Shown here in pieces: positions 1 to 56,569 of a stretch of 56,569 nt of DNA. The DNA lies in assembly GCA_937892025.1 (NCBI GenBank), contig CALAVA010000029.1:1-56569 (forward strand), written 5' to 3'. Source of the DNA: an uncultured Bacteroidales bacterium. GTDB taxonomy: Bacteria > Bacteroidota > Bacteroidia > Bacteroidales > WCHB1-69. The position numbers and the translations under genes are program-made. Below the pieces are notes generated by a model that saw only the letters and a program-made list of their open reading frames with translations, did not search any database and had not been told where the DNA came from. Every line of letters starts with the position of its first letter. Positions within the stretch are counted from its first letter, which is position 1.

Positions 1-111
1 TGTTCAAATTTCTTTAGATATTTTCCCATGTTTATCTGTTTTTAAGTATAAATAGTGCTGATTTTTGGTTTTGTCAGGGAATGTTTGTATATTTGAATAA
101 ACTATGTACAT

Positions 112-582
112 ATGGAAATAAAGAACATTGATGGTAATTTGCTTGATACTGATGCTGAATTAATTTTGCATCAAGTTAATTGCCAGGGAAAAATGAATAG
201 TGGAGTTGCAAAGGCGATTCGTGAAAAATGGCCAATTGTGTTTGAAGAATACATTAAACTTTTTTCTAATGATTTGTTTGTTGTTAAACTTGGTATATGT
301 CAGCCTGTATCTGTTACTGATAATCAAAAGGTTATAAATATGTTTTCACAGGACAATTATGGCTATGATGGGAAAATGTACACTTCATATGATGCAATTA
401 ACACTTGCCTTGGAAAAGTAAAGGATTATTGCGTTAATAATGGATATAAAAGGATAGCACTTCCATATAAAATGTGTTGTTGTCGTGGAGGGGCCAATTG
501 GGATGTTATAATGGCAATGATAAAAGCGAATTTTGAAGACTCTGGTATCACAATTGAAATATGGAAATTAGACAATGACTAA
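112..582 (+). CDS. Macro domain protein (ADP-ribose binding/hydrolase family)
   Basis: 156-aa ORF. 'AELILHQVNCQGKMNSGVAKAIREKWP' resembles the macro-domain nucleotide-binding loop. A terminator hairpin follows. Confidence 0.65.
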   Translation: MEIKNIDGNLLDTDAELILHQVNCQGKMNSGVAKAIREKWPIVFEEYIKLFSNDLFVVKLGICQPVSVTDNQKVINMFSQDNYGYDGKMYTSYDAINTCLGKVKDYCVNNGYKRIALPYKMCCCRGGANWDVIMAMIKANFEDSGITIEIWKLDND

Positions 583-586
583 TAAA

Positions 587-610
587 GGCGTTAAATAGAA
601 CGCTTTTTTT
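587..610 (+). terminator. Rho-independent terminator
   Basis: GCGTT-loop-AACGC hairpin followed by T7, directly after the macro-domain stop codon. Confidence 0.55.
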
Positions 611-675
611 GTTTTTAACAAATTGTTTTTGTATATTACAATAAAATAAGGGAACTATATACCAGTTGACATAAA

Positions 676-1182
676 ATGAGAAAAGAAGAATATAAACTAT
701 TAAATGGAAGTATTGATGGGTGGAATCCATATAAACACAGAAACATTCCACTAAAAAAAGACCAATATATTCAATTATATGGTGAACAAAGTTGGGAAAA
801 AGAATCTGAAAAGAGGCAAAAAAAGGCTAAAGTTAGAAAATACAAGTACCGTCATGATACAATGAAAGGAAACGCTGAATCAAAAATAAGCGGATATAAG
901 AAATCAGATATGGCTAAAGGATTTAAATCAACTTTAACAAAAGAGCAACTTATTGATTTATGGAAAGATGGATGTTATTATTGTGGTGAAATGGATTGGA
1001 AGAAACTTGGTGCTGATAGAATGGATAACAGTAAAGGCCATACAATAGATAATGTTGTGTGTTGCTGTGTAAAGTGTAATAAGCAAAGAAGCCACATTCC
1101 ATTTCATGTGTTTAAGTTTATGAAAGATAATCCAAGCATCAACGCAATTAATATTTATCCGTTTGTGCCAACAAGTATATAA
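676..1182 (+). CDS. HNH endonuclease
   Basis: 'CYYCGEMDW..GADRMDNSKGHTIDNVVCCCVKCNKQR' gives Cys pairs plus H-N-N spacing typical of HNH nucleases. Confidence 0.7.
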   Translation: MRKEEYKLLNGSIDGWNPYKHRNIPLKKDQYIQLYGEQSWEKESEKRQKKAKVRKYKYRHDTMKGNAESKISGYKKSDMAKGFKSTLTKEQLIDLWKDGCYYCGEMDWKKLGADRMDNSKGHTIDNVVCCCVKCNKQRSHIPFHVFKFMKDNPSINAINIYPFVPTSI

Positions 1183-1208
1183 TTCCCTAAAATAAATTTA
1201 TAATATGA

Positions 1209-1367
1209 CTGACATACTCCCACGAATGAATTCGTGGGGTTCTTAATCAATTTCAAGAACACGTATTAACCACACTTGATACATCAAGTGGCGCTGTCAG
1301 CAACGCAATGTTAAAGCAATTCATCCCACAGCTAAAGCAGTGGGCTTTCTTGCACGTTAATCGTAAG
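1209..1367 (+). repeat. Structured intergenic repeat, copy A (full length, lacks hairpin 3)
   Basis: CTGACATACTCC followed by hairpins CCCACGAA-TGAA-TTCGTGGG, GTTCTT..AAGAAC and CACTTGA-TACA-TCAAGTG, then TGTCAG and terminal TTAATCGTAAG. About 90% identical to 30647-30823 and 33171-33350. Confidence 0.9.
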
Positions 1368-1462
1368 GCATCATCACATACAGACAGATGAACATTGGAC
1401 AAGAAATTTGAAAAAAGCGGAGTTAATTCAATTTAAATAAAAAACTATTTTTTAAATTTATT

Positions 1463-1852
1463 ATGACCAAAGAAGAAATAAAACTATACTATAAGATTAA
1501 TGAAAAGTTCATTAAAGATTGTGAATGTGTAGCATCGTATATGCAAAGATATGATAATGATTATGATTACATTACTGATTGGGAAATTTCCGAATACGAT
1601 GGTGAACTTGAAGTTAGAGGAAATTGTTATGTCTATTCACATGGCTACTATGTTTGCGAATCTTCTGTGTGTTTTGAAGCAGAATTGATAGCATATACAG
1701 ATGAACAATTAAAAGACCATGTAGAAGGATTAATAGAAGAGCGTGAAAAATATATTGAAGAACAAAAACGTAAGACTGAAGAAGAAAAAAGAAATAAAGA
1801 ATTAGCAACGCATAAAAGATTGAAAGAAAAATATGGCGATATTAGTCTATAA
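1463..1852 (+). CDS. Hypothetical protein (K/E-rich C-terminus)
   Basis: 129-aa ORF in the + strand gene train. Antisense ORFs in the track are shorter and low-complexity. Confidence 0.65.
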   Translation: MTKEEIKLYYKINEKFIKDCECVASYMQRYDNDYDYITDWEISEYDGELEVRGNCYVYSHGYYVCESSVCFEAELIAYTDEQLKDHVEGLIEEREKYIEEQKRKTEEEKRNKELATHKRLKEKYGDISL

Positions 1853-2237
1853 TAAAAGTAACGAAGACCATTCAATGCATCCGAATAATTTTTATATTGG
1901 ACGAGGAAGTATTTTGGGTAATCCTTACACACATTTGCCATTAAAGAGAACAATAGCATTATATAAGGCAAAGAGCAGGGAAGAGGCAATAGAACTATAT
2001 AGCGGGTATTTTGACTTAATGTATTCGTGTAACAAAGATTTCAAGGCAGTTGTTGATGAAATATACGAAAAATACAAAAGAGGAGAGGATGTATATCTTG
2101 AGTGTTTTTGTCATCCATTGAGTTGTCATGGTGACATAATTGTTCAAAAACTACAAAAAAGGCTTTTAAAAGAAAAAATAATGGAAGAAAAAATGAAACG
2201 TGATGTTAAAAATATGGAAATGGGACAAATATTATAA
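1833..2237 (+). CDS. DUF4326-like protein
   Basis: 'FYIGRGSILGNPYTH' and 'ECFCHPLSCHGDII' match the two signature blocks I associate with DUF4326. Confidence 0.65.
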   Translation: MAILVYNKSNEDHSMHPNNFYIGRGSILGNPYTHLPLKRTIALYKAKSREEAIELYSGYFDLMYSCNKDFKAVVDEIYEKYKRGEDVYLECFCHPLSCHGDIIVQKLQKRLLKEKIMEEKMKRDVKNMEMGQIL

Positions 2238-3093
2238 TCTTCCTGAGATACAAGAAATTAGAGATAAAATTATAGATACATATACAAACAAGTTGGTGTT
2301 TGTGGAAGGGCCGCATAAGTATTATCTTGATGGTGTTGAATATATTTCCGTGTCGGAGGTAACGCATAAATACAAACCAATAGATGGCGAGCAAATGGCG
2401 GAAAACTGTGTCAATAAATGGATGAAAGACCAAGACCCATCATATAAGTATTATGGGATGTCCAAGGAAGAAATATTGGCACAATGGAAAGTAAAAAGTG
2501 ACCATGCATGCGAATTTGGAACCAATGTTCATGCATTCGGTGAAAGTATGTTCTATTATATGACAGGAGAGCCTGACAAAATACTTGATGAATGTAAAGA
2601 ACAATTTGATGAAGATGGTCCACACCCAGCAAATCCACAAGAAAAAGCAATAGTTAAATTTTGGGATGATTTACCAGAAAGTTTTGTTCCGGTTCTTGCT
2701 GAAACAAAGGTATTTAATAGAAACGGAACACAATATGCAGGAACATTTGATATTCTGTTTTATTATGTTGAAGAACCAGAATCTCCAAAAAATGGGCTTT
2801 TGATTTTTGACTATAAGACAAATGAAGATTTGTACAAAAACTATAGGGGGCAAACTTTGTTATGGCCGTTCCAAGATATGTTAGACCAAAATGCTTCTTA
2901 TTATCAATTACAATTGTCATGTTATCAGATTCCATTGGAAAATTTAGGATATAAGGTAATAGGAAGAAGACTTATTTGGGTAAGACCCGATGGGAGTTAT
3001 GAAAAAATCAGGTTGGATTCTGTATCAGGACGATTGCGTGAAGCCCTTAATATACCAACTTCAAAAGAAATAATAGAAAAAGGAATCCTGTAG
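2200..3093 (+). CDS. PD-(D/E)XK family nuclease (RecB/Cas4/YqaJ-like exonuclease)
   Basis: 'GTFDILFYY', 'IFDYKTN' and 'YQLQLSCYQ' give a D..(D/E)xK..QxxxY motif order. Confidence 0.65.
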   Translation: MMLKIWKWDKYYNLPEIQEIRDKIIDTYTNKLVFVEGPHKYYLDGVEYISVSEVTHKYKPIDGEQMAENCVNKWMKDQDPSYKYYGMSKEEILAQWKVKSDHACEFGTNVHAFGESMFYYMTGEPDKILDECKEQFDEDGPHPANPQEKAIVKFWDDLPESFVPVLAETKVFNRNGTQYAGTFDILFYYVEEPESPKNGLLIFDYKTNEDLYKNYRGQTLLWPFQDMLDQNASYYQLQLSCYQIPLENLGYKVIGRRLIWVRPDGSYEKIRLDSVSGRLREALNIPTSKEIIEKGIL

Positions 3094-3115
3094 TTGTTAT
3101 TACAGGATTTTTTTT
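3084..3115 (+). terminator. Rho-independent terminator
   Basis: AATCCTGTA-loop-TACAGGATT followed by T8; the TAG stop of the nuclease gene lies in the stem. Confidence 0.75.
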
Positions 3116-3131
3116 GTATAATAATGAAAAA

Positions 3132-3160
3132 TTGGTACAATATTTGATAGCATAATTTTG
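3132..3160 (+). promoter_or_regulatory. -24/-12-like motif plus TAATTTTG box
   Basis: TTGGTAC-AATAT-TTGAT, then TAATTTTG (fits the Bacteroides -7 TAnnTTTG), about 25 nt upstream of ATG 3183. Confidence 0.5.
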
Positions 3161-3182
3161 AAAACATTTAGAATTTAAAAGT

Positions 3183-3437
3183 ATGGCAGAAAAACTTATG
3201 ACATTCAAGCACACCAAAGACGGTATGCTGACAGTTGAAAATCAAAAAGGAGATTTCATCTTGAAAAACGAATTTCTTGGCGTATTGCACGAGATTATTT
3301 CAGAAAAGGAAAGAGTACTTGCAAACTATTCAAGTGAAGATGACACAAGAAAAGAGGAAGTATGGTTTAGAATAACAAAAGCCGAATATGATGCTCAATT
3401 GGATTTACTTGAGAAACTGAAAAAAATGGTTTATTAA
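3183..3437 (+). CDS. Hypothetical protein
   Basis: 84-aa ORF directly downstream of the promoter-like motif, tightly followed by the next gene. Confidence 0.6.
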   Translation: MAEKLMTFKHTKDGMLTVENQKGDFILKNEFLGVLHEIISEKERVLANYSSEDDTRKEEVWFRITKAEYDAQLDLLEKLKKMVY

Positions 3438-3440
3438 AAA

Positions 3441-4124
3441 ATGAGTTTAAGACATTACGATAGTATACCAAGAGAACAGGACTATGGTGCGTTGAATGGC
3501 GAAATGGTTTTTGGCTTCAATAAACTTGATGGCCAAAATTTCTGTGTCCAATATAAGCCAAAGCATAAAATATGGGGTCCTTGTGGCTCACGTACAAGAA
3601 CCGTTGATGAAAACGATGAGCAATTTGGCGAAACTGTAAAGTACTTTAACAATTCAAAGTATAAGAACATTTTAGAGGAAATTGTTGCGAACAACAGAGG
3701 AAAGAAACAAATCTTCAATGGCGTTGAAGAAATGACTTTTTATTTTGAATGGTTTGGAGAAAATTCATTTGCAGGAAAGCATCAAGAAGGTGATGAAATG
3801 CACTTGGCTCTTATTGACGTGTTTATGAAAAAACGTGGATATATGGAACCAAAAGACTTTGTGGACTTGTTCTATGAAAGTGGCATTGTTTTACCAGATT
3901 TGGTCTATAATGGTCCGTTGAACGCTGAGATTATTGATAAAATTAAGAATAACGATTGGACCCAAGAAGGCTGTGAGTTTCCTTATGTAAAGGAAGGTGT
4001 TGTATTCAAACGTTCAACATTACTTCCAGGTCAGCGTAGACCTTCAGTTAAGGTTAAGACAAAATGGTGGCTGAATAAGCTATATTCAATGTATAGTGAA
4101 GAAGAATGCAAAATTTTGGAATAA
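3441..4124 (+). CDS. ATP-dependent RNA ligase (minimal nucleotidyltransferase domain)
   Basis: Ligase motifs I 'NKLDGQN', III 'FYFEWFGE', IV 'EGVVFK' and V 'KVKTKWW' in canonical order. Confidence 0.7.
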   Translation: MSLRHYDSIPREQDYGALNGEMVFGFNKLDGQNFCVQYKPKHKIWGPCGSRTRTVDENDEQFGETVKYFNNSKYKNILEEIVANNRGKKQIFNGVEEMTFYFEWFGENSFAGKHQEGDEMHLALIDVFMKKRGYMEPKDFVDLFYESGIVLPDLVYNGPLNAEIIDKIKNNDWTQEGCEFPYVKEGVVFKRSTLLPGQRRPSVKVKTKWWLNKLYSMYSEEECKILE

Positions 4125-4135
4125 TCTTAAATAAT

Positions 4136-4264
4136 ATGAGAAAGGTAATTGAAGAATTAAAAAAAGGATATGAAATTGGAGTTCATGATGGAAAAGAAAA
4201 AGCAAAAATAGAATTCCAAGAATCTAATAAAAGCTCAGATTTACATAACAAGACATTCGGATGA
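4136..4264 (+). CDS. Small hypothetical protein (42 aa)
   Basis: ATG 4136 to TGA 4264, with an ATGA overlap onto the next gene. Below the ORF-track cutoff. Confidence 0.35.
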   Translation: MRKVIEELKKGYEIGVHDGKEKAKIEFQESNKSSDLHNKTFG

Positions 4265-4569
4265 TTAGAAAAGTATATGCAGTAGAATGTGACTTGTGTG
4301 GAGAACAACAAAATTTTGTAACAATTGATGATGTTTCAAAGTATTATTGGCTCTATAGACTAAAGAAAATAAATCCTTTGTCTGATGAACTATATCTAAG
4401 AAGCAAGAGCCATATACCATTCAAATATTTAGCCTTTTGCTGCGAAAACTGTAAAGACAAGTATTTTGAGGAAATGCCTGAAGACATTCCACATTACAAG
4501 AAAGTTGGAAAGTATGACCAAAAAGAAGTGTTTAATAAAATAATGACATATGAACCTGAAAATAAATAA
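4261..4569 (+). CDS. Hypothetical protein, zinc-ribbon-like
   Basis: Cys pairs 'CDLCGE' and 'CENCKDKY'; 102-aa ORF. Confidence 0.6.
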   Translation: MIRKVYAVECDLCGEQQNFVTIDDVSKYYWLYRLKKINPLSDELYLRSKSHIPFKYLAFCCENCKDKYFEEMPEDIPHYKKVGKYDQKEVFNKIMTYEPENK

Positions 4570-4572
4570 TCA

Positions 4573-4899
4573 ATGAAATACTCACAATTACCTCCAACTA
4601 TATACGAAAACGGAAAAATATATTTTCTCATTTCAAGAGAGCTTAATGATTCTTCCATTGGTATGAAGGGATGGTGGTCGTTTGAATACTCTGAAAGTAA
4701 CGATGAAGTAACTCTTCCGGCAGAAGCAACCGATGGACGGTCTATATACTATCTTATTAGTGTTGAAGAAACAAAAAAAAAAGCACAAAATTCATTATTA
4801 GAAAAACTAAACGAAACTAAAGAAATACTAACTAAAAAAAGAAAAGAGGAAATAATGAAAAAGTGGAAAGATAAGATTAATAAATTCAAAAAGAAATGA
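4573..4899 (+). CDS. Hypothetical protein
   Basis: 108-aa ORF with a 4-nt gap from its neighbour and an overlapping stop/start with the next gene. Confidence 0.6.
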   Translation: MKYSQLPPTIYENGKIYFLISRELNDSSIGMKGWWSFEYSESNDEVTLPAEATDGRSIYYLISVEETKKKAQNSLLEKLNETKEILTKKRKEEIMKKWKDKINKFKKK

Positions 4900-5252
4900 A
4901 AATTGACATTAGATTTTATAAGGAAAATGATAATTGGTATGCAGATGTTCCAAACCACACAAAAGAAGAAAATGAAATGGTGATGGGCTCAGATAACGCA
5001 CTTGACTGGCTTCTTGATTCAGCAAATAACTGGAGAGATGAAGAAAAAAACGAGATAACTCTTACTTTATCAGATGAAGATACAAATGAATATGTTTTTC
5101 ATTTCAATAGAACAGAACACGATGATGATGGCGCTTATTACCAAGCATGTGGAGATTATGATTTACTCTATCCTATATGGATATGCAATGTAACGCACGA
5201 TGTGTTTGGAGAGCATCCTGAAGACCTTTATATATTGAAAATTAAGAGTTGA
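4896..5252 (+). CDS. Hypothetical protein
   Basis: 118-aa ORF with an ATGA overlap to the upstream gene. Confidence 0.6.
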   Translation: MKIDIRFYKENDNWYADVPNHTKEENEMVMGSDNALDWLLDSANNWRDEEKNEITLTLSDEDTNEYVFHFNRTEHDDDGAYYQACGDYDLLYPIWICNVTHDVFGEHPEDLYILKIKS

Positions 5253-5255
5253 AAA

Positions 5256-6032
5256 ATGAGTAGAACAAAGAAATATTCAGTTCTTACTTATAACATCGGT
5301 AAATATGAATTATTTTATGATTTATCGCCAAATGTGATGAATGATGAAATAGAATATATCTATGTTACAGATGACCATTCAATTATGTCAGATACTTGGA
5401 ACATTGTATATGAAGATAACTTGGTTGGCGATGTTTTTGATAAAGTTTATCAAATTAAATTTAATCCATTTAAATATATCCATACGGATGTTGTTTTAAC
5501 GATTGATGCAAGAATTGAAATTTTAAAAGACGTAATGCCGATGTTTGAAATGTTCGACAAATATGGATATGACGCTGCTGTTGTCCCACATTTTTTGTTT
5601 GGTGATATAAATTCTGAATATGATAATTGGGTAAATAACAGAAATTATCCTATTGAAGAAAAAGAAAAATGTATCAATTTTATAAAAAGCCTTGGCTATG
5701 ATTTGAATTATAAAGGACTTTATGAGGGTGGTATTTCGATTAAGAGAAATAATAGTTTTTGTAAAAGTTGGTGTGCAATGACATATGGGTTTTTAAAATT
5801 TTTAGCAACACCACCAAGTACTATAGAAAGAAATGACCAGGTTATTTGTAGTGTTGTGCTAAACAAATATTTTAATGATAAAAATATAATGCCAATTAGT
5901 CCATATATTTATGCAAGGCACGATGCTGATGATACTTATTTTAAATTACATATACGTGGCGATTATGGATATTGTTTTGCATTATCTGAATATCCGCTTT
6001 ATTTGTTTAATAAATTAATAATTTTTAGTTAA
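5256..6032 (+). CDS. Hypothetical protein (possibly DUF616-like glycosyltransferase)
   Basis: 258-aa ORF. The N-terminal 'YSVLTYNIGKYE...IEYIYVTDD' pattern is reminiscent of DUF616; weak, from memory. Confidence 0.55.
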   Translation: MSRTKKYSVLTYNIGKYELFYDLSPNVMNDEIEYIYVTDDHSIMSDTWNIVYEDNLVGDVFDKVYQIKFNPFKYIHTDVVLTIDARIEILKDVMPMFEMFDKYGYDAAVVPHFLFGDINSEYDNWVNNRNYPIEEKEKCINFIKSLGYDLNYKGLYEGGISIKRNNSFCKSWCAMTYGFLKFLATPPSTIERNDQVICSVVLNKYFNDKNIMPISPYIYARHDADDTYFKLHIRGDYGYCFALSEYPLYLFNKLIIFS

Positions 6033-6093
6033 AACTAAAAGTATGAAGAAAATTTTAATTATGTTTTTAATTGCAAGTTGAATATTATTGATA

Positions 6094-6318
6094 ATGAAGC
6101 ATTTTAAAGACGATGAAGAATATGACTCAATGAAAGAGTATGAATTTAATCTTATGAGTCATTTGAATGAAGAGGAAGAAATGACTGACAATTATGACTC
6201 AAATTTATTCAGTCATTGGAAAGAAGACCATATGAATAATAAAGACACGGATAAGCAACAAACAATACAGATGTTAGAAGTTGTAAGTGTTGTATGTTTA
6301 ACAATGTTATTTTTTTGA
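6094..6318 (+). CDS. Hypothetical acidic protein
   Basis: ORF-track start 6088 is TTG; the first ATG is at 6094. The stop lies 2 nt before the next start. Confidence 0.45.
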   Translation: MKHFKDDEEYDSMKEYEFNLMSHLNEEEEMTDNYDSNLFSHWKEDHMNNKDTDKQQTIQMLEVVSVVCLTMLFF

Positions 6319-6320
6319 CT

Positions 6321-7385
6321 ATGAAGTGGCCGAGACAATTTATTACAAGAGAAGATGGTACTGATGTAGAAGCACAAGCGCCATTGATTATATCAGCAAG
6401 CAGAAGCACTGATATATCCGCTTTTTACAGCGATTGGTTTTTTAACCGACTTAAAATCGGATATTCAGCATGGATTAATCCGTTCACAAAGGAAAAAAAC
6501 TATATTGCTTACAATAAATGCAAATTTATAGTATTTTGGTCTAAGAATCCAAATCCATTGATTCCACATTTGGATGAGTTGAAAGAACGTGGCATTGGTT
6601 GTTATGTTCAATATACATTGAATGACTATGAAAAAGAAGGACTTGAAAAAGGTGTGCCATCATTGGATGAAAGGATAGAGACATTCAAAGCACTTGTTGA
6701 CAAATTAGGGAAAGGTAATGTCATATGGAGATTTGACCCATTAATACTTACTGATGAAATTACAATTAATATTCTGCTTGACAAAATTAAAAAAATAGGA
6801 GATAAGTTACTTGGATATACCGATAAATTAGTATTCAGTTTTGCTGACATATCAACGTACAAAAAGGTACAAAGTAATTTAACAATCAACGGAATACATT
6901 ATCAAGAATGGGATGATGAATCAGAATTAAAATTTGCAGAAGCATTGTCTGAATTAAATAAAAGTTCAAAATGGAATTATAAACTTGCAACTTGTGGAGA
7001 AAAAGTTGATTTGTCTGAATTCGGAATTGAGCACAATAAATGTATTGATGATGAACTAATCACAAAGATATCATATAAAGACAAAGAACTTATGGACTTT
7101 CTTGGAATTAAAATAAAATGTGTTGATGATTTTATATTTGGCTCTGATGACATGCCAAAAGACGCTATTGTAATCAATAGTGATTATTATGGAGTCAGAA
7201 GTAAAAGCAATAAAGATACTGGCCAGCGTGCTTTATGTGGATGTATTGTAAGTAAAGACATTGGACAATATAATACATGCCCACATATGTGCGAGTATTG
7301 CTATGCTAATTCTGATAAAACACTTGCAGCAGGTAATTACGGGCTTTTTGTACTTAATGGCGGATTAGGTGAAACAATTATTTGA
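6321..7385 (+). CDS. DUF1848-like Fe-S protein
   Basis: C-terminal 'CGCIVSKDIGQYNTCPHMCEYCYAN' cysteine cluster. Start moved to ATG 6321, just after the upstream stop. Confidence 0.55.
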   Translation: MKWPRQFITREDGTDVEAQAPLIISASRSTDISAFYSDWFFNRLKIGYSAWINPFTKEKNYIAYNKCKFIVFWSKNPNPLIPHLDELKERGIGCYVQYTLNDYEKEGLEKGVPSLDERIETFKALVDKLGKGNVIWRFDPLILTDEITINILLDKIKKIGDKLLGYTDKLVFSFADISTYKKVQSNLTINGIHYQEWDDESELKFAEALSELNKSSKWNYKLATCGEKVDLSEFGIEHNKCIDDELITKISYKDKELMDFLGIKIKCVDDFIFGSDDMPKDAIVINSDYYGVRSKSNKDTGQRALCGCIVSKDIGQYNTCPHMCEYCYANSDKTLAAGNYGLFVLNGGLGETII

Positions 7386-7427
7386 TTTTAAATTTAATTA
7401 TTTGTATAATTATATAAAAAGAATATT

Positions 7428-7667
7428 ATGGATAACGAAATTTATGATATTGTTAAAGATATTCCATTGAAAAGTGGTTTAACCATTAAAGCAGGTAATA
7501 AACTTCACAAGACACATAGCGTATATTATCTTAATGGAATGATGTTACATCCTGATTACCAAAAAGATTTTAGCGGATTGGTTTACGCTGAAAAAATGAC
7601 AGGATGGAATTATTTGGTTCCACTAAAGACAAAAACAGCTTGGACTAATAGTAAGGAAGATAAGTGA
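7428..7667 (+). CDS. Hypothetical protein
   Basis: 79-aa ORF with an ATGA-type overlap to the methyltransferase gene. Confidence 0.55.
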   Translation: MDNEIYDIVKDIPLKSGLTIKAGNKLHKTHSVYYLNGMMLHPDYQKDFSGLVYAEKMTGWNYLVPLKTKTAWTNSKEDK

Positions 7668-8446
7668 TGAAGATGCAAAATTGCGATATTATTTGTGGCG
7701 ATTGCTGTGAAAAAGTAAAAGAACTCATTGATAAAGGCGTAAAAGTTGATTTAACTATTACAAGCCCGCCGTATGATGATTTACGCACTTACCTTGAAGG
7801 TCCTAAGTTTGGGGAAGAAACGTGGAGAAACCTTATTCCATTGTTATATGAGGTAACAAACGATGGAGGCGTTGTCGTCTGGGTAATAAATGATAGAATA
7901 AAAAACGGAAGTAAAACAGGAACATCATTCAAACAAGCGTTGGCTTTTATGGATGCAGGTTTTAATCTCAATGATACTATGATTTGGGAAAAAACAAATC
8001 CTATGCCTCAGGTATCTCAACCACGTTACAATCAGTCGTTTGAATATATGTTTGTGTTTTCAAAAGGAAAACCGAAGACATTCAATCCAATTAAAGTTCA
8101 ATGTAAATGCGCAGGACAAGATTATGATTCAACATGCAAGAATATGGGAGGTGAAAACGGTAGAACTGAGAAACACTTTATAATTAATAAGGATAAAATT
8201 AAATCAAATATTTGGAAATTTGCTGTTGCGAACAATAAAACGATACATCCGGCGGTTTTTCCGTTACAACTTGCGATAGACCACATTCTTTCTTGGACAA
8301 ACGAAGGAGATATGGTATTTGACCCATTTGTCGGTAGCGGAACATCAGGAATTGCAGCACTACAATTGGGTAGAAATTTTATAGGAATTGACATAGTTCC
8401 TGAATATTGCGAACTTACAACAAAACAAATTGAAAATTTTTTGTAA
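7664..8446 (+). CDS. DNA methyltransferase (N6-adenine/N4-cytosine, beta class)
   Basis: Motif IV 'TSPPY' lies near the N-terminus and the AdoMet motif 'FDPFVGSGTSG' near the C-terminus. Confidence 0.85.
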   Translation: MMKMQNCDIICGDCCEKVKELIDKGVKVDLTITSPPYDDLRTYLEGPKFGEETWRNLIPLLYEVTNDGGVVVWVINDRIKNGSKTGTSFKQALAFMDAGFNLNDTMIWEKTNPMPQVSQPRYNQSFEYMFVFSKGKPKTFNPIKVQCKCAGQDYDSTCKNMGGENGRTEKHFIINKDKIKSNIWKFAVANNKTIHPAVFPLQLAIDHILSWTNEGDMVFDPFVGSGTSGIAALQLGRNFIGIDIVPEYCELTTKQIENFL

Positions 8447-8494
8447 AATATTTTGTTATAAGAAATAAAAATTGTATATTTATATTAAATTTAA

Positions 8495-8567
8495 TGGCTC
8501 GTGGTGTATTTGGTTAACACGTATGCCTTTGAAGCATAAATAGCAGGTTCGAGTCCTGCCGAGCCAA
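8495..8567 (+). tRNA. tRNA-Gln (anticodon UUG)
   Basis: Hand-folded 73-nt cloverleaf: acceptor TGGCTCG/CGAGCCA, D stem GTGT/ACAC, anticodon loop CTTTGAA, T arm GCAGG-TTCGAGT-CCTGC. Confidence 0.85.
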
Positions 8568-8602
8568 CTTAAACTTAGTTATTAATTAAAATTTTGTGAA
8601 TT

Positions 8603-9121
8603 ATGAAGATTATTATTTTTGATGGCCGAATTGGTGCTAAAGGCGCAGAGGTTTCTTCAACAAGAGGTGGTAAGCCTTTTGTCAGGTTTAGTGTTGCTAA
8701 CAACTCATTTGTTAATGGTCAAGACAAGACCGAGTGGTTTGATGTCACAAGTTATGACCCATTTGTGATTGAAAGTAAAGTAAAGTATTTGACAAAGGGT
8801 ACGCCAGTACAAATTGTTGGTTCTTTGAATACTGAGGTTAAAGTTGACAACCAAGGTAAAGTTTGGGTTAACCAATATGTCACTGCTGACAGAATTGAGT
8901 TAATGTTCAATAGTAAAAAGGATGAGGATAATCATGGCGGTCAGAATGGTTTTGTTTCAGAGGGGACATTATCAACTATGACAGGTGGAACGCAATCAGA
9001 GGCAATGCTTAGTGGTAAAGAAACGGCAAAGCAAACTCCTGCTCAAAATCTCCAACCACAACCTGAACCTGAAATCCCAATGAGCGAAGGCTCTGGCGGG
9101 GAAGATGACCTTCCTTTCTAA
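8603..9121 (+). CDS. ssb: Single-stranded DNA-binding protein
   Basis: N-terminal OB-fold-like region, Gly/Gln/Pro-rich linker and acidic C-terminal tip 'GEDDLPF'. Confidence 0.85.
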   Translation: MKIIIFDGRIGAKGAEVSSTRGGKPFVRFSVANNSFVNGQDKTEWFDVTSYDPFVIESKVKYLTKGTPVQIVGSLNTEVKVDNQGKVWVNQYVTADRIELMFNSKKDEDNHGGQNGFVSEGTLSTMTGGTQSEAMLSGKETAKQTPAQNLQPQPEPEIPMSEGSGGEDDLPF

Positions 9122-9156
9122 CCTAAAGTATTAAAGGTATTATCTCGTTAAAGGCA

Positions 9157-9186
9157 AACAAGGCCAATATTGACCTTGTTTTTTTT
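9157..9186 (+). terminator. Rho-independent terminator
   Basis: AACAAGG-loop-CCTTGTT followed by T8, downstream of ssb. Confidence 0.7.
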
Positions 9187-9273
9187 GTATAAACATTTTA
9201 AACTTTTTTCCACCGTCGTGTTAATTATTTAAAAATATGCGAAATATGGGAAAGAAAAAAAACAAAAGAAAGT

Positions 9274-9584
9274 TTTATATTAGAAGCTAAAAAAATTCAT
9301 GGAGATAAATATAAAGGATTTTTAAAATTGGATTTTTATTTGCCTGAATATAATATTGCCATAGAATGTCATGGAGAACAATATTTTGAAAATTCAGATG
9401 GGAAAATGATGATAAAAACTTATTAACAAGGCAATTAAGAGATGATGTAAAACAAAAATTATGCAAAGAAAAAGGTATAAACATTATATATTATACAAAT
9501 ATTAATTATGAAAAATATTGTAAAGATAAATTAATTATTAATAATAAAGAAGATTTACTTAAAAAAAATTTAAATTATGATTGA
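9274..9584 (+). pseudogene. Decayed PD-(D/E)XK (Vsr/DUF559-like) homing-endonuclease gene
   Basis: 'FILEAKKIHGDKYKG|FLKLDFYLPEYNIAIECHGEQYF' ends in a stop. The sequence continues in another frame as 'RQLRDDVKQKLCKEKGINIIYYTN...'. There is also an internal deletion. Confidence 0.55.
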
Positions 9585-9912
9585 TATTAGAAAAATAGAA
9601 AAAAATGAAGATTTTGAAAATTTTATTTCTGAAAATAAAAAAGTTTGTATTAAGTTTTCGGCTGATTGGTGTCAACCTTGTAAAACATTGGCACAGAGGT
9701 TAAAAAATATTGATTCTGAAAAAATTGGAAACACGTTATTTGCTGAAATTGACATTAGTGAAAATGATGAATGTGAAGCAATTGCTGAAAAATATGGTGT
9801 CACTAACATTCCATGCATGATGTATTTTAAGAATAGAGAAATGGTTGACAGAAGTGTTGGATTGGTTCCGTTGGATGACATTTATAATAGGATAAACAAA
9901 TTATCAGAATGA
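9577..9912 (+). CDS. Thioredoxin-like protein
   Basis: Active-site-like 'WCQPCK' (WCGPC variant) at the expected position in a 111-aa ORF. Confidence 0.75.
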   Translation: MIDIRKIEKNEDFENFISENKKVCIKFSADWCQPCKTLAQRLKNIDSEKIGNTLFAEIDISENDECEAIAEKYGVTNIPCMMYFKNREMVDRSVGLVPLDDIYNRINKLSE

Positions 9913-10121
9913 TTTGGGCTATTGGTATTATAAAGTTTTTGTGTTGTGCTGTTGGTATATTTTGCATTTGTGCATTCATATTAGCATGCATATCAAGTAT
10001 TATAAATCCAAATTTCGTTGTTGACGAAAATGGTAATAAGGTGGCTGATAAATATGACAATTTAAGGTATTTGCTTGCTATTGTTATGTCGGTTGCGTTG
10101 GGTATAGTTATTGCGTTGTAA
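9909..10121 (+). CDS. Small membrane protein
   Basis: 70 aa with two hydrophobic segments and ATGA overlaps at both ends. Confidence 0.55.
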   Translation: MIWAIGIIKFLCCAVGIFCICAFILACISSIINPNFVVDENGNKVADKYDNLRYLLAIVMSVALGIVIAL

Positions 10122-10375
10122 TGGAAGATAATTTAAAATGGATGGAAGAAAAAGTGACCAAAATTAATGGCCATAAATTTTTTTATCATTTTGTTTGTTT
10201 CTGCCTTTTCAGGCTAAGAAGAAAGATAACATATAAAGATTTGTTTATTTTATATTATGGAATACACAGGAGCAAAATGGGCGAAGACAATGCAAAGAAG
10301 AAAGCATTACAAACAATACTAAAAATTTATAAAGAGAATAACGGAAATTATCCTGATGACAATGAAAAAATATAA
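10121..10375 (+). CDS. Hypothetical protein
   Basis: 84-aa ORF in the gene train. Confidence 0.5.
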   Translation: MEDNLKWMEEKVTKINGHKFFYHFVCFCLFRLRRKITYKDLFILYYGIHRSKMGEDNAKKKALQTILKIYKENNGNYPDDNEKI

Positions 10376-10517
10376 AAAAGAATATTTTGGGGATTTAAGG
10401 CTTGAATTTGAAGATGCAGACCAATATTCTTCAAAGGCAATTGATATTTTAAGAAATTCCAATTCAAGAATAAAAACAGTCAAATACAAGAATGGAAAAA
10501 AAATTAATAAAAAATGA
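10362..10517 (+). CDS. Small hypothetical protein (51 aa)
   Basis: ATG 10362 to TGA 10517, with an ATGA overlap onto the next gene. Below the ORF-track cutoff. Confidence 0.3.
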   Translation: MKKYKKEYFGDLRLEFEDADQYSSKAIDILRNSNSRIKTVKYKNGKKINKK

Positions 10518-11269
10518 TGAACGGTGATGATTATAGACACTTTGTGTGTGTCGTTGCGGGCGATAATCCAGAAAAATTAATGGAAGAATACGACAAAAAT
10601 AAAAAAGTTGAACCATATGTTGTATATCAATATTCAGATGCTGAAAAATTAAGGCAATCATATATTGATAGTTATCAATCCATGTTGGATGATGATTCTG
10701 AAGAATATGATAAAGAATATATTAAGGATATGATACATGATTTATCAGAAATGTCATCAGAAGATTTTTATTATGACATAACAGATGGTTTAATTATTGA
10801 CCCTGACAATGGAAATGCAATGTCAGACGCAAATAAAGATGGGAAATGGAGTTATTATAATCTTGGAAAAATGTTTAGTGTTCCGTTTTTAACAAAAGAC
10901 GAAAGAGAAGTATTCCAAGCAAAAAAAGGAGATATTGATTGGGATAAAATTCATTTATCAAACAGTTATATATATGAACGTGCTTGGGATATGGTTATGA
11001 ATGAATCAAAACCTGAAAATGATTATGAGCAACAAATATATGACAATATGAAAGATAAAGTTGCTTATTTTCAGAAATTTGAAAATAAAGACAATTATGT
11101 AATAAGTAACACAGCATTTTGGGGCTATGCATTCCTTTCAGATAAAATGGGTTGGATGGAAGCAAGTGAATATGATGACCAATTTGTTTGGATGTCAAAT
11201 TTCTACAATATGTTTATACAGAATCTTGATGATGATACATTGCTGACAATATATGAATGTGTTAGATAA
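10514..11269 (+). CDS. Hypothetical acidic protein
   Basis: 251-aa ORF followed by a bidirectional terminator. Confidence 0.65.
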   Translation: MMNGDDYRHFVCVVAGDNPEKLMEEYDKNKKVEPYVVYQYSDAEKLRQSYIDSYQSMLDDDSEEYDKEYIKDMIHDLSEMSSEDFYYDITDGLIIDPDNGNAMSDANKDGKWSYYNLGKMFSVPFLTKDEREVFQAKKGDIDWDKIHLSNSYIYERAWDMVMNESKPENDYEQQIYDNMKDKVAYFQKFENKDNYVISNTAFWGYAFLSDKMGWMEASEYDDQFVWMSNFYNMFIQNLDDDTLLTIYECVR

Positions 11270-11309
11270 AAAAAAAGCGGGCCAATTGGTCCGCTTTTGT
11301 TTTTTTTTT
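11268..11309. terminator. Bidirectional terminator between convergent genes
   Basis: A9-AGCGGGCC-AATT-GGTCCGCT-T-rich run. Confidence 0.8.
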
Positions 11310-11329
11310 ATGATTCCCATTTTTTATTA

Positions 11330-12841
11330 TTATCCAAATATTGCATCATCAGAAAAACCAATTTGTAATTTTCCGTTTTTTTCTTTAATTGAAACTTCAT
11401 TGTTTGTTCCTGTAAGGAAATTTCTTATTGTGGATTTTATTGTTTCTTCTAATGTGCTTGTTAAATCGCTTATTAATTGGTCTACTTTTTGTTTGGCTTC
11501 TTCAATTTTCTTATTGAGCGATTCTTCAAAGTCGTAAAGTTCTCCGTCAATTAATCTCCATTCTTTGTATTTCGCTTCTTCATCGCTACTTGGGCTTGAA
11601 TCTAAAATTACAATTGAGTCACCTTCGCTTAATTGTTTCTTGTGCCAATTACTTCCATCCCATTCATTTATGAAATATCCAACATTTTCGCCAGTTGTGT
11701 CATTCAATACACATTGAATATAATTTTGGTCTTCGCCATTTTCAATCAAATCTCTGTTTTCTCTTTTACCGACATATAGATTTGTTGTTATCCATATTTG
11801 ATTGCCATATCGTTGTGTTGTGTAGTTATTTCCAAGAATTGTTTCAAATCCAAAATAATTACCATGTACATAATCTTTTACAAGTCTTATTGTAAAAAAT
11901 CCATTTTTAATTTCTTGCTTAACGCCACTCAAATCATATGCAAATGTCTTTACATAGTTTTCACGTGTGGTTGCTGAGGTTGTAGTCCATAAAGTTGATT
12001 CTTCACCTATTTTACTGATACTTGCATCTCCTTCGTTATAGATGCCAACTGGTAATATTTCAAAGCCTGCATAATCAAATCCACAAGTTCCGTCATTTTC
12101 AATGTTGTTATCTTCATAGAAGTTCCAATAGTCTTCTGATTTTAATATCTGTCCAGCTGAATATCCAAGTTCACCAACCATTAAATCATTATGGTTTTTG
12201 TGTTGTTCTGTTTCAAAAGAATTAAGTAATATGTCCCAATCTTCTTTACTTGGTATTCTCCAATAACTTCCATTAAGAGATTCTTGTATGGCTTCCATTG
12301 CAGCCTTTGAATACAAATTGCCTGAATATTTAATGTTTTCTTTAGTAAGAATTCTATATCCTGGTTTAATATCTTCTGGAATTGAATTGTGCGGGTCTGT
12401 TAAATCAATATAAGTTTCAGCAGGAGCATAAGTACCTGTTTTTTCTCCTGGGTTTACTCCTAATGGATTTTTGATTGTTCCATCACCTTTTAATGTGCTG
12501 TCTGTATGAACTTCTACTAATGCGTCAGCAGGAAATCCACTTACGGATGCCAATTCATTTCCATTGTATATTACTGATAATTCTCCATTATCCTTGTTAT
12601 ATTCAAATGAAAGTCCGTTAAGTTCACAATCCACAGAAAGGTTTACTTTTAGTTCTTCTCCGTTTGTTCTTACAAGTGTAAGTTCATTTGTACTATCATT
12701 ATAATATGCTGATTCAATATCATATCCTCTTAAAAAGTTGAAATTACTATCAATTTCATTTCCTTTAAGCCCTGTACATCCACTATGGGTAACGTCACCT
12801 TCAAAGAGATTGGTATTGAGTTTGTAGTATATAATGCCCAT
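11330..12841 (-). CDS. Tail fibre / receptor-binding protein with FISUMP-like domain
   Basis: 'YWRIPSKEDWDILL', 'GFEILPVGIY', 'LWTTTS' and 'FTIRLVKD' resemble the Fibrobacter succinogenes major paralogous domain. Coiled-coil C-terminus. Confidence 0.65.
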   Translation of the reverse strand: MGIIYYKLNTNLFEGDVTHSGCTGLKGNEIDSNFNFLRGYDIESAYYNDSTNELTLVRTNGEELKVNLSVDCELNGLSFEYNKDNGELSVIYNGNELASVSGFPADALVEVHTDSTLKGDGTIKNPLGVNPGEKTGTYAPAETYIDLTDPHNSIPEDIKPGYRILTKENIKYSGNLYSKAAMEAIQESLNGSYWRIPSKEDWDILLNSFETEQHKNHNDLMVGELGYSAGQILKSEDYWNFYEDNNIENDGTCGFDYAGFEILPVGIYNEGDASISKIGEESTLWTTTSATTRENYVKTFAYDLSGVKQEIKNGFFTIRLVKDYVHGNYFGFETILGNNYTTQRYGNQIWITTNLYVGKRENRDLIENGEDQNYIQCVLNDTTGENVGYFINEWDGSNWHKKQLSEGDSIVILDSSPSSDEEAKYKEWRLIDGELYDFEESLNKKIEEAKQKVDQLISDLTSTLEETIKSTIRNFLTGTNNEVSIKEKNGKLQIGFSDDAIFG

Positions 12842-12868
12842 ATGTTTATTTTAAATTAAAATTCTTAT

Positions 12869-14455
12869 TTAAGATAAATAGTTTTTTATTGAGTAATAAT
12901 CAATGAGTCCAAGATATATTTTGAATGATTTTATGTCACCTATAAACGAGCCACAGAAGTCTTTTTCTATTGGCAGTATGTATCCAGGGATATCGTAGAA
13001 ATCTGGTGGTAAAACCATTTCTTTAAGACCTATAGACCCACCACCTAATGATATATTATATGGAACGCCTTCTTGTCTTTGATATAAATCATTCAATTCT
13101 TTAAATGAGAGGGCATTTAATTGTTTGCTAATGAATTTTAGATATCCATTAACATAAATCATTATTCTCATTTTTCTTTGCCTTAAATCGCATTTATCAG
13201 ATGTTGGATTAATTATTGCAAATCTCACGTTTATTGAATTCCATTCATCTGGCTTTACCATACCATCTTTTGAATACTCTTCAATCACGCTATAATGATG
13301 GTCCTCATTGTCACAATCTAAAATACCATATTTATATCCAATTGCTCCATTTTCAGTAATTCTTAATGCAAATACATTGTTTTTTATGTCTTTGTATGGG
13401 TCGTATGACAATTCTCCATTCTGTTTTGCAATAAGGTCATATAATGCATATAATTCTTCTATATTGTCAACGGTATATCCTGTTTCAGTTCTGTTTAACC
13501 ACGGGAAATAATTGATATTACGTCTTTTCTTGTCTTTTAATTTGACAATAGCACCATCTACCCAATTATCAACTGTGAAACCAGTGTCAGTTCTGTTGAA
13601 AAATATAAATTTATTATCTGTTGTAATTTCGTAAGATTCATTATCTCCAATGTCCATTCCTTCAGAATCTTTTAACTCTGGGTTTTTAATGTCAGGTTCT
13701 TCTTCGAGGTAATCTTCATCTGAAAAATATCCATCGTTTTCATAGTTGCTATATGGGTCACAAACATATTTCCTCATATATTCAATATTGTCATATAAGC
13801 CCCAAAACTTGTTTTCGGCTCTTGTTCCCATATAAAAGAAAATTCCGTTATTCTGTGGATATGAATTACTTATTGAATTTTCGGCTTGAGTATAATCTGT
13901 TCTTGGCCTTATCTCAAAATGCAATACCATATCATTATAAATGTTATGTGGTAAAACCTGATAATCAAATCCAAATAATTTGAAGAATCCTTGATAAAAT
14001 CCGCCATTGAATTTCATATATTTAGTATCGCCACTTTCAACAAGTTCACTTTCATATTTATAAAGTTGTGTGTTTCCACTTACTGGTGATAAGAACAATC
14101 TTGTATCTCCGGATTCTATTTCATATTCGCTTTTGAAAAATATGTCAAGAAAATCCTTTACTGATAATTTTGTTTTGTCATAACTTATAAATCCATTGTC
14201 AACACCAGTCATTCCAATATCCTTTAATAAAACTCCGTTATTTGTTGACCCAGACCAATATATACTTGAGTATAGTTTTCCGTTTTCAAATATGAAATCA
14301 GAAAAATCTGCAATTGTCATATCTTCAATACTACTAAGTGTTTGATTGTATGCTTCTCCTTTATGCAGCATATAATCATAGTATTTTTGATTAAACAATT
14401 TAGAATCTAATACCCTTGAATGTTTATTTTTAATGTTTTGATGCATAGTATACAA
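12869..14455 (-). CDS. Putative virion/tail-associated protein
   Basis: 528-aa ORF co-oriented with and adjacent to the tail-fibre gene. No motif recognised. Confidence 0.6.
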   Translation of the reverse strand: MYTMHQNIKNKHSRVLDSKLFNQKYYDYMLHKGEAYNQTLSSIEDMTIADFSDFIFENGKLYSSIYWSGSTNNGVLLKDIGMTGVDNGFISYDKTKLSVKDFLDIFFKSEYEIESGDTRLFLSPVSGNTQLYKYESELVESGDTKYMKFNGGFYQGFFKLFGFDYQVLPHNIYNDMVLHFEIRPRTDYTQAENSISNSYPQNNGIFFYMGTRAENKFWGLYDNIEYMRKYVCDPYSNYENDGYFSDEDYLEEEPDIKNPELKDSEGMDIGDNESYEITTDNKFIFFNRTDTGFTVDNWVDGAIVKLKDKKRRNINYFPWLNRTETGYTVDNIEELYALYDLIAKQNGELSYDPYKDIKNNVFALRITENGAIGYKYGILDCDNEDHHYSVIEEYSKDGMVKPDEWNSINVRFAIINPTSDKCDLRQRKMRIMIYVNGYLKFISKQLNALSFKELNDLYQRQEGVPYNISLGGGSIGLKEMVLPPDFYDIPGYILPIEKDFCGSFIGDIKSFKIYLGLIDYYSIKNYLS

Positions 14456-14503
14456 TTATTCTTTAATAAATAGTTTTGTTATAAGAGATTTTTTACAGAA
14501 TAT

Positions 14504-14713
14504 TTGCAATTTAGTTTCACTCTTTATAGCCAAAATATAGAAAATATAATTAATAGAGATTTAGTTAAAAAGAAGTTGTGTGATGAAAATGGGATAAAAT
14601 TAATTTATTATACAAATTTAAAAGATTTTGAAAATAAAAAAGAAAATTTGTATATTAGCAAAAATGATATATTAAATTTTATAAATAATGAAAGATTATT
14701 ACAAAATTCTTGA
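14504..14713 (+). pseudogene. C-terminal remnant of a Vsr/DUF559-like endonuclease
   Basis: 'NRDLVKKKLCDENGIKLIYYTNLKDFE' parallels 'RDDVKQKLCKEKGINIIYYTNINYE' of the 9274-9584 remnant. No ATG start; overlaps the dnaJ start. Confidence 0.45.
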
Positions 14714-15776
14714 AATAACAGATGATGAAAAAAAACTTAATAATGAAGAATTTGCATCTGTATGTAAAAAGAAATATCATTCTTTAGCTTTAAAATTACA
14801 CCCTGATAGATGGGCTAATTCAAGTGAAAAAGAAAAAAAAGAAGCTGAAGAAAAATTTAAAGATGTTGCTGAGGCTTACGAAGTTCTTTCTGACCCACAA
14901 AAACGTGCGCAATATGATAGTGGTGGAATGGATTTTGATTTTGGCGGATTTGACCCAATGGACATTTTCAGAAGAATGAGTGGAATGGGAGGTGGCTTTG
15001 GAAACGACCCATTTGCAAGCGTGTTTGGAGGTGGACAAAGAGTTAATAAAGGTAGTGATATACACGTTGAAGTAACCCTTACATTGGAAGAATGCTATAA
15101 GGGTGGTAAAAAGTCTGTTCAAGTTCAAAAGCAAAAAGAATGTTCACATTGTAATGGAACTGGCTCGTCTGATGGAAGAACACATGTGTGCCCTGTTTGT
15201 AAAGGAAGTGGAATGGAATCAGAGATGAAGCAATTTGGGCGTGGACAATTTAGTGTTATGTCGCATCCTTGCTCAAAATGCCACGGAACTGGTAAAGATA
15301 CTTCATATACTCGTTGCAAGCATTGCAATGGTAGTGGATTAAGTTATGAATATGTGACTGAGCAAATTGACATTCCAAGGGGTATTGATAACGGAATGGC
15401 GTTTAGAGGTGAAGGAAAAGGAAATGCGGCAGAAAGAAATGGAATTAATGGCGATTTGATTGTTCACGTTAAAGTTGCAAAAGACAATTATTTTGAAAGA
15501 CCAGATACTTTGAATTTAATTCATTATGAATCAGTTCCATTTGCGGAGGCTTTACTTGGATTTAAAAAAGAATTTAAATGCATTGACGGAAGTAAAGTGA
15601 CAGTAAATGCACATGAATTAACAAAGCCGGGAGAAGCATTCATTTTCAAAGGGAAAGGTATGCCTGATGTAATGGGAAGTGGAAGAATTGGTGATTATGC
15701 CGTTGTTATTAATTATGAATTACCAAATAAATTAACAAATAAGCAAAAAGAAATACTTAAAAAGTTCTATGAATGA
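14688..15776 (+). CDS. dnaJ: DnaJ-type co-chaperone
   Basis: J domain with 'HPD', a G/F-rich linker, four CxxCxGxG zinc-finger repeats and a C-terminal substrate-binding region. Confidence 0.9.
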
Positions 15777-16614
15777 AGTTAAAATTGCATTAGTAACGAT
15801 TACAAGGCTTGGAAACAAATATCTTAGAGAGTTTATTGAATACTATCTAAACATTGGTGTTGACAAGATATATTTTTATGATAATAACAGATGGAGAGAA
15901 GAAAACGTTATGGATGTAGTCAGTGACTATGTTAATAATGGCCTTGTTGAAGTGATTTATTTTGGAAATGCCGAGGGAAGAATACAAGAAATTGCATATC
16001 AAGATTTTTATAACAATCACGGAAATGAATATGATTGGATATGCTATTTTGATGATGATGAATATGTTGTTATAAACAGCAACGAAAACCTTAAAAATTT
16101 TTTATCAAATCCAATGTTTTGTGATAAAAATGGAGTTTCTTTTCCAATGATAAATTATTCAGATTCTGGCGTTATTGTTAACAACAAAAACACAAGGCTT
16201 GATGTTTATACACAAATTAAAAATAGAGGAAAAATATGGGCCAATAGTTTTTATAAGACAATTATACGTGGTGGATTAAATGTTACATATATAATTGGAA
16301 AATATGAAGGGGATGATAATATCTATGACAATTCTTTCCACGTTCCTGTTGTTGACTTAAAAGTCTATAACAACATTGTTGATTGTGACGGAAATGAAGT
16401 TACATATTGGGTTACAATGAATGAAACATATAATGGTTATTTAAAACATATTCCCACAGGCTGTATTGACGATTTTATTAATATGAAAATGAAAAGATGT
16501 TGGCCTGGACCAGAAAGAACGGATGTTAAATTTGATTATGAATATTTTTCAAAATACAACAATCCAACTAACGAAAAATACCAATATTATATAGAGCATA
16601 CAAATCTTGAATGA
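15769..16614 (+). CDS. Glycosyltransferase (GT-A fold, GT2/GT92-like)
   Basis: '[35 protein letters not shown]' and the DxD-like 'FDDDEY'. Confidence 0.5.
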
Positions 16615-16688
16615 AATATATTATAATGAAAATAGCATCTGTTACATTAACAAGACTTGGAAACAAGGTACTAAAAAGTAGTGATAGG

Positions 16689-17195
16689 ATGAAGCAAGAA
16701 AAAGATAATAAAATGAAAGTAATATTTCTTGATATTGATGGGACAATCAATAGTTACGAGTACTATGTCTCTGATAGATGTACTGGAAATTTAAATGGTG
16801 TTGAAGGAGACATAGACCCATTGTGCGCTGAACGAATCAATAGAATATGCAAAGAAACTGGCGCTAAAATTGTTCTATCAAGCGATTGGAGAATCAATTG
16901 GCCATACTGTATTGACAGGATTGAGAAAGGTGGAGTTGAACATGGACTTATAATTGATAAGACACCTGAACATATGTGGGTTGAACATTGCACAGGAGAC
17001 TTTTTGGATTGGAGTTCGAGAGGTTCTGAAATTAACGACTGGCTTTCTCAACATCCAGAATGTGACAGGTTTGTTATACTCGATGACAGAAAAGATTTTA
17101 CCGAGGAACAGAAGCCTAATTTTGTCCATGTAAACCCAATGCGTGGGCTTGACGATGATGATGTTAATTTTGCAATTCAAATTTTAAATAGATAA
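16689..17195 (+). CDS. HAD-superfamily phosphatase
   Basis: HAD motif I 'FLDIDGTIN', 'LSSDWR' and 'VILDDR'. The ORF-track start 16611 includes a duplicated fragment of the upstream gene, so ATG 16689 or 16713 is more likely. Confidence 0.6.
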   Translation: MKQEKDNKMKVIFLDIDGTINSYEYYVSDRCTGNLNGVEGDIDPLCAERINRICKETGAKIVLSSDWRINWPYCIDRIEKGGVEHGLIIDKTPEHMWVEHCTGDFLDWSSRGSEINDWLSQHPECDRFVILDDRKDFTEEQKPNFVHVNPMRGLDDDDVNFAIQILNR

Positions 17196-17208
17196 TATTA
17201 TGATACAT

Positions 17209-17346
17209 AAAGATAAATTCAATAGTCCAGTTTATTGGCAAATCGGTACAGATATAAAGTTGTCGTTCCCAACGAAAAAAGAGTACGAAGAAGCAATAAG
17301 AAAAGGCTTGAGACAAGGTTTTATTGGCGTAAAGCATATAATTTGA
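17209..17346 (+). CDS. Small hypothetical protein (45 aa)
   Basis: ATG 17209 to TGA 17346 fills the gap between neighbours. Below the track cutoff. Confidence 0.3.
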   Translation, partial: KDKFNSPVYWQIGTDIKLSFPTKKEYEEAIRKGLRQGFIGVKHII

Positions 17347-17373
17347 CAAAAACAAATAAATTAAAAAAATAAT

Positions 17374-18528
17374 ATGAATAATAAAAAAGAAATTAAACTA
17401 GGGTATGATGATGTTGCTATTGTTCCAGAAGTAGTGACTACAATTTCTTCACGTTCAGAATGTAACCCATATGATGAAGATGGATTTTTGCCCATTTTTG
17501 CAAGTTGTATGAGTTCAGTTGTATCAATTGAAAACACAAAAGATTTTAATAATGCAAAAATTAGAACTGTAATTCCAAGAGATATTTCTATAGATGAAAG
17601 ATTAAATTATATGTTTTCTCAGGCAAATGGATGCGGCACAAATTGTAATTTTGTTTCTTTTTCTTTAAATGAAATTAAAGAATACTTTTTAGGAAAAAAT
17701 TTTGTTACAAAAGGAAGAAAATTTTATAAATCATTTAATGTTTGTATTGATTTAGCAAACGGTCATATGCAGGAAGTTATTGAAACAGTAAAAATTCTAA
17801 AAGAACGATATGGTAACGGAATTTGTATAATGACTGGAAATATTGCAAATCCTGAAACATATAAACTTTATGAACAAGCAGGTCTTGATTATTTGAGGTG
17901 TCAAATAGGTTCTGGACAAGCATGTTTAACTTCGAGTAATGTGTCAATACATTTTCCAGTATTTTCTTTATTGTCAGAAATTTACGAAATTAAAAAACAA
18001 ATTAATGGTAAATGTAAAATTATTGCTGATGGTGGTATTCATGGATATAGAGATATTCAAAAAGCATTAATTTATGCTGATTATGTGATGATTGGAAGTT
18101 TATTCAATAAAGCAATGGAAAGTAATGGGAAGACGACATATGGAACTTTTTATTGGAATATACGTGGAAAAAAAATTGTAAGGCCAATTAAAACATTATT
18201 ATATTATGGCCGTAGTATACCAAAATCAAAATATGAAAAATGTTATTCTATGCTAAAAAATGGAAAATTAACAATTTGGAAACAATTTTTTGGGCAAAGC
18301 ACTAAATTAGCACAATCATTAATAAATACAGCAAATAAATTACAATCAAAATTAAAAACATCCGAAGGACTTATAAAATATCAAAAAGTTGAATATGATA
18401 TTCATGGATGGGCTGAAAATGAAACTGATTATTTGAAATCTGCAATGAGTTATACAAATTCAAGAACACTAGATGAATATAAAGACTCTCAATGGATAAG
18501 AATTTCTAAAATTGACTATAATAACTGA
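17374..18528 (+). CDS. IMP dehydrogenase / GMP reductase family protein
   Basis: 'GYDDVAIVPE', the catalytic-loop-like 'IGSGQACLTS' and 'IADGGIHGYRDIQKALIYADYVMIGSLF'. The stop codon TGA lies inside repeat copy B. Confidence 0.7.
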   Translation: MNNKKEIKLGYDDVAIVPEVVTTISSRSECNPYDEDGFLPIFASCMSSVVSIENTKDFNNAKIRTVIPRDISIDERLNYMFSQANGCGTNCNFVSFSLNEIKEYFLGKNFVTKGRKFYKSFNVCIDLANGHMQEVIETVKILKERYGNGICIMTGNIANPETYKLYEQAGLDYLRCQIGSGQACLTSSNVSIHFPVFSLLSEIYEIKKQINGKCKIIADGGIHGYRDIQKALIYADYVMIGSLFNKAMESNGKTTYGTFYWNIRGKKIVRPIKTLLYYGRSIPKSKYEKCYSMLKNGKLTIWKQFFGQSTKLAQSLINTANKLQSKLKTSEGLIKYQKVEYDIHGWAENETDYLKSAMSYTNSRTLDEYKDSQWIRISKIDYNN

Positions 18529-18606
18529 CATACTCCCACGATTGAAATCGTGGTGTTCTTAATCAATTTCAAGAACACGTATTTGTTAATAAGTTATACT
18601 TATTAA
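18525..18606 (+). repeat. Structured repeat, copy B (5' half: hairpins 1-3)
   Basis: CTGACATACTCCCACGAT-TGAA-ATCGTGG, GTTCTT..AAGAAC and TTAATAAGT-TAT-ACTTATTAA, then the similarity breaks off. Confidence 0.85.
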
Positions 18607-18611
18607 AAAGA

Positions 18612-18716
18612 AAATATGCAAAAAAATATAATTTAAAATATATTGAACTTAGGTTTAATGATTATAAAAACTTTGAAAAAATAAAAAATAAAATAGAGGA
18701 TATTAATTATAAATGA
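18612..18716 (+). pseudogene. Possible endonuclease C-terminal remnant
   Basis: The open frame 'KYAKKYNLKYIELRFNDYKNFEKIKNKIEDINYK*' has no start codon and weakly resembles the tails of the remnants at 9274 and 14504. Confidence 0.25.
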
Positions 18717-18717
18717 T

Positions 18718-19047
18718 ATGGTAAAATTAATGAACAAGCCATCAGACGATGAGCTTAAATACAAAAGCAAAAAGCTATTTTACGGCAGGGACCTTGAAGA
18801 CTACGTTACCAATTCAGTGTTTAATGATTGGTGCAGGTTTAACTTTGTTGAACGTGGCGTAAAAGAAAAGATTGAAAAGGGCAGGATGTATAAGGCGTGG
18901 TTTGAATACTATGATGCTTCGGACACAATGGATAGTTCTTGCAAATATGTCATTTACTATATCGAAGAAGTACCAGAAGACATAGAAAAAGCTTATAACG
19001 ATTGGAAAATAAATGAACAAAAAGTTAAAGACTATTTGTTTAATTAA
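18718..19047 (+). CDS. Hypothetical protein
   Basis: 109-aa ORF. Confidence 0.6.
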   Translation: MVKLMNKPSDDELKYKSKKLFYGRDLEDYVTNSVFNDWCRFNFVERGVKEKIEKGRMYKAWFEYYDASDTMDSSCKYVIYYIEEVPEDIEKAYNDWKINEQKVKDYLFN

Positions 19048-19081
19048 TAATTTTTTTGTATGTTAATTAAAAATTTTTATT

Positions 19082-19474
19082 ATGGCATTTAAGAAGATTT
19101 CATTAACAAACGAGCATTTGAAGCTTATTGAAAACATTAAATTTGAGAAGTTTGTGTTTGATATGGACACAAGAAACGGACGTTTTGGATGGGGTATTGA
19201 CCAATATAGTTTGTTTGGTGGAAGCTATGCAATGGAAGACATTGCTTTGATTCTTGGCCATTGGGATGAGTATATCCGTGGAACTGAGAATGACCCTATG
19301 GGAAGACGTTATCCTGATGAATTGGAAAACCATATGTGGGACTTGTACCATTATATTTGGGATAATATGGAACATATTGTTAAACTTGTGTTTTATTTTA
19401 ATAATAAAGGCGGATTGACTCCTGGTGAGTACAAATTCGACACCAATAACGAAACTTGGAAACAAATTAATTGA
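19082..19474 (+). CDS. Hypothetical protein
   Basis: 130-aa ORF; the antisense ORF of similar length is low-complexity. Confidence 0.6.
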   Translation: MAFKKISLTNEHLKLIENIKFEKFVFDMDTRNGRFGWGIDQYSLFGGSYAMEDIALILGHWDEYIRGTENDPMGRRYPDELENHMWDLYHYIWDNMEHIVKLVFYFNNKGGLTPGEYKFDTNNETWKQIN

Positions 19475-19794
19475 TTATGAAAGAATATTGTGTGTTAAGC
19501 GGCCAAGAAATTACAGATAAAGGTATTGAGCCGCTTTTTAAAAAGATGTGTCTGAATTGTACTACTTGCGTTATCAATGACGAAAAGTACAGATGCACCA
19601 ATGAAAAAGTGATGGAAGTTGGTAAAAAGAAAATATTGGAAAATCTTCCTGAAGGATATGAGATTGAAAATCTTACATTGAAGCCAATGGAACTTAAAGA
19701 CCCAACTAAGAAATGTTGGAACTACAAGCCGAATATGGAATTGATTGAAACTAAAGTTAAGGAATTTTTTCTATCAGAAGATGGGGGTAAATGA
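19471..19794 (+). CDS. Hypothetical protein (Cys-containing)
   Basis: 107-aa ORF with an ATGA overlap and 'CLNCTTC...YRC'. Confidence 0.6.
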   Translation: MIMKEYCVLSGQEITDKGIEPLFKKMCLNCTTCVINDEKYRCTNEKVMEVGKKKILENLPEGYEIENLTLKPMELKDPTKKCWNYKPNMELIETKVKEFFLSEDGGK

Positions 19795-19817
19795 TAGCCT
19801 TGTGTGCAAATGCTGAC

Positions 19818-19856
19818 AAAAAAAAAGAGCGTCTTAATAGGCGCTCTTTTATTTTT
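19818..19856. terminator. Bidirectional terminator
   Basis: A9-AGAGCG-loop-CGCTCT-TTTATTTTT between convergent genes. Confidence 0.75.
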
Positions 19857-19871
19857 CTATTATGTTATTTA

Positions 19872-20648
19872 TTAATAGTGAATTCCATCCCAAGCATCTT
19901 CTATATCATATTCGTCACGAGAACCATCTATGTATTTTTTCATCATTTTATCACGATTTGATAGTTCTTTTTTGTTCCAATATTTTTGCCCATTTCTAAT
20001 TGATAAAGCATCATCCACATCTTGGTCTATATGGCCTTTTCTTGTTTTGGCATTAAAAAGTACAGTAGAAGGATAAAATTCATGTTCATCGTCAAATTCA
20101 TCCCAAGATTCTTTTGTTTCTATGTTTTTTGCCATGTCAGAATCATAACTTAAATCGTTTCCTTGATAATCAATACTTTCTTTCAAAATTCTTTTTACAG
20201 ATTCATTAACCATATAAGTTATATCTGATTCAGATAATCTAAGTTTTCTACTTTCATCCAAATTACTTGAAAGTTCGTTTTTCAATTTAATTGCTTCTTC
20301 AGGTGAAAGATATTGTGGCTCACCATTGTTATCTGGCTTGTGATTTAATTTCTTGTATAATTTACTTCTTGCGTTTTTGTGCTCGTTGTCATCACCATTA
20401 TTTGTCTGAATTGGTATATCATCAAGTTTGTAAGCATATGGAGCAATATTAATTCCTGGCTTTTGTAATTGCTTTTCAACTGATATTCTAATTTTTCTTT
20501 CTTTTTCAGTTTCACCTTCTTTAGAATTGTTTTCTGAAGAATTATCTGCTTCAAATGGTGAACTTTGCAATAAAGTGTCAATGCTTTCTTTTACTAATTT
20601 ATATATAAGACTATTAAATTGTCTTTCATTCATTATTTTTTTAGCCAT
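19872..20648 (-). CDS. Hypothetical acidic protein
   Basis: The ORF track gives a start at 20666; the internal ATG 20648 ('MAKKIMNERQ') is equally plausible. Confidence 0.6.
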   Translation of the reverse strand: MAKKIMNERQFNSLIYKLVKESIDTLLQSSPFEADNSSENNSKEGETEKERKIRISVEKQLQKPGINIAPYAYKLDDIPIQTNNGDDNEHKNARSKLYKKLNHKPDNNGEPQYLSPEEAIKLKNELSSNLDESRKLRLSESDITYMVNESVKRILKESIDYQGNDLSYDSDMAKNIETKESWDEFDDEHEFYPSTVLFNAKTRKGHIDQDVDDALSIRNGQKYWNKKELSNRDKMMKKYIDGSRDEYDIEDAWDGIHY

Positions 20649-20700
20649 AAAAATATGTATTTCCATATAAATAGTATTATTTTTTGAATAATTTGAATTT

Positions 20701-20720
20701 CTGACACGGTTTTTTATTGG
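20701..20720 (+). promoter_or_regulatory. Degenerate -24/-12-like motif
   Basis: CTGACAC-GGTTT-TTTAT resembles the TGGCAC-N5-TTG family but lacks the GG and TTG. Confidence 0.25.
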
Positions 20721-20753
20721 AATATGGCATAACTTTAAAAATTATAATTATAA

Positions 20754-20793
20754 CTGACATACTCACACGAATGATTTCGTTGGAGTATGTCAG
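20754..20793 (+). repeat. Structured repeat, copy C (mini hairpin form)
   Basis: A 40-nt near-perfect hairpin, CTGACATACTC-ACACGAA-TGAT-TTCGT-TG-GAGTATGTCAG, 135 nt upstream of the DUF2828 start. Confidence 0.85.
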
Positions 20794-20928
20794 AACCATT
20801 ATAGTGAGTTGTGTTTTTACGGCAAGATTTAAAAAATTAAAAAAAAAATGAAAAAAAAAATTGGGTTTTTTATTTTTCGTTTGTATATTTAAGATAAATA
20901 ACTTTTTATTAACCAAACTTTAAGTATT

Positions 20929-22578
20929 ATGACAAACATGAGTAACGGTTTTATTAAAGCCAACACGATTGGCGCAGGCGCAAATGGCGCATGTACCGAG
21001 AACGGTGCAATTTCTTATGCAACAATTGGCACAGCATTGCTTGACCAATTTGGCAAGGCGGGCTCTTTCCGTGGTAGGGACATCATGGATGTTTGGGCAG
21101 ACCAAGCAAAGTTGTGGTCTGAGGACCCTGAGAACGCATTGAAGTTTCCTTTCTATATTAGGATGATTACACGTCAGTCTAACATCTTGAATGGTGAGAG
21201 AACTGAAAAGGTTCAAAAGGGTCAAGGCAACCGTGACGAGTCTTTCAAGAGACTTCTTTGGATTGCCAAGTATCACCCAGATGAGTTTTACCGCAACCTT
21301 TGGTTGCTTCCTATCGTGGGCTCATGGAAGGATTTGTGGGTGCTTCTTTCATTTGAGGGCGCTGAAGAATACTTGAAGGCTGAAAAATTCTTCGAGGTTA
21401 TGGCTGAGGGTATTAGTGACCCTAATCACAAGGACCTTGTGAAAAAGTATATGCCTCGTATTCGTTCTGACAAGAAGTGTACAACTTCTTGGGCAAAGTC
21501 TACCAATGCAATGGCTAAGTTGTTTGCCAAGACTGCTGGTTGGTCTTATAAGGAGTATCGTGAGTTCAAGGCTACTGGCGTTGCTCATAAGTTCCAAACT
21601 TACATTTGCAAGGGTCTTTACAGTAGCATTGATTGGAAGACAATCCCTGGCAAGGCTTTGCTTAATTTGGTTAGCGGTAAGTTTTTGAAGGCACATAACC
21701 TTGAGAACAGCTACATTGAGTGGTTGAAGACTCAACCTGTCGCTAAGTTCAATGGCTATGTTTATGAACTTGGCCGTAAACTTAAGGATTGCAGATTCAA
21801 TCCTACATTGGCAACTAAGATTACCATTGATAAGCAGTTCGATGGTTTGATTCAAACGGCTTCAAAGAACGATGGAGCCATCCAAGGTAATGTTCTTTGC
21901 GCACTTGACACATCAGGTTCTATGACCTCATTGGTTGATGTCAAGAACAACATTTCAGCATACGATGTATGCGTTTCACTTGGTGTCTACTTTAGTGAGT
22001 TGAACCAAGGTGCGTTCCACAATGTGGTCGCTATGTTCGACAGTACGTCAACATTGAAGACGCTTTCGGGTACTTTCACTGATAAGTACACACAAATCGC
22101 AAGAGGTACAACCGCTTGGGGCTCTACCAATTTCATGTCAATTATAGATTTAATTGTTAATACACGTAAGACTCGTAAGGACATTCCTCTTGAAGACTTC
22201 CCTAAGACACTGCTTGTTGTCAGCGATATGCAGTTCAACCCTTCTAACGGTTGGGGTGGCGACACTTCGGCCCAAGAGAGAACGAACTACGAGGAGGCTA
22301 TGAGAAGCCTCCGTACCGTATTTCCTGAAGAGTTCGTAAAGGACTTCAAGATTATTTGGTGGTATTGCAGCAATGCAAGAACTACTGACTTCCCATCAAC
22401 AATGGAAGATGGTGGTACGTACATGCTTTCAGGTTTTGATGGCGCAGTTGTAAGCTTCTTGCTTTCTGGTGATATGCCTGTCAAGGTTGACGAGAATGAT
22501 AACACTGTTCAGCCTTCAATGGAAGACATTGTTAAATCTGCACTTAGTCAAGAGGTTCTTGCTCTTATTAAGAGATAA
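20929..22578 (+). CDS. DUF2828-like vWA (MIDAS) protein
   Basis: N-terminal 'TENGAISYATIGTALLDQFGKAGSFRG', 'KFPFYIRMITR' and the MIDAS motif 'LDTSGSM'. Visibly higher G+C and C/G-ending codons than its neighbours. Confidence 0.7.
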   Translation: MTNMSNGFIKANTIGAGANGACTENGAISYATIGTALLDQFGKAGSFRGRDIMDVWADQAKLWSEDPENALKFPFYIRMITRQSNILNGERTEKVQKGQGNRDESFKRLLWIAKYHPDEFYRNLWLLPIVGSWKDLWVLLSFEGAEEYLKAEKFFEVMAEGISDPNHKDLVKKYMPRIRSDKKCTTSWAKSTNAMAKLFAKTAGWSYKEYREFKATGVAHKFQTYICKGLYSSIDWKTIPGKALLNLVSGKFLKAHNLENSYIEWLKTQPVAKFNGYVYELGRKLKDCRFNPTLATKITIDKQFDGLIQTASKNDGAIQGNVLCALDTSGSMTSLVDVKNNISAYDVCVSLGVYFSELNQGAFHNVVAMFDSTSTLKTLSGTFTDKYTQIARGTTAWGSTNFMSIIDLIVNTRKTRKDIPLEDFPKTLLVVSDMQFNPSNGWGGDTSAQERTNYEEAMRSLRTVFPEEFVKDFKIIWWYCSNARTTDFPSTMEDGGTYMLSGFDGAVVSFLLSGDMPVKVDENDNTVQPSMEDIVKSALSQEVLALIKR

Positions 22579-22604
22579 AGAATCTAATGTTGAAAATTGA
22601 AAAA

Positions 22605-22631
22605 AGAGGACCTTATTGGTTCTCTTTTTTT
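22605..22631 (+). terminator. Rho-independent terminator
   Basis: AGAGGACC-TTATT-GGTTCTCT followed by T7. Confidence 0.75.
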
Positions 22632-22647
22632 ATCTTTATGTATAATA

Positions 22648-22678
22648 CTGACATACTCCCACGATTGAAATCGTTGGG
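22648..22678 (+). repeat. Structured repeat, copy D (5' module only)
   Basis: TATAAT-A-CTGACATACTCCCACGAT-TGAA-ATCGTTGGG, 17 nt after the terminator. Confidence 0.8.
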
Positions 22679-22749
22679 CTCTTTAATTTTTAAAAAATAT
22701 TTGTTATTTAATTATAATTTTTGTATTATTAATAATAAAGTAATTAAAT

Positions 22750-23433
22750 ATGGGCACTAAGATAAAAACGTTTTTTTGTGCAGATTTACATTTTGGGCAT
22801 CAGACAATTTTGTATCATCATCCAAGCAGGCGTGATGAGTGTGGAGTGACATTGGAAGAGTTGCAGAAAGATAAGAATGCTGCTATTGAAAAGCATGATG
22901 AATGGCTTATTAATTTATGGAATAGTACTATAAATAAAGAAGACCATGTGTACATTATTGGCGATTTTTGTCTTGGTAACAAAGAGTGTACAGAGCATAT
23001 TCTTCAAAGATTGAAAGGTAAAAAATTTCTTGTTAGAGGTAATCACGATAGAAGTTGTAACGGCCTTGAAAGATATTTTGAGTGGGTTGGTGATATTAAA
23101 GAGGTGAAATTCACACACAATCAATATGATTTTATTGACCCAGAAGAAACTTTTTGTGTTGAATTATGCCATTATCCTTTGTTTACTTGGAATAGGAGAA
23201 CACATGGCACTGTTCATATCCATGGCCATTGTCATGGTAGCATTGATTACGTTAATATACTTTCAAAAGAATTAAGGGCTGATGTCGGATTAGATGGTAC
23301 TTTAAGTAATTACAAAATTGTTGATTTAGAAACTGTTTACAATTATTTTGTTAAAATTCGTAATAATGCTGGAATTAACAAGTTTGCTGATTATCAAGAA
23401 TGGCTTATGGAACAGCAAGGCTTTAGAATGTAA
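22750..23433 (+). CDS. Calcineurin-like metallophosphoesterase
   Basis: 'DLHFGH', 'IIGDF', 'RGNHD' and 'HGHCHG' in canonical order. Confidence 0.8.
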   Translation: MGTKIKTFFCADLHFGHQTILYHHPSRRDECGVTLEELQKDKNAAIEKHDEWLINLWNSTINKEDHVYIIGDFCLGNKECTEHILQRLKGKKFLVRGNHDRSCNGLERYFEWVGDIKEVKFTHNQYDFIDPEETFCVELCHYPLFTWNRRTHGTVHIHGHCHGSIDYVNILSKELRADVGLDGTLSNYKIVDLETVYNYFVKIRNNAGINKFADYQEWLMEQQGFRM

Positions 23434-23465
23434 TAATAAAAATAATAAAAATAGATAATTAAATT

Positions 23466-23591
23466 ATGACACTTGATGAATTATTAGAATGTTTAAATAG
23501 CATTAGTGAAGGAGGCTTTGGTAATTATGAAACAGGAATCAAAGCAATAGAACTTAATGTTGAAAATAAGACTATAGGGTTAAAATTTTGA
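23466..23591 (+). CDS. Small hypothetical protein (41 aa)
   Basis: ATG 23466 to TGA 23591 fills an intergenic gap. Confidence 0.3.
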   Translation: MTLDELLECLNSISEGGFGNYETGIKAIELNVENKTIGLKF

Positions 23592-23594
23592 GAA

Positions 23595-23972
23595 ATGAAC
23601 ATTTATTATTTAGCGTTTAGATATAAAAAAGACGTAAATGTTGTAAAAGTTACTGCAAATCAATTAAGTAATGAATTATTGGGAAATACTGATGATATTT
23701 TTGATTTAAAATGGGGTAAAGAGCATGAAGAAGATGAATTTGGTATTAGTGACCAAGGATTTACAAAACACTCATGGTTTGATGGTAATGATTATGTAAT
23801 AGAGTTTGCTGATGACCCTCATTTCTTCAATATTTATAAATACGTTAAAGACGAAGAAGAATCAAAAAAATGGTATGGTGAACATATAATAGCAAAAAAC
23901 ATTCCGTGGGTTTGTTTTAAAATTGAAGATGAGAACGGAAATGAAATTTATAATTTGAATAATGAAATCTAA
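23595..23972 (+). CDS. Hypothetical protein
   Basis: 125-aa ORF overlapping the next gene by 11 nt. Confidence 0.6.
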   Translation: MNIYYLAFRYKKDVNVVKVTANQLSNELLGNTDDIFDLKWGKEHEEDEFGISDQGFTKHSWFDGNDYVIEFADDPHFFNIYKYVKDEEESKKWYGEHIIAKNIPWVCFKIEDENGNEIYNLNNEI

Positions 23973-24744
23973 AATGGAAAAAAACATAAAGGTATTAATC
24001 ATTCCTGATGTACATGGAAGAGAATTTTGGCGTGAGCCTGTAAAAGACGTTTTAGAAAAAACAGACGCAAGAATTGTTTTTTTAGGGGATTATCTAGATT
24101 GCTATCCAAATGAATTCGTGCATAGTGAAAACTATCAAGAAAATGCCATAGGTAACTTTAATGAAATAATTAATTTAAAGAAAGAAAACAAAGACAGAAT
24201 TACATTACTACTTGGTAATCACGATATGGGCTATAGATTTGACCTTGATATATGTGATTGCCGTACTGACTATTATAATTTTGAAAGGATTAGGAATATA
24301 TTTATTGAGAATAAGGATTTGTTCCAACTTGCAGATGAAGAATACATTGAAGATAAGCACTATATTTTTAGTCATGCAGGAATACACAAAGGATATGTGA
24401 AATATGCATTTCCTGATGAATTTGATTCCATAACCGAAGAAAATGTTGTTGATTATTTTAATAATGCATATTTTACTGAAGACCCTAAAGTCATTAATTC
24501 TCTTGGAATGTATGATGCTTATAGAGGATATGGAGCATATGATTATGGCTCAATTGTGTGGGCTGACATACATAGCTGGATGAAAGATGATTATGACGGA
24601 TATGCCTATAATATTGTTGGGCACACTCAACTACAACACGGATGTGGAGGTATTATTACTGATAAAGTTGCGGATTTGGATAGTGCTGAGGCGTTCATTA
24701 TCAACGACTTAGGAGAATTAAAAAAATATTTTGGAAATTTGTAA
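23962..24744 (+). CDS. Ser/Thr-phosphatase-like metallophosphoesterase
   Basis: 'IPDVHG', 'LGDYLD', 'LGNHD' and 'VGHT' motifs. Confidence 0.75.
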   Translation: MKSKMEKNIKVLIIPDVHGREFWREPVKDVLEKTDARIVFLGDYLDCYPNEFVHSENYQENAIGNFNEIINLKKENKDRITLLLGNHDMGYRFDLDICDCRTDYYNFERIRNIFIENKDLFQLADEEYIEDKHYIFSHAGIHKGYVKYAFPDEFDSITEENVVDYFNNAYFTEDPKVINSLGMYDAYRGYGAYDYGSIVWADIHSWMKDDYDGYAYNIVGHTQLQHGCGGIITDKVADLDSAEAFIINDLGELKKYFGNL

Positions 24745-24787
24745 ATTGTTTGTGCATTAGATGATGTAAAACTTAAAAATTAAAATT

Positions 24788-25078
24788 ATGATTTGGATTA
24801 GAATTTTCATTATCTTGTTTGTGGGACTTATGGGCATTTATTATGGAATGCTTATCCTTCAATGTTTGACTTCTTGGTTTAAAATGACTAACAGAGAAAT
24901 TACGTTTATCAGATGTTTAATTCCTTTCTATTATTGGATTGCACCTATTAACGAGAATAATCGTGCAAAGTCTGATTATGAAGACGAAAACGAAGACGAT
25001 GACGAAGGTATTGCAAGAGAAAAAGAAATTAACAAAAATATTAATAAATACGAAAGAATAAAAGAAGACAAAAATTAA
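24788..25078 (+). CDS. Membrane protein with acidic tail
   Basis: The N-terminal hydrophobic 'IWIRIFIILFVGLMGIYYGMLIL' is followed by a D/E-rich tail. Confidence 0.55.
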   Translation: MIWIRIFIILFVGLMGIYYGMLILQCLTSWFKMTNREITFIRCLIPFYYWIAPINENNRAKSDYEDENEDDDEGIAREKEINKNINKYERIKEDKN

Positions 25079-25116
25079 AAATCAATTTAATTATTAACTT
25101 AAACATTTTAAAAATT

Positions 25117-26346
25117 ATGAGTAAAAATTTAAAGAAGGAGCCAATGAACGTGACCAAGAAGGCCATTATTGGCATTGTAACGATTGCCGTTGCTATCATG
25201 TTAATTTTCGTCTGCCGTTCATTATTTGAAGATGCTGACAAGTCCAAGAACTACGTTTGTCAAATGCCTATCACAGGTGAGTACCACGTGTGGACCGAGG
25301 GTGGTTTGCAGATGCAGTACTTCGGTAACGTAGAGTCCTACAACAAGACCTCACAGGTCGAATTTAGTGGGCTTGAAAAAAATGAAAACGGATACATTGC
25401 GACTGGTAAAAATCCCGCCGCTGCTTTGACGTTCACAGATAATGGTAGAGGTATGATTGTTGGCTCATTTCGAGTTGTATTGCCTACTGACCATCAAAAC
25501 ATGGAGAAGATTCAACGTGATTTCGGCTCAGAGGAAGCTTTGATTAATAACTTAGTTCGTCCTACTCTGTATAAGGTAGTAACTGCTTGCGGCCCTTTGA
25601 TGTCATCACTTCAATCTGTTTCAGAGACTCGTACAGACCTTATTGATTATATCACTGACCAATTGAATAACGGTGTGTATAAGACTAAAGCAATTAAGAC
25701 TGAGGTTGTCAATGAGATTACAGGCGAGCCTGAAACTCGTACCACTGCTCAGATTATCGAAGATATTAATGCCCCAAGGGGTTACAAGCGTCAAGAGGTT
25801 TCACCGTTTAGCCAATATGGTATCACTTGCGGTTTGGTGTCAATCACTGACATTAAGTACGATGCCGCAACTCAAGACCAAATTGACGCACAGAAGGCCG
25901 CTAACTTGGCTGTGATTACTTCAAAGACCAAATCAATCGAGGCTATGCAGAAGACTATTCAGATTGCTGAGGAAGGTAAGGCTGCTACTGAGAAGGCAAA
26001 GTGGGAACAAGAACGTATTAAAATCGTTGAAGTAACCAAGGCAGAACAAGAGCGTGAAGTTGCACGTCTTGCTGCTGAAAAGGCTGAGTTCGATAAGAAA
26101 AAGATTGTTGCTGAAGGTGAGGCTAAAGCCGCTGCAAACCGTGCATTGGTTGCCGCAGGTCTTACACCTCTTGAGAGAGCAAATATCGAAAAAGAAACTA
26201 AGATTGGTGTTGCAAATGCCCTTAAAGATATTAAACTCCCAAGAATTGTTATGACAGGTGGAAGTGGCTCAGGTGGCGCTGGCGCAGCTTTTGACGCAAT
26301 GGGCCTAAAAGCTATGACTGAACTTGTTGACAAGATGTCTGAATGA
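25117..26346 (+). CDS. SPFH/band-7 (prohibitin/flotillin-like) membrane protein
   Basis: N-terminal TM helix, central globular domain and an A/E/K-rich coiled coil 'AEQEREVARLAAEKAEFDKKKIVAEGEAKAAANRA'. Higher G+C than its surroundings. Confidence 0.55.
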   Translation: MSKNLKKEPMNVTKKAIIGIVTIAVAIMLIFVCRSLFEDADKSKNYVCQMPITGEYHVWTEGGLQMQYFGNVESYNKTSQVEFSGLEKNENGYIATGKNPAAALTFTDNGRGMIVGSFRVVLPTDHQNMEKIQRDFGSEEALINNLVRPTLYKVVTACGPLMSSLQSVSETRTDLIDYITDQLNNGVYKTKAIKTEVVNEITGEPETRTTAQIIEDINAPRGYKRQEVSPFSQYGITCGLVSITDIKYDAATQDQIDAQKAANLAVITSKTKSIEAMQKTIQIAEEGKAATEKAKWEQERIKIVEVTKAEQEREVARLAAEKAEFDKKKIVAEGEAKAAANRALVAAGLTPLERANIEKETKIGVANALKDIKLPRIVMTGGSGSGGAGAAFDAMGLKAMTELVDKMSE

Positions 26347-26366
26347 CATGTATCACTAATAAAAAA

Positions 26367-26393
26367 AGGCACTAATTGATAGTGCCTTTTTTT
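26367..26393 (+). terminator. Rho-independent terminator
   Basis: AGGCACTA-ATTGA-TAGTGCCT followed by T7. Confidence 0.8.
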
Positions 26394-26492
26394 GTTTTAT
26401 AAAGTTCAACAAATTCTAAATACTTTTCATAATGTTTTCTTTTTGTTTTACTGGAAGAATTTGAAAGGAATTTTTTTATTAAAATTTGTTTT

Positions 26493-26514
26493 TTTGGCAC
26501 AGTTTTTGTATATT
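26493..26514 (+). promoter_or_regulatory. -24/-12-like motif
   Basis: TTTGGCAC-AGTTT-TTGTATATT, about 40 nt upstream of ATG 26557. Confidence 0.55.
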
Positions 26515-26556
26515 CATAATATTGAAAAGAATTTTAGTAATTTAATAGGTTATTAT

Positions 26557-27699
26557 ATGGGAAACGAAGTTAGAGTAAAAGATGGCGTTCCTTATCTTGT
26601 AGAACCAAGTGAAGCCGAAAAAATCAACAGAAGAGTTTCCGAAATTAATTTTGAACTGAAATATGCAGGACAACTGATTGGAAGCGATTTGAAACAAGAA
26701 ATAAATAATTTCAGACATCAAGGTACGACTTGTTCTCCAATTTATCAGAGGTATGGCATAGTTTTTGATAAAATACTTAAAAATTGTAATAATATGAAAA
26801 AGACACAAACTTACACAAAAATTAACACATTGTATTGCAGATACAAAAACTTAAACAAAATTAAACTCCCTAATCCTGATTGGAAATTTTTTCAAAACAA
26901 GATTATTCTTGGTCAGTTTTCTGATGATTATATGGATTATATAAAAAATTTGAAGTTTGATTGCTTTTCAAAAATTGATGGAACAAATTCTAAGATTGTC
27001 TATTTTCCTTCAACAAATGTATGTTTTTGCGGAGGTAAAACCGATAATGCCGATATTATTCACACAGGCCAAAAGGAATATTTGGATAATTTAATTGAAA
27101 GAATTAAGCCTATTCTTGCAGAGATGTTTCCTCCTGAGAGTGCAAGGTTTATTCCAAAGATGAATGACAAAAATCAGATAGAATACCATAGTATTACCAC
27201 TAATGAAATTTTAATTCCTGACCATGAAAGAAATTATGCTGTAAATGTTGAAGAGGCTCCTGTATACATTTACGGTGAATTTTTCGGCAAGAAAATTCAG
27301 GCAGGCGGAAATTATGACAAAGATAATAATCGTTTTTCAATCTTTGATATCTGTGTACAAGGATGGTGGATTCCTATTGATATGCTGAATGAATATGCTG
27401 AAAAACTTGGAATCGATGTTGTTCCTTATCTTGGGCAAATGACAATCCATGAAGCTGAGGAAATGGTAAAAAGTGGATTTAAAACTCATGTCCCTAATGT
27501 AACTAATCCTGATTATCTTGAAGAAGGAATTGTTGCAAGACCTGTTATTCCAATTAAGGACCCAAGAGGTAAAAGAATTATTGTTAAAATTAAAACTTGT
27601 GACTATAACGAATTGACTTCTGCAATTAATAAAGTCGGAATTGAAGAATATGAAAAATTTAATAAATGGTATTTTGAAAATAAAATTGATGAAATTTAA
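26557..27699 (+). CDS. ATP-dependent RNA ligase
   Basis: Motifs I 'SKIDGTN', III 'IYGEFFG', IV 'EGIVARP' and V 'IIVKIKT'. The ORF-track start 26392 would read through the terminator and promoter, so ATG 26557 is used. Confidence 0.7.
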   Translation: MGNEVRVKDGVPYLVEPSEAEKINRRVSEINFELKYAGQLIGSDLKQEINNFRHQGTTCSPIYQRYGIVFDKILKNCNNMKKTQTYTKINTLYCRYKNLNKIKLPNPDWKFFQNKIILGQFSDDYMDYIKNLKFDCFSKIDGTNSKIVYFPSTNVCFCGGKTDNADIIHTGQKEYLDNLIERIKPILAEMFPPESARFIPKMNDKNQIEYHSITTNEILIPDHERNYAVNVEEAPVYIYGEFFGKKIQAGGNYDKDNNRFSIFDICVQGWWIPIDMLNEYAEKLGIDVVPYLGQMTIHEAEEMVKSGFKTHVPNVTNPDYLEEGIVARPVIPIKDPRGKRIIVKIKTCDYNELTSAINKVGIEEYEKFNKWYFENKIDEI

Positions 27700-27710
27700 A
27701 CTTTTTAAAA

Positions 27711-29213
27711 ATGGCTAAAAGATTTGTATTGACAAAGGATGCCAATCCTAACTATTTGGCTACAATTTGCAAAATTGGAGAAACTTTTCCAATTGAAGGT
27801 GCCGACAAACTTGTAAAGACCGTAGTAAACGGTTATGACATTGTTATTGGTAAGGACCACAAGGAGGGAGACATTGTTGTCTATTTCCCTGTAGAGTGTG
27901 CTATTAGCCAAATGTACTTGTCAACAAACAACCTATTTGAGCGTTCAGAATTTGAAAGAAACGCCAATGCCGATTCTGTTAAAGAGTATCTTGTTGAACT
28001 TGAAAACGCTGAAAATGAGAACGACACGGAAAAGGCTGAGGAAATTTCGGCTAAGATTAAGTCAATGTGTGGATTTTTCAACAAGAACGGACGTGTACGT
28101 ATCTTGAAACTTCGTGGGCAATATTCTCAAGGATTCATTGCAGGTGTTGATTCTCTTGTTAATTATGATTCAACCTTGAAAGATACTAATTGGGAATCTC
28201 TTGTTGGTACTCAATTCAACTATATTGATGACAAAGAGTTTTGCTATAAATATATTCCGCCCATTAGGGGCCATTGCAATAGCAACAATGGTAATCAGGG
28301 TCAGTCTATATGGAAAAAGAGAATGAAAAATCTGAAGAAATTCAACAGACTTGTTGATGGGCAGTTCGCATATCATTATGATACAAAGCAGCTTGGTGAA
28401 CATATTAATGAGTTAAATCCAAATGATAATGTATCTATTACTGTTAAAGTTCATGGTACTTCTATAATTATGTCAAACATTCTTGTTAACAAGAAACTTA
28501 CTACTTGGGAAAAAATTAAGAAGTTCTTTGGTGTTAAGGTTCCAATGGTAGAATACGGAAATGTTTACTCTTCAAGAGGTGTAATCAAGAATAAGTATAT
28601 CAACCAAGGAGTTACTTCAGGATACTACGGATGCGATATTTACGGATGTGTAAACCGTGATTTTTCGCCTTATATTGATAAGGGTATGACTGTCTATGGT
28701 GAAGTTGTTGGGTATCTTGAAAACTCAACTTCAATGATTCAGAAGCAGCATGACTATGGGTGTAAGACTGGCCATTGGAAGTTTATGCCATATAGAATCA
28801 CTTCAACCGATGAGAATGGTAATCATAAAGAATGGCCTATCAAGCAGGTTGACGAATGGACGCATAAACTTGTTGAACTTCATCCTGAACTTGCTGATAA
28901 AACAATGTTCTTGAATTTTGTTTATTATGGAAGATTTGGTGATATGTATACAGATATTCCTGAGGATGAAAATTGGAACAAAAACATTCTTGCAAGAATG
29001 AAATCTGACAGAAAACTCATTCTTATGGAAGAAGATGAACCTATGTGCAAGAATAAGGTTCCTCGTGAGGGGGTTGTTGTTAGAATTGTTGGCGATAACT
29101 TTGCAAGAGCATGGAAATTAAAAAGTTTAAGACATTTTGACCGAGAAGCTAAACAGCATGATAATGGAGAGGTAGATATGGAAGAAATGGCTTCCTCAGA
29201 AGAAATTTCTTAA
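27711..29213 (+). CDS. RNA ligase with N-terminal OB-like domain (DraRnl/Rnl5-like architecture)
   Basis: N-terminal 'ATICKIGETFPIEGADKLVKTVVNGYDIVIGKDHKEGDIVVYFP', then motifs I 'VKVHGTS', III 'VYGEVVG', IV 'EGVVVR' and V 'AWKLKS'. Confidence 0.7.
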   Translation: MAKRFVLTKDANPNYLATICKIGETFPIEGADKLVKTVVNGYDIVIGKDHKEGDIVVYFPVECAISQMYLSTNNLFERSEFERNANADSVKEYLVELENAENENDTEKAEEISAKIKSMCGFFNKNGRVRILKLRGQYSQGFIAGVDSLVNYDSTLKDTNWESLVGTQFNYIDDKEFCYKYIPPIRGHCNSNNGNQGQSIWKKRMKNLKKFNRLVDGQFAYHYDTKQLGEHINELNPNDNVSITVKVHGTSIIMSNILVNKKLTTWEKIKKFFGVKVPMVEYGNVYSSRGVIKNKYINQGVTSGYYGCDIYGCVNRDFSPYIDKGMTVYGEVVGYLENSTSMIQKQHDYGCKTGHWKFMPYRITSTDENGNHKEWPIKQVDEWTHKLVELHPELADKTMFLNFVYYGRFGDMYTDIPEDENWNKNILARMKSDRKLILMEEDEPMCKNKVPREGVVVRIVGDNFARAWKLKSLRHFDREAKQHDNGEVDMEEMASSEEIS

Positions 29214-29332
29214 AATTATTGCTATTAAATTGAAGTCTATGGACCGTATACACAAGATAATCCATTTTCAAAAAATAAAAGCACTGAATTTTTGATATAA
29301 TAAAAAACTATTTATAATAAAATGATAAAACC

Positions 29333-29830
29333 ATGAGAAAATTATTCATTACATTAGTGTTATTTTTAACTATGTTATTTGTTTCATCTTGTGCAACAGA
29401 TAGTGTTGTCGTATACAGAGAGTATCCTTCAAGGCCATATTATTACCACTATCATTATGGATATTATGGCCCAACGTATTATACATATCATTATCCGTAT
29501 ACTTATCATCATCACCACTGGCATTATTATCACCATAACCCTCCAAAGCCACATAATAGCAACCCAAATAACTATCAACCTGCTATTCAGCCAAAACCAA
29601 CAAATGTACCAAAGGCAACAGTAAGGCCAATTGGAAATGGTACAAGTGGCTCAATAAATGGAACTGTTAGGCCAAACAATACCGGTTCAACAAATTATGG
29701 TAATGTAAGGCCGAATTCAAGCGGGACAAGGCCAAGTTCAAATTCCAATATTTCAAGGCCAATTTCGAGCAGTTCACATTCAAGTTCGAGCGGAACAAGG
29801 TCTGGAGGAAGTCCTTCGGTCCGTAGATAA
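29333..29830 (+). CDS. Lipoprotein with Tyr/His-rich and Ser/Asn/Pro-rich low-complexity regions
   Basis: Signal peptide plus the lipobox-like 'LFVSSC', then 'YYYHYHYGYYGPTYYTYHYPYTYHHHHWHYYHH'. Confidence 0.6.
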   Translation: MRKLFITLVLFLTMLFVSSCATDSVVVYREYPSRPYYYHYHYGYYGPTYYTYHYPYTYHHHHWHYYHHNPPKPHNSNPNNYQPAIQPKPTNVPKATVRPIGNGTSGSINGTVRPNNTGSTNYGNVRPNSSGTRPSSNSNISRPISSSSHSSSSGTRSGGSPSVRR

Positions 29831-29831
29831 T

Positions 29832-29864
29832 AAAAAAAGGCGTTGAGTAATCAGCACCTTTTTT
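29832..29864. terminator. Bidirectional terminator
   Basis: A7-GGCGTTGA-GTAA-TCAGCACC-T6 between convergent genes. Confidence 0.65.
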
Positions 29865-29868
29865 CATT

Positions 29869-30606
29869 TTAAATTGATTCGTTATATTTTTTTATTACAT
29901 ATTCAGCTAAAATATTAAATCTTTTATCTCCATATTTGTGAATCGCCATTGGAAATTTGCTTATGTCTTTATTATTTTCATAAATATCAATAAAATCGTC
30001 AGTTAATAAATAACTGTCAAAACTAAAATATTGTCCAATTTCTGGCGGGGAAATATTTTTTAAACCATATGTTTCGTTGATGAAAAACAAATCTTCAGCA
30101 TTAAAATTTTTATTGTTATTTGTTTCTTCCCAATCTGGCCTGTTTTCAATGTTTTCTATAAATGAAGATACTTTTCTTAATGAAAACCCACCACAAAGGC
30201 ATTTTAAAAAAGCCATGCTATCAATAAAATAACAACAAGAAGCATAATAATCATAATCCATTTCCATATAATAATCAAGGTTGTCATACAATGCATATAC
30301 ATCTGTTTGATAAATCAAAATATATTTGTAGGTTGTAAACATCCTATAGAAATTTGGATGAATTAAAAGATGGCCATACATTTCAACAGATGAAAGCCAT
30401 TTTTCTTCAATTTCCAAAAAAGCAACACTCTTGTTATTTTTTTTTGAAAGTTCAACAATTTCAGACATATCTGTTCCATTTGGAAAAACAATGCAGATTT
30501 CTCTGTTTTTAAAAACCCTAAAACAAGACTCAACTGATTTTATTTCATACTCATTTAAATGAGCTTTATATATAATAAGCAAAATTAATACGTCCTTTTT
30601 TTCCAT
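29869..30606 (-). CDS. DUF5672-like protein (putative glycosyltransferase-like)
   Basis: 'YILIYQTDVY', 'YDYYASCC' and 'GGFSLRKVS' blocks. The track start 30660 lies inside repeat copy E, so ATG 30606 ('MEKKDV') is used. Confidence 0.5.
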   Translation of the reverse strand: MEKKDVLILLIIYKAHLNEYEIKSVESCFRVFKNREICIVFPNGTDMSEIVELSKKNNKSVAFLEIEEKWLSSVEMYGHLLIHPNFYRMFTTYKYILIYQTDVYALYDNLDYYMEMDYDYYASCCYFIDSMAFLKCLCGGFSLRKVSSFIENIENRPDWEETNNNKNFNAEDLFFINETYGLKNISPPEIGQYFSFDSYLLTDDFIDIYENNKDISKFPMAIHKYGDKRFNILAEYVIKKYNESI

Positions 30607-30646
30607 TAAACAACAATTTATTAAAAATAATAAACAGACTTGAATT

Positions 30647-30823
30647 CTGACATATTCCAACGAATGAATTCGTGGGGTTCTTTTTTTATTAAAAACATGT
30701 ATTTGTTAATAAGTTATACCTATTAACCACACTTGATACATCAAGTGGTGCTGTCAGCAGCGCAATGTTAAAGCAATTCATCCCACGGCTAAAGCAATGG
30801 GCTTTCTTGCACGTTAATCGTAA
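30647..30823 (+). repeat. Structured repeat, copy E (full length)
   Basis: Fills the whole gap between two - strand genes but keeps the + orientation of all other copies. Confidence 0.9.
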
Positions 30824-30824
30824 A

Positions 30825-31595
30825 TTATTTTAATGGCTGATATTTGAAGTTCCTTACGCTGAATGGCTTATCAATCCTGTTTTTAATTATTTTTGGGTCA
30901 TCAATATTTACCTCAAGTATGACATCCATTAAATGCCCATTTTCGGGATTTTTTAAATTGTTAACTAACATTTGTGCATATTTTTTGCTAACTGTTTTAG
31001 TTACAACCCCATTTGCTTTAAATGTTATCTTATCTGGCTCCCATACGCATTCGTATTTAATCCAATTTTCAGTTGGGTCAAGTGGTTGGTCACATTTCAT
31101 AACATTCTTTGAGCCAAGATGTTCGTGAACAATATTTTTGTTGTTATAGTGTACATTATAGGTTGTTCTCCAAGAAGGAAGAATCCACGGAAAATGATTT
31201 GTAGTTCTCCAACTATAATTATTATCTTCTGACCAAGCTTCGAGAATATCAATTTCAGGTGGCCAATTTCCGTGTCCACTTAGCCAAAAAGCACAACAAA
31301 TATTCAAGCCTTTAGGACACATTGCTTCAATTGAAAACGTTCCATAATCAAAATGCGTTGTTGTTCTTATAAGAGCTCTTTCAATTGTTGGATTATATAT
31401 TTTGCCATCCCAATGCTTAATTTCTATTGGGTTTTCTTTATACGTAAGATGTAACTCTCCGTTCTTCATCATAGTTAACACATTTTCATCACAGCCATAC
31501 CAAGCATATGGGTATTGGGTGTGAATAATTCTACCACCCTCCATTTTATTGGACCATTCGTATCCGCACCAATTAATTTTTTCCATTTTTATCAT
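30825..31595 (-). CDS. Glycoside hydrolase family 16 (beta-glucanase/laminarinase-like)
   Basis: Catalytic motif 'EIDILE' (ExDxxE). The start could instead be 31586 or 31712; the latter adds a hydrophobic 39-aa extension. Confidence 0.65.
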   Translation of the reverse strand: MIKMEKINWCGYEWSNKMEGGRIIHTQYPYAWYGCDENVLTMMKNGELHLTYKENPIEIKHWDGKIYNPTIERALIRTTTHFDYGTFSIEAMCPKGLNICCAFWLSGHGNWPPEIDILEAWSEDNNYSWRTTNHFPWILPSWRTTYNVHYNNKNIVHEHLGSKNVMKCDQPLDPTENWIKYECVWEPDKITFKANGVVTKTVSKKYAQMLVNNLKNPENGHLMDVILEVNIDDPKIIKNRIDKPFSVRNFKYQPLK

Positions 31596-31646
31596 TTTTT
31601 TATAAATATTTGCTTTAGAGGCGAAAAAATTGTAAATTAAGAATAA

Positions 31647-31664
31647 TTTGGTACAATATTTGAT
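31647..31664 (+). promoter_or_regulatory. -24/-12-like motif
   Basis: TTTGGTAC-AATAT-TTGAT, nearly identical to 3132-3148, 38 nt upstream of ATG 31702. Confidence 0.5.
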
Positions 31665-31701
31665 GAGATAAAGTGAAAAAAATATTAAAATTATTATTAT
31701 T

Positions 31702-31986
31702 ATGGAATTCAAAAAAGAAAATTATTTCACAAAGCACGAAGACAATGTTATTAAAACAATATCACTTGATGAATTGAAAAATGCTATTGATTATTTGGTT
31801 AATACAGCAAATACGAGAAATAAATGCCCTTGTGAAATTCCTGTTTATTTTACGTACAATGACAAAAAATATGAATTATCGAAACGCACAACTCTTAGGC
31901 TTTTTTGCTGTAGAGAAATTGAGGTCCACATTGACTTCACAGACTATTATTCCATTGAATTTGTCGCGCCATATTCACGTTCATAA
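31702..31986 (+). CDS. Hypothetical protein
   Basis: 94-aa ORF downstream of the promoter-like motif. Confidence 0.55.
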   Translation: MEFKKENYFTKHEDNVIKTISLDELKNAIDYLVNTANTRNKCPCEIPVYFTYNDKKYELSKRTTLRLFCCREIEVHIDFTDYYSIEFVAPYSRS

Positions 31987-32043
31987 GATTGGTTATTAAC
32001 TGTTAAATAAGATTTTATTAAAAAAACGAAAAATATTGGCTAA

Positions 32044-32358
32044 ATGAGTCGAAAAAGTGATTTCTTTTTTGCTTGTGCTCCTGACCAAAAATATATCTTT
32101 GAGCACGAAGAGTATGAATGGGAAGATATAGTTAACGCTTTTATTGCAGGTGGTTTATACGCAGATTCAAATCCAAGATATAAGTGGATTAAACTTGACG
32201 ATAAAATTGTTGAAACTTTATCTGATTATACTCGTTATCTCGTATATAAAGAAGAATATGATGAATATTATGTTATTGATGGTACGGACATAAAAAGAGA
32301 TTATAAAGAAAGAAAATATACGTTTGTAAAAGAAATAGATTTCCCTAGTTCACTATGA
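32044..32358 (+). CDS. Hypothetical protein
   Basis: 104-aa ORF. Confidence 0.6.
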   Translation: MSRKSDFFFACAPDQKYIFEHEEYEWEDIVNAFIAGGLYADSNPRYKWIKLDDKIVETLSDYTRYLVYKEEYDEYYVIDGTDIKRDYKERKYTFVKEIDFPSSL

Positions 32359-32444
32359 TTGAAATTAAAAATAACGATAATAAAACAAAAACGAGCATAT
32401 TCGGCATTCCTTGTAAAGGATGTAAGCGTGAAAATTGCACATAG
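32355..32444 (+). CDS. Small Cys-containing ORF (29 aa), possibly a gene fragment
   Basis: 'MIEIKNNDNKTKTSIFGIPCKGCKRENCT*'. A second frame continues as 'RCEFAVYRDDDRFVRCGDGFLAC*' into repeat remnant G. Confidence 0.2.
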   Translation: MIEIKNNDNKTKTSIFGIPCKGCKRENCT

Positions 32445-32492
32445 ATGTGAGTTTGCTGTATATAGGGATGATGATAGATTTGTGAGATGTGG

Positions 32493-32520
32493 AGATGGCT
32501 TTCTTGCATGTTAATCGTAA
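32493..32520 (+). repeat. Structured repeat, copy G (3' terminal 28 nt only)
   Basis: AGATGGCTTTCTTGCATGTTAATCGTAA matches the 3' end of the full copies and ends 3 nt before ATG 32524. Confidence 0.7.
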
Positions 32521-32523
32521 ATT

Positions 32524-32784
32524 ATGAGTAAGAAAAAAAAGTTTGAAGAAGAATTAAAAGAAATATTTGATGCTGCAAATATTGCAGAAATTGTCATGGG
32601 AGAAAAGCCCATTTCAAAGGAAGACTATGACAGATTTTTGAAATGGATGATGGTTCCATTGAAAGATGTCCCTGATGAAGAACTTATTTGGTGTTCAAAA
32701 CAAGATAGACAAAATTCTATTAATTCTAAAGGGAATTGGTTATACGAAATTAAAAGAAGAGGACTTAAAATGATTAAATTATGA
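32524..32784 (+). CDS. Hypothetical protein
   Basis: 86-aa ORF with an ATGA overlap to the next gene. Confidence 0.6.
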   Translation: MSKKKKFEEELKEIFDAANIAEIVMGEKPISKEDYDRFLKWMMVPLKDVPDEELIWCSKQDRQNSINSKGNWLYEIKRRGLKMIKL

Positions 32785-33191
32785 CTAAAATTTATGGAAA
32801 AAAGATTGCCGTTAGTGGCCTTACAAGAGTTGTCTTATCGCAAATGATAAAAGAAGATAGTTTTGTTCTTGCCCACAAAAAGGGAGAAAAATATAGAAAA
32901 TTCAATCTTAAATATCCTTTTTTGCATAAATTAGAATATACTGAAAACATCTATTATGATACTTTATGGCTTTCGATGAATAATGAATTTGAGGAATCTT
33001 ATATCTTGAACAGATACCCATATCTTTGTTTAAAAGGCAATGAATTTTATGTAAAGCCAAGCGTTACTATTGTGTATCTTGATGGTGAGGAAAAAAACGA
33101 ATATTTTGACACATATCAAGAGGCAAAAGAAAGATACGATGAACTTTTAAATAATTGTGAATTAGTGGAACTGACATACTCCCACGATTGA
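32781..33191 (+). CDS. Hypothetical protein
   Basis: 136-aa ORF. The last 7 codons (LTYSHD*) are encoded by repeat copy F, with the stop in its hairpin-1 loop. Confidence 0.6.
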   Translation: MTKIYGKKIAVSGLTRVVLSQMIKEDSFVLAHKKGEKYRKFNLKYPFLHKLEYTENIYYDTLWLSMNNEFEESYILNRYPYLCLKGNEFYVKPSVTIVYLDGEEKNEYFDTYQEAKERYDELLNNCELVELTYSHD

Positions 33192-33350
33192 AATCGTGTG
33201 GTTCTTAATCAATTTCAAGAACACGTATTTGTTAATAAGTTATACTTATTAACCACACTTGATACATCAAGTGGCGCTGTCAGCAAGGCAATGTTAAAGC
33301 AATTCATCCAACAGCTAAAGCAGATGGCTTTCTTGAACGTTAATCGTAAG
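33171..33350 (+). repeat. Structured repeat, copy F (full length, 180 nt)
   Basis: All modules are present, including hairpin 3. The 12-nt palindrome ACGTAATTACGT follows at 33363-33374. Confidence 0.9.
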
Positions 33351-33424
33351 TTAAGTAAAAGAACGTAATTACGTAAAGAAACAAAAAAACAAAAAAAGAA
33401 TTTATCATAGAGGGAATTTTTAAT

Positions 33425-33445
33425 TTCTGGCACGGTTTTTGATTG
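33425..33445 (+). promoter_or_regulatory. -24/-12-like motif
   Basis: TTCTGGCAC-GGTTT-TTGATTG. Confidence 0.55.
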
Positions 33446-33471
33446 GACTAAATAAACTAAATTATATTACT

Positions 33472-33845
33472 ATGTACGGAATAAATGATGTAATTAAAAT
33501 AACAGAAGCGTTCTCTAACATTTCAGAGAATAGAGATAATCCTGAAGAATTTTTGCATTCAATTAATACAATTAAAGAACAGTAATGGCGAATCTATTGA
33601 TTTTGAGTATTATTCAACATTAGAAAATAATAAAAATGAAAATCTTTTATACATCAACTGTACACGGCATTGACCAAGATTTGAACCAAATTTGCCCATT
33701 TCGTCAAAGAAGTTAGAAAACTGGTAGTTTGAAAAACTGGAAGAGAATTTGAAAACAACCTTACTCTTGACCTGAAGTATTCTGACATGGTAATCAAGAC
33801 CAAAGATGGCGAAATTATTAAAGAGTTTAACAAAGAGAAATAAAA
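33472..33845 (+). pseudogene. Fragmented coding remnants
   Basis: A 37-aa ORF (33472-33585) is followed by several short open stretches in shifting frames, e.g. '...DLKYSDMVIKTKDGEIIKEFNKEK*'. No intact ORF of 60 aa or more. Confidence 0.3.
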
Positions 33846-33847
33846 CT

Positions 33848-34285
33848 ATGATTTACAAAGGCGAAGAAATTAATGATAAAGAATACGTTCTTGTTGATGA
33901 AGAACCATTTATGGAATATTCAAGCAACTATGTCGAATTCGACTTGGAAGACTTGGAAGACTTGTGTGAGAAATACAAGGCAAAGGAAAAGGAATTGAAA
34001 GATTCTGGAGTTTATTTCAAGAATTTGAATATTGAATTTTGGGCCCAAGATTACGAATACAATCCAAACGGTGCTGATTTGGAGGATGAAGCAAAAATTT
34101 ATTTTACCTATCAGCGATTAGAAACCGATAAGGAGAGTGAAGATAGAATCCTGCGTAAAATGGAATGGATTGACCGCAAAATTGAAAACGAAGAAAGAGA
34201 GAAAAACGCATTTGAACTTGTAAAAAGAGTAGAAATCGAAAAAGCAAAGAAATTACTTGAAGAAAATGGGTATTCAGTAAAATAA
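33848..34285 (+). CDS. Hypothetical acidic protein
   Basis: The track start is 33806; the internal ATG 33848 ('MIYKGEE') avoids overlap with the remnant region. Confidence 0.55.
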   Translation: MIYKGEEINDKEYVLVDEEPFMEYSSNYVEFDLEDLEDLCEKYKAKEKELKDSGVYFKNLNIEFWAQDYEYNPNGADLEDEAKIYFTYQRLETDKESEDRILRKMEWIDRKIENEEREKNAFELVKRVEIEKAKKLLEENGYSVK

Positions 34286-34338
34286 TATTTATTTTTTATT
34301 TAGCAAGAAAGCCAACTATTTATAATAAAATTAAATAT

Positions 34339-35655
34339 ATGGCTTTTTTAGTTGAAAATAGTGTGGAAGAAATGGCATATCCTGCTTCTTTTAATATGGA
34401 AGCGTTTAAATCAATACCAAGTTATGCAGGAAAAATAAAATATTGTAAGGAAAAACTTGGAAAACAACTTGGCAGTGGCTCAAGTAGGATGGTATTTCAA
34501 ATTGACGATGAGAAGGTGCTAAAGCTTGCAATGAATAATAAAGGAGTTGCACAAAATGAAACCGAATGTGACTATTATTTACAGCAAATAGGGCTTTTTG
34601 CAAAGATTTACGATACTGATGAAAATTATAAATGGATTGAAATGCAACTTGCAAGAAAAGCGACTGCCGGTGATTTCAAAAAATTCTTTGGATATCCATT
34701 TAAAGTAATATGTGCTTATGTAGATTATGTTTATAGTTTATATGCAAGAAGAAACCCTATGAGGGACCATTCATATGATAACTTGTTTAAACAAATTGGT
34801 GATAGTGACGAATATTATGATTCCGTTTTTTATATGCTATATGAATATATGGCAAATACCCAATTGAACGCCATTGATGACTTAAAACGTTTGTCTTCTT
34901 GGGGCGTGGTTAGTGAGAATGGTGAAGAAAGTTTGGTTATAATAGATTACGGGTTAAACGATGACGTTGCACAAGAATATTATCATTTTAGAATTAATGA
35001 AAACGATATTGCTGAAATGGTAAAAAAAGCAATAAACAAGTTGTTGAATGAACAATTTGATAATTATTACGACAGCCCAATTGGAAAAGCATATGCAAAT
35101 TTATGGGAAGATGAAATATTGCAAGAATTTTTGGAAGATAAAAGAAATGGAATACCGCATAAGCAATGGAATTTAATACCATCAGCACAATATCAAAATT
35201 TGTTAAAAAGATATATGCAATTGGGCGATAATGCAAAAATACCAGACAGACTAATGGATGAATGGATTCAATTAATTGCTGATAATTTGGTTACATTGGA
35301 ATATATGACAGCATTCGCCGGCCATTCGCAATATTTCCCAAAAGAAGCTTTTGAAAATGCATTTGGTGAAGAATATGAAGGAAACTATGACTATGAAGAC
35401 CTATCAGAATTTCTTGAAAATATAGGATATTATGATTGGGCTCAATTACCAGATGGAAGCGATGCAATTAGTGATTATGGAATACAGCCAATAGCAAAAA
35501 TACTTAAAGAATTATCACCAACATCAACACCTGAAGATAAATTACTGATAATTAATAGATGCCTTGATGTAATTCATTGCAGAGGCGATTTAGCCTCAAC
35601 CTTTATACAAGGAGGACGTGCAACTTGCTCGTCTATCTCAGGACAACATAAATAA
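34339..35655 (+). CDS. Hypothetical protein with protein-kinase-like N-terminal motifs
   Basis: Gly-rich loop 'GSGSSRMVF' and 'VLKLA' (VAIK-like Lys), later 'LVIIDYG' (DFG-like). Tentative. Confidence 0.6.
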   Translation: MAFLVENSVEEMAYPASFNMEAFKSIPSYAGKIKYCKEKLGKQLGSGSSRMVFQIDDEKVLKLAMNNKGVAQNETECDYYLQQIGLFAKIYDTDENYKWIEMQLARKATAGDFKKFFGYPFKVICAYVDYVYSLYARRNPMRDHSYDNLFKQIGDSDEYYDSVFYMLYEYMANTQLNAIDDLKRLSSWGVVSENGEESLVIIDYGLNDDVAQEYYHFRINENDIAEMVKKAINKLLNEQFDNYYDSPIGKAYANLWEDEILQEFLEDKRNGIPHKQWNLIPSAQYQNLLKRYMQLGDNAKIPDRLMDEWIQLIADNLVTLEYMTAFAGHSQYFPKEAFENAFGEEYEGNYDYEDLSEFLENIGYYDWAQLPDGSDAISDYGIQPIAKILKELSPTSTPEDKLLIINRCLDVIHCRGDLASTFIQGGRATCSSISGQHK

Positions 35656-35681
35656 AGCATTCAGAAATGGATGCTTTTTTT
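35655..35681 (+). terminator. Rho-independent terminator
   Basis: AAGCAT-loop-ATGCTT followed by T7. Confidence 0.55.
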
Positions 35682-35723
35682 GTTTTTATCAATTTGTTTT
35701 TGTATAATAAAACAAAAAAAGAC

Positions 35724-35954
35724 ATGCAGGATTTTCTTGAAAAATATCTAATAGCTAAGATAGAAGAATTACATTTGGAAAAAAAAGGTAAAATAAGCCC
35801 TGATTACGTACTTTATGTTGATTTGATAAACAGTATCATTCCCGACGTAAAAGCCGCCCTGAACAAGTTTTACAAGGAAAAAATGTACAAAATCGGAAAG
35901 ACAATAAATGACAAATACATAATGGATAAAAAATGGGAAGAAAATGACGTATAA
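35724..35954 (+). CDS. Hypothetical protein
   Basis: The track start 35667 reads through the terminator T-run, so ATG 35724 ('MQDFLEKY') is preferred. Confidence 0.55.
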   Translation: MQDFLEKYLIAKIEELHLEKKGKISPDYVLYVDLINSIIPDVKAALNKFYKEKMYKIGKTINDKYIMDKKWEENDV

Positions 35955-36240
35955 GAACCTAATAGAAACCATAGAGATAATAAGAAAATACGACACATTA
36001 CCAGATTGCTATACAATATGGGCCACATACGAAGAATTTGGCTTCGAGATTCAACGTAATTGGAATATGTCAGCAAAAGATATACGTAGATTGGCTGAAA
36101 TGGGATGGTCTCTTGGAAGTGATGATGAATATGATGAAGAAAATAAAGACTTTGAAAAATGGGAAAACTATAAAAACTTGTCCGATGAAGAACTGATATC
36201 TATATTTAAAAATTATAATTCAATTTCAATATTTGTATGA
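35944..36240 (+). CDS. Hypothetical protein
   Basis: 98-aa ORF. Confidence 0.6.
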   Translation: MTYKNLIETIEIIRKYDTLPDCYTIWATYEEFGFEIQRNWNMSAKDIRRLAEMGWSLGSDDEYDEENKDFEKWENYKNLSDEELISIFKNYNSISIFV

Positions 36241-36572
36241 TAGAATTATTTTTATTTATTTGTGGCATTATTTTAATTGTGGTCATATTTATGATTCTGC
36301 ACGATTATTTTCTCTTTAGAAAATTCAAAGTTGGCTATAGGATTGATTTATATGAGGTAGAACATATTTCACTTGGTACTTCTAAAAAAATAGATAGTTA
36401 CAAAATTCTTGGAAGAAAAGGTGGAAATATATCAGTATTATCACCTAATAATAAAATTGTTGATTTAGACTTATATGAACTAATATCAACAATTGACATG
36501 ATTGTAATTACGGATGAAAAATGCCATATTTCTGATATAGTATATAAAATAGAGCGTTATACTTGGTTTTAA
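36237..36572 (+). CDS. Hypothetical membrane-anchored protein
   Basis: N-terminal hydrophobic helix and an ATGA overlap. Confidence 0.6.
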   Translation: MIELFLFICGIILIVVIFMILHDYFLFRKFKVGYRIDLYEVEHISLGTSKKIDSYKILGRKGGNISVLSPNNKIVDLDLYELISTIDMIVITDEKCHISDIVYKIERYTWF

Positions 36573-36593
36573 TAAATATTTAAAGATATATAA

Positions 36594-36962
36594 ATGGAAG
36601 AAGTAAAAGAGCCAATAGAACTATTTGGATATGAATGCGAACATGGTTGGTATCCGTTAATTGAAGAGGCTGAAAAATGGGTTGAAGAATGGAATGTAAA
36701 AAATGCTAATGAAGACAAAGAATTAAAGATAGTTCAAGCAAAAGAAAAATTCGGAATGCTTACAATTTATTGTAATTTTTATCCTGATAATCTACACGAA
36801 AAACTTTTTGATTTGGAACAAAGAAGCACAAAAATATGTGAGCATTGCGGAAAGACAGAGGGAACTACTTGTAAAGCATTACATGGATGGATTTATACAT
36901 TATGCCCACAATGTAGGGAAAAAGAAGAGATTAGATTAAATAAATTATTTAGAAAGAAATGA
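36594..36962 (+). CDS. Hypothetical zinc-ribbon protein
   Basis: 'CEHCGK' ... 'CPQCREKE'. Confidence 0.6.
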   Translation: MEEVKEPIELFGYECEHGWYPLIEEAEKWVEEWNVKNANEDKELKIVQAKEKFGMLTIYCNFYPDNLHEKLFDLEQRSTKICEHCGKTEGTTCKALHGWIYTLCPQCREKEEIRLNKLFRKK

Positions 36963-37180
36963 AAATCCATATATACGATAATAAATTAAAAAAAGAAACG
37001 TACTGCTTTGATGTCGTTTGTCCACCGCCTGTTGATTTCTTATTTGTCAAAGACAGAGAAACAAATCAAAGGTATCTAATGGAACGTACACACGGAGAAG
37101 ACCTATTTGAAGGACACCATTTTTTACACCAATGCGAATATTCTCAATATGATGACGTTGAATTAAAACTTGAAAAATAA
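36959..37180 (+). CDS. Hypothetical protein
   Basis: 73-aa ORF with an ATGA overlap. Confidence 0.55.
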   Translation: MKIHIYDNKLKKETYCFDVVCPPPVDFLFVKDRETNQRYLMERTHGEDLFEGHHFLHQCEYSQYDDVELKLEK

Positions 37181-37185
37181 TAATT

Positions 37186-37686
37186 ATGGCAAAAATTAAA
37201 GTTTATAAAGTAATCGAAGAAAGAATGTCTTCAAGTGGTCGTATCGAATATTTTACGTTGCCACTATACAAACCAATTACTGAAGAAGAAATTAAAGGAA
37301 AAGCGTTGTTCAAGCCAAAAGAAACAATGAAAGAGTGTATGCTCCGCAAATGGGGTATTGAGTTAACTAAAGTAAGAACAAATGAAGATAGTTATGTTCA
37401 CGCTTTTTTGACTTATGACAGCGCACTTTACTATATGCAGAATCATTTTAAGGGCTATCTGTACACAAGACCCGTAATTTATGAATGTGAAGCAGAATCG
37501 TCAGAATTGCCATCTGATACTTTTAAGGCAAAATGCTTGTCATTAAAATTCATACAGCCTATTTCACAAATGGCTAATTTCAAAGTTAGTGAATATTTGC
37601 CAATGCAAAAGCCCGAAAGTAAAAAGCAATATGGCATTAAATATGATGAAAGTGAAATAAATGGAGATACTGATTATGACGAATAA
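37186..37686 (+). CDS. Hypothetical protein
   Basis: 166-aa ORF followed 4 nt later by repeat copy I. Confidence 0.6.
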   Translation: MAKIKVYKVIEERMSSSGRIEYFTLPLYKPITEEEIKGKALFKPKETMKECMLRKWGIELTKVRTNEDSYVHAFLTYDSALYYMQNHFKGYLYTRPVIYECEAESSELPSDTFKAKCLSLKFIQPISQMANFKVSEYLPMQKPESKKQYGIKYDESEINGDTDYDE

Positions 37687-37690
37687 AAAT

Positions 37691-37763
37691 GGCATACTCC
37701 AACGAATGAATTCGTGGTGCTTACTCCCAAGAACCCCACTACTTTAGTGGCTGGAGTAGTCAG
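37691..37763 (+). repeat. Structured repeat, copy I (divergent compact form)
   Basis: GGCATACTCCA, hairpin AACGAA-TGAA-TTCGT, hairpin CCACTA-CTT-TAGTGG, then TGGAGTAGTCAG pairing back to the 5' end. Confidence 0.7.
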
Positions 37764-37847
37764 AGGCATAGACTTGTATATGGAATTGCCAATAAAGCAG
37801 AAAATAAATACTTGCATGACTTTGTTTCTTTACAAACAGGATATTAA

Positions 37848-37994
37848 ATGGATACTTTAAACACTAATAAATTTACTGATTCTTGCAAATGCAATATTGA
37901 TTGCGAAAAATGTTGTAAGAAGTATAGTCAGTGCTTTGGGGTTAATTGCCCTGATTTTGAACCTTTTCTTGAATTAATAAATGGAGAATTATAA
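37848..37994 (+). CDS. Small Cys-rich protein (48 aa)
   Basis: 'DSCKCNIDCEKCCKKYSQCFGVNCPDFEP'. Below the track cutoff. Confidence 0.35.
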   Translation: MDTLNTNKFTDSCKCNIDCEKCCKKYSQCFGVNCPDFEPFLELINGEL

Positions 37995-38030
37995 ATTAAC
38001 ATTAAAAGAAAAATTTGAAATAGAAAAGAA

Positions 38031-38051
38031 AACTGGCACGGTTTTTGATGA
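38031..38051 (+). promoter_or_regulatory. -24/-12-like motif
   Basis: AACTGGCAC-GGTTT-TTGATGA, with a 16-nt core identical to 33427-33442. Confidence 0.55.
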
Positions 38052-38126
38052 TAAGCCATAATGAGTAACAAATAAAAATTTTAAATTATGTACAACATTA
38101 TTGAAGTTATTGAAAAATAATATATT

Positions 38127-38246
38127 ATGAAGTATCTTGTTATTTTTTTGAATTTTTTGACTGAACTTGTCCCATTCTTCAATTGGGTTACTGTAAATTC
38201 AGAATTGCTAATCGAATACATTACACCAATTATTGCTATTCTTTAA
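38127..38246 (+). CDS. Small hydrophobic protein (39 aa)
   Basis: 'MKYLVIFLNFLTELVPFFNWV...'. The stop lies 1 nt before ATG 38248. Confidence 0.3.
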   Translation: MKYLVIFLNFLTELVPFFNWVTVNSELLIEYITPIIAIL

Positions 38247-38247
38247 T

Positions 38248-38649
38248 ATGGAAGCAAAAGAAATTCTTGAAAATCTTAAAGAAGGTGCAAACTTTGAATT
38301 GAAGTATGGTGAAGATGGCCGTTTGGGTGGCTATGGCGCTATAAACTTTTTCGATTGCTGTAAGGTTGGTAGTGGAATGGCCCAATCTTGGTATTACAAT
38401 GTTCATTATCCTTCAAGAAAGAAGATACTTGAATCACTTCCTTGGAATGTAGTGAAAAATCCACGTAATCCAAAGATTGAAGAATATCCTTGTGAAGATG
38501 GTGACTATATCACTATGATTGACTGTGATGAACATGCAGTTTGGCATAATGTATTTCACGATGGACATTGGCTAATCTATAACAAAACCCATGTAAAATG
38601 GTGGATTCCAATAACAGAAGAAATGAAAAAATGTATAAAAAACGATTAA
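38248..38649 (+). CDS. Hypothetical protein
   Basis: The track start 38233 is non-ATG; the first ATG gives 'MEAKEILEN'. Confidence 0.6.
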   Translation: MEAKEILENLKEGANFELKYGEDGRLGGYGAINFFDCCKVGSGMAQSWYYNVHYPSRKKILESLPWNVVKNPRNPKIEEYPCEDGDYITMIDCDEHAVWHNVFHDGHWLIYNKTHVKWWIPITEEMKKCIKND

Positions 38650-38653
38650 TCTA

Positions 38654-39019
38654 ATGAAAAAGAAAATTAGAGAAACAGGAGAAATAATTGATGTTATTAC
38701 TTATACAGGAGGAACATCAAGAACGTCAATAGACGAAGTAAACTGTATTGATAGTAATGGCGAAGAAAAATGTCTAAGAATCAATTATTATTGGGATTTG
38801 GAAGATGTTGATGGGCTTAGCTTTGGTGAATATTGGGATAACTTTAGGAACGAATCTGCCGTTAGAATTTATTCACATAGAGTTTCAGGATTTGGAAATA
38901 GTTCTATCAATGCATCAAAAATAATGGATATTGCAATTAAAGAAACTGATGAATTAATAATGAAGTTAAAAAATAGTAAAAATGAAAAGATGGAAATTTA
39001 CAAAAGTATTCAGAATTGA
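38654..39019 (+). CDS. Hypothetical protein
   Basis: 121-aa ORF. Confidence 0.6.
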   Translation: MKKKIRETGEIIDVITYTGGTSRTSIDEVNCIDSNGEEKCLRINYYWDLEDVDGLSFGEYWDNFRNESAVRIYSHRVSGFGNSSINASKIMDIAIKETDELIMKLKNSKNEKMEIYKSIQN

Positions 39020-39170
39020 TAATCGCCTTGTTATTGGTGATTCAATAGAAGACGCAATAAGCGTCTATAAAAGTTACATCAATGATAGTTCAATTGAAAT
39101 CAGGAGGATTGAAGCACTTTCTAGTTTTATTGGGGAAACTACAAATACAGATGCAATTATTGAAGAATAA
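38982..39170 (+). CDS. Hypothetical protein
   Basis: 62-aa ORF overlapping the upstream gene by 38 nt. Confidence 0.45.
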   Translation: MKRWKFTKVFRIDNRLVIGDSIEDAISVYKSYINDSSIEIRRIEALSSFIGETTNTDAIIEE

Positions 39171-39175
39171 ATACT

Positions 39176-39493
39176 ATGAGTTCATTTATAGCAAAACAAC
39201 CTAACGGCCTTTATTGTCGATTTTCAACTGTTGTTGACACTGTTACACATTGGAATATGACCGAAGAAGACTATATCAACATGCTGTCTGAACAAGATGC
39301 TGAAGATAATAGAATAGAAGCAAAGAAATCGCTTGAAAAATATTTGGAACCTTTTGACAAAGTGAAAGACTATTTTTTCCCTGCTAACAACACAATTGAA
39401 GAATTCAATGAAATGTTAATAGAAATGGGAGATAATGAAGGACTTGGTGAAGAAAGAATTAGTAACATTAAAGAAATATTAATAGACAGATAA
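39176..39493 (+). CDS. Hypothetical protein
   Basis: 105-aa ORF. Confidence 0.6.
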   Translation: MSSFIAKQPNGLYCRFSTVVDTVTHWNMTEEDYINMLSEQDAEDNRIEAKKSLEKYLEPFDKVKDYFFPANNTIEEFNEMLIEMGDNEGLGEERISNIKEILIDR

Positions 39494-39494
39494 A

Positions 39495-39788
39495 ATGGGA
39501 ATTTACAAAAAATGGAAAGAGCGCAATGCGTTCAATGCTGAAAATTGCAGAAGAAAACAACAAAAAGTTTTGAATGAAAATTACAACAAGAAAATAGAAG
39601 ATATTCGTGCAAGAATTGACTATGTTGTTGGTAATTCAACAGAAGAACACGCCGTTATCTATTGTGTAAATCCTTTAGACAGAGATATGTACGTGAAAAT
39701 TAGTGATTTTTTCTACAGCCTTGGGTTTATTGCTGTGATTACACCAATTCAAGGGCTTCAAGATGAATATCTTATAATTAGTTGGTAA
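39495..39788 (+). CDS. Hypothetical protein
   Basis: 97-aa ORF. Confidence 0.6.
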   Translation: MGIYKKWKERNAFNAENCRRKQQKVLNENYNKKIEDIRARIDYVVGNSTEEHAVIYCVNPLDRDMYVKISDFFYSLGFIAVITPIQGLQDEYLIISW

Positions 39789-39792
39789 TGTT

Positions 39793-40164
39793 ATGGTAAT
39801 ATTTTTATTTCTTTATTTTATTAATCTTGTTTTGGATTTTCCATTACAGTCTGATTTTATGTCAAAGTATAAATCACAAAGCGACTATGTTCTATTTGTG
39901 CATTGTGCAATTTGGGGACTTGGCCTTTGGTTTGCACTTATGCCTTTGGGATTGTTTGCTTGGTGGAAACTTGTAATGCTTGTTGGTGGCCATTTTATTA
40001 TTGACAGGTGGAAATGTCACAAACATTATAAATTATGGCCAATGAAAAAGACTCCGTTGCCATTTGGCGATGGGTACAAAAAAGAGCCTGTAATTTCTGA
40101 TTTTGGTTCTCTTTATATTGACCAGACATTACATGCAGTACAAGTTTTATTGTGCCTTATTTAA
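39793..40164 (+). CDS. Membrane protein (DUF3307-like?)
   Basis: Three or four hydrophobic segments; 'LDFPLQSDF' and 'HFIIDRWK' resemble DUF3307 from memory. Confidence 0.55.
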   Translation: MVIFLFLYFINLVLDFPLQSDFMSKYKSQSDYVLFVHCAIWGLGLWFALMPLGLFAWWKLVMLVGGHFIIDRWKCHKHYKLWPMKKTPLPFGDGYKKEPVISDFGSLYIDQTLHAVQVLLCLI

Positions 40165-40188
40165 TTAAAGTTAAAATAATGGAAAATA

Positions 40189-40488
40189 ATGAACAATATA
40201 GATAAATTAAAAGCATTACAATACGACATTAAAGAATATGCAAAGTATCTTGAATGCAATACATATAATCCATATGAAAGGGTTCAAGAGTTTGCAATAC
40301 GATTGAGGTCCATTATCAATGATTTAGATAATAATTGTTTAAACATTGGTACTGAAGAAGAACCTGTTCAGATAACTAAAGACGAATATTTTGATGAATG
40401 GTTTGCTTGTGGAGCTCCTGAAGAAAAAACTTATCGTATGTGTTTCGATGAAGGTATCCATTATGCAGAATTGAAACAAAAAAGATAA
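40189..40488 (+). CDS. Hypothetical protein
   Basis: 99-aa ORF. Confidence 0.6.
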   Translation: MNNIDKLKALQYDIKEYAKYLECNTYNPYERVQEFAIRLRSIINDLDNNCLNIGTEEEPVQITKDEYFDEWFACGAPEEKTYRMCFDEGIHYAELKQKR

Positions 40489-40560
40489 AACAGCGTCTTA
40501 GTCTTAAATGTAAAATACGGCTAAAGATATATGACTATATCAGAAGAGTCGGTTATTATT

Positions 40561-40593
<33 letters not shown>

Positions 40594-40647
40594 TAGGCGA
40601 TGAGTATGCCTATTGGTGGTAAAGAATTTTAACAGCGATATTTTACA

Positions 40648-40785
40648 ATGAGTAGAGAAAAAAATTGTATGGATTGTTTCCATCAGTACCATTGTCTAAT
40701 GGTACAAGAGGATTGTAATTTTAACCCTGACACTTGCCCTTATAATCCAGATAAAAACAATGTTAGACAAGAATGGGAGTGCTAG
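40648..40785 (+). CDS. Small Cys-rich protein (45 aa)
   Basis: 'NCMDCFHQYHCLMVQEDCNFNPDTCPYNP'. Ends in TAG. Confidence 0.35.
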   Translation: MSREKNCMDCFHQYHCLMVQEDCNFNPDTCPYNPDKNNVRQEWEC

Positions 40786-40949
40786 ATTTAATCGAATATC
40801 TGAAAAAGATAAATGATTTAAAAGAAGGCGTATCTTCTTATGCCTATGAAGAAGATTATAAATTAAGGAGCGGAGACACAAAAAAAATTGGTCATCATTG
40901 CACTGACATACTCCCACGAATGAATTCGTGGGGTTCTTTTTTTTATTAA
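40773..40949 (+). CDS. Small ORF (58 aa) whose C-terminus is encoded by repeat copy H
   Basis: 'MGVLDLIEYLKKINDLKEG...HHC|TDILPRMNSWGSFFY*'. The last 15 codons lie in the repeat. Confidence 0.3.
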   Translation: MGVLDLIEYLKKINDLKEGVSSYAYEEDYKLRSGDTKKIGHHCTDILPRMNSWGSFFY

Positions 40950-40963
40950 GAACACATATTTGT
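40903..40963 (+). repeat. Structured repeat, copy H (hairpins 1-2)
   Basis: CTGACATACTCCCACGAA-TGAA-TTCGTGGGG, GTTCTT-TTTTTTATT-AAGAAC, ACATATTTGT. Confidence 0.85.
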
Positions 40964-41144
40964 CTGTGATGTAAAAGTATTAAATGAGAATAGTCCTGAA
41001 TATAAAAATTATTATTTCAGTTCAAAAGGATATTGATTTTGTGATTATTGACCAAGTTTACAACAATACAAATTTGAGGATGAATATGAATCTATTGAAT
41101 TAGAATATATTGAATCAAATGAAAATTAAGTTGCTAATTTGTTA

Positions 41145-41167
41145 TTTTGGCATGATTTTTGTATATT
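41145..41167 (+). promoter_or_regulatory. -24/-12-like motif
   Basis: TTTTGGCAT-GATTT-TTGTATATT, 28 nt upstream of ATG 41195. Confidence 0.55.
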
Positions 41168-41194
41168 AGTAAGTAAATACTAAAATTTAAAATT

Positions 41195-41722
41195 ATGTTT
41201 TTTACTGTAATCGGAGGATTTAGTTTGTTATGCTCATTTGGCTTCTTAATCATTGGAGAATTTCTTAATTCGCTTTTCCTTTTTTTGGCAGGTGCTTTAT
41301 TCCTTTTTATTGGCCATAAAATAAAGGAAAGCCAAGAAAGACAAAGACGTGCATATTCAATTGAATATAATAATAACATATCAATTGAAAATGAGAAAGT
41401 TAAAGAAGAATATGATAGATTTGCTTACGATACAAGCATTAGAAATGGAATGACCATTGAAGAAGTTAAATCAATTTGCCCATATAGATTAGTTTCAGAG
41501 GTACAAAAGACATCTGCACAATTAAAAGGAATTTGTCCTACATGCGGTGGTAAAATAGTAGACGGAACTTGCCAATATTGTGGAAATTTATATAATGACC
41601 ATAGTAACATTACAGTGCTTACTTATCTGTGCAAATACGGAAAAAGGGCTTATACGTTTAATCATGGAAAACTTGAATCAATTTATACTGAATCACAACC
41701 TTTAAATAATTTTTTGATATGA
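41195..41722 (+). CDS. Membrane protein with C-terminal zinc ribbon
   Basis: Two N-terminal TM helices, then 'CPTCGGKIVDGTCQYCG'. Confidence 0.6.
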   Translation: MFFTVIGGFSLLCSFGFLIIGEFLNSLFLFLAGALFLFIGHKIKESQERQRRAYSIEYNNNISIENEKVKEEYDRFAYDTSIRNGMTIEEVKSICPYRLVSEVQKTSAQLKGICPTCGGKIVDGTCQYCGNLYNDHSNITVLTYLCKYGKRAYTFNHGKLESIYTESQPLNNFLI

Positions 41723-41940
41723 AAATTTATGCTTATTATTTAGAAGATGAAAGAATCCATTCTGTAGGAATCTGCGAAGATTCAAAACTTACAGACCAAG
41801 AACTTGTTGATAAAGTTAAAGAACTTAACGAAAAGGAAGGAAGAGAAGCATATAAATTATTTGATATCCCCGAATGTATGGATTATCTGAAACAAGAATT
41901 TGAAAAATTAAAAGAAAACATAACAAATCAAGAAAAATGA
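41719..41940 (+). CDS. Hypothetical protein
   Basis: 73-aa ORF with ATGA overlaps at both ends. Confidence 0.6.
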   Translation: MKIYAYYLEDERIHSVGICEDSKLTDQELVDKVKELNEKEGREAYKLFDIPECMDYLKQEFEKLKENITNQEK

Positions 41941-42374
41941 AAACAGTAACATGTGCATTAGTAATGATTAATAAATATGGTGACATTCTTGGATGCCATG
42001 CATATGGAAAAAGAACTGAAAATGGATATGATTTTCCTAAAGGCTGCTATGACAAAGAAGATGGTGACCACCTTACAACAGCTTTGAGAGAACTGAGAGA
42101 AGAAACTGGCATTATCCTTTCAAAAAGCGAACCAATAATTGATGCGGGAATCCATAACCATAACTCAAGAAAGGATATCCATATATTCATTTACCAAGTT
42201 AAACATTTTCCCGATATTCAAAAATTGAATTGTACTTCTTATTTTACCGATAGGCATGGAAAAGAAGTGCCAGAAATGGATGGATATGCAATAATCCATA
42301 AAAAAGATAGAGCTAAATATTTTTATCACATATTACAAAATAAATTTGAATTAATTGATAAACTAAATAATTAA
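41937..42374 (+). CDS. Nudix hydrolase
   Basis: Nudix box 'GCYDKEDGDHLTTALRELREETGI'. Confidence 0.75.
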   Translation: MKTVTCALVMINKYGDILGCHAYGKRTENGYDFPKGCYDKEDGDHLTTALRELREETGIILSKSEPIIDAGIHNHNSRKDIHIFIYQVKHFPDIQKLNCTSYFTDRHGKEVPEMDGYAIIHKKDRAKYFYHILQNKFELIDKLNN

Positions 42375-42505
42375 AACCATGAACATTATTGATTAAAACA
42401 AAACAAAATGGAAACAAAGGATGGAGAAACAAAAAAAAATAATGTCGTTTGTTTATGGAAGAAAACACGGATTTGATTAATAATTAATAATTATTTTATA
42501 CTATA

Positions 42506-43036
42506 ATGAAAAAACCATTTGATTTAAGCTATTACTACGCCCATCCAGATTGCAAGGTGGAAACGAGGAACGGCCTCAATGCAGAATTTGTTGGATTCCG
42601 TGGCGATGATATGATATGCTGGGTTAGTGGTGCGTACCGTAGTTATAATCACGATGGAACGATAATAGACCGTGATTACTCACATTATGACCTATTCATC
42701 GTCACTGACAAGCCTGAATTTGGGGTGTTTGGAAATCATATTAAGGAGTTGATAGAAGCCTATAACAAAGGCAAAGCCGATGCCTTGAAAGAGTTTGAGA
42801 GCAAGTGCAAGTTTAGTTCTGATATTGAACATGGATATGTCTATGGGTTAGGTTTTAAGGCCGGCAAGGAAGATGCATTAAAGGACTTGCCGAGGTGGGA
42901 GAAATCTAACGCTCTAAACACAAGGCAAACCATAGTTGTTGCCGGATATACGAAAGATAAAGATGAGTTGTATCACAATGGTAATATAATTTCTATTAAA
43001 GACCTCGAAAAACTGCCTGGATTTAAGGATGAATAA
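42506..43036 (+). CDS. Hypothetical protein
   Basis: 176-aa ORF. Confidence 0.6.
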   Translation: MKKPFDLSYYYAHPDCKVETRNGLNAEFVGFRGDDMICWVSGAYRSYNHDGTIIDRDYSHYDLFIVTDKPEFGVFGNHIKELIEAYNKGKADALKEFESKCKFSSDIEHGYVYGLGFKAGKEDALKDLPRWEKSNALNTRQTIVVAGYTKDKDELYHNGNIISIKDLEKLPGFKDE

Positions 43037-43150
43037 CTATGGCACAAAAGGTCTTGCACTTGAAGCACCTGAAAATATGTATCAAATTGACAAATAAAAT
43101 GGAATACGATAATAAGCAGAAATGTAATCTATAAAATTTTGATATAAAAT

Positions 43151-44026
43151 ATGAAAGCATTGCAATCGTTTGTTGATATTCTTTATCAAAATGGATATAA
43201 AGAAACAAAAGCAGCCTACCAATTTTTAGATGGTGCATTGGAAATTGTTGAATTCTACAAGGAAGATTACCATATATGGTTTTATGTTTATCCTACTCCT
43301 GATTTTAAAAAGTGGCTTGAAAGTTATGAAGGAGAATATAAAATTGATTACAAAAACTACTATGTATCTGGTATAAATATTGAATCCCCTCTTTGCAATA
43401 TTGATGGCTTCACTGATGGTGATACAAGTTGTATTCAATTAGAAGAAGAACCTAATGAGTATGTCAAACACGGATTTGATTTGTTTGAATATTGTTTGAC
43501 ATTACAGACACCAAATCTTCTGAAGCATGAAATGAAAATCATGAGACACAGGCTCGAACACTTGGAATGGGCAGAAAAGAATCTCGTTCCTGTGCTTGAA
43601 AAATATGATTATTTTGCTGAATATGATTCTTTTTTCAATACTGAAAATGACAGGGATAGTTCTAATCAATTGATTACTTTCAAACATAAAAACAGTTTTA
43701 GAGGAATTATAAGCATTGAAACTGATGCTCTTACTGGCGATATTAATATTGTCGCAGACGGAATCAATGTAAGTGATATGTATGGTAAGAATGCAGAAGA
43801 AGTATTTACTATAATGCTTGAAAAAGTATGGAAAGACGATGATGTGCAATATGGATATATCTTTAGTGGAGACCCAAAAGAAACTGTTGATTCTGCCACT
43901 GAAATACGTTGTTTGTTGCAAGCAATTAGAGAAGGACAACGTGACGATACAATTAACTTTGACATTATTCCTGAACGTTATAACAAAGATGTTGAAAAAT
44001 ATAATGATATAATAAAAGAAAAATAA
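43151..44026 (+). CDS. Hypothetical protein
   Basis: 291-aa ORF; the antisense ORFs are low-complexity. Confidence 0.65.
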   Translation: MKALQSFVDILYQNGYKETKAAYQFLDGALEIVEFYKEDYHIWFYVYPTPDFKKWLESYEGEYKIDYKNYYVSGINIESPLCNIDGFTDGDTSCIQLEEEPNEYVKHGFDLFEYCLTLQTPNLLKHEMKIMRHRLEHLEWAEKNLVPVLEKYDYFAEYDSFFNTENDRDSSNQLITFKHKNSFRGIISIETDALTGDINIVADGINVSDMYGKNAEEVFTIMLEKVWKDDDVQYGYIFSGDPKETVDSATEIRCLLQAIREGQRDDTINFDIIPERYNKDVEKYNDIIKEK

Positions 44027-44287
44027 TATGATATTTTATCATAGTACATCAATAGAAAATTGGAAAAATACAGTCAGAAGGAATTCTGTATGGTAGAAGA
44101 TATGTCCTGTATAATGACGGTAGTTGTAAATAAGTTGACAGATGTACATAATCTCACACCTGACATTGAAGAATCCAAACAATATGGCGAAATAGTATTA
44201 CAAGTAGAATATGACCTACATAACTCTAAACATAATAATTATAATCCAAACTTATGTTTTACTGAAATCTACGAAAACAAGAAGTAG
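44027..44287 (+). pseudogene. Probable frameshifted gene
   Basis: 'MIFYHSTSIENWKN..' (frame 1), '..KIQSEGILYGRRYVLYNDGSCK*' (frame 2) and '..VVNKLTDVHNLTPDIEESKQYGEIVLQVEYD..' (frame 3) read like one protein split by two frameshifts. Confidence 0.35.
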
Positions 44288-44307
44288 TTTGGCACGATTA
44301 TTGTAAG
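44288..44307 (+). promoter_or_regulatory. -24/-12-like motif
   Basis: TTTGGCAC-GATTA-TTGTAAG, 64 nt upstream of ATG 44371. Confidence 0.5.
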
Positions 44308-44370
44308 TAACACTATTGTATAACCAATTAGTTGGCAAATAAGAGTATATGAACATAAAGTAAAGAAACT

Positions 44371-44661
44371 ATGACACAAGAAGAAATAATGGCCTATGAC
44401 AAGATGATAATAGAAATGTGTTCACAAGTTGACCCAAAGTCTAAAAACATTTTTATGCCAATACCAAAGGGCGAGGAATATAGGTACATGTGTTTTCAAT
44501 TAGCACAAGGTTACGAAATGGATTACATCTCATTTCCTTATATATTAGTCAATGAATTTGGCGAGGGTGAACATGTCGATTCTTTTAATAGCAGACATCC
44601 AAATTTTGCACAAGACATTTCTGATTGTAGAACATGGTGGAAACAGAAAACAAAGTATTAA
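44371..44661 (+). CDS. Hypothetical protein
   Basis: 96-aa ORF. Confidence 0.6.
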   Translation: MTQEEIMAYDKMIIEMCSQVDPKSKNIFMPIPKGEEYRYMCFQLAQGYEMDYISFPYILVNEFGEGEHVDSFNSRHPNFAQDISDCRTWWKQKTKY

Positions 44662-44666
44662 AAGTT

Positions 44667-45074
44667 ATGACACAAAAAGACAAAGAACTATTACTTAAAG
44701 ACCTATGTGCAAGGCTACCATATAATGTTAAAATTGCATTTTATTATAAGAGTAATGCTGGAATAACTATTAATGAAGATAGAGACTTACAGTTTGATGA
44801 TGTCAAAGCCATAAAATATGATACAGATTCGCAAGACTGTTGGTATGAAATTTCACGCAAGCCTTATCTTCGTCCAATGTCAAGTATGACTGAGGAAGAA
44901 GAGAAAGAATATCATAAAGTTCTTATTAAATCCCAAGAATGCTCTTTTAGGAACAGTGAATCTGCGACTACAATAGTAAATGATTGGCTACTATCTAAGA
45001 ACTTTGACGTAAGAGGTCTTATAGAAAAGGGATTAGCCTTAGAATCTCCAGAAGGAATGTATAAAACAGAATAA
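44667..45074 (+). CDS. Hypothetical protein
   Basis: The track start 44634 overlaps the upstream gene by 28 nt; ATG 44667 ('MTQKDKELL') avoids this. Confidence 0.6.
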   Translation: MTQKDKELLLKDLCARLPYNVKIAFYYKSNAGITINEDRDLQFDDVKAIKYDTDSQDCWYEISRKPYLRPMSSMTEEEEKEYHKVLIKSQECSFRNSESATTIVNDWLLSKNFDVRGLIEKGLALESPEGMYKTE

Positions 45075-45077
45075 GAT

Positions 45078-45245
45078 ATGATTACATACAAAAAGATAGA
45101 AGAGGCTAAGATAATAATTGAAAAATGTTGTAACTGTATCAACAATGGTAATATCAATAGCCTTGCAAGTTATGAAGAAGGTGTAAAAGATGCCTTAAAT
45201 TGGATACTTTATGATGATATGAAACCAATTGTTGAAGAGTTATGA
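45078..45245 (+). CDS. Small hypothetical protein (55 aa)
   Basis: ATG 45078 to TGA 45245, with an ATGA overlap onto the next gene. Confidence 0.4.
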   Translation: MITYKKIEEAKIIIEKCCNCINNGNINSLASYEEGVKDALNWILYDDMKPIVEEL

Positions 45246-45631
45246 TTACAGAAGACTATTGTTCATACGAAGTTAGCAAGCTTCTTAAAGAGAAGGGGTT
45301 TTATCAAGACTGCTATTCATATCCAGTATATTGGATGAATGGCAAAAATCCTGTACTATCTTTTGAAGGAAATGATGATTTTCCTTATGAACAAAATGAA
45401 GCTTGCGCCCCTTCTCAATCCGTAGCGATGAAGTGGCTGAGAGAAGTACATAATATCTATATAATGATAGATAAAGACTTTGCTACAACTAATGGATGGC
45501 ATTATTTTATATCTACAAAGGATATGTGGGAGAATAATGTAGACAAATCTGTTCAGCAAGAGTCAAATAATTATACTTACGAAGAAGCTTGTGAAGCATC
45601 TATTAAGTATTGTTTAGAAAATTTAATTTAG
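45242..45631 (+). CDS. Hypothetical protein
   Basis: 129-aa ORF. Confidence 0.6.
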   Translation: MITEDYCSYEVSKLLKEKGFYQDCYSYPVYWMNGKNPVLSFEGNDDFPYEQNEACAPSQSVAMKWLREVHNIYIMIDKDFATTNGWHYFISTKDMWENNVDKSVQQESNNYTYEEACEASIKYCLENLI

Positions 45632-45765
45632 ATATGGCAGAGAAAATGATAGCCACTAACACAGAAACGAAAATGAACTACACATCAATCGAGCAAAGTA
45701 AGAAACTTTTGGAACCAGATAAGATTTATCTGAAGGAATGTATAATTTAAAATATTGAAGCAATT

Positions 45766-46098
45766 ATGACAAAGTACATTGATACAGAAAAAATGAAAGC
45801 CGAGATAGAGCGGCGTTTGTCCTACCTCCATGTTGAGAGTGGACAGGGGATAATTCTTACTCAAGAATTAAGGAACCAACTTATAAGCCTTCTTTCCTTC
45901 ACAGACTCTCTTCAGCAGGAGCAGCCTTCTCTCCCATCCAATCTTAACGAGGCAGCAAAGAATTATGCCACAGAATACACCGAAAACGAAAATGGTAATG
46001 GTGGCGATGATTGGGAGGATGATATTGCTATTGCTTTCAAGGATGGAGCAGAGTGGATGGCAGAACAAATGATAACTTCTAAAACAAAACAACTATGA
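45766..46098 (+). CDS. Hypothetical protein (first of a repeat-module family)
   Basis: 110-aa ORF in a higher-G+C region; 'LSFTDSLQQEQPSLPSN'. Confidence 0.6.
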   Translation: MTKYIDTEKMKAEIERRLSYLHVESGQGIILTQELRNQLISLLSFTDSLQQEQPSLPSNLNEAAKNYATEYTENENGNGGDDWEDDIAIAFKDGAEWMAEQMITSKTKQL

Positions 46099-46541
46099 CA
46101 CAAGAAGAAAAAGCAAAAGCCTATGATGAGGCTTTAGAAAAAGCAAAGATGATGATAGTTGATGGCGGTTATGATGCATTTAATAACCCATTTGTTAAAC
46201 TTTTCCCCGAACTCAAAGAGAGCGAGGATGAGAAGATAAGGAAAGCCATCGTGAATGTCATAGAAAATGGCTTCACATTAAGAGAGGATTGTCATTACTT
46301 TTTTGATGATTTCACAAAAGAACAAATGCTTTCTTGGCTTGAAAAGCAAGGTGAGCAGAAGCCTATGTCACAAGATTATGATGAGGCTTTTGACGAGTTT
46401 ATGAGCCATATCCCTGAAAAAGACCCCAACGGCGGTGACACTTGCTATGATTACGATGACATGCTGTCCGCAATTCGGTTTGGCATCAATTGGCAGAAAG
46501 AGCAGAATACTGATGGGTGGAGTGATGAAGATGAAGAATGA
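46095..46541 (+). CDS. Repeat-module protein ('FPELKESEDEKIRK' / 'WLEKQGEQKP')
   Basis: Shares a near-identical 43-nt DNA block with the gene at 46853. Confidence 0.65.
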   Translation: MTQEEKAKAYDEALEKAKMMIVDGGYDAFNNPFVKLFPELKESEDEKIRKAIVNVIENGFTLREDCHYFFDDFTKEQMLSWLEKQGEQKPMSQDYDEAFDEFMSHIPEKDPNGGDTCYDYDDMLSAIRFGINWQKEQNTDGWSDEDEE

Positions 46542-46839
46542 AGCACTTAGAGATTTCCTAGTTAATTCTGATGATACTGGGAGATTTATAGTAAAGAGCT
46601 TAAAGACTGGACATACTTATTATGTTGAGCCTCTCGACGGTGGTGAAAGAATAGATTGGGGAGACTTAAATCCTGCTACCAAAAAGTTAGAAGGAGACTA
46701 TGGAAGTAAACATAAAGGAGCAATAAAAGAATCAGAATCACTTATTACCGAGGAAAATGGATTCACAAACATAACTACCCTGCCTCCTGGATACTCACCG
46801 CTCGAATATATAGAAGAACTAGATAAAAAAAATAACTAA
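46525..46839 (+). CDS. Hypothetical protein
   Basis: The track start 46435 lies deep inside the upstream gene; ATG 46525 ('MKMKNEALRDF') is preferred. Confidence 0.55.
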   Translation: MKMKNEALRDFLVNSDDTGRFIVKSLKTGHTYYVEPLDGGERIDWGDLNPATKKLEGDYGSKHKGAIKESESLITEENGFTNITTLPPGYSPLEYIEELDKKNN

Positions 46840-46852
46840 AAACTGTATAATC

Positions 46853-47662
46853 ATGGACTACGAAAAGAAATACAAAGAGGCTCTTGAAATAATGGAAAAG
46901 TATCTTAAAAGTTGTAATGCTGGGGTTATTGCAGAAAATACCATCAAAGAAGCATTCCCCGAACTCAAAGAGAGCAAGGATGAGAAGATAAGGAAATCTA
47001 TTTGGCAAGTCTTGTCAAGAGGAGAATCTACAAGAGTCCTTAATGCATTGGGTATCCAATTATCCGAAGCATTTGACTGGCTTGAAAAGCAGAAAAATAC
47101 AACTTCAGTAACATCTATACATGAAGCATATGAAAGCGGTTTTAACAATGGAATCAACACTGTTGTGCAAGAACCTGAAGAGTATGGATTACTGAAAGAG
47201 CAGAAGTCTGCTTGTAGTGAAGAGGATGAGAAGATAAGGAAAGAACTTATTGAATTTCTTTGTGAATTATCGAAATTAGGGAAAAATACTAATTTTGATA
47301 GATGGAGTAAAGCTGACTGTGCTAATTGGCTTGCTTGGCTTGAGAAGCAGTGTGAGCAGAAGCCAGCAGAGTGGAGCGAAGTGGATGAAGTTATGATAGA
47401 ACTTATCACAGATTCTCTAAAATGTTTGTTAGAAGAACATCGTAATAGTATCGCTGATTCACAAATACAAAAAGAAATTGCTTGGCTAAAATCTCTCAGT
47501 CCCAACAAAAAACAGGAGTGGAGTGGGGTAAATGAAAAAGTTGTCATGTGTTGTAAATTTCTTCGTGACGCTTTATTGTGTATAGACTATGATGATTCAC
47601 ACAAGAATGATATAGAAAAATGTATTCAGTGGCTTAATTCCCTCAGACCTCAGAACCAATAG
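46853..47662 (+). CDS. Repeat-module protein with three internal modules, ended by an in-frame TAG
   Basis: Contains 'FPELKESKDEKIRK', 'SEEDEKIRKELIEF', 'WLEKQCEQKPAEWSEVDE' and 'WLNSLRPQNQ*'. The frame stays open for 41 more codons after the TAG. Confidence 0.65.
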   Translation: MDYEKKYKEALEIMEKYLKSCNAGVIAENTIKEAFPELKESKDEKIRKSIWQVLSRGESTRVLNALGIQLSEAFDWLEKQKNTTSVTSIHEAYESGFNNGINTVVQEPEEYGLLKEQKSACSEEDEKIRKELIEFLCELSKLGKNTNFDRWSKADCANWLAWLEKQCEQKPAEWSEVDEVMIELITDSLKCLLEEHRNSIADSQIQKEIAWLKSLSPNKKQEWSGVNEKVVMCCKFLRDALLCIDYDDSHKNDIEKCIQWLNSLRPQNQ

Positions 47663-47784
47663 AAGCCAAGTGAGGAGCAATTAATAGATTTAGAATTATC
47701 TATAAAATATCTCTTGACTAAAGAGCAAGACATTAAAGTTCCATTATTAGAATATTTATATGACAAACTTAAAAACTTTAAATT

Positions 47785-48147
47785 ATGAATGCAACACTAA
47801 GACAAAGAATTGAAGAAGCAGCGAGGGAATACAATATTCGTGCATATTCTCCATTTGATGACAATTATGAGTTGTCAAGACAGTTTGAAAATGATTGTAA
47901 CTGTTTTAAAGAAGGTGCCACCTTCGCATTGCAGAACCAATGGATAAGCGTGGAAGATGCATTACCAAATAAAAATGGTTTGTACTTAACACTAAACATT
48001 AATAGCACAAATCAAACATTTGCAGACACTTGTCAATGGAATGCAAAAGGAAAGTATTGGTATACAGAACTATGCGGTGATGTATTTTATCACGAAAGAA
48101 CCCATTGGATGGAAATCCCAAAACTAAAAGATAAAAATGAACCATGA
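47785..48147 (+). CDS. DUF551-like protein
   Basis: 'QWISVEDALPNKNG...' and 'THWMEIPKL' match the DUF551 signature (WisV..rLP ... tHWmplP). Confidence 0.6.
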   Translation: MNATLRQRIEEAAREYNIRAYSPFDDNYELSRQFENDCNCFKEGATFALQNQWISVEDALPNKNGLYLTLNINSTNQTFADTCQWNAKGKYWYTELCGDVFYHERTHWMEIPKLKDKNEP

Positions 48148-48340
48148 CATTACACATTGCTCAGGAGAAGATATTTTAATACAAAATGACACTTCCCATC
48201 GTTTCATTTGTCCAAAAAGGAATGGATGCAGAAGATACCAAGCCTATAAGCAAATCCCTGAGAATACAACAGTTTCCATGACATTTGCTTTGGAATGTGC
48301 TAAAGACAACTATAATCTATATTGGGAAAATAAAGAATAA
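48137..48340 (+). CDS. Hypothetical Cys-containing protein
   Basis: 67-aa ORF; 'HDITHCSG...FICPKRNGCRRY'. Confidence 0.55.
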   Translation: MNHDITHCSGEDILIQNDTSHRFICPKRNGCRRYQAYKQIPENTTVSMTFALECAKDNYNLYWENKE

Positions 48341-48363
48341 CTACAAAGAAAACAATAACTTGA

Positions 48364-48552
48364 ATGAGAGAGAAAATAGATGTAGCGAAGCTACTTTGTT
48401 CTTGGATTAAAAGCACGCAATACAGACATTTGAGTATAGAACTTCAAGATGCTCTTAAGGAGCAAGGTCTTGTATATGAAGATGGGAAGATTCTTAAGAT
48501 GTATGATAAGGAAGTGATTGAATCCAATAACCTTGATGAACTTGCATATTAA
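48364..48552 (+). CDS. Hypothetical protein
   Basis: 62-aa ORF. Confidence 0.5.
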   Translation: MREKIDVAKLLCSWIKSTQYRHLSIELQDALKEQGLVYEDGKILKMYDKEVIESNNLDELAY

Positions 48553-48597
48553 TGAAACTATATATCTATTATAATAATAATACCAAAAATAAAAAGC

Positions 48598-48855
48598 ATG
48601 GATAAAAAAGATTACATGAGACTTCCAAAGGAGAGGTTGGCAGAACTGTTGATTGAGAAAGACAACGAGATAAAAAGATTACAGTTATTCTTAAGGAATG
48701 AAGGTAATGAATCTAATAGTTCTGCAATACCTTGTTATGCTCCAAATGGAATCTGTACAAATCCTTTCAGAGATTGTATAAACTGTCCAAAAACAAGAAC
48801 TACAGGATTTAATACAAATTCTCCACAAACACAAGACAATCTATGGCCGCAATAG
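48598..48855 (+). CDS. Hypothetical protein
   Basis: 85-aa ORF. Confidence 0.55.
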   Translation: MDKKDYMRLPKERLAELLIEKDNEIKRLQLFLRNEGNESNSSAIPCYAPNGICTNPFRDCINCPKTRTTGFNTNSPQTQDNLWPQ

Positions 48856-49148
48856 ACAAAATCTATGTAAAGACATACGATGAATATCTTCAATTCAAGA
48901 ATTGGTGTGAAATACAATCTGAATTAGAGGATAAGTATGGTAAGAAAGTAAAACTTACCAACTATCTTAGAAAGGATTGGAAAAACAAGGAAGATTGGGG
49001 TAATATAACTCATCCAGTGATGAACAATCCTTATTATGTGGATGCCTATATCATTCGTAATTGTCCACTATCTAAACCATATATAGTAATAGGATACATC
49101 CCAAAAAATACTATATCTTATGAGGATATTTGTGGCGTAATAGTTTAA
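48843..49148 (+). CDS. Hypothetical protein
   Basis: 101-aa ORF, the last gene of the + strand block. Confidence 0.55.
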   Translation: MAAIDKIYVKTYDEYLQFKNWCEIQSELEDKYGKKVKLTNYLRKDWKNKEDWGNITHPVMNNPYYVDAYIIRNCPLSKPYIVIGYIPKNTISYEDICGVIV

Positions 49149-49299
49149 GAAAACATCGTTCTTACAAAAGTGTTCGAAAATATTGAAGATTTTCTTATAT
49201 ACAGACAAGAACTCTTAAACAAAGAAAGTAATAAGTAACTTAATCCCTATCGAAAAAAATAAAAAAGGTATAGTGAAAGATATAACTTTTGACACATTC

Positions 49300-49318
49300 T
49301 GATATCATTTTGATATCA
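49300..49318. repeat. Tandem palindromes TGATATCA-TTT-TGATATCA
   Basis: Two copies of a self-complementary octamer that can form an 8-bp hairpin. Possible terminator or binding site. Confidence 0.4.
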
Positions 49319-49360
49319 AATTTATACATAATTTAAACATTTTTTTTATGGCTGTTTTTT

Positions 49361-49949
49361 AATTATAATTTTAATTTTAATTGCTTAATAATAATTAAAT
49401 TATAATTACTTTATAATCAGTGCTGTATGAAGTGCTGATAATATGGATGTTATGCGGTGGGAAAAAGTGGGAGTTTTTGCATCTTTTTTTTATTTTAAAA
49501 AAGTGCCATTTTCGGCCATCAATTAAATCGGTATTTGCTGAACAAATTTTTTGTTAGTAAATTGGCGGTATTTTGGCGGTATTTTGGCAGAAAATTGGTG
49601 GATTTTAATTAGAATTATTCTGTGTGGGCTATAGCGGAAAAGTGTCAATTCTTTTGTGGCTTGTGATAATTTTAATTAAAATTTTTTAATTAGAAACAAG
49701 ATAAATTAGAATTACAATTAAAATTTAAATTCATTCTAAATAAAGCACTTACGGGGATGTGGTTAAAAAAAATAGGTCAAAAAAAAATTGGTTAAAATTT
49801 GTTTTTGTTAATTATAATTAAAATTAAGGTTTATGGGGATACAATTATAATTTTAATTTTCAGTAATGGGCCTAATAATAATTTTAATTAAAAATAAAAG
49901 GGCCCCATACTTGGAGCCCCGTAGATAATTTTAATTAGAATTTAAATTT
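49361..49949. repeat. Array of AT-only motifs (AATTATAATTTTAATT and variants) in a non-coding region
   Basis: At least 8 copies in both orientations (49361, 49386, 49665, 49703, 49808, 49841, 49873, 49924), separated by short G/C-containing words. No ORF of 60 aa or more. Confidence 0.8.
49559..49603. repeat. Iteron-like direct repeats
   Basis: ATTGGCGGT ATTTTGGCGGT ATTTTGGCAGA AAATTGGTGGA: four units with a period of about 11 bp. Confidence 0.7.
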
Positions 49950-50223
49950 CGTCATCGCCTTCGTAGGTATTATCATCTTCAGGGATGTTTGAGTCAAGAT
50001 TTTCACTTGGTTCATTATTATCATTGTTAACGTTAATATGAGTTCCAAAGCCTTTAATTCTATCAATGATTCCACAAACTTGGATTAGTAGGAATATAGC
50101 AGTAAAGAACAAAAGCAAGTTAATCAACAATGTTGAGAACGTCATCATTGTTGCTGAATAGAAGCATCCAATTGCTACAATGAGTAGCACGAAAACGAGT
50201 AATTCTTGTAAAATTTTTTTCAT
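49942..50223 (-). CDS. Small membrane protein with acidic C-terminus
   Basis: Two hydrophobic helices, then 'NDNNEPSENLDSNIPEDDNTYEGDDEI'. Confidence 0.6.
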   Translation of the reverse strand: MKKILQELLVFVLLIVAIGCFYSATMMTFSTLLINLLLFFTAIFLLIQVCGIIDRIKGFGTHINVNNDNNEPSENLDSNIPEDDNTYEGDDEI

Positions 50224-50304
50224 ATAATTAAAATTAGGTAATAATAAATAGTGTCCAATGGTATTAAAAAATTATAATTTTAATTAAAATTTTAATGGGT
50301 ATAT

Positions 50305-50354
50305 TGGAGTTTACTCTCCTAATCGCTAAGTGTGAGATGGAGTATACTCTCCTA
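50305..50354 (-). repeat. Two 17-nt direct repeats, each a small hairpin, in a long 5' leader
   Basis: In transcript sense, TAGGAGAGTA[T/A]ACTCCA occurs twice (GGAG-loop-CTCC), separated by 16 nt, within the roughly 225-nt leader of the 50223 gene. Confidence 0.6.
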
Positions 50355-50450
50355 TCCGTGGTTTTGCGTTCAGCCCCTGTGTAGCATTTAGCCATCCAAT
50401 TATTTAATATGTCAGGATTACTCCGGCGGCGATTTATTCATAACGAAATA

Positions 50451-50477
50451 ATATACATCAAAAATTGTGCCAAACTA
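50451..50477 (-). promoter_or_regulatory. -24/-12-like motif
   Basis: Minus sense: TAGTTTGGCAC-AATTT-TTGATGTATAT. Confidence 0.55.
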
Positions 50478-50496
50478 TTTGGATGGTATAAAAAAA

Positions 50497-50518
50497 ATAT
50501 GTACGCAAATGCGTATAT
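50497..50518. promoter_or_regulatory. Palindromic operator/UAS candidate
   Basis: TATGTACGCA-AA-TGCGTATATA, about 37 bp upstream of the GG of the 50451 motif. Confidence 0.5.
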
Positions 50519-50526
50519 ACCTATAT

Positions 50527-50552
50527 AAAAAAGGCCCATCTTTCGATAGGCC
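50527..50552 (-). terminator. Rho-independent terminator (minus strand)
   Basis: Minus sense: GGCCTATC-GAAA-GATGGGCC followed by T6, just downstream of the 50581 stop. Confidence 0.8.
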
Positions 50553-50580
50553 GCAATAATAAAAAGTATTTCAATTATAA

Positions 50581-51030
50581 TTATTGATTTATGTCAATGG
50601 ATTCATCAAATAATTTTGATTTCAATTCATTTGCTTTTTTAAGATACCATTGTTCCTTGTTGAAATCTTCAAGAAGTTTATTTTTCATTGCTTCAGGTGA
50701 ATCGTTTTTTCCGGGTTTGGTTCCCATTCTCATACGATACTTGTAAGCTGTCATCTTACACCATTCCATTGTAGCTTTTGTTCCCCAAATTTTTTCCATC
50801 ATATCTACGACTTCAACATCATAGTTATTATAATGTTGTGGGTGGTTAACCATTTCATAAGAAGTCTTGTTGTTATTATATGAGCCATTATCTGAAGAGT
50901 GATAATTATCAATAAGTTCTTTTGACTTTTTTATATATTCTAACCATTCGTCAGTCCTTGATGATACATTGGTATTTGAATTAATATGAATATTGTGTTG
51001 TAGCCTGTCGATTAATTTTTTTTCATTCAT
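50581..51030 (-). CDS. DUF3310-like protein
   Basis: 'VNHPQHYNNYDVEVVDMMEKIWG...AYKYRMRMGTKPG' resembles the DUF3310 signature (hP.HY ... KY..R.g.K). Confidence 0.6.
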   Translation of the reverse strand: MNEKKLIDRLQHNIHINSNTNVSSRTDEWLEYIKKSKELIDNYHSSDNGSYNNNKTSYEMVNHPQHYNNYDVEVVDMMEKIWGTKATMEWCKMTAYKYRMRMGTKPGKNDSPEAMKNKLLEDFNKEQWYLKKANELKSKLFDESIDINQ

Positions 51031-51150
51031 ATTGTAATTATAATTTTAATTATTATTTTAATAATAGAAGTATGTTTCTTAGTTCAATTTTTACTCTAAT
51101 TCAGACTCTGATTTTAGACTTTCTACGTGTATAATATATAATTTTTAATA

Positions 51151-52044
51151 TTATTTCTCAACTCTTGAATACATTAATTTTAATTTTTTCTCAGCGCTGT
51201 TCTTGAGTTGTCTAATTCTTTCTGAAGTAAGCCCAAGGGCCTCACCAATTTCCTCATTATTGCATGGCTTATTATATTCACCCATTCCGTATGCCATTTT
51301 AATAATAGTAGTTTCACGTTCCGGGAGTTTATCAATGATACGCTGTAACGTATACTTGGTTCCCTCTACTTCTGCTTTGTCAGCATAGTCGTTTTCTACA
51401 TAAGCATACTCAGTGAACTTCTTTGAATTCTCGAAGATGTACGTATCGTCATCAATGCTCTCTGCGGGGTCCTCAATGCGTTCAATCTTAGCTCCGAAGA
51501 TATCATTTCTGTCAGACAGCATAATACCGTAGTTTTCTTTCAGGATACGTTCTACTTCGAAAATATCTGGTTTAACACCATGGAGCCTTAAGTATTCCTC
51601 TTCAATCTTTTTTACCTTGGGCGTGATTCTTGCATTGTTAGCAGGCTTAACCATCAGATTCTCGTCATTCAGGAAATGGTTCACTGCTCTTCTTATATAA
51701 TACTGTGCATATGTGACAAACTTATTACCCTGACTGAGGTCAAAGTTATCAAATGTGTCGTAGAACCCTATGGTCCCAACACTGATAAGTTCCATTAGAA
51801 GTTCATTGTTGTTTTTGGCGTAGCAATTTGCCAAGTCATAGATAAACCTTTGGTGGGCCATTGCAATTTTCTTCTTGATTGCAATCTTTTCTGCTTCAGT
51901 TGCGTCATCTGAATAGTACTTCTCAAGAAGTTCCTTTTCCTCTTCCTTGGTTAATGGCTTGCTAATTGCTCCGTTGATATCCTTCAGATATGCTGAGACG
52001 ATATCATTCTTTTCCCTGATTTTGTTATACTTCTTAACGTTCAT
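51151..52044 (-). CDS. Sigma-70 family RNA polymerase sigma factor
   Basis: Region 2 'GTIGFYDTFDNFDLSQGNKFVTYAQYYIRRAV' and region 4 'EEIGEALGLTSERIRQLKNSAEKKLK'. Confidence 0.8.
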   Translation of the reverse strand: MNVKKYNKIREKNDIVSAYLKDINGAISKPLTKEEEKELLEKYYSDDATEAEKIAIKKKIAMAHQRFIYDLANCYAKNNNELLMELISVGTIGFYDTFDNFDLSQGNKFVTYAQYYIRRAVNHFLNDENLMVKPANNARITPKVKKIEEEYLRLHGVKPDIFEVERILKENYGIMLSDRNDIFGAKIERIEDPAESIDDDTYIFENSKKFTEYAYVENDYADKAEVEGTKYTLQRIIDKLPERETTIIKMAYGMGEYNKPCNNEEIGEALGLTSERIRQLKNSAEKKLKLMYSRVEK

Positions 52045-52070
52045 AATATAAAATTATTTTTGATTTACGT

Positions 52071-52092
52071 CTTATCAAATATCGTGCCATAA
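52071..52092 (-). promoter_or_regulatory. -24/-12-like motif (proximal, sigma gene)
   Basis: Minus sense: TTATGGCAC-GATAT-TTGATAAG, 27 nt upstream of ATG 52044. Confidence 0.55.
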
Positions 52093-52154
52093 ATGCAAAT
52101 TTCAATTAAATTTTTAATTTTTTTTGAAACAGCATAAAAGTAACGCTACAATAT

Positions 52155-52177
52155 AGAGCAAAAATTATGCCAAACTA
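52155..52177 (-). promoter_or_regulatory. -24/-12-like motif (distal, sigma gene)
   Basis: Minus sense: TAGTTTGGCAT-AATTT-TTGCTCT. This is the only copy with the canonical TTGC. Confidence 0.5.
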
Positions 52178-52189
52178 ATCAATTTAAAG

Positions 52190-52230
52190 AAAAAAAAGTG
52201 CCGGAATAGGACTTGAAGACTATACCGGCA
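52190..52230 (-). terminator. Rho-independent terminator (minus strand)
   Basis: Minus sense: TGCCGG-21-nt loop-CCGGCA followed by CT8. Confidence 0.5.
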
Positions 52231-52258
52231 AAACAGATACACATTATGTTCCACGTAT

Positions 52259-52525
52259 TTAAAATAACGACTTGTTCTGAACAAGAGGCCCGTGGAAGCC
52301 CATGGGATGGTATCGGTTGATACACTCCACCACTGCCTTAATTTTTTTGAGATAGAGGGAAAGACAGAAGGCCTCTTTGACTACTCCATCCATTAAAACG
52401 GTGGGTTTTCCATCAGGAAAATCATAAAAACAGAAAGCGAGAAAGACATTTCCGCGCTGTTTACTTTCCAAGGTTTTCACGCCCAAGTCTCTGCGCTTGA
52501 TAAAGGGCTTATTGGTTAGAGCCAA
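52259..52525 (-). CDS. Hypothetical protein in a G+C-richer island
   Basis: 88-aa ORF followed by a terminator. Composition differs from its surroundings, no motif was recognised, and it could be non-coding. Confidence 0.35.
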   Translation of the reverse strand: MALTNKPFIKRRDLGVKTLESKQRGNVFLAFCFYDFPDGKPTVLMDGVVKEAFCLSLYLKKIKAVVECINRYHPMGFHGPLVQNKSLF

Positions 52526-52627
52526 AATTTATTTGGCATCACCTGTGCTGAGGCTTGGAGATAGCACTTTCTACTATTTTTTTGTGATTGCATGAATAGT
52601 AATAATTGCTGTACGCTTTCTTCAGAG

Positions 52628-52699
52628 TAGCGGGGGGAGGACTCGAACCTCCGACTTCCAGGTTATGGGCCTGACGAGCTGCCTCTGCTCTACCCCGCA
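52628..52699 (-). tRNA. tRNA-Met (anticodon CAU) with initiator-like features
   Basis: 72-nt cloverleaf with anticodon loop CCCATAA and T arm GGAGG-TTCGAGT-CCTCC. It has a 1:72 U-U mismatch and A11:U24 (initiator-like) but only two G:C pairs at the base of the anticodon stem. tRNA-Ile2 (lysidine) cannot be excluded. Confidence 0.8.
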
Positions 52700-52841
52700 T
52701 CAGTTATCAAAGAACAAAAGTTATCAGAAAACATTTTATGACAAACACCATTGTTTTTTAATTAGTTGCTGTTAGTTTTCTTTTTATGTTATAAATATAC
52801 AAACTAATTTTAAAAAAACCAAATTTTTTTGTATTTTTTTT

Positions 52842-52918
52842 GTCCTCCCCATGGGCTCTAACCACGAACTGTATGGATATAAGCCATATGCTCTAACCAA
52901 TTGAGACTTAGAAGAGGA
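52842..52918 (-). pseudogene. Aberrant tRNA-like element related to tRNA-Ile(UAU)
   Basis: Acceptor TCCTCTT/GGGAGGA, anticodon arm TATGG-CTTATAT-CCATA and T arm CGTGG-TTAGAGC-CCATG. There are 5 nt instead of 2 between the acceptor and D stems, and the T loop is non-canonical. Confidence 0.4.
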
Positions 52919-52926
52919 TTTTAATT

Positions 52927-53328
52927 TTAATTCATATAGAATCCAATCTTTCTATTAAATGGTGTATTACCATCGTAGAAGTCCTTGTAAGCGAATTCAT
53001 ATATATGGCTTCCACTATTTTGCTTGGCTATTACTGTGATAGTATCCTTATCAACGGCCATCATATAGATATTCACGCCACTAAGAGAAATAGAGTCATT
53101 AATCTTTTCCATTGTAAAACAGGAACTTCCATCACCAAGATTAATATGGTATGTGCTGTCATTCAGTCTGTCAACAGCAATGATTGATTCTTGTTCCCAT
53201 TGTTCCTTCCATCTGCTTTCAATTATGGAATCTTTCACGACAATGTATAAAAGAAATCCAACACAAGCAATTCCAATTATAATTAAAATAAGCAATCCTT
53301 TTGATAATGAGTTTCTGTTTTCTTCCAT
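52927..53328 (-). CDS. Membrane-anchored hypothetical protein
   Basis: N-terminal TM 'GLLILIIIGIACVGFLLYIVV'; 133 aa. Confidence 0.6.
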   Translation of the reverse strand: MEENRNSLSKGLLILIIIGIACVGFLLYIVVKDSIIESRWKEQWEQESIIAVDRLNDSTYHINLGDGSSCFTMEKINDSISLSGVNIYMMAVDKDTITVIAKQNSGSHIYEFAYKDFYDGNTPFNRKIGFYMN

Positions 53329-53360
53329 TGTTTAAAGTTTTATAATTTCAAATTTTAATT

Positions 53361-53380
53361 ATACAATAATTATGCCAAAG
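53361..53380 (-). promoter_or_regulatory. -24/-12-like motif
   Basis: Minus sense: CTTTGGCAT-AATTA-TTGTAT, 33 nt upstream of ATG 53328. Confidence 0.55.
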
Positions 53381-53386
53381 TTTTAA

Positions 53387-53408
53387 ATATGTACGCAATT
53401 GCGTATAT
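53387..53408. promoter_or_regulatory. Palindromic operator/UAS candidate
   Basis: ATATGTACGCA-AT-TGCGTATAT, about 23 bp upstream of the GG of the 53361 motif. Confidence 0.5.
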
Positions 53409-53414
53409 TACTTG

Positions 53415-53753
53415 TAGCGGTGGCCGGACTCGAACCGGCACGGGCGCAATGCCCAGAAGATTTTCTTACTACACTTGCTTTTACACAAGCCATCTACTTG
53501 AGATGTTGTAGTCTGGACTATTTCTTCACCATGCAGTGATGTTTAGGTGTCTCGTATATAGTCTCTACGCCATTTTTATTAGAGAGCCATCGCCAAAGAA
53601 TGTGTCACCACATTCGAGGTTTCTGTTTGTTAGCGAGATTCTACATCCCAATATTAATTATCGTTTTCTCCTTTCGGAAAGGATGCACTCTTATTGCGAC
53701 CTTATTGGTCAACTTTCAAAGTCTGCCGTGTCTACCAATTCCACCACACCGCC
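53415..53753 (-). tRNA. tRNA-Leu (anticodon UAA) interrupted by a group-I-like intron
   Basis: The 5' exon (53753-53719, GGCGGTGTGGTGGAATTGGTAGACACGGCAGACTT) and 3' exon (53464-53415) join into an 85-nt class II tRNA. It has anticodon loop CTT|AAAA, a long variable arm and T arm GCCGG-TTCGAGT-CCGGC. Confidence 0.75.
53465..53718 (-). ncRNA. Group I-like intron (254 nt, no ORF) in the tRNA-Leu anticodon loop
   Basis: Inserted after U34 and ends in G. 'GUAGAGACUA' and 'AAGAAAUAGUCC' resemble the conserved J6/7-P7 and J8/7-P7' elements (GACUA/UAGUC pairing). There is also a GNRA-capped hairpin, GAAUGUG-GUGA-CACAUUC. Confidence 0.65.
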
Positions 53754-53788
53754 ATTATTTCAAAGAACAAATATGTACGCATTACTTG

Positions 53789-53863
53789 TGGGAACAGTAG
53801 GATTCGAACCTACGACCCTCTCGGTGTAAACGAGATGCGCTAAACCAACTACGCTATGCTCCC
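53789..53863 (-). tRNA. tRNA-Val (anticodon UAC)
   Basis: 75-nt cloverleaf with acceptor GGGAGCA/TGTTCCC, anticodon loop TTTACAC and T arm GTAGG-TTCGAAT-CCTAC. Confidence 0.85.
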
Positions 53864-53915
53864 AAATCATAGAGATAGATGTCTTGCCAAGTCGTTGACT
53901 TACCTCTACTACAAT

Positions 53916-53942
53916 ATTATTATTATTATTATTATTATTATT
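53916..53942 (-). repeat. (ATT)9 microsatellite, read as (AAU)9 in transcript sense
   Basis: Nine perfect units starting 2 nt downstream of the tRNA-Ile 3' end. Confidence 0.95.
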
Positions 53943-53944
53943 TG

Positions 53945-54018
53945 TCCTCTGGGATGGACTTGAACCACCGACCTTGAAGGTATAAGCTTCCTGCGCTAAC
54001 CAACTGCGCCACCAGAGG
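53945..54018 (-). tRNA. tRNA-Ile (anticodon UAU)
   Basis: 74-nt cloverleaf with acceptor CCTCTGG/CCAGAGG, D arm GCGC-AGTTGGTTA-GCGC, anticodon loop CTTATAC and T arm GGTGG-TTCAAGT-CCATC. Confidence 0.8.
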
Positions 54019-54040
54019 ATGTGTCTTGTAATATATAGAT

Positions 54041-54067
54041 TGCTCTAACCAACTGTGCTACGGGACC
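54041..54067 (-). pseudogene. tRNA 5' fragment (acceptor strand plus D arm only)
   Basis: GGTCCCG-TA-GCAC-AGTTGGTTA-GAGC-A has no matching anticodon or T arm and no 3' acceptor strand downstream. Confidence 0.5.
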
Positions 54068-54138
54068 TTAATAGGTTTTTCGTGATACGGTATCCTAAAA
54101 CAGTTTCGATGTATCACACAAGACCAACCTATAGGTTG

Positions 54139-54211
54139 AGCAGCATAAGGGAATCGAACCCTCACCCCCAGCTTGGAAGGCTGGTATACTAAACCGTTAT
54201 ACGAATGCTGC
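54139..54211 (-). tRNA. tRNA-Gly (anticodon UCC)
   Basis: 73-nt cloverleaf with acceptor GCAGCAT/ATGCTGC, anticodon arm CCAGC-CTTCCAA-GCTGG and T arm GAGGG-TTCGATT-CCCTT. Confidence 0.85.
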
Positions 54212-54272
54212 ATTGTCGGTTTTAAGGAGGCCAAAAACTCTCTTGGCTTTTTACATCCATTTGATTTATCAT

Positions 54273-54296
54273 CAATATACAAATTTTATGCCAAAA
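54273..54296 (-). promoter_or_regulatory. -24/-12-like motif upstream of the tRNA cluster
   Basis: Minus sense: TTTTGGCAT-AAAAT-TTGTATATTG, 62 nt upstream of the tRNA-Gly 5' end. Confidence 0.55.
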
Positions 54297-54340
54297 TTCA
54301 AATTATAATTAATATTTTTTTTTTAATTTTTTTACAATAG

Positions 54341-54356
54341 GTACGCATTTGCGTCT
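54341..54356. promoter_or_regulatory. Palindromic operator/UAS candidate
   Basis: GTACGCA-TT-TGCGTCT, about 57 bp upstream of the GG of the 54273 motif. Confidence 0.45.
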
Positions 54357-54540
54357 ATTGTTGTTCATTCTTGGCTCGTTTTGCCTTGATGGTTTCTCCG
54401 TAGCCGAACAAGAAGTAGAAGTTGTCAATGATATTAGCGATTGCTGACCATTCATAAAGGCCATTGGACGCGCCACCCGCCACAAGGCCAAATCCTGCTC
54501 CTATCAGATAATCAACCCAACCAAGGCCGACACAAAGCAC
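54355..54540 (-). CDS. Possible small glycine-zipper membrane peptide
   Basis: 61 codons from a GTG start; 'GLGWVDYLIGAGFGLVAGGASNG'. No ATG, in a G+C-richer patch, so coding status is uncertain. Confidence 0.25.
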   Translation of the reverse strand: MLCVGLGWVDYLIGAGFGLVAGGASNGLYEWSAIANIIDNFYFLFGYGETIKAKRAKNEQQ

Positions 54541-54714
54541 TTTTGGGAAACATAGCCTATTGGCTTACTCTAACTCCGAATAGTGGTAGTCCTACCCTTC
54601 CCCAAATATGTTTAGTCTTTAGTTCTAAGGCTTTCATTTTTGCTTTATAAATAAATAACATAACATTTTTATTTTAATTCAATATAGAGTTGTTAGCAAT
54701 TTTGTTGTTTGATG

Positions 54715-55146
54715 TTAAACTTCAAAAGATTCATACAACATATTCTTTTGGCTGTATGCTTCAATTATAAGAGCCTTGATTGTCTTCCATTGACTAAGGA
54801 ATTCTTCAAGATAGTCATTACGGAAGAACTGACAACGTGCAAAAGCACAAGGTTTCCGCTGCATACTTCCTCGTACAAAAATAGCGGTTTCCGTTGTGGA
54901 CATTGCAATATCGAACCCATTACCATGGCTTCCACATTCAAGGAAAGCCTTACCATTTTCAACGACAAGTTTTACCCAATGATATGGGTTATGACGGCAT
55001 TCAAATTCGCCATCAAGTGTTGGGTAGTTTTCTTCAATCCATCTTGCAACTTTGTTGAAGTTGTCGATAAGAATCGGATTCGATTTGTTTATTAAGTTGG
55101 TTTCGTAAATGTGTGAATCGATTTCGTGATATTCGTAATTTCTCAT
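54715..55146 (-). CDS. Hypothetical protein
   Basis: 143-aa ORF, the longest frame in this interval. Confidence 0.6.
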   Translation of the reverse strand: MRNYEYHEIDSHIYETNLINKSNPILIDNFNKVARWIEENYPTLDGEFECRHNPYHWVKLVVENGKAFLECGSHGNGFDIAMSTTETAIFVRGSMQRKPCAFARCQFFRNDYLEEFLSQWKTIKALIIEAYSQKNMLYESFEV

Positions 55147-55194
55147 AATTCGTTAGTTTTAATTTTTAAACAAATTAGTGTCTTTCTTTAACTT

Positions 55195-55374
55195 TTAGTC
55201 TTTTATCTCAGTGTAACCTTGTTCTTTGAGTAGGTCGATAACCATTTGTCTATACACTTTTGTTGGGAAACGCAATGCTTTCCACTCTCCCGTTTCAATA
55301 GTGTACATAATCCACCATTTTGCGCGACTCTTGCTTGGCCCAGAAAATAACTTAAATTTCTTTTGTTTTTTCAT
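55195..55374 (-). CDS. Small basic protein (59 aa)
   Basis: 'MKKQKKFKLFSGPSKSRAKWWIMYTIETGEWKALRFPTKVYRQMVIDLLKEQGYTEIKD*'. Sits 34 nt downstream of the 55408 motif; below the track cutoff. Confidence 0.5.
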   Translation of the reverse strand: MKKQKKFKLFSGPSKSRAKWWIMYTIETGEWKALRFPTKVYRQMVIDLLKEQGYTEIKD

Positions 55375-55463
55375 AGTGTGTGTGTTTTATTGGTTAGACA
55401 TTAAATTCATATACAACAATCGTGCCAAGATTACTTTTTGAAGTAACCTTTTATAGATTCTCT
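55372..55463 (-). repeat. Duplicated gene-end / promoter / 5'-UTR cassette, copy 1
   Basis: About 92 nt, roughly 90% identical to 56478-56569. Confidence 0.85.
55408..55430 (-). promoter_or_regulatory. -24/-12-like motif
   Basis: Minus sense: TCTTGGCAC-GATTG-TTGTATATG. Confidence 0.6.
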
Positions 55464-55691
55464 TGTATAAATCATACAAGCGCCAGAAAAGTGAATAATT
55501 TTCACGCTCTTTTCCCGTTCAAAGATAAACCTGCAAAGGTAGATATGATTGATATGATGATTGATACCGCCTTTGTGCAATTCAATCATATCGCTAATTC
55601 CACTATTAGACACCCACCAACAATCATTGTTTGACTTATAGTGCTTGTTAATTGCATCGTTGATTCTCTTAATTCTTTCAGTTTCTTTCAT
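55431..55691 (-). CDS. Hypothetical protein
   Basis: 86-aa ORF whose 3' end lies in the duplicated 92-nt cassette. Confidence 0.55.
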   Translation of the reverse strand: MKETERIKRINDAINKHYKSNNDCWWVSNSGISDMIELHKGGINHHINHIYLCRFIFEREKSVKIIHFSGACMIYTRESIKGYFKK

Positions 55692-55718
55692 AGTATTTAA
55701 TTTTAATTGTTGTTAATT

Positions 55719-55734
55719 GTACGCATTTGCGTAT
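55719..55734. promoter_or_regulatory. Palindromic operator candidate
   Basis: GTACGCA-TT-TGCGTAT, 28 nt upstream of ATG 55691. No TGGCAC motif lies between them. Confidence 0.45.
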
Positions 55735-55740
55735 ATTAAT

Positions 55741-56289
55741 TTAAGTCCACGCAAATTGCCAATCCAACTTTTTGAAGGTATCTTTCATTTGAACATACTT
55801 TTCATAGTTAGGCTCATCCTTATCCAAAAGGTTTCGCTGCCCATGTTTGGAAAGTTGGCTAATGGTCATAATGTTAGTTCCGTCATGATGATAGCCATAG
55901 ACAATGACTTCGCCATCCTTAAACTGAACCTTATAATCCAAATAGTCATTTGAAGATTGCAAGGCAAATTTGATAGCCTCGGTCAATGATGTGAAAACCT
56001 GCTCAATGTAGCCTTTTCTATGACCATTCCAAAGGCCAAGGTCAAAGGTAATCATGTAAAATCCATGCTCAGCCTTTGAAAAGTGGAGGTTATCAAAGAA
56101 TGTATCGTAATCAATTTCAGCCTCTTCGTAAACCCAACTCCAATAATCTTCTGAATATTCTTCTGAAGGCTCCATTTCGTTTTCCTTGCACCATTCAAGA
56201 TAGTTTTCATAGGAATAATCTTCATCATATCCTCTTCCACCACTTTGAATTAAGGTGAAGTCCTTTTTATTAAATTCTTGTTTTGCCAT
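55741..56289 (-). CDS. Hypothetical acidic protein
   Basis: 182-aa ORF. Confidence 0.65.
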   Translation of the reverse strand: MAKQEFNKKDFTLIQSGGRGYDEDYSYENYLEWCKENEMEPSEEYSEDYWSWVYEEAEIDYDTFFDNLHFSKAEHGFYMITFDLGLWNGHRKGYIEQVFTSLTEAIKFALQSSNDYLDYKVQFKDGEVIVYGYHHDGTNIMTISQLSKHGQRNLLDKDEPNYEKYVQMKDTFKKLDWQFAWT

Positions 56290-56300
56290 GATTTTAGTTT

Positions 56301-56480
56301 TTAGTTAAGTTCTCCGATTTCGTCAACTTCCATTTCATCACCATCAATGACTTCATTGTTGGTTCCTTCCCAACCACATTCGGGGCAAACATAGTCCGTA
56401 TTTGCGGTTTCGTAATTGTAATTGGATTCGCCTTGAACAAACTCATGGCCACATTCGGGACAATACATTTTCTCTTCCAT
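56301..56480 (-). CDS. Small zinc-ribbon protein (59 aa)
   Basis: 'MEEKMYCPECGHEF...YVCPECGWEG' has two CPxCG knuckles. Below the track cutoff. Confidence 0.55.
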   Translation of the reverse strand: MEEKMYCPECGHEFVQGESNYNYETANTDYVCPECGWEGTNNEVIDGDEMEVDEIGELN

Positions 56481-56512
56481 AGTGTTATGCTTTTATTGGT
56501 TATACATTAAAA

Positions 56513-56536
56513 CTATATACAACAATCGTGCCAAGA
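56513..56536 (-). promoter_or_regulatory. -24/-12-like motif
   Basis: Minus sense: TCTTGGCAC-GATTG-TTGTATATAG, a duplicate of 55408-55430. Confidence 0.6.
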
Positions 56537-56569
56537 TTACTTTTTGAAGTAACCTTTTATAGATTCTCT
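56537..56569 (-). CDS. 3' end of a paralog of the 55431-55691 gene (partial, runs off the window)
   Basis: The last 33 nt of the window are identical to 55431-55463, including the stop codon. Confidence 0.45.
   Translation of the reverse strand, partial: RESIKGYFKK

Follow-up and report, generated by a model that had tools for sequence, protein, structure and literature searches.

Sigma-54 (RpoN) promoters have the -24/-12 consensus TGGCACG-N4-TTGCW and do not need a TATAWT element, and the sigma-54 holoenzyme forms stable closed complexes on DNA. Its activity is strictly dependent on an AAA+ activator (PMC5095919). The known promoters nearest to the sites described here are the SM4 (sigma-54) promoters of Flavobacterium psychrophilum, found at groESL, lon, remF and other genes (PMC9723704). 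In the part of that study drawn on here, six of them have mapped transcription start sites, 10-15 nt past the G, and their -12 elements read TTGT, TTGT, TAGT, CTGA (groES), TTGA (lon) and GTGC (panD), the C being absent from five of the six. This host comparison covers one species and six promoters from that part of the source, and the true host may belong to the Bacteroidales rather than to Flavobacterium. We found no description in the literature of a published phage with sigma-54-type promoters before dozens of its genes.

Intergenic sites with promoter-like position, orientation and fixed geometry

Across both strands of the window, the whole 56,569-nt stretch of DNA analysed here, TGGYAY-N5-TTG occurs 19 times, against 2.52 expected and at most nine in any shuffled sequence. 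Intergenic DNA makes up 13.3% of the window, yet it holds 14 of the 19 matches, each pointing the same way as the gene or tRNA that follows; these are the same 14 copies, on both strands, as in the original prediction, whose coordinates were 1-8 nt off. The five matches within ORFs are weaker variants (543, 12811, 26754, 43369 and, on the minus strand, 29611). A PWM trained only on 41 sites of a related 302-kb phage contig and then run on the window scored the 14 sites at 15.3-27.7 and the in-ORF copy at 26754 at 20.3; the next-best score was 11.3, and shuffles gave 1.4 matches of at least 9.

3133..3146, plus strand: sigma-54-type core TGGTACAATATTTG; 36 nt before ORF 3183-3437, with RNA ligase gene 3441-4124 next; PWM 15.3
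26495..26508, plus strand: sigma-54-type core TGGCACAGTTTTTG; 48 nt before RNA ligase ORF 26557-27699; embedded in a class-2 promoter (TTTG at 26485 ... TTGTATATT at 26514); PWM 25.8
26754..26767, plus strand: good copy TGGCATAGTTTTTG within the coding sequence of the RNA ligase, a chance match or an internal promoter; PWM 20.3
31649..31662, plus strand: sigma-54-type core TGGTACAATATTTG; 39 nt before ORF 31702-31986; PWM 18.0
33428..33441, plus strand: sigma-54-type core TGGCACGGTTTTTG; 37-codon ORF 33472-33585 begins 30 nt downstream; PWM 20.8
38034..38047, plus strand: sigma-54-type core TGGCACGGTTTTTG; downstream, short ORFs of 10 codons (38088) and 39 codons (38127), followed by ORF 38248-38649; PWM 17.1
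41148..41161, plus strand: sigma-54-type core TGGCATGATTTTTG; 33 nt before ORF 41195-41722; within class-2 promoter 41138-41167; PWM 25.9
44290..44303, plus strand: sigma-54-type core TGGCACGATTATTG; 67 nt before ORF 44371-44661; leader box TGTATAACCAAT; PWM 27.7
50459..50472, minus strand: sigma-54-type core TGGCACAATTTTTG; upstream, terminator-like hairpin 50552-50533 and palindrome 50515-50502; downstream, uORF MNKSPPE-stop 50441-50418 and ORF 50395-50264; PWM 26.5
52076..52089, minus strand: proximal (P2) sigma-54-type core TGGCACGATATTTG; 31 nt before the phage sigma gene
52159..52172, minus strand: distal (P1) sigma-54-type core TGGCATAATTTTTGC; before the phage sigma gene; sole TTGC copy in the window
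53364..53377, minus strand: sigma-54-type core TGGCATAATTATTG (+TATAAT); 35 nt before ORF 53328-52927; PWM 23.2
54280..54293, minus strand: sigma-54-type core TGGCATAAAATTTG; 68 nt before the tRNA-Gly/Ile/Val cluster; within class-2 promoter 54302-54274
55414..55427, minus strand: sigma-54-type core TGGCACGATTGTTG; 39 nt before ORF 55374-55195; leader box TGTCTAACCAAT; PWM 21.2
56520..56533, minus strand: sigma-54-type core TGGCACGATTGTTG; 39 nt before ORF 56480-56301; leader box TGTATAACCAAT; PWM 21.2

The TTG lies 31-67 nt from the following start codon or tRNA at 11 window sites and 114 nt away at the distal of the two tandem sites upstream of the sigma gene. At the two sites with seemingly long leaders, 33428 and 38034, short ORFs of 37 and 10 codons begin after 30 and 40 nt. 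As predicted, the spacing is essentially invariant, with a TTG at exactly N5 in 12 of 14 intergenic TGGCAY hexamers compared to 1 of 40 within ORFs (chance rate 2.7%), and the final C of the -12 element is usually replaced, TTGC being present in one of the 14 sites. The 14 intergenic sites thus combine promoter-like position and orientation with a fixed bipartite geometry.

Related phages and other viruses

The same arrays are borne by five related contigs, giving 140 sites over six clade contigs, and at 121 of these an ATG-initiated ORF begins no more than 80 nt downstream (median 36 nt, interquartile range 34-39). L003 has 23 sites, where 0.83 are expected; L199, L201 and L202 have 22, 21 and 16, and L287 has 18 within 7.7 kb. 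In the relatives, one site occurs per roughly 0.4-0.9 kb, before runs of small genes. Cores are invariant across the related contigs and flanks vary, also at the two cores upstream of the sigma gene, which are invariant in six genomes, with a small gene inserted between the two sites in L203; the core before the tRNA cluster is kept in L199, L201 and L202. The carriers are a family of large phages that probably infect Bacteroidota, and start signals in the window are Bacteroidota-like, with an SD-like sequence before 1 of 67 ORFs and an A at -3 in 60%.

The site consensus is tTGGCAC[G/A]AT(T)(T)TTG[T/A/C], and the logo of 54 sites reads TT-TGGCAC-[G/A]-A-T-(T)-(T)-TTG-[T25/A17/C12/G0]. As far as sequence can tell, the motif matches the sigma-54 consensus TGGCACG-N4-TTGC over about 12 positions, the last C excepted. 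The missing C is no objection to reading by sigma-54, since it is also lacking from most of the F. psychrophilum promoters with mapped starts in the part of the source considered here.

The same consensus is clustered in many unrelated viral contigs (enriched in 27 of 126 and 39 of 117 loci), whose hosts partly use SD sequences and partly do not, a distribution that points to a putative, universally conserved reader. In IMG/VR, genes with a canonical RpoN box are almost lacking (five stretches, none near arrays), which would make the reader a host factor. The ELFGH..G[A/S]FTGA signature of sigma-54 activators is encoded in 82 IMG/VR stretches, and several of the inspected loci have a TGGCAC-N5-TTGC site immediately after the activator gene. 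An example of a stand-alone activator is:

L095, 7675-8448: phage-borne sigma-54 activator, 257 aa, AAA+ domain only

These phage-borne activators show that uncultivated phages can use host sigma-54. The contigs bearing them, however, have one to three sites and their own activator, whereas sites number in the dozens in the present clade, where no activator is recognisable. As a negative control, 50 kb of the Prevotella megaphage Lak-B1 contained one motif match, with 1.5 expected.

Another widespread viral group (L215-type) has the word in arrays that contain TGCCA-N4-TGGCA palindromes and do not share the orientation of the ORFs; the word is therefore not always a gene's promoter. It seems very improbable to us that the present sites, too, are not promoters but operators, or decoys titrating host sigma-54 or bound by a phage regulator, with transcription beginning elsewhere. 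Stable closed complexes of the sigma-54 holoenzyme could indeed block or sequester, and other viral groups carry the word in both orientations, in ORF-poor stretches and with the palindromes. In this clade, however, all sites are asymmetric and gene-co-oriented, their distance to the start codon falls within the very narrow range given above, and many downstream genes have no other promoter-like element. Furthermore, the sites examined for this come after terminator-like hairpins or a recurring palindrome.

The candidate reader of the sites

On the sequence evidence, we consider it reasonably probable that the sites are promoters read by host sigma-54 polymerase together with an activator of unspecified origin. 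A single factor with RpoN-like DNA recognition would read TGGCAC (-24) and TTG (-12), one helical turn apart, and this factor is most likely the host's own sigma-54 on the host core RNA polymerase. The predicted transcription start falls about 13 nt past the G of TTG, which would leave 5' leaders of about 23 nt. Within the window, the sites would drive small genes of unassigned function, the RNA-ligase genes, the tRNA cluster and the phage's RpoD-like sigma gene, the latter from its two tandem sites. The AAA+ activator that this presupposes may come from the host, for example one running the Flavobacterium sigma-54 chaperone regulon, or may be an unrecognised phage protein. The sigma-54-type reading proposed at the outset gains partial support, from position, orientation, spacing, conservation and the consensus match.

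Several observations concern the activator. Neither RpoN nor an enhancer-binding ATPase, which the original prediction had also failed to recognise in the window, was found in the window or in about 100 kb of relatives' sequence; a consensus-word scan of the 302-kb relative returned neither an activator nor an RpoN signature, and no conserved upstream activator site is visible between -45 and -20 in the 54-site logo. Moreover, dense sigma-54 sites before early-looking genes would require an activator already active at infection, which counts against reading by sigma-54, as does the presence of TATAWT in half of the sites, a feature not expected of sigma-54 promoters.

The phage's own sigma factor had been suggested as a reader of the motif:

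51151..52044, minus strand: phage sigma factor, 297 aa, sigma-70 family regions 2-4, RpoD/SigA-like

This protein, which carries a SERIRQ recognition helix, is not a plausible candidate, as an RpoD/SigA-like factor needs two promoter elements about 17 bp apart, while the motif blocks stand 5 bp apart. Generic sigma-70 hexamer pairs were not clearly enriched in 49000-56569 (44 compared to 35.3 expected, sd 4.5). What did emerge is a second promoter class, TTTG-N15-18-TTGTATAWT, with 10 matches in the window against 0.22 expected, confirming that the TTTGTATAAT-like element also occurs alone:

8452..8480, plus strand: second-class example TTTG-N16-TTGTATATT, 14 nt before tRNA-Gln
64-93, 608-637, 7381-7410, 14627-14656, 35679-35708 and, on the minus strand, 52794-52823: other stand-alone second-class copies

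The class stands alone at seven places, and three sigma-54-type sites are embedded in complete class-2 promoters. It would be read by a sigma-70-family factor, either host sigma-A or the phage sigma, making the overlapping sites putative dual promoters; transcription at these three could depend on the sigma-70-type element alone.

TATAWT follows the TTG at an offset of 0-3 in 27 of the 54 sites, compared to about 1% by chance in rough arithmetic, and the composite of motif and TATAWT has six window matches where 0.01 are expected. These figures, the TTG and TATAWT shared with the stand-alone second class, the variable offset, which suggests two modules, and the RpoD-like sigma encoded by the phage would all fit a composite sigma-70-family promoter. 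Here, TTG plus TATAWT would form a -10/-7-like core recognised by host sigma-A or the phage sigma, and TGGCAC-N5 would be the site of a phage activator or appropriator replacing the -33/-35 element, like the MotA box at T4 middle promoters. We regard this as rather unlikely, since half of the sites have no TATAWT and yet lie at equal distance from start codons, clusters of the TATAWT-free consensus exist in unrelated viral contigs with a GC content of 40-50%, and an unrelated activator would need to have copied some 12 sigma-54 consensus positions by chance. TGGCAC is only 8-11 bp from TATAWT and hence is no -35 element. Of the composite originally envisaged with the TTTGTATAAT-like element, the separate class and its overlap with the sites have been borne out; the half of the sites that lack TATAWT, and an intergenic TGGCAY that hardly ever occurs without TTG, do not fit it.

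Reading by a phage-specified factor independent of host sigma-54, be it a divergent RpoN homologue, some other new specificity factor or a phage RNA polymerase whose gene lies outside the window, is unlikely in our estimation. It would dispense with the host activator; many window proteins have no family match, and the relatives reach 302 kb, mostly outside the sequence covered. Weak conservation to about +15 past the TTG, including a preference for G at 15 nt from the G of TTG, also recalls long phage-polymerase promoters. However, the RpoN box (RRTVAKYRE) is on no clade contig in IMG/VR and in only five stretches of the entire collection, the 37 largest window ORFs match no polymerase subunit family, and a phage gene of the sigma-70 family implies a bacterial-type core enzyme. 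A match to the universal sigma-54 consensus would be most simply due to sigma-54 itself.

Comparison with known promoter systems

The T4 early promoters and the host-takeover module of SPO1 use sigma-70/sigma-A (-35/-10) promoters read without an activator. The present arrays resemble them in comprising many strong, near-identical promoters, each before one to a few small genes and often after a terminator, but their geometry is -24/-12 rather than -35/-10. T4 middle promoters combine a MotA box at -30 with a sigma-70 -10 element and act with AsiA; relatives of MotA or AsiA were not seen. Common to both is a phage-specific upstream box near a -10-like element at slightly variable spacing, whereas in our case the -10-like element is absent from half of the sites, and the upstream box, unlike that of MotA, is bipartite, fixed in spacing and equal to the sigma-54 consensus.

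Bacteroidota sigma-A promoters (-33 TTTG / -7 TAnnTTTG; PMC7366714, PMC9723704) likewise end in TTTG, as do most copies of the motif, and the second class, written as TTTG-N20-TATAWT, approximates their spacing. However, the T of the -7 'TA' is at the required position in only 1 of 54 phage sites, A or G being found there instead, and TGGCAC has no counterpart in these promoters.

With sigma-54 promoters, by contrast, the sites have in common the TGGCAC block, the exact N5, the TTG block, a T-rich stretch just upstream, a purine after CAC and predicted leaders of ordinary length; T or A replaces the C of the -12 GC as in five of the six SM4 promoters in that part of the Flavobacterium data. 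They depart from known sigma-54 systems in that neither an activator gene nor an upstream activator site can be recognised, that half carry TATAWT just downstream, and that they are phage-borne, very dense, and precede tRNAs and a sigma gene.

Distribution and conservation of the motif

The motif TGGYAY-N5-TTG occurs 19 times in the window, compared to 2.52 expected occurrences. Fourteen copies are intergenic, within the 13% of non-coding DNA, and all 14 are oriented toward the next gene or tRNA. These are the sites listed, with the same orientation, in the original prediction, whose coordinates were off by 1-8 nt. Its range of distances to the next start, with a single long-leader exception, held in part. 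At eleven sites the TTG lies 31-67 nt from the next start, and at the distal of two tandem sites preceding the phage sigma-70-family sigma gene (51151-52044, minus strand) this distance is 114 nt; two seemingly long leaders, however, proved to hold short ORFs beginning 30 and 40 nt downstream. A PWM built solely from 41 sites of a 302-kb relative scored the 14 sites at 15.3-27.7 and one more, located at 26754 within the RNA ligase ORF, at 20.3; the next match reached 11.3, and shuffled sequence yielded 1.4 matches at scores of 9 or above. The two blocks are tightly coupled, with 12 of 14 intergenic TGGCAY sequences having TTG at exactly N5, compared to 1 of 40 within ORFs and a chance rate of 2.7%. 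One of the only two intergenic exceptions is the following:

43040-43062, plus strand: TGGCAC followed by TTGC after N8 rather than N5 (CTATGGCACAAAAGGTCTTGCAC); ORF 43151-44026 begins about 110 nt further on

The window (56.6 kb, 32% GC, approximately 87% coding) has a gene content of accessory functions typical of very large phages, and no structural genes were found in it. It includes:

112-582, 3441-4124, 16611-17195, 20929-22578 and 26557-29213: RNA-repair set, comprising a macro domain, three T4-type RNA ligase genes, HAD_SAK_2 ('Swiss-army-knife') and a Ro/TROVE-vWA-like protein
14688-15776: full-length DnaJ
52842-52915, minus strand: weak tRNA-like sequence (Rfam tRNA, 31.7 bits, without an ARAGORN call), between ORF 53328-52927 and tRNA-Met

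Two of the three RNA ligase genes sit behind sigma-54-type sites. The window also encodes an SSB, a DNA methylase, the sigma factor and, in addition to the weak tRNA-like sequence, five tRNAs; at gathering thresholds, Rfam returned tRNAs only. Just one of 67 ORFs is preceded by an SD-like sequence, and 60% have A at position -3, a translation-start style found in Bacteroidota (PMC9723704, PMC7366714), suggesting that the phage host is probably a member of this group.

A megablast search of GenBank phages with 20 kb gave no match, tblastn with the sigma and the Ro-like protein gave distant matches only and no cultured relative, and blastn of one promoter with its leader against phages gave matches at chance level only. 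An identical sigma protein is present on bioreactor-metagenome contigs. Close relatives, with sigma factors 68-76% identical, are one 302,581-bp IMG/VR contig (Ga0247611_10000016, IMGVR_UViG_3300028591_000072), which we examined in pieces, and three contigs from metagenomes, 29-45 kb long; JAEEGL015307195.1, Ga0247609_10000668 and Ga0310691_10001953 were likewise examined in pieces. The samples are a bioreactor metagenome, several JGI metagenomes and, for one distant relative, human gut. More distantly related to the clade is L076 / L204 (a 183.7-kb IMG/VR contig and a 98.7-kb human-gut contig), which has a sigma of 26-28% identity, shares DnaJ and three other proteins with the clade, and shows one perfect motif site, TTTGGCACGATTGTTGC, in the 11-14 kb examined.

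Within the clade, the motif is abundant. A 20.9-kb piece of the 302-kb relative (L003) holds 23 sites against 0.83 expected, and 35 kb of the same genome, stitched from L003, L006 and L008, hold 44; among other relatives we counted 22 (L199), 21 (L201), 16 (L202) and, in 7.7 kb, 18 (L287). Six clade contigs together provide 140 sites, 121 of them with an ORF-opening ATG at most 80 nt downstream, and for these 121 the distance from TTG to the first ATG has a median of 36 nt and an interquartile range of 34-39. In the tandem before the sigma gene, the six genomes compared have identical cores at both sites but differing flanks; in one relative (L203) a small gene is inserted between the two sites, so that each now serves a gene of its own. 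A terminator-like hairpin or a recurring palindrome precedes the sites that were checked for it. The narrow start distance, the invariant cores and these upstream elements all represent promoter behaviour, and a non-promoter site is very improbable. Judged by its sequence, the motif is genuine and conserved, resembling a promoter with the geometry and consensus of sigma-54 sites.

Consensus and possible readers

The logo of 54 clade sites reads TT-TGGCAC-[G/A]-A-T-(T)-(T)-TTG; at the next position, 25 sites have T, 17 have A, 12 have C and no site has G. While TGG and the G of TTG were fixed by the search pattern in these sites, TGG is followed by C in 50, by A in all 54 and then by C or T in 37 and 17, respectively. 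Information drops sharply outside the 16-nt core; the middle is variable and the downstream part weak, with G preferred 15 nt after the G of TTG. Apart from the last C, the logo agrees with the sigma-54 consensus TGGCACG-N4-TTGC: the motif sites, recovered by the independent PWM, have the conserved GG of the -24 block, and their N5 gap provides the one-helical-turn spacing of the sigma-54 blocks. Sigma-54 promoters have a GC doublet at -12 and start about 12 nt past the -12 element. In the sigma-54 protein, -24 is read by the RpoN domain and -12 by a helix-turn-helix (PMC5095919).

A single window site out of 14 ends in TTGC, as do 12 of the 54 clade sites. The frequent replacement of the C had been recognized in the original prediction, and rightly so, but it need not constitute a weak point for a Bacteroidota host. 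In six TSS-mapped promoters of the sigma-54 motif set SM4 of a single species, Flavobacterium psychrophilum, taken from the supplement of PMC9723704, the -12 block is TTGT for Rfp1 and N_0010, TAGT for remF, CTGA for groES, TTGA for lon and GTGC for panD; thus, five of these six lack the C, and their starts lie 10-15 nt past the G. By the same rule, the phage start point would lie about 13 nt after TTG, leaving leaders of about 23 nt. Going by the match in consensus and spacing, we consider it rather probable that host sigma-54, or an RpoN-like factor, reads the motif.

Recognition by an RpoD-like sigma requires two elements spaced by about 17 bp. The phage sigma, suggested earlier as an alternative reader, has 297 aa with regions 2, 3 and 4, finds its best matches among RpoD/SigA models and structures, and has kept the region 4.2 helix SERIRQ. 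Both geometry and this RpoD-like recognition helix argue against it, as the motif blocks are only 5 bp apart. The 16-18 bp between two hexamers are not found either, TGGCAC being 5 bp from TTG and 8-11 bp from TATAWT, and the 54 clade sites have no conserved element 17 bp past TGGCAC. A generic sigma-70 scan of 49000-56569 gave 44 matches vs 35.3 (sd 4.5), which is not clearly over chance. Bacteroidota sigma-A was also rejected, because the T required in its -7 box, TAnnTTTG, is A in 22, G in 31 and T in just one of the 54 sites; the upstream TTTG of sigma-A promoters, near -33, accompanies only 3 of the 14 window sites. The promoter of a single-subunit phage RNA polymerase is a contiguous block of about 20 nt reaching into +1, in a genome that encodes the polymerase. 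The information of the motif is concentrated in 16 nt, the middle of which varies, and the 37 largest window ORFs gave no match to polymerase families. Another phage-specified reader seems unlikely.

A second promoter class and flanking elements

A second promoter class, TTTG-N15-18-TTGTATAWT, is matched 10 times in the window vs 0.22 expected. Three matches overlap sigma-54-type sites, and the stand-alone copies are:

64-93, 608-637, 7381-7410, 8452-8480, 14627-14656 and 35679-35708, plus strand
52794-52823, minus strand

By itself, this class precedes the macro-domain gene, the methylase operon, tRNA-Gln, DnaJ and tRNA-Met, and the Ro-like gene has a less strict TTGG variant in front of it (20881). 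With its sigma-70-type or sigma-A-type spacing, the class could be read by host sigma-A or by the RpoD-like phage sigma.

The sigma-54-type sites at 26495, 41148 and 54293 are each enclosed by such a promoter, whose spacer contains TGGCAY, and TATAWT follows TTG by 0-3 nt in 27 of 54 clade sites, compared to about 1% by chance (hand-calculated). Many motif sites may therefore be dual promoters; at offset 0 between TTG and TATAWT, both readings give one start point. The composite alternative raised in the original prediction was thus correct in so far as the separate class is real and three sites are embedded in it. As an account of the motif itself, a sigma-70-type promoter combined with a phage activator box seems a rather weak contender: half of the sites lack TATAWT at an unchanged distance to the start codon, intergenic TGGCAY without its TTG is very rare, and it would take a coincidence for an unrelated activator to have arrived at the sigma-54 consensus. 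The T4 MotA-type middle promoter differs for a similar reason, since it needs a -10 element and TATAWT is missing at offsets 0-3 in 27 of the 54 sites.

Three further elements recur around the sigma-54-type sites:

50502-50515, 53393-53408, 54343-54358 and 55718-55735: palindrome ATATACGCAWWTGCGTAC, with 7 further copies in the 302-kb relative (L003/L006)
44320-44335 (plus strand), 55385-55400 and 56490-56505 (minus strand): leader box TGTMTAACCAATWAAA (positions approximate), also at many sites in L003, L199, L201 and L202
50418-50441, minus strand: upstream ORF ATGAATAAATCGCCGCCGGAGTAA (MNKSPPE*), between the promoter at 50472 and ORF 50395-50264

The near-identical palindromes are usually found upstream of a sigma-54-type site, at a distance of some tens of nt. 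We rejected them as upstream activator sites, given that they accompany a minority of sites only and that one scored as a terminator-like hairpin; they could be short terminator hairpins or protein-binding sites. For ordinary terminators they are too uniform. The leader box, 14-19 nt past TTG, coincides with the predicted mRNA 5' end and is a candidate translation signal or RNA element. The upstream ORF is kept in L003, L199, L201 and L202, with a variant, MNKAPPAY*, at a second L003 site, and may encode a Pro-Pro leader peptide.

Activators and sigma-54-type sites in other viruses

Sigma-54 polymerase needs an AAA+ activator to open DNA (PMC5095919). That no such enhancer-binding ATPase is recognizable in the window, as stated in the original prediction, was borne out by all approaches: Pfam detected neither an activator nor RpoN in the 37 largest ORFs, six-frame pattern searches of the window for GAFTGA, Walker A and the RpoN box were negative, and an HMM built from 22 phage-borne activators matched neither the window nor the examined sequence of its relatives nor motif-dense loci. 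An RpoN gene was found neither in the window nor on the clade contigs, and E. coli RpoN as an IMG/VR query, in a method that finds close relatives only, returned nothing. A complete IMG/VR scan for DNA encoding ELFGH..G[A/S]FTGA gave 82 stretches, none of them on clade contigs including the 302-kb one, and the RpoN box RRTVAKYRE gave only 5, all ordinary rpoN genes without motif clusters; divergent versions would escape either scan. No common upstream motif was seen from -45 to -20 of the clade sites. In the simplest reading of these sequences, sigma-54 and the activator would both come from the host; a new phage activator, or activator-independent initiation aided by the A+T-rich TATAWT region, is possible.

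In a wider survey, we scanned IMG/VR twice with sigma-54-consensus words and judged enrichment beyond the retrieving match. Among the matches listed, TGGCAY-N5-TTG was significantly enriched in 27 of 126 and 39 of 117 loci, on contigs of 31-54% GC with or without SD sequences, most of which share no proteins with the window. Examples are L084, L010, L094, L053, L025, L089, L254 and at least 55 or so further IMG/VR loci unrelated to the window. In many of these clusters the second block is TTGC and copies are arranged in tandem at 25-29 nt; divergent pairs occur in ORF-poor stretches. No enrichment was seen in 50 kb of the Prevotella megaphage Lak-B1.

A widespread viral group (L215, L220, L254 and at least 17 or so related loci) carries repeated modules, in which two TTTGGCAC-N5-TTTGC copies are followed by CTGCCATTTTGGCAG palindromes (TGCCA-N4-TGGCA). 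The modules adjoin a conserved protein of 219 aa whose match to Sigma70_r2 is weak, and they are often opposed to the called ORFs, indicating that clusters need not all be gene promoters. One locus (L095, 7675-8448, minus strand) encodes a 257-aa stand-alone sigma-54 activator consisting of the AAA+ domain only; its relatives, of about 250 aa with GSFTGA, are found on 68 viral contigs (L129-L196; L330-L404 are also listed), and in several inspected loci a TGGCAC-N5-TTGC site lies directly downstream of the activator gene. With both clusters of the sigma-54 consensus and genes for stand-alone activators recurring in IMG/VR, a confirmed use of sigma-54 by the clade would open a wider question.

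In F. psychrophilum, sigma-54 drives groESL, dnaK, grpE-dnaJ, lon, htpG and clpB, with a high basal level of the chaperone cluster (PMC9723704). It is conceivable, though we advance this only tentatively, that a clade of large Bacteroidota phages, reaching about 300 kb, relies on host sigma-54 for much of its programme without a canonical activator of its own, using dozens to more than 100 promoters including those of its tRNAs and its own sigma. Since sigma-54 needs an ATPase, such a phage would have to be assured of activation at infection. It could hijack a constitutive or stress-activated host activator, such as that of the chaperone regulon, carry a new kind of activator, or initiate without one at TTG[T/A]+TATAWT promoters, and the clusters in other uncultivated phages would then reflect the same undescribed strategy. 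If confirmed, this would constitute a new mode of taking over the host cell among Bacteroidota, whose chaperone regulon is under sigma-54 control, as shown for Flavobacterium, and would imply a hijacked host activator or a novel phage one; rpoN or activator mutants should resist the phage, and Bacteroidota genetics would gain strong, compact and regulated promoters.

A full-text search, with most subscription journals outside its coverage, yielded no publication on phage promoters of the sigma-54 type. To our knowledge, known phage programmes rest on host sigma-70-type promoters, on phage sigma factors and appropriators, or on phage polymerases, and sigma-54 is the sole bacterial sigma unable to open DNA without an ATPase. 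The sequence element itself is of a known kind, but as a major class of phage promoters without a recognizable activator it would represent a novel variation on phage transcription.

Follow-up and report, generated by a model that had tools for sequence, protein, structure and literature searches.

A putative RNA end-healing and sealing kit distributed over two contigs of a jumbo phage from gut or rumen

Described RNA-repair systems and the present phage

Kits for the healing and sealing of RNA ends have already been described for giant phages, and the phage studied here represents a rich but ordinary case. According to Iyer et al. 2021 (PMC7824862, section 3.4.9), jumbo phages may bear several RNA-ligase paralogs, and their RNA-repair parts include HAD phosphatases of the Swiss army knife (SAK) type, calcineurin-like and HD phosphatases, TROVE proteins, RlaP and CCA-adding enzymes. 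In Runella slithyformis, a ligase gene is followed by a gene for HD-Pnk; the ligase adjoining this HD-Pnk undergoes self-adenylylation but sealed no standard substrate (PMC6097658).

The window analyzed in this work is a whole contig (C29) of 56,569 nucleotides from a metagenome bin, and it is part of a very large gut or rumen jumbo phage with a genome of roughly 350-400 kb and, probably, a Bacteroidales host. From the assigned genes and domains, the folds, the catalytic motifs (intact and conserved) and the gene neighbourhoods that recur, we consider it likely that this phage has an RNA end-healing and sealing kit, split over the window and a second contig (C115), whose most likely purpose is the repair of tRNAs and other RNAs that host defences have cleaved. 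The preliminary description of the window had compared it with the T4 Pnkp/Rnl type of repair, and this core reading is supported: the logic of end healing and sealing is the same, but the phage uses different parts. The genes named there are indeed present where it placed them or very near, and profile searches confirmed their families (Table 1). Its view that three ligases in one phage are unusual did not hold, given the multiple paralogs reported by Iyer et al. The RNA-end role is well supported for the three ligases, the HAD phosphatase and the HD-Pnk, and moderately so for one metallophosphoesterase (MPE2), while the second one (MPE1), the SPFH protein and the DUF2828 protein are candidates, tied to RNA repair solely by the neighbourhoods in which they recur.

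Table 1. Positions of the features discussed in the text.
Feature	Position	Strand	Matches or remarks
Macro-domain protein, DarG-like	112..582	+	Pfam Macro, E = 1.5e-4
Lig1, Rnl2-like RNA ligase, 227 aa, nucleotidyltransferase domain only	3441..4124	+	PF09414, phrog_548
tRNA-Gln	8495-8568	+	outside the tRNA cluster
HAD-superfamily phosphatase, Swiss army knife RNA-repair type	16611..17195	+	PF18143 HAD_SAK_2, phrog_1818
DUF2828 + DUF7788/vWA protein, 549 aa	20929..22578	+	PF11443, PF25043, VWA_2
Terminator-like hairpin, 15-bp stem, then T run	22598..22632	+	predicted end of the transcription unit of DUF2828
Copy of the repeated CTGACATACTCC element	22648-22659		3' of the DUF2828 hairpin
MPE1, calcineurin-type metallophosphoesterase, 227 aa	22750..23433	+	phrog_547, PDB 1xm7
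Conserved 125-aa protein	23595..23972	+	synteny with MPE2
MPE2, lambda-phosphatase-like metallophosphoesterase, 260 aa	23962..24744	+	motifs, Lak-A1 homolog
96-aa protein, hydrophobic N-terminal stretch	24788..25078	+	immediately 5' of SPFH
SPFH/Band-7 protein, 409 aa	25117..26346	+	Band_7, phrog_11908, crAss001 Gp91
Terminator-like hairpin GGCACTA-ATTGA-TAGTGCC, then T7	26368..26393	+	directly 3' of SPFH, sequence read
79 in-frame codons 5' of the Lig2 core	26557..26793	+	resemble the N-terminus of a separate sibling gene
Lig2 core, Rnl2-like ligase, 301 aa	26794..27699	+	PF09414 (E = 2.3e-14), phrog_548
Lig3, Rnl5-like ligase, 500 aa	27711..29213	+	PF21189 + PF09414, phrog_968, TIGR02306
tRNA cluster incl. 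Met, Val, Ile, Gly	52627..54211	-	ARAGORN
Weak Rfam tRNA	52842-52915		within the tRNA cluster; Rfam

Three RNA ligases of two families

The window encodes three RNA ligases with intact motifs, as had been proposed, but to call them paralogs is loose, since they belong to two different families, Rnl2-like (Lig1 and Lig2) and Rnl5-like (Lig3). Lig1 matched PF09414 (RNA_ligase) with E = 2.2e-9 and bears motifs I (K28-LDGQN), III (YFEWFG), IIIa (LIDVF), IV (KEGVVFK) and V (VKVKT); its homologs (435, of 225-227 aa) lie on contigs of up to 416 kb. The Lig2 core bears motifs I (K60-IDGTN), III (YGE162), IIIa (FD185), IV (E244-G) and V (K265-x-K267), with about 75 aa inserted between Ia and III; where Rnl2 has its C-terminal domain, the Lig2 core ends in two helices. 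A search with Lig2 matched 2027 representative clusters, mostly of 205-245 aa. The AF2 model of Lig2 (pLDDT 90.8) gave T4 Rnl2 (2hvr, 1s68) as the top Foldseek match (E = 2.7e-10), followed by NgrRnl and REL1, and the common family profile of Lig1 and Lig2 matched T4 Rnl2 (1s68) with E = 6e-18. With 25% identity, the two proteins are distant members of a single Rnl2-like clade, which shares the nucleotidyltransferase domain with T4 Rnl2 but lacks its C-terminal domain; their motifs are invariant in an alignment of diverse homologs (A2). As judged from the biochemistry of T4 Rnl2, ligases of this type may seal poorly alone when devoid of the C-terminal domain.

Lig2 had been given the whole ORF 26557-27699 (380 aa), and its assignment as an RNA ligase stands, but its length does not. 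Because its homologs comprise 298-315 aa and align to only about 78% of this ORF, Lig2 proper starts at an internal Met (26794) and has about 301 aa, so that the motif I lysine, K139 (KIDGTN) in the numbering of the ORF, is K60 of the core. In the sibling phage G006, a free-standing gene of 154 aa has an N-terminus similar to the preceding codons, which look like a remnant of, or a fusion with, such an upstream gene. In a relative with a 147-kb contig (G002), a TnpB-like gene is found in place of Lig2. In G006, the Lig1 ortholog is followed, after about 320 bp, by a second HD-Pnk-like gene (an HD-Pnk paralog), in the same ligase-then-HD-Pnk order as in Runella.

The DraRnl/Rnl5 architecture suggested for the 500-aa ligase was borne out: Lig3 comprises an N-terminal OB domain with an insertion of about 45 aa, then a nucleotidyltransferase domain, in the order known for DraRnl and NgrRnl. 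It matched PF21189 (PHA02142 OB-fold, E = 9.6e-9), PF09414, phrog_968 (E = 4e-42) and TIGR02306 (DRB0094, E = 2.7e-10); its profile is collinear with NgrRnl (5cot, E = 3e-7), and its N-terminal part matches, in PDB, the OB domain of this Naegleria RNA ligase. Motifs I (K246-VHGTS), III (YGE331), IV (P451-x-EG) and V (K469-x-K471) are invariant in 10 homologs with identity down to 36%, and homologs occur in 379 phage records. Lig2 and Lig3 are predicted to form a transcription unit of their own, 3' of the SPFH hairpin.

Candidate end-healing enzymes and the second contig

The HAD phosphatase, recognized already in the preliminary description, matched HAD_SAK_2 with E = 1.4e-27 and has intact catalytic motifs (DIDGT, SSD and DD), its start being likely at 16689 or at the Met preceding VIFLDIDGT; it is a candidate RNA 3'-phosphatase. 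Both proteins described as calcineurin-type phosphoesterases proved to be such. MPE1 was identified by phrog_547 (phosphoesterase, E = 4.9e-42) and also matched PDB 1xm7 (Aquifex aq_1665, E = 1.4e-5) and, under the Pfam cut-off, Metallophos (E = 0.0015); with conserved metal-ligand motifs (DLH, GD, GNHD, H141, GHCHG), it is a candidate 2',3'-cyclic or 3'-phosphoesterase. MPE2 itself matched nothing in Pfam, PHROG or NCBIfam, but its motifs D16-x-H18, G42-D43, G85-N-H87, H138 and GHTQ are invariant among orthologs, and its Lak-A1 homolog matched Metallophos with E = 3.3e-9. Each of the 15 Lak megaphage records has such a homolog (33-35% identity) at 2-3 kb from its Rnl5-like ligase, and Thg1 and an S1 protein are near the pair; MPE2 is a candidate 3'-end-healing partner of the Rnl5-like ligase. 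In close relatives it is always preceded by the 125-aa protein, which has no family match in Pfam or PHROG and is present in two copies in G002.

The absence of a P-loop polynucleotide kinase, noted earlier, is true of the called genes of the window, where the sole motif match falls inside an IMPDH-like protein, but not of the phage. Contig C115, which also carries a T4-like portal gene, encodes an HD + AAA_33 protein of 373 aa, followed by a CCA-adding enzyme of 451 aa and RlaP of 411 aa; the first of these proteins is predicted to be a healing enzyme of the HD-Pnk type, combining an HD phosphoesterase with a P-loop kinase. The two contigs belong to the same phage, because their GC content is identical, both contain the rare 12-mer repeat CTGACATACTCC, at least 54 nt at the start of C115 are identical to positions 77-130 of the window, and a single contig of G002 bears orthologs of HD-Pnk (74% identity) as well as of Lig1, MPE2 and Lig3. 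In relatives, the HD-Pnk, CCA and RlaP genes share a contig with the ligases. Furthermore, in G005 and in the complete, 393-kb genome of G001 the HD-Pnk gene lies about 5 kb from an Rnl5-like ligase, and in G001 it is followed by a CCA-adding enzyme, with a small Rnl2-like ligase nearby.

In the pathway that we infer, with its substrates, order of steps and division of labour, host ribotoxins (anticodon nucleases and other metal-independent RNases) would cut tRNA or other RNA to leave 2',3'-cyclic-phosphate and 5'-OH ends. The HD domain of HD-Pnk and the SAK-type HAD phosphatase are candidates for converting the 3' end to 3'-OH, probably along with MPE2 and possibly with MPE1 as a fourth, while the P-loop domain of HD-Pnk would phosphorylate the 5'-OH. 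A ligase adenylylated at its motif I lysine would then transfer AMP onto the 5'-phosphate and seal the break, and lost nucleotides would be rebuilt by RlaP and the CCA-adding enzyme. The three ligases probably handle different break geometries: nicks within duplexes or stems would fall to Lig3, and Lig1 and Lig2 would take other substrates or work with a partner supplied in trans. The tRNAs of the window are the likely beneficiaries, or a back-up, of the kit; the count of seven tRNA or tRNA-like genes was upheld, five being found by ARAGORN and a sixth by Rfam.

Neighbouring genes and alternative readings

The SPFH protein is real, as the preliminary description had it: the match to Band_7 itself is modest (E = 0.0033), and phrog_11908 (E = 2.8e-37) and 69% identity to crAss001 Gp91, annotated 'SPFH-domain/band7-family protein', support it. 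Its hydrophobic N-terminal stretch probably anchors it in the membrane, where it could possibly act as a scaffold; the 96-aa protein, whose synteny is kept in G006 and G002, is its possible membrane partner. The DUF2828 protein matched phrog_850 ('RNA-binding protein', E = 4e-53) and has an intact MIDAS (D327-x-S-x-S, T400, D433) with residues invariant in alignment A3. A low-confidence AF2 model (pLDDT 59.7) had full-length TROVE/Ro60 structures as its top three PDB matches (9kop with E = 9e-6, phage phiLo Ro60 9l5y and Xenopus Ro60 2i91), and the profile comparison with the crAss001 TROVE protein aligned the MIDAS motif only; this is merely suggestive of a Ro60/TROVE-like RNA-binding scaffold. 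Together with SPFH, it may serve the kit as a scaffold or RNA chaperone.

An alternative of appreciable, though clearly lesser, probability is a mixed accessory island, with action on RNA ends confined to the ligases, the HAD phosphatase and HD-Pnk/CCA/RlaP. Here MPE1, MPE2, DUF2828 and SPFH with its small partner would lie next to them but serve other functions; they might, for example, dephosphorylate proteins in the manner of NinI/lambda phosphatase, degrade signalling nucleotides of the host, control the membrane or lysis, or inhibit host RNases through a Ro60-type RNP. The genes are predicted to form more than one operon, because terminator-like hairpins follow DUF2828 and SPFH, thus separating DUF2828, the MPE1-to-SPFH block and Lig2-Lig3; the spread of the kit genes, over no fewer than three transcription units and 25 kb and over two contigs, counts against a kit. 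So do the 1427 phage records with MPE1 homologs, far above the number with these ligases, in a very widespread family without an established RNA role, the distance of 137 kb between MPE2 and the ligase in G001, and three other relatives in which no MPE2 copy was found. In crAss001, the SPFH protein lies 2.3 kb from the TROVE protein Gp96, with no annotated ligase within 6 kb, and phiLo Ro60 plays a role other than repair, binding Y-RNA-like RNAs and attenuating host PNPase (PMC12135203). On the other hand, MPE2 is found near an Rnl5-like ligase in two distant phage lineages, and the island of the T5-like Vibrio phage River4 again unites SPFH (gp165, E = 1.2e-8 to Band_7), a lambda-type phosphoesterase, an Rnl1-type ligase, an AAA_33 kinase, an MPE1 homolog adjoining SPFH, ligase and kinase, and Macro. 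The calcineurin-like phosphatases and TROVE proteins listed by Iyer et al. (PMC7824862) point the same way.

Rather unlikely is the possibility that the ligases are genuine but that their main substrates are other than tRNAs cut by anticodon nucleases, namely phage mRNA or rRNA that toxin RNases, or CRISPR or Cas13-like systems directed at RNA, have cleaved, or RNA-containing nicks in nucleic-acid duplexes during replication. Nick sealing in duplex contexts is known from Rnl5 and Rnl2 biochemistry. The PDB titles of 5cot and 2hvr refer to it as well, and none of the three ligases is of the Rnl1 tRNA-repair type (PF09511 was unmatched). Against this, the ligases are linked to enzymes of tRNA ends, the CCA-adding enzyme in G001 and Thg1 in Lak, RlaP follows the CCA gene in the phage itself, and the window carries its tRNA genes. 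Already disfavoured, and very improbable, is that at least one ligase is actually a DNA ligase, a capping enzyme or an inactive relic. The ligases do have the shared fold of covalent nucleotidyltransferases, DNA ligases appear lower in the profile and fold lists, and the fused remnant of Lig2 and the TnpB-like gene of G002 count in its favour. But profile and fold searches placed all three among RNA ligases, no Pfam family of DNA ligases or capping enzymes reached E<=0.01, and T4 Rnl2 and NgrRnl were best by margins of at least 10^8 (profile) and about 10^5 (structural). In sets of 34 and 10 diverse homologs, motifs I, III, IIIa, IV and V do not vary, and full-length homologs number hundreds to thousands.

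As for the Macro-domain protein, whose membership in the repair kit is uncertain, it matched NCBIfam antitoxin_DarG with E = 1.4e-16, under the cut-off, and may process ADP-ribose derivatives.

Window contents and the three RNA ligases

All of the genes named in the preliminary description are present at the locus (see the table). The window spans the entire contig C29 (56.6 kb, GC 0.32), which belongs to a bin of 376 contigs and 2.34 Mb and bears phage genes for SSB, an N6/N4 DNA methylase, a sigma-70-like factor, DUF3310, an endonuclease VII/HNH protein and an exonuclease, along with six tRNA genes recognized by tRNA-finding tools (ARAGORN, Rfam). One of the six, a weak Rfam tRNA-like match at 52842-52915 (-), scored 31.7 bits, barely above the gathering score, with no ARAGORN call. 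The phage records searched contained no DNA nearly identical to the window, and homologs of the studied proteins were found on metagenomic contigs as long as 416 kb; the phage belongs to an uncultured gut or rumen clade of jumbo phages. Among the other genes, a strong DUF1848 match (6294-7385, E=3.7e-90) adjoins the DNA methylase and tRNA-Gln genes. A macro-domain protein (112-582) resembles the DarG antitoxin most closely (E=1.4e-16 in NCBIfam, under the cut-off) and possibly counters DarT-type ADP-ribosylation or processes ADP-ribose phosphate.

Features of the putative RNA-repair gene set (window coordinates unless another contig is named)
Feature	Position	Profile matches and motifs
Lig1	3441-4124	PF09414 RNA_ligase, E=2.2e-9, above cut-off; phrog_548 'RNA ligase'
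HAD phosphatase	16611/16689-17195	HAD_SAK_2 PF18143 (Swiss-army-knife RNA-repair type), 97.2 bits (cut-off 27.5); DIDGT intact
CTGACATACTCC + hairpin copies	18525-18553; 20754-20793; 22648-22682	
DUF2828 protein	20929-22578	phrog_850 'RNA-binding protein'
MPE1 (calcineurin-type phosphoesterase)	22750-23433	DxH/GD/GNHD/H/GH motifs present; phrog_547 phosphoesterase, E=4.9e-42; Pfam PF00149, E=0.0015, below cut-off
MPE2 (calcineurin-type phosphoesterase)	23962-24744	Full DxH/GD/GNHD/H/GH motif set, invariant in orthologs
SPFH protein	25117-26346	Band_7 (PF01145), E=0.0033, below cut-off
Lig2	26557-27699 (core 26794-27699)	PF09414 RNA_ligase, E=2.3e-14, above cut-off; phrog_548 'RNA ligase'
Lig3	27711-29213	PF21189 PHA02142 OB-fold (residues 16-65), then weaker PF09414; phrog_968 'RNA ligase', E=4e-42
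HD-Pnk (HD phosphoesterase + P-loop kinase)	C115:16077-17198	HD, residues 65-132, E=2.2e-7; AAA_33, residues 222-356, E=1.8e-15; P-loop GLPGSGKST
Second RNA-repair module	C115:16077-20292 (L011:13078-17293)	HD-Pnk (373 aa), 95-aa ORF, CCA-adding enzyme (451 aa) without HD domain, RlaP (411 aa)

The three proteins had been described as RNA ligases with nucleotidyltransferase motifs, and the data from Pfam, PHROGs, folds and invariant motifs agree with this. In Pfam, none of them matched the DNA-ligase and capping-enzyme families (PF01068, PF01331) or the Rnl1 family PF09511 (RNA_lig_T4_1) at E<=0.01. Since the profiles place all three among RNA ligases and their catalytic lysines and motifs are invariant, the assignment stands.

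Among 1.84 billion representative proteins, the search for the Lig2 family yielded 2027 clusters (50% identity) at E<=1e-3, with most members 205-245 aa in length. When 32 diverse relatives from this search were aligned with Lig2 and Lig1, K-x-D-G (motif I), the glutamate of motif III, the aspartate of motif IIIa, E-G (IV) and K-x-K (V) proved invariant across the 34 sequences. The profile of this alignment matched the adenylyltransferase domain of T4 Rnl2 (1s68) with E=6e-18, as against about 1e-6 for Rnl3, Rnl5 and DNA ligases. An AlphaFold model of the Lig2 core (pLDDT 90.8) was also closest to T4 Rnl2 in Foldseek (2hvr, 1s68; E=2.7e-10), followed by NgrRnl and trypanosome REL1. Profiles or models were required here, as single-sequence PDB searches gave no match for Lig1, Lig2, MPE2 or the DUF2828 protein.

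Lig1 and Lig2 have the adenylyltransferase domain of T4 Rnl2 (PDB 1s68, 2hvq) in common. In T4 Rnl2 it is followed by a helical domain of about 85 aa at the C-terminus, which is absent from both Lig1 and Lig2, as judged by the alignment and the Lig2 model. Lig1 ends about 20 residues past motif V, and Lig2 has only two short helices there (268-295). This domain is the signature of Rnl2 and is needed for nick recognition and 5′ adenylylation. Lacking it, Lig1 and Lig2 are to be regarded as Rnl2-like, nucleotidyltransferase-only proteins and not as Rnl2 proper; both score far under the TIGR02307 cut-off. They are 25% identical to each other, and Lig2 has about 75 extra residues inserted between motif Ia and motif III.

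The start previously given for Lig2 (26557) proved to be wrong. The 987 database homologs are about 300 aa long and span only the last 78% of the 380-aa ORF, so that the full ORF was rejected as the native protein and the Met at 26794 was taken as the start of the ligase proper. The 79 in-frame codons ahead of this core resemble the beginning of a separate 154-aa gene that precedes the ligase in a sibling phage.

Lig3 shows no detectable similarity to Lig2. Its PF09414 match (E=1e-4, 23 bits) lies under the 27-bit cut-off, and K246-x-H248-G249-x-S, E331, E453-G454 and K469-x-K471 are invariant among 10 homologs with identities down to 36%. The Lig3-family profile is collinear with residues 7-60, 74-117 and 300-337 of NgrRnl, which cover the OB domain and the motif IV-V region. 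The OB domain precedes the nucleotidyltransferase domain and there is no C-terminal OB domain, in line with the earlier claim of a DraRnl/Rnl5 architecture with an N-terminal OB-like domain. Lig3 has the domain order and motif set of DraRnl (Deinococcus radiodurans, DRB0094) and NgrRnl (Naegleria gruberi, PDB 5cot), but differs from them in its length (500 vs. about 340 aa), in an insertion of about 45 aa in the OB domain with further insertions in the nucleotidyltransferase domain, and in motif I, which reads KxHGxS. Its best NCBIfam match, the DraRnl model TIGR02306, reached 39.6 bits against a cut-off of 151; Lig3 thus retains the Rnl5 domain order but is a member of a diverged and enlarged phage branch. 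The branch (PHA02142/phrog_968) comprises 379 phage records, including those of mycobacteriophages, cyanophages and Lak megaphages. In Synechococcus phage B23, all neighbours of the Rnl5-like gene are hypothetical proteins and thus uninformative.

Putative healing enzymes and gene order

The HAD phosphatase and the two calcineurin-type phosphoesterases reported in the preliminary description were recovered as well: the former as a HAD_SAK_2 protein with its catalytic DIDGT, and the latter by their motifs together with phrog_547 for MPE1 and, for MPE2, a Lak-phage homolog that matches Metallophos PF00149 with E=3.3e-9. MPE2 itself matched none of the library profiles searched. Around the HAD_SAK_2 gene (14688-18528) lie genes for a full-length DnaJ (J domain, zinc-finger domain, C-terminal domain), a GT92/GT2-like glycosyltransferase and an IMPDH/GMP-reductase-like protein, all of them host-like and unusual in a phage.

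The absence of a P-loop polynucleotide kinase holds for the window, which encodes no convincing P-loop protein, but probably not for the phage. An AAA_33 search of the bin detected HD-Pnk, a 373-aa ORF on another contig, C115, and the idea of a phage devoid of polynucleotide kinase was rejected. HD-Pnk is weakly similar to PNK-3′Pase and to the kinase of bacterial Pnkp, and its HD domain most closely resembles those of cellular CCA-adding enzymes. A T4-like portal gene is also found on C115.

Several sequence features support the view that HD-Pnk comes from the same phage as the window ligases, although it lies on a separate contig of the bin. The two contigs have equal GC content and have in common a 12-mer repeat that is nearly absent elsewhere in the bin. 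Furthermore, the start of C115 has an exact stretch of at least 54 nt in common with 77-130 of the window, in the same orientation and including the first 19 nt of the macro-domain gene, and the start of a third contig, C289, has at least 55 nt in common with the first 200 nt of the window. A junction in the assembly graph, a repeated promoter cassette or a strain variant is the probable source of this common stretch. Within G002, the closest long relative (147 kb, with a 79% identical Lig3), orthologs of HD-Pnk (74%), Lig1, MPE2 and Lig3 lie on one contig in a compatible order. In the more distant G001 (393 kb, complete) and G005, HD-Pnk is located about 5 kb downstream of an Rnl5-like ligase; in G001 it is followed by a CCA gene, with a small Rnl2-like ligase nearby. 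The sibling G006 bears a Lig1 ortholog directly upstream of a second HD-Pnk paralog.

HD-Pnk of Runella is described as an N-terminal HD 2′,3′-phosphoesterase joined to a C-terminal P-loop 5′-OH kinase (Munir & Shuman 2017, as summarized in PMC6097658). The Runella slithyformis cluster, as far as it is outlined in that summary (PMC6097658), resembles the phage genes both in the order of the HD and kinase domains, as in HD-Pnk of C115, and in the order ligase-then-HD-Pnk, as in G006. It differs in that HD-Pnk is followed there by Tpt1 and a methyltransferase-HIT protein, whereas the phage has CCA-adding and RlaP genes. A profile scan of 185,579 species genomes for HD-Pnk mainly picked up HD domains from cellular CCA-adding enzymes, with only two full-length matches. 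No Lig1-, Lig2- or Lig3-like neighbours were detected by tblastn at the scan loci, so the operon link between ligase and HD-Pnk could not be extended to cellular genomes.

The block DUF2828, MPE1, 125-aa protein, MPE2, small membrane protein, SPFH, small ORF, Lig2, Lig3 is kept in G006 and likewise in G002, but in the latter a TnpB/IS605-like gene of 409 aa (L013 8601-9830 (-)) occupies the Lig2 position. As both phages are close relatives, this conservation says little about function, and distant phages were examined instead. In G006, an IS200/IS605 TnpA-TnpB pair adjoins the second HD-Pnk gene. Together, the TnpB-like gene at the Lig2 site and the TnpA-TnpB pair beside HD-Pnk suggest active shuffling of repair genes by small transposons. 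In the same siblings (L012, G006, 5819-6842; L013, G002, 6324-7932), an insert of about 230-340 bp splits the MPE2 gene and one of about 380 bp the SPFH gene, with coding resumed in both cases; introns or small mobile inserts would be possible explanations.

Terminator-like hairpins follow the DUF2828 and SPFH genes, and a promoter-like motif precedes Lig2. Judging by these signals, the region would be split into at least three transcription units.

The SPFH and DUF2828 proteins and the structured repeats

An SPFH membrane protein had been noted between the phosphoesterases and the ligases. The gene is present there; the SPFH assignment is weak in Pfam, but the protein shares 69% identity with Gp91 of crAss001, which is annotated as SPFH. 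This identity points to a recent exchange between the jumbo phage and a crAss-like phage of Bacteroides. Its homolog in Vibrio phage River4 matches PF01145 with E=1.2e-8. In crAss001, the SPFH gene lies 2.3 kb from that of a TROVE protein, Gp96. The 125-aa protein encoded between MPE1 and MPE2 showed no similarity to crAss001 Gp94 or Gp95. Behind the TROVE gene of crAss001 (L044, 2245-7152), about 900 bp are free of annotated genes and could hold a Y-RNA-like gene.

The DUF2828 protein consists of an all-helical N-terminal half followed by a vWA domain with invariant MIDAS residues. Its AF2 model is poor (pLDDT 59.7), so that the Foldseek results, in which the top three matches were full-length TROVE/Ro60 structures with TM-scores of 0.23-0.36, including that of a phage Ro60 (PMC12135203), are only suggestive. 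Pfam TROVE gave no match in this protein, and BLASTP and hhalign aligned the MIDAS motif alone with crAss001 Gp96. As far as the model can be followed, the DUF2828 protein is probably Ro60-like.

The DUF2828 gene lies between copies of the CTGACATACTCC + hairpin element. The upstream copy is an inverted CTGACATACTCC pair forming a perfect hairpin of about 40 nt, and another copy is found about 90 nt ahead of the MPE1 start. Full copies of the element matched no Rfam family. In the search for a Y-RNA or tRNA-like partner RNA, Rfam gave only tRNAs at gathering thresholds, and a permissive Rfam scan of 30500-33500, where two full copies are located, gave chance-level matches only. Gaps within the cluster are short, and the one at 23433-23595 holds a small ORF and no RNA gene. 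We consider it improbable that the DUF2828-vWA and SPFH proteins, with the small membrane partner, build a membrane-tethered RNP platform recruiting the lambda-type phosphoesterase MPE2, Lig2, Lig3 and HD-Pnk to broken RNAs, with the CTGACATACTCC-hairpin intergenic RNAs as Y-RNA-like partners. A related and likewise improbable idea is that the Rnl2-like ligases devoid of the C-terminal domain act together with HD-Pnk on non-standard ends, which would match the unsolved ligase/HD-Pnk pathway of Runella.

The proposed repair pathway and known systems

The best-supported reading of these genes is a distributed RNA repair kit, whose families, motifs, folds and neighbourhoods are directly established. 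Healing of the 3′ ends would fall to the HD domain of HD-Pnk and the SAK-type HAD phosphatase, with MPE2 as a probable and MPE1 as a possible further enzyme, and the 5′ ends would be phosphorylated by the kinase domain of HD-Pnk. The breaks would then be sealed by one of Lig1, Lig2 and Lig3, whose differing architectures suggest differing break geometries, and lost nucleotides may be replaced by RlaP and the CCA-adding enzyme. In this scheme we infer the substrates, the order of the steps, the cooperation of the enzymes and the scaffold roles of the SPFH and DUF2828 proteins.

The main rival to the repair kit takes MPE1, MPE2, SPFH and DUF2828 proteins for bystanders with other functions. The MPE1 family comprises 1427 phage records and is not specific to repair loci. 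MPE2 homologs (33-35% identity) were found 2-3 kb from an Rnl5-like ligase in 15 of 15 Lak megaphage records, with a Thg1 gene and an S1 RNA-binding protein nearby. By gene neighbourhood, MPE2 and the Rnl5-like ligase are thus well linked, though not in every phage: the copy in G001 lies 137 kb away, and none was found in three other relatives. On the basis of gene neighbourhood, MPE1 and MPE2 may be regarded as candidate RNA end-healing phosphoesterases in the role of the CthPnkp phosphatase module. A second rival accepts the RNA-ligase assignment but holds that the enzymes chiefly serve RNAs other than tRNAs cut by anticodon nucleases.

A known case of tRNA repair is that of phage T4, where Pnkp and Rnl1 (with Rnl2) repair PrrC-cleaved tRNA-Lys. 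By analogy, the repair kit would follow the same logic, proposed here from genes: healing of 2′,3′-cyclic-phosphate and 5′-OH ends, then ATP-dependent sealing, as a counter to a host anticodon nuclease. The preliminary description had drawn this parallel while pointing to a different component set, and the comparison is consistent with both parts of it. None of the three ligases in the window is a PF09511 (Rnl1) member, the kinase is fused to an HD phosphoesterase and not to a HAD/DxD phosphatase as in T4, and the phage has extra phosphoesterases and possible scaffolds.

The account of RNA repair given by Iyer and colleagues in 2021 is reportedly built on that of Burroughs and Aravind from 2016. 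According to the later account, jumbo phages contain several RNA-ligase paralogs per phage, including three Rnl2 paralogs in XacN1, as well as SAK-type HAD, calcineurin-like and HD phosphatases, polynucleotide kinases, ROT/TROVE proteins, RlaP and CCA-adding enzymes, and the multiple ligases are argued to be specialised, not redundant (Iyer et al. 2021, Viruses 13:63, PMC7824862, section 3.4.9). Contrary to the preliminary description, three ligases in one phage are hence not unusual (PMC7824862). Our phage resembles those jumbo phages in its several ligases, its SAK-type HAD and calcineurin-like phosphatases and its tRNAs, probably also in the HD phosphatase, P-loop polynucleotide kinase, RlaP and CCA-adding enzyme of C115 and possibly in a ROT/TROVE-like protein, and in the dispersed, often shuffled arrangement of the parts (PMC7824862). 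It differs in that its ligases are two Rnl2-like proteins lacking the C-terminal domain and one Rnl5-like protein, none of the three being an Rnl1 or a proper Rnl2, in that its kinase is of the HD-Pnk and not the Pnk-HAD type, and in that an SPFH protein and a vWA protein of the DUF2828 type, not a canonical TROVE protein, lie inside the cluster.

The ligase mix, the recurrent pairing of MPE2 with an Rnl5-like ligase, and the SPFH and DUF2828-type vWA proteins within the cluster are modestly new. The locus adds a well-resolved example to the known phage RNA-repair arsenals, from an abundant but uncultured clade of gut/rumen jumbo phages, and leaves the understanding of phage counters to tRNA-cleaving defences unchanged. 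It offers three targets for biochemistry: a very large RNA-ligase family (about 220-300 aa) with the Rnl2 catalytic domain but not its C-terminal domain, a phage Rnl5-like branch recurring beside a lambda-phosphatase-like enzyme, and the HD-Pnk, CCA and RlaP trio. It also brings more neighbourhood evidence for the predicted association in which SPFH and Ro60-like vWA proteins travel with RNA-repair enzymes.

A comparable set of genes is found in the T5-like Vibrio phage River4 (gp165-gp177), where an SPFH protein, a lambda-type metallophosphoesterase, an RNA ligase, an AAA_33 kinase, an MPE1 homolog and a Macro protein are encoded within 8 kb. The River4 ligase, in contrast, is of the Rnl1 type (PF09511), and the lambda-type phosphoesterase is not orthologous to MPE2. 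As far as annotation tells, the island would hold the same functional set as the window, assembled from partly different families. In its region 5255-12899 (L045), the lambda-type phosphoesterase is NinI-like, the Rnl1-type ligase is annotated as 'RNA ligase/tail attachment protein', and NAD-salvage genes are found alongside; the 141-aa AAA_33 kinase is annotated only as 'ATPase' and the Macro protein as 'phosphatase'. This region is probably an unrecognised RNA-repair island.

Follow-up and report, generated by a model that had tools for sequence, protein, structure and literature searches.

Group I introns that split bacterial tRNA genes have been mapped on a large scale, with 5292 such genes reported from a survey restricted to bacterial genomes (Williams 2020, bioRxiv 10.1101/2020.01.27.920355). 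In this survey, the site of the Nostoc intron is written CUU/a...g/AAAA and placed in class Leu.3Ug (bioRxiv 10.1101/2020.01.27.920355). According to a 2014 review, every phage intron known at that time interrupted a protein-coding gene, although tRNA genes are numerous in phages (PMC3984707). Numerous group I introns in protein genes have been described for crAss-like and Jug phages, with no link to tRNA genes being drawn (PMC7886860, PMC12880540); the Jug phages carry approximately 18.5 small group I introns (~206 nt) per genome, and the main text of that paper does not mention tRNA (PMC12880540). A precedent is provided by the Lak megaphages, for which Devoto et al. (2019) described tRNA introns as 'enigmatic', noted the lack of any earlier report from phages, and tried Rfam without obtaining a class (PMC6784885). 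The published Lak introns, found in tRNA-Tyr, tRNA-Thr and others, are unclassified, and tRNA-Leu is absent from the isotypes (Tyr, Thr) given in the main text (PMC6784885). The observation of Lak tRNA introns was repeated in a jumbo-phage survey of 2026 (PMC13037316). Our literature search, conducted outside subscription journals, yielded no paper that classes a phage tRNA intron as group I.

Here we describe a phage tRNA-Leu(UAA) gene in a window of 56,569 nucleotides, which is the whole stretch of DNA analysed and derives from an uncultured Bacteroidales bacterium (GCA_937892025.1 CALAVA010000029.1:1-56569). We consider it very probable, on the basis of sequence comparison, that this gene is interrupted between U34 and A35 by a group I intron of the bacterial tRNA type (IC3-like), which occupies positions 53718-53465 of the minus strand. 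The gene and its surroundings are composed as follows:

52627-54211, minus strand: tRNA array with Gly(UCC), Ile(UAU), Val(UAC), the intron-containing Leu(UAA), a weak tRNA-like match and Met(CAU)
53719-53753, minus strand: 5' exon of tRNA-Leu(UAA), with the acceptor 5' strand, the D arm, the anticodon stem 5' strand and C32 U33 U34
53465-53718, minus strand: 254-nt insert without ORF, very probably a group I intron; absent from a syntenic relative, matched by the family profile and containing covarying helices
53415-53464, minus strand: 3' exon of tRNA-Leu(UAA), with A35 A36 A37 A38, the anticodon stem 3' strand, the long variable arm, the T arm, the acceptor 3' strand and the discriminator A

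The position between U34 and A35 and the spliced loop CUU-AAAA correspond to the Leu.3Ug site, and the classical tRNA-Leu(UAA) site proposed in a preliminary description of this locus is indeed the one written CUU/a...g/AAAA by Williams (2020). Like the classical intron, the window copy interrupts the same gene at U34/A35, is preceded by U-1, ends in G, comprises approximately 250 nt without an ORF, and has P7 and J8/7 strings as in the group I consensus. Unlike the classical intron, it resides in a phage genome, has a P4 of 2 bp, an additional hairpin inside the loop of P1 and a P2 built as a three-way junction, lacks P6a, and is not detected by RF00028. Judged by these features it belongs to the classical Leu(UAA) kind, found here in a phage tRNA, with descent at the sequence level demonstrated only for copies from Bacteroidales. 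It shares with the Lak introns the interruption of phage tRNA genes by conserved inserts (PMC6784885). The introns of phage protein genes (T4 td and nrdB, those of crAss-like and Jug phages) belong to this ribozyme class too and likewise reside in phage genomes, but they interrupt ORFs and often carry or adjoin homing endonucleases.

Joining positions 53753-53719 (GGCGGTGTGGTGGAATTGGTAGACACGGCAGACTT) to 53464-53415 (AAAATCTTCTGGGCATTGCGCCCGTGCCGGTTCGAGTCCGGCCACCGCTA) gives an 85-nt class II tRNA that ARAGORN calls tRNA-Leu(taa), with a 7-bp acceptor stem including a G1.U72 wobble, a 3-bp D stem, the 7-nt anticodon loop CUUAAAA, a long variable arm, a TTCGAGT T loop and a discriminator A; CCA is not encoded in the 3' exon. 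The canonical class II tRNA-Leu(UAA) of this length, postulated earlier from exon joining, is in agreement with both the ARAGORN call and an intronless relative. U34 is the final base of the 5' exon and hence the -1 nucleotide, and the predicted spliced junction reads ...GGCAGACUU-AAAAUCUUC, with GACUU-AAAAUC across the splice site in the RNA; a string that would span it is GACTTAAAATCTTC. The anticodon stem contains one mismatch, C28.U42, which is also present in the intronless allele, the whole anticodon arm being identical between both. At the unjoined locus no tRNA was called by ARAGORN in default mode, which found five other tRNAs in the window, and the Rfam tRNA model did not recognise the unjoined gene, with the 3' half by itself reaching 14 bits only. 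The intron mode of ARAGORN, applied to the raw locus, returned a split class II tRNA with the right outer ends but designated it Ser(tga), i(40,255); this junction, with an intron of 255 nt at position 40, is contradicted by the intronless allele. A class II reading as 'Phe(GAA)' ties with CUU|AAAA on stem and loop score alone and is implausible; CUU|AAAA is preferred because the homologues, P1 and the intronless allele break the tie.

The ends of the insert are defined by an empty site in a relative. A scan of IMG/VR with the 5' exon identified nine phage contigs in which the exon continues directly with AAAATC..., and the window exon is identical to these intronless alleles over 27 nt. One of these phages, L147 (IMGVR_UViG_3300028914_000061, 148 kb), is syntenic with the window: blastn gave colinear matches of 67-96% identity from window position 56505 to 50361, and the syntenic tRNA array has the order Gly, x, Val, Leu, Met in both. 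The match stops at L147 position 4109, corresponding to window 53719, and restarts at 4110, corresponding to window 53464. The pairwise alignment has a single clean gap of 254 columns, 53718-53465, with the break at CTT|AAAA. Since the intronless syntenic allele breaks at 53719|53464, the proposed ends are exact, and the insert is a discrete element that one phage has and a related one lacks. The insertion point U34/A35 suggested beforehand is confirmed by this gap and by the junctions of the homologues. Likewise, the base preceding the insert is U and its last base is G, and the longest sense-strand ORF within it comprises 28 aa, consistent with the earlier statement that no ORF is present.

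The family of which the insert is a member is large, and it is common in phages from the gut and from bioreactors as well as in their Bacteroidales hosts. A sensitive blastn search of GenBank phages with the insert as query retrieved the crAss-like phage cr115_1, in which the match lies in an unannotated gap upstream of terL, the IAS virus, in which it is located between two 'DNA primase' CDSs and shares the P7-P9 segments almost exactly, and Lak megaphages. The genomes of Lak-B and Lak-C harbour a homologue of the window intron in their tRNA-Leu(UAA). Common to the copies of the window, cr115_1, IAS virus and Lak is the 18-mer AAATAGTCCAGACTACAA. Its exact sequence occurs at 49 loci in IMG/VR. 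In phages it marks about 45 distinct loci, almost all of which are split tRNAs (Leu-UAA, Lys-UUU, Ile-UAU and CUA-type). The assumption that group I introns are uncommon in phage tRNA genes therefore holds for the literature, but not for the sequence collections. In the bacterial genome collection the exact 18-mer was found at 87 loci, mostly on contigs of Bacteroidales MAGs and once on a complete 3.3-Mb chromosome (OZ007033.1), with Cryptobacteroides, Prevotellaceae and Paludibacteraceae among the Bacteroidales hosts. Most of these loci are tRNA-Leu(UAA) genes with the 3' border ...G|AAAATCC.

ARAGORN in intron-aware mode reported tRNA genes in 37 of 46 distinct phage and IMG/VR regions, window included, and nearly all of these genes were split tRNAs spanning the 18-mer. 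Junctions were mapped by a rule that requires a 5-bp anticodon stem, a 7-nt loop, U33 and a purine at position 37, and that demands neither U-1 nor a terminal G; this stem and loop rule replaced brute-force splicing judged by ARAGORN, which was too permissive and accepted loops of 6 to 9 nt. The mapped junctions are distributed as follows:

Leu(UAA), site 34/35: 63 copies
CUA, site 35/36: 14 copies
UCU, site 34/35: 4 copies
Lys(UUU), site 34/35: 3 copies
Ile(UAU), site 34/35: 1 copy

U-1 is present in nearly all mapped copies and the terminal G in all but two. An nhmmer profile of the 42 remaining copies, from which the window was excluded, gave a single match in the window at 53644-53465 on the minus strand (E = 4.7e-47), which ends precisely at the proposed last base 53465. 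The nearest relatives are all from phages, namely L008 (87.6% identity, tRNA-Leu), L018 (84.5%, tRNA-Lys(UUU)) and L015 (84.0%), and, across 204 well-aligned columns, the chromosomal copies of Bacteroidales share 74-79% identity with the window copy. The chromosomal introns share with the window copy the site, the guide GAGUGC and the 18-mer in P7/P9; they differ from it in having kept P6a, in a simple GAAA-capped P2 and, in many cases, in longer inserts in P9a or P8. The presence and absence of the intron in related phages, together with the 84.5% identical copy in tRNA-Lys(UUU), suggests that it may have spread by recombination or reverse splicing. The 5' exon of the tRNA-Lys(UUU) that hosts this copy also ends in ACUU, and the window intron is devoid of an endonuclease gene.

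The elements of the secondary structure were assigned as follows, all on the minus strand and in transcriptional order:

53718-53722, minus strand: 5' strand of P1, composed of A31 C32 U33 U34 and U+1, which pairs with AGAGU; 5' splice site after 53719
53698-53710, minus strand: extra hairpin GACC-AAUAA-GGUC in the P1 loop, read from the sequence; other copies have hairpins of other sequence and length there
53687-53691, minus strand: internal guide sequence AGAGU (P1 3' strand), intron nucleotides 28-32; its G at 53690 does not vary in the alignment
53644-53685, minus strand: P2 domain, with CAUCC/GGAUG closing a three-way junction; recovered by single-sequence folding
53668-53679, minus strand: GAAA-capped hairpin within the P2 domain, from single-sequence folding of this domain
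53649-53663, minus strand: AU-rich hairpin within the P2 domain, from the same folding
53634-53638, minus strand: 5' strand of P3, UCUCG; 5 of 5 pairs changed on both sides, 97.7% of cells paired
53588-53625, minus strand: P4-J4/5-P5 arm, with a 2-bp P4 (CA/UG), a GAAA / CGA internal loop, CC/GG and a 7-bp P5 capped by GUGA
53569-53587, minus strand: shortened P6 (GCU/GGC), without the P6a hairpin that most relatives have
53559-53563, minus strand: 5' strand of P7, GACUA, after J6/7 GUAGA; invariant in 43 of 43 copies and equal to the RF00028 consensus AGACUA
53550-53554, minus strand: 3' strand of P3, CGAGA, with the P3 covariation given above
53527-53549, minus strand: P8 (CACC/GGUG) with CCUAAA / CAUGG, a variant of the 11-nt GAAA-tetraloop receptor; 3 of 4 P8 pairs changed on both sides
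53516-53526, minus strand: J8/7 AAGAAA and 3' strand of P7, UAGUC; 10 of 11 bases as in the RF00028 consensus
53468-53512, minus strand: P9 domain, with P9 (ACUAC/GUAGU) around P9a (CAUCU/AGAUG) and P9b (GCUUG/CAAGU)
53465, minus strand: terminal G (omega G), 3' splice site after it; boundary set by the intronless allele

The order of P3 5' strand, P7 5' strand, P3 3' strand, P8 and P7 3' strand is the pseudoknotted order of group I introns, in which P3 crosses P7. In a MAFFT alignment of 43 distinct copies, RNAalifold recovered unaided the anticodon stem formed between the exons as well as P2, P3, P5, P6, P6a, P8, P9a and P9b, with compensatory changes in 40 of 46 pairs. A full structure, built by hand from helices of this type with the addition of P1, P4, the P7 pseudoknot and P9, has 89.5% of its cells paired, compared with 72.1% after shuffling, and not one of 500 shuffles reached it by any of five measures; only 33-43% were paired when the partner strand was slid. 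Changes on both sides affect 47 of its 64 pairs and are strongest in P3, P5 and P9a, with all seven pairs of P5, all five of P9a and four of the five of P9b included; P6 and P6a covary as well. Even in the short P4, the inner pair covaries (AU in 25 copies, GC in 10, CG in 3). P1, anchored at the splice site, covaries with the exon (ACUU/GAGU in 29 sequences, CUCU/GGAG in 9), and the guide G opposite U-1 is invariant in all 43; this aligned column replaced an alignment-free search for guide sequences, which was noisy. P7 (GACUA/UAGUC) shows no variation at any of its five pairs, so that its support consists of complementarity and of the consensus match, and its 3' strand belongs to the 18-mer with which the family was gathered. 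The RF00028 consensus segments ...CAaAGACUAAA... and ...AAGAUAUAGUC... align to GUAGAGACUAUA and AAGAAAUAGUC of the window, the latter accounting for the agreement at 10 of 11 bases mentioned above.

The insert contains GUAGAGACUA ... AAGAAAUAGUCC, CACC..GGUG, UCUCG/CGAGA and a 7-bp hairpin with a GUGA cap, all of which had been noticed previously. The pairing of UCUCG with CGAGA is borne out as P3 and that of CACC with GGUG as P8 by the covariation listed, the GNRA-capped hairpin is the covarying P5, and the first two strings with their GACUA/UAGUC pairing correspond to P7 by complementarity and consensus. The three-way arrangement of P2 is common to the window copy and its relatives L008 and L018, and elsewhere in the family P2 is a simple helix with a GNRA cap, which covaries. 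A register of the outer P2 helix derived from the window fitted the family poorly (47% paired) and was abandoned in favour of RNAalifold columns 86-88 paired with 124-126. The receptor in P8 reads CCUAAG..UAUGG or CCUAAA..CAUGG across the copies, of which CCUAAG/UAUGG is the canonical 11-nt GAAA receptor. The tRNA-Ile ribozyme of Azoarcus (IC3), which serves as the structural model for small tRNA introns of bacteria, presumably has a similarly compact layout, in which a GNRA loop of P2 lies opposite an 11-nt receptor within P8 and the core reads GUAGAGACUA. The GAAA loop of the P2 domain and the CCUAAA/CAUGG of P8 would be the counterparts in the window copy, whereas the Azoarcus intron is located in a different tRNA and at a different site of the anticodon loop.

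The single-sequence minimum free energy of the insert (z = -1.36) is not significant alone. The window copy differs from the family at 2 of 79 columns conserved in at least 90% of the copies, both located in L2, as would follow from its rearranged P2, and the only pairs of the structure that it does not form are those of the missing P6a and exon pair 28-42. With respect to other intron classes, no group II family was among the Rfam matches at the locus up to E<=10. Introns of tRNA genes with a bulge-helix-bulge motif at the exon-intron borders, which are spliced by proteins, are usually short and located at 37/38; this class was rejected in view of the junction at 34/35, the length of 254 nt and the group I core.

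A failure of a covariance model to score the insert had been named in advance as an argument against a group I intron. Formally this outcome occurs, given that RF00028 produced no match to the window copy at E<=10 for the locus, at E<=1 for the whole window, or at the gathering threshold. The same model scores relatives such as L030 (49.1 bits, E 7e-11), L118 (37.2 bits) and L070 (31 bits), with E-values up to 1.5e-4, and all these scores fall just under the gathering threshold of 50 bits, which is a database cut-off and not a biochemical definition. In the sub-family of the window copy, P4 is reduced to two pairs, C-N/N'-G with covarying N/N', and the segment from P3 to P4 reads …CUAACAAAC… in contrast to …CUAAUUC… in the members scored by Rfam; the window copy additionally has an enlarged P2 and no P6a. 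Since relatives do score and the profile match at E 4.7e-47 places the window copy in the family, the missing RF00028 match is a limit of sensitivity and not evidence against group I. The version of the Rfam model used by Williams (2020) comprised 12 seed sequences, none of them bacterial (bioRxiv 10.1101/2020.01.27.920355), and the detection of such introns lies, by its own statement, outside the design of tRNAscan-SE 2.0. Sets of phage tRNAs are thus under-counted, because default ARAGORN and the Rfam thresholds miss split genes.

Three other explanations deserve consideration. The copy may be a group I intron by descent that no longer splices, which would render tRNA-Leu(UAA) a pseudogene. 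The absence of P6a, the minimal P4, the lacking Rfam match and the C28.U42 mismatch in the anticodon stem point in this direction, the last of these in light of the exon pairing in the anticodon stem that was required for the Anabaena intron according to the title of Zaug et al. 1993, as cited in PMC3984707. On the other hand, P6a is also missing in the copies L009 and L019, the mismatch occurs in the intronless and presumably working L147 allele and position 28-42 is unpaired in 6 of the 43 family members, only the two conserved columns mentioned above depart from the family while the remaining helices are intact, and UUA is the most used leucine codon. A loss of splicing is therefore distinctly unlikely in our estimation.

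We consider it very improbable that the insert is removed by proteins, either by an endonuclease together with a phage RNA ligase or by a ribozyme that strictly needs a protein cofactor, even though at least three proteins resembling RNA ligases, a phosphatase or phosphoesterase and the RNA-binding protein phrog_850 are encoded in the window. On inspection no bulge-helix-bulge motif is evident. This pathway is at odds with the site at 34/35 instead of 37/38, leaves a complete, covarying group I core and its guide unexplained, and would have to account for members of the intron family in bacterial chromosomes that lack this set of phage genes. The suspicion that there is no intron at all, and that the tRNA gene was destroyed by an insertion due to chance, a different mobile element or a chimera of the assembly, is nourished by the metagenomic origin of the assembly and by the fact that no curated model recognises the insert. 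Over 100 independent contigs, drawn from different studies, carry the same element at this kind of site; its ends are precise and its evolution preserved the structure. Such an artefact is therefore extremely improbable.

If the element is a group I intron as we favour, its excision would follow the standard two-step route initiated by guanosine; we infer catalysis, the contact between L2 and P8 and the holding of the 3' exon by the anticodon stem from the sequence. Upon transcription of the tRNA array from the minus strand, exon ACUU and intron U1 would pair with the guide AGAGU to form P1, with U34 in a G.U wobble. A free guanosine held in P7 would attack after U34, whereupon G254 would take its place in the P7 pocket and the 3'-OH of U34 would attack after G254. 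Ligation of CUU to AAAA would then restore the 7-nt anticodon loop. No P10 pairing is evident, because AAUAA lies 5' of the guide and the 3' exon begins with AAAAU, and the 3' exon is probably placed by the exon-exon pairing of the anticodon stem instead. As A31 takes part in both P1 and the anticodon stem, the precursor would have to switch pairings. The GAAA loop of the P2 domain probably docks on the receptor-like CCUAAA/CAUGG in P8.

The genomic context is typical of a large phage. The window has a GC content of about 31%, UUA is the commonest leucine codon in its ORFs (32%), and other phage tRNAs (Gln-UUG, Ile-UAU, Val-UAC, Gly-UCC) likewise read codons ending in A; a working tRNA-Leu(UAA) therefore makes sense for the phage. 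PHROG matches typical of large phages include several RNA ligases, a phosphatase and a phosphoesterase, an exonuclease, an endonuclease VII/HNH protein, a DNA methyltransferase and a sigma factor, and the protein matching phrog_850 is possibly Ro-like. A test for stop-codon recoding in the window gave no convincing gain; the standard code fits and was assumed. Megablast of the last 11.5 kb of the window against GenBank phages gave no match, tblastn of the sigma factor against phages gave distant matches only (26-28% identity), and a scan for sigma-70 promoters and terminators around the tRNA array was uninformative in the AT-rich DNA. Relatives in IMG/VR are located on contigs of up to 361 kb, and one gene of the window is also present in a bioreactor metagenome (PRJEB12797).

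It can be asked whether the intron is no neutral passenger but is kept for a benefit to the phage, for example as a ribozyme gate that ties tRNA supply to GTP/Mg2+ status or to the stage of infection, or as a shield that prevents the phage tRNA gene from recombining with the host copy or from being targeted as that copy is. We regard such a benefit as unlikely, and a gating of the tRNA-Leu supply by splicing is speculation. If it were true, the gate would affect Leu-UAA in this phage and, in crAss-like relatives with CUA suppressor-like tRNAs, could time a switch of the genetic code.

The interest of the locus lies in the phage tRNA that hosts the putatively self-splicing element, in the size and spread of the family, and in the blind spot of annotation. 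Compact tRNA-type group I ribozymes without ORFs are the raw material of circular-RNA engineering, for which these new natural variants may be useful. The tRNAs hidden by such introns include CUA suppressor-like ones, which is relevant to the calling of recoded genomes. An intron of a phage tRNA gene can now be pinned to exact ends and, very probably, to the group I class, within a large family that occurs both in chromosomes of Bacteroidales and in the phages of these bacteria. With intron-containing and intronless alleles in syntenic phages and near-identical introns in tRNA-Leu and tRNA-Lys genes, this family may offer a natural system for the spread of introns that is independent of endonucleases.

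The intron core found in the tRNA genes is also present in IAS virus (NC_049978), where GUAGAGACUAUA, AAAUAGUCCAGACUAC and GCUUGUGUAAAAGCAAGUGUAGUAAG lie in the gap between two coding sequences annotated as DNA primase. Because this core is common to the primase gap and the tRNA introns, a single intron lineage occupies protein genes as well as tRNA genes of Bacteroidales phages. Two loci compare closely with the window: L018 (IMG/VR), with its intron in tRNA-Lys(UUU), and L008, with its intron, like that of the window, in tRNA-Leu(UAA). Both introns are 84-88% identical to the window intron, and the 5' exon end ACUU is common to all three. Such similar introns in Lys and Leu genes with this shared exon end are consistent with the 4-nt guide sequence having directed transposition. 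The loci and window match discussed here are as follows (slashes mark insert borders).

L004:998-1512, IAS virus gap between the two DNA primase coding sequences, ~515 nt
L007:1097-1405 (IMGVR_UViG_3300013901_000216), D-loop insert of a Lak-like tRNA-Leu(UAA), 309 nt, borders GGU/AAAGUG...UUUUUG/AGACAC
L007:1421-1768 (IMGVR_UViG_3300013901_000216), anticodon-loop insert of the same gene, 348 nt
L001:1464-1691, CUA-type split tRNA of the crAss-like phage cr115_1 (NC_055898), upstream of terL
Window 52842-52915, minus strand, weak tRNA match scoring 31.7 bits, barely over the threshold, with tRNA-Leu and tRNA-Met on either side

Both inserts of the Lak-like gene are directly preceded by U and have G as their last base, and a canonical tRNA-Leu(taa) is obtained once both are taken out. 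The same two-insert layout is present in Lak-B1 (L003) and Lak-C1 (L002), and the D-loop element of Lak-B1 was matched by the Rfam Intron_gpI model with 40.5 bits (E 3e-8). To our knowledge, neither two group I introns in a single tRNA gene nor a group I intron in a D loop has been reported elsewhere. Four IMG/VR 3300045988 contigs (L016, L020, L043 and L046) carry a tRNA-like insert of ~105 nt (ATATGGCGGAATTGGTATACGG...GGGTTCGAATCCC) nested within P9 of the anticodon-loop intron, an arrangement reminiscent of the possibly tRNA-encoding intron reported for Lak phages; in two of them, L016 and L046, the Rfam tRNA model scored the insert at 33-34 bits.

Within the tRNA array of the window, no tRNA was called by ARAGORN at the weak match. 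The spacer motif CAAGUAAU...GCGUACAUAUUU follows both tRNA-Val and tRNA-Leu (53766-53788 and 53383-53414, minus strand) and could serve the array as a signal for processing or termination. Elsewhere, the window holds an RNA-repair-like gene cluster (3441-4124, 20929-22578, 22750-23433 and 26392-29213) of three RNA-ligase-like ORFs, a phosphoesterase and an RNA-binding protein (phrog_850) that is possibly Ro-like; the relative L005 has a sub-threshold Y-RNA-like (YrlA) match among its tRNAs. A phosphatase-like ORF, whose match to a 422-position profile is confined to positions 54-203, is directly followed by an endonuclease VII/HNH ORF (112-582 and 676-1182), an arrangement that may represent a gene into which a homing endonuclease has inserted.

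About 14 family members split tRNAs in which splicing would yield the anticodon loop CUCUAAA or CUCUAAC, giving the anticodon CUA of the amber-suppressor type. Here the intron lies at U35/A36 and the guide sequence is GGAG. Besides cr115_1, whose annotation shows no feature at this locus, such tRNAs occur at L011, L022, L023, L025-L027, L048, L052, L056 and others. In two IMG/VR copies (L009 and L019) the apparent last base is A, not G (...GUAGUACA/AAC), with U at -1 and the CUA-type loop both retained; either these copies are inactive or their 3' splice site is unusual. Given such hidden suppressor tRNAs, the reading of recoded phage genomes could change.
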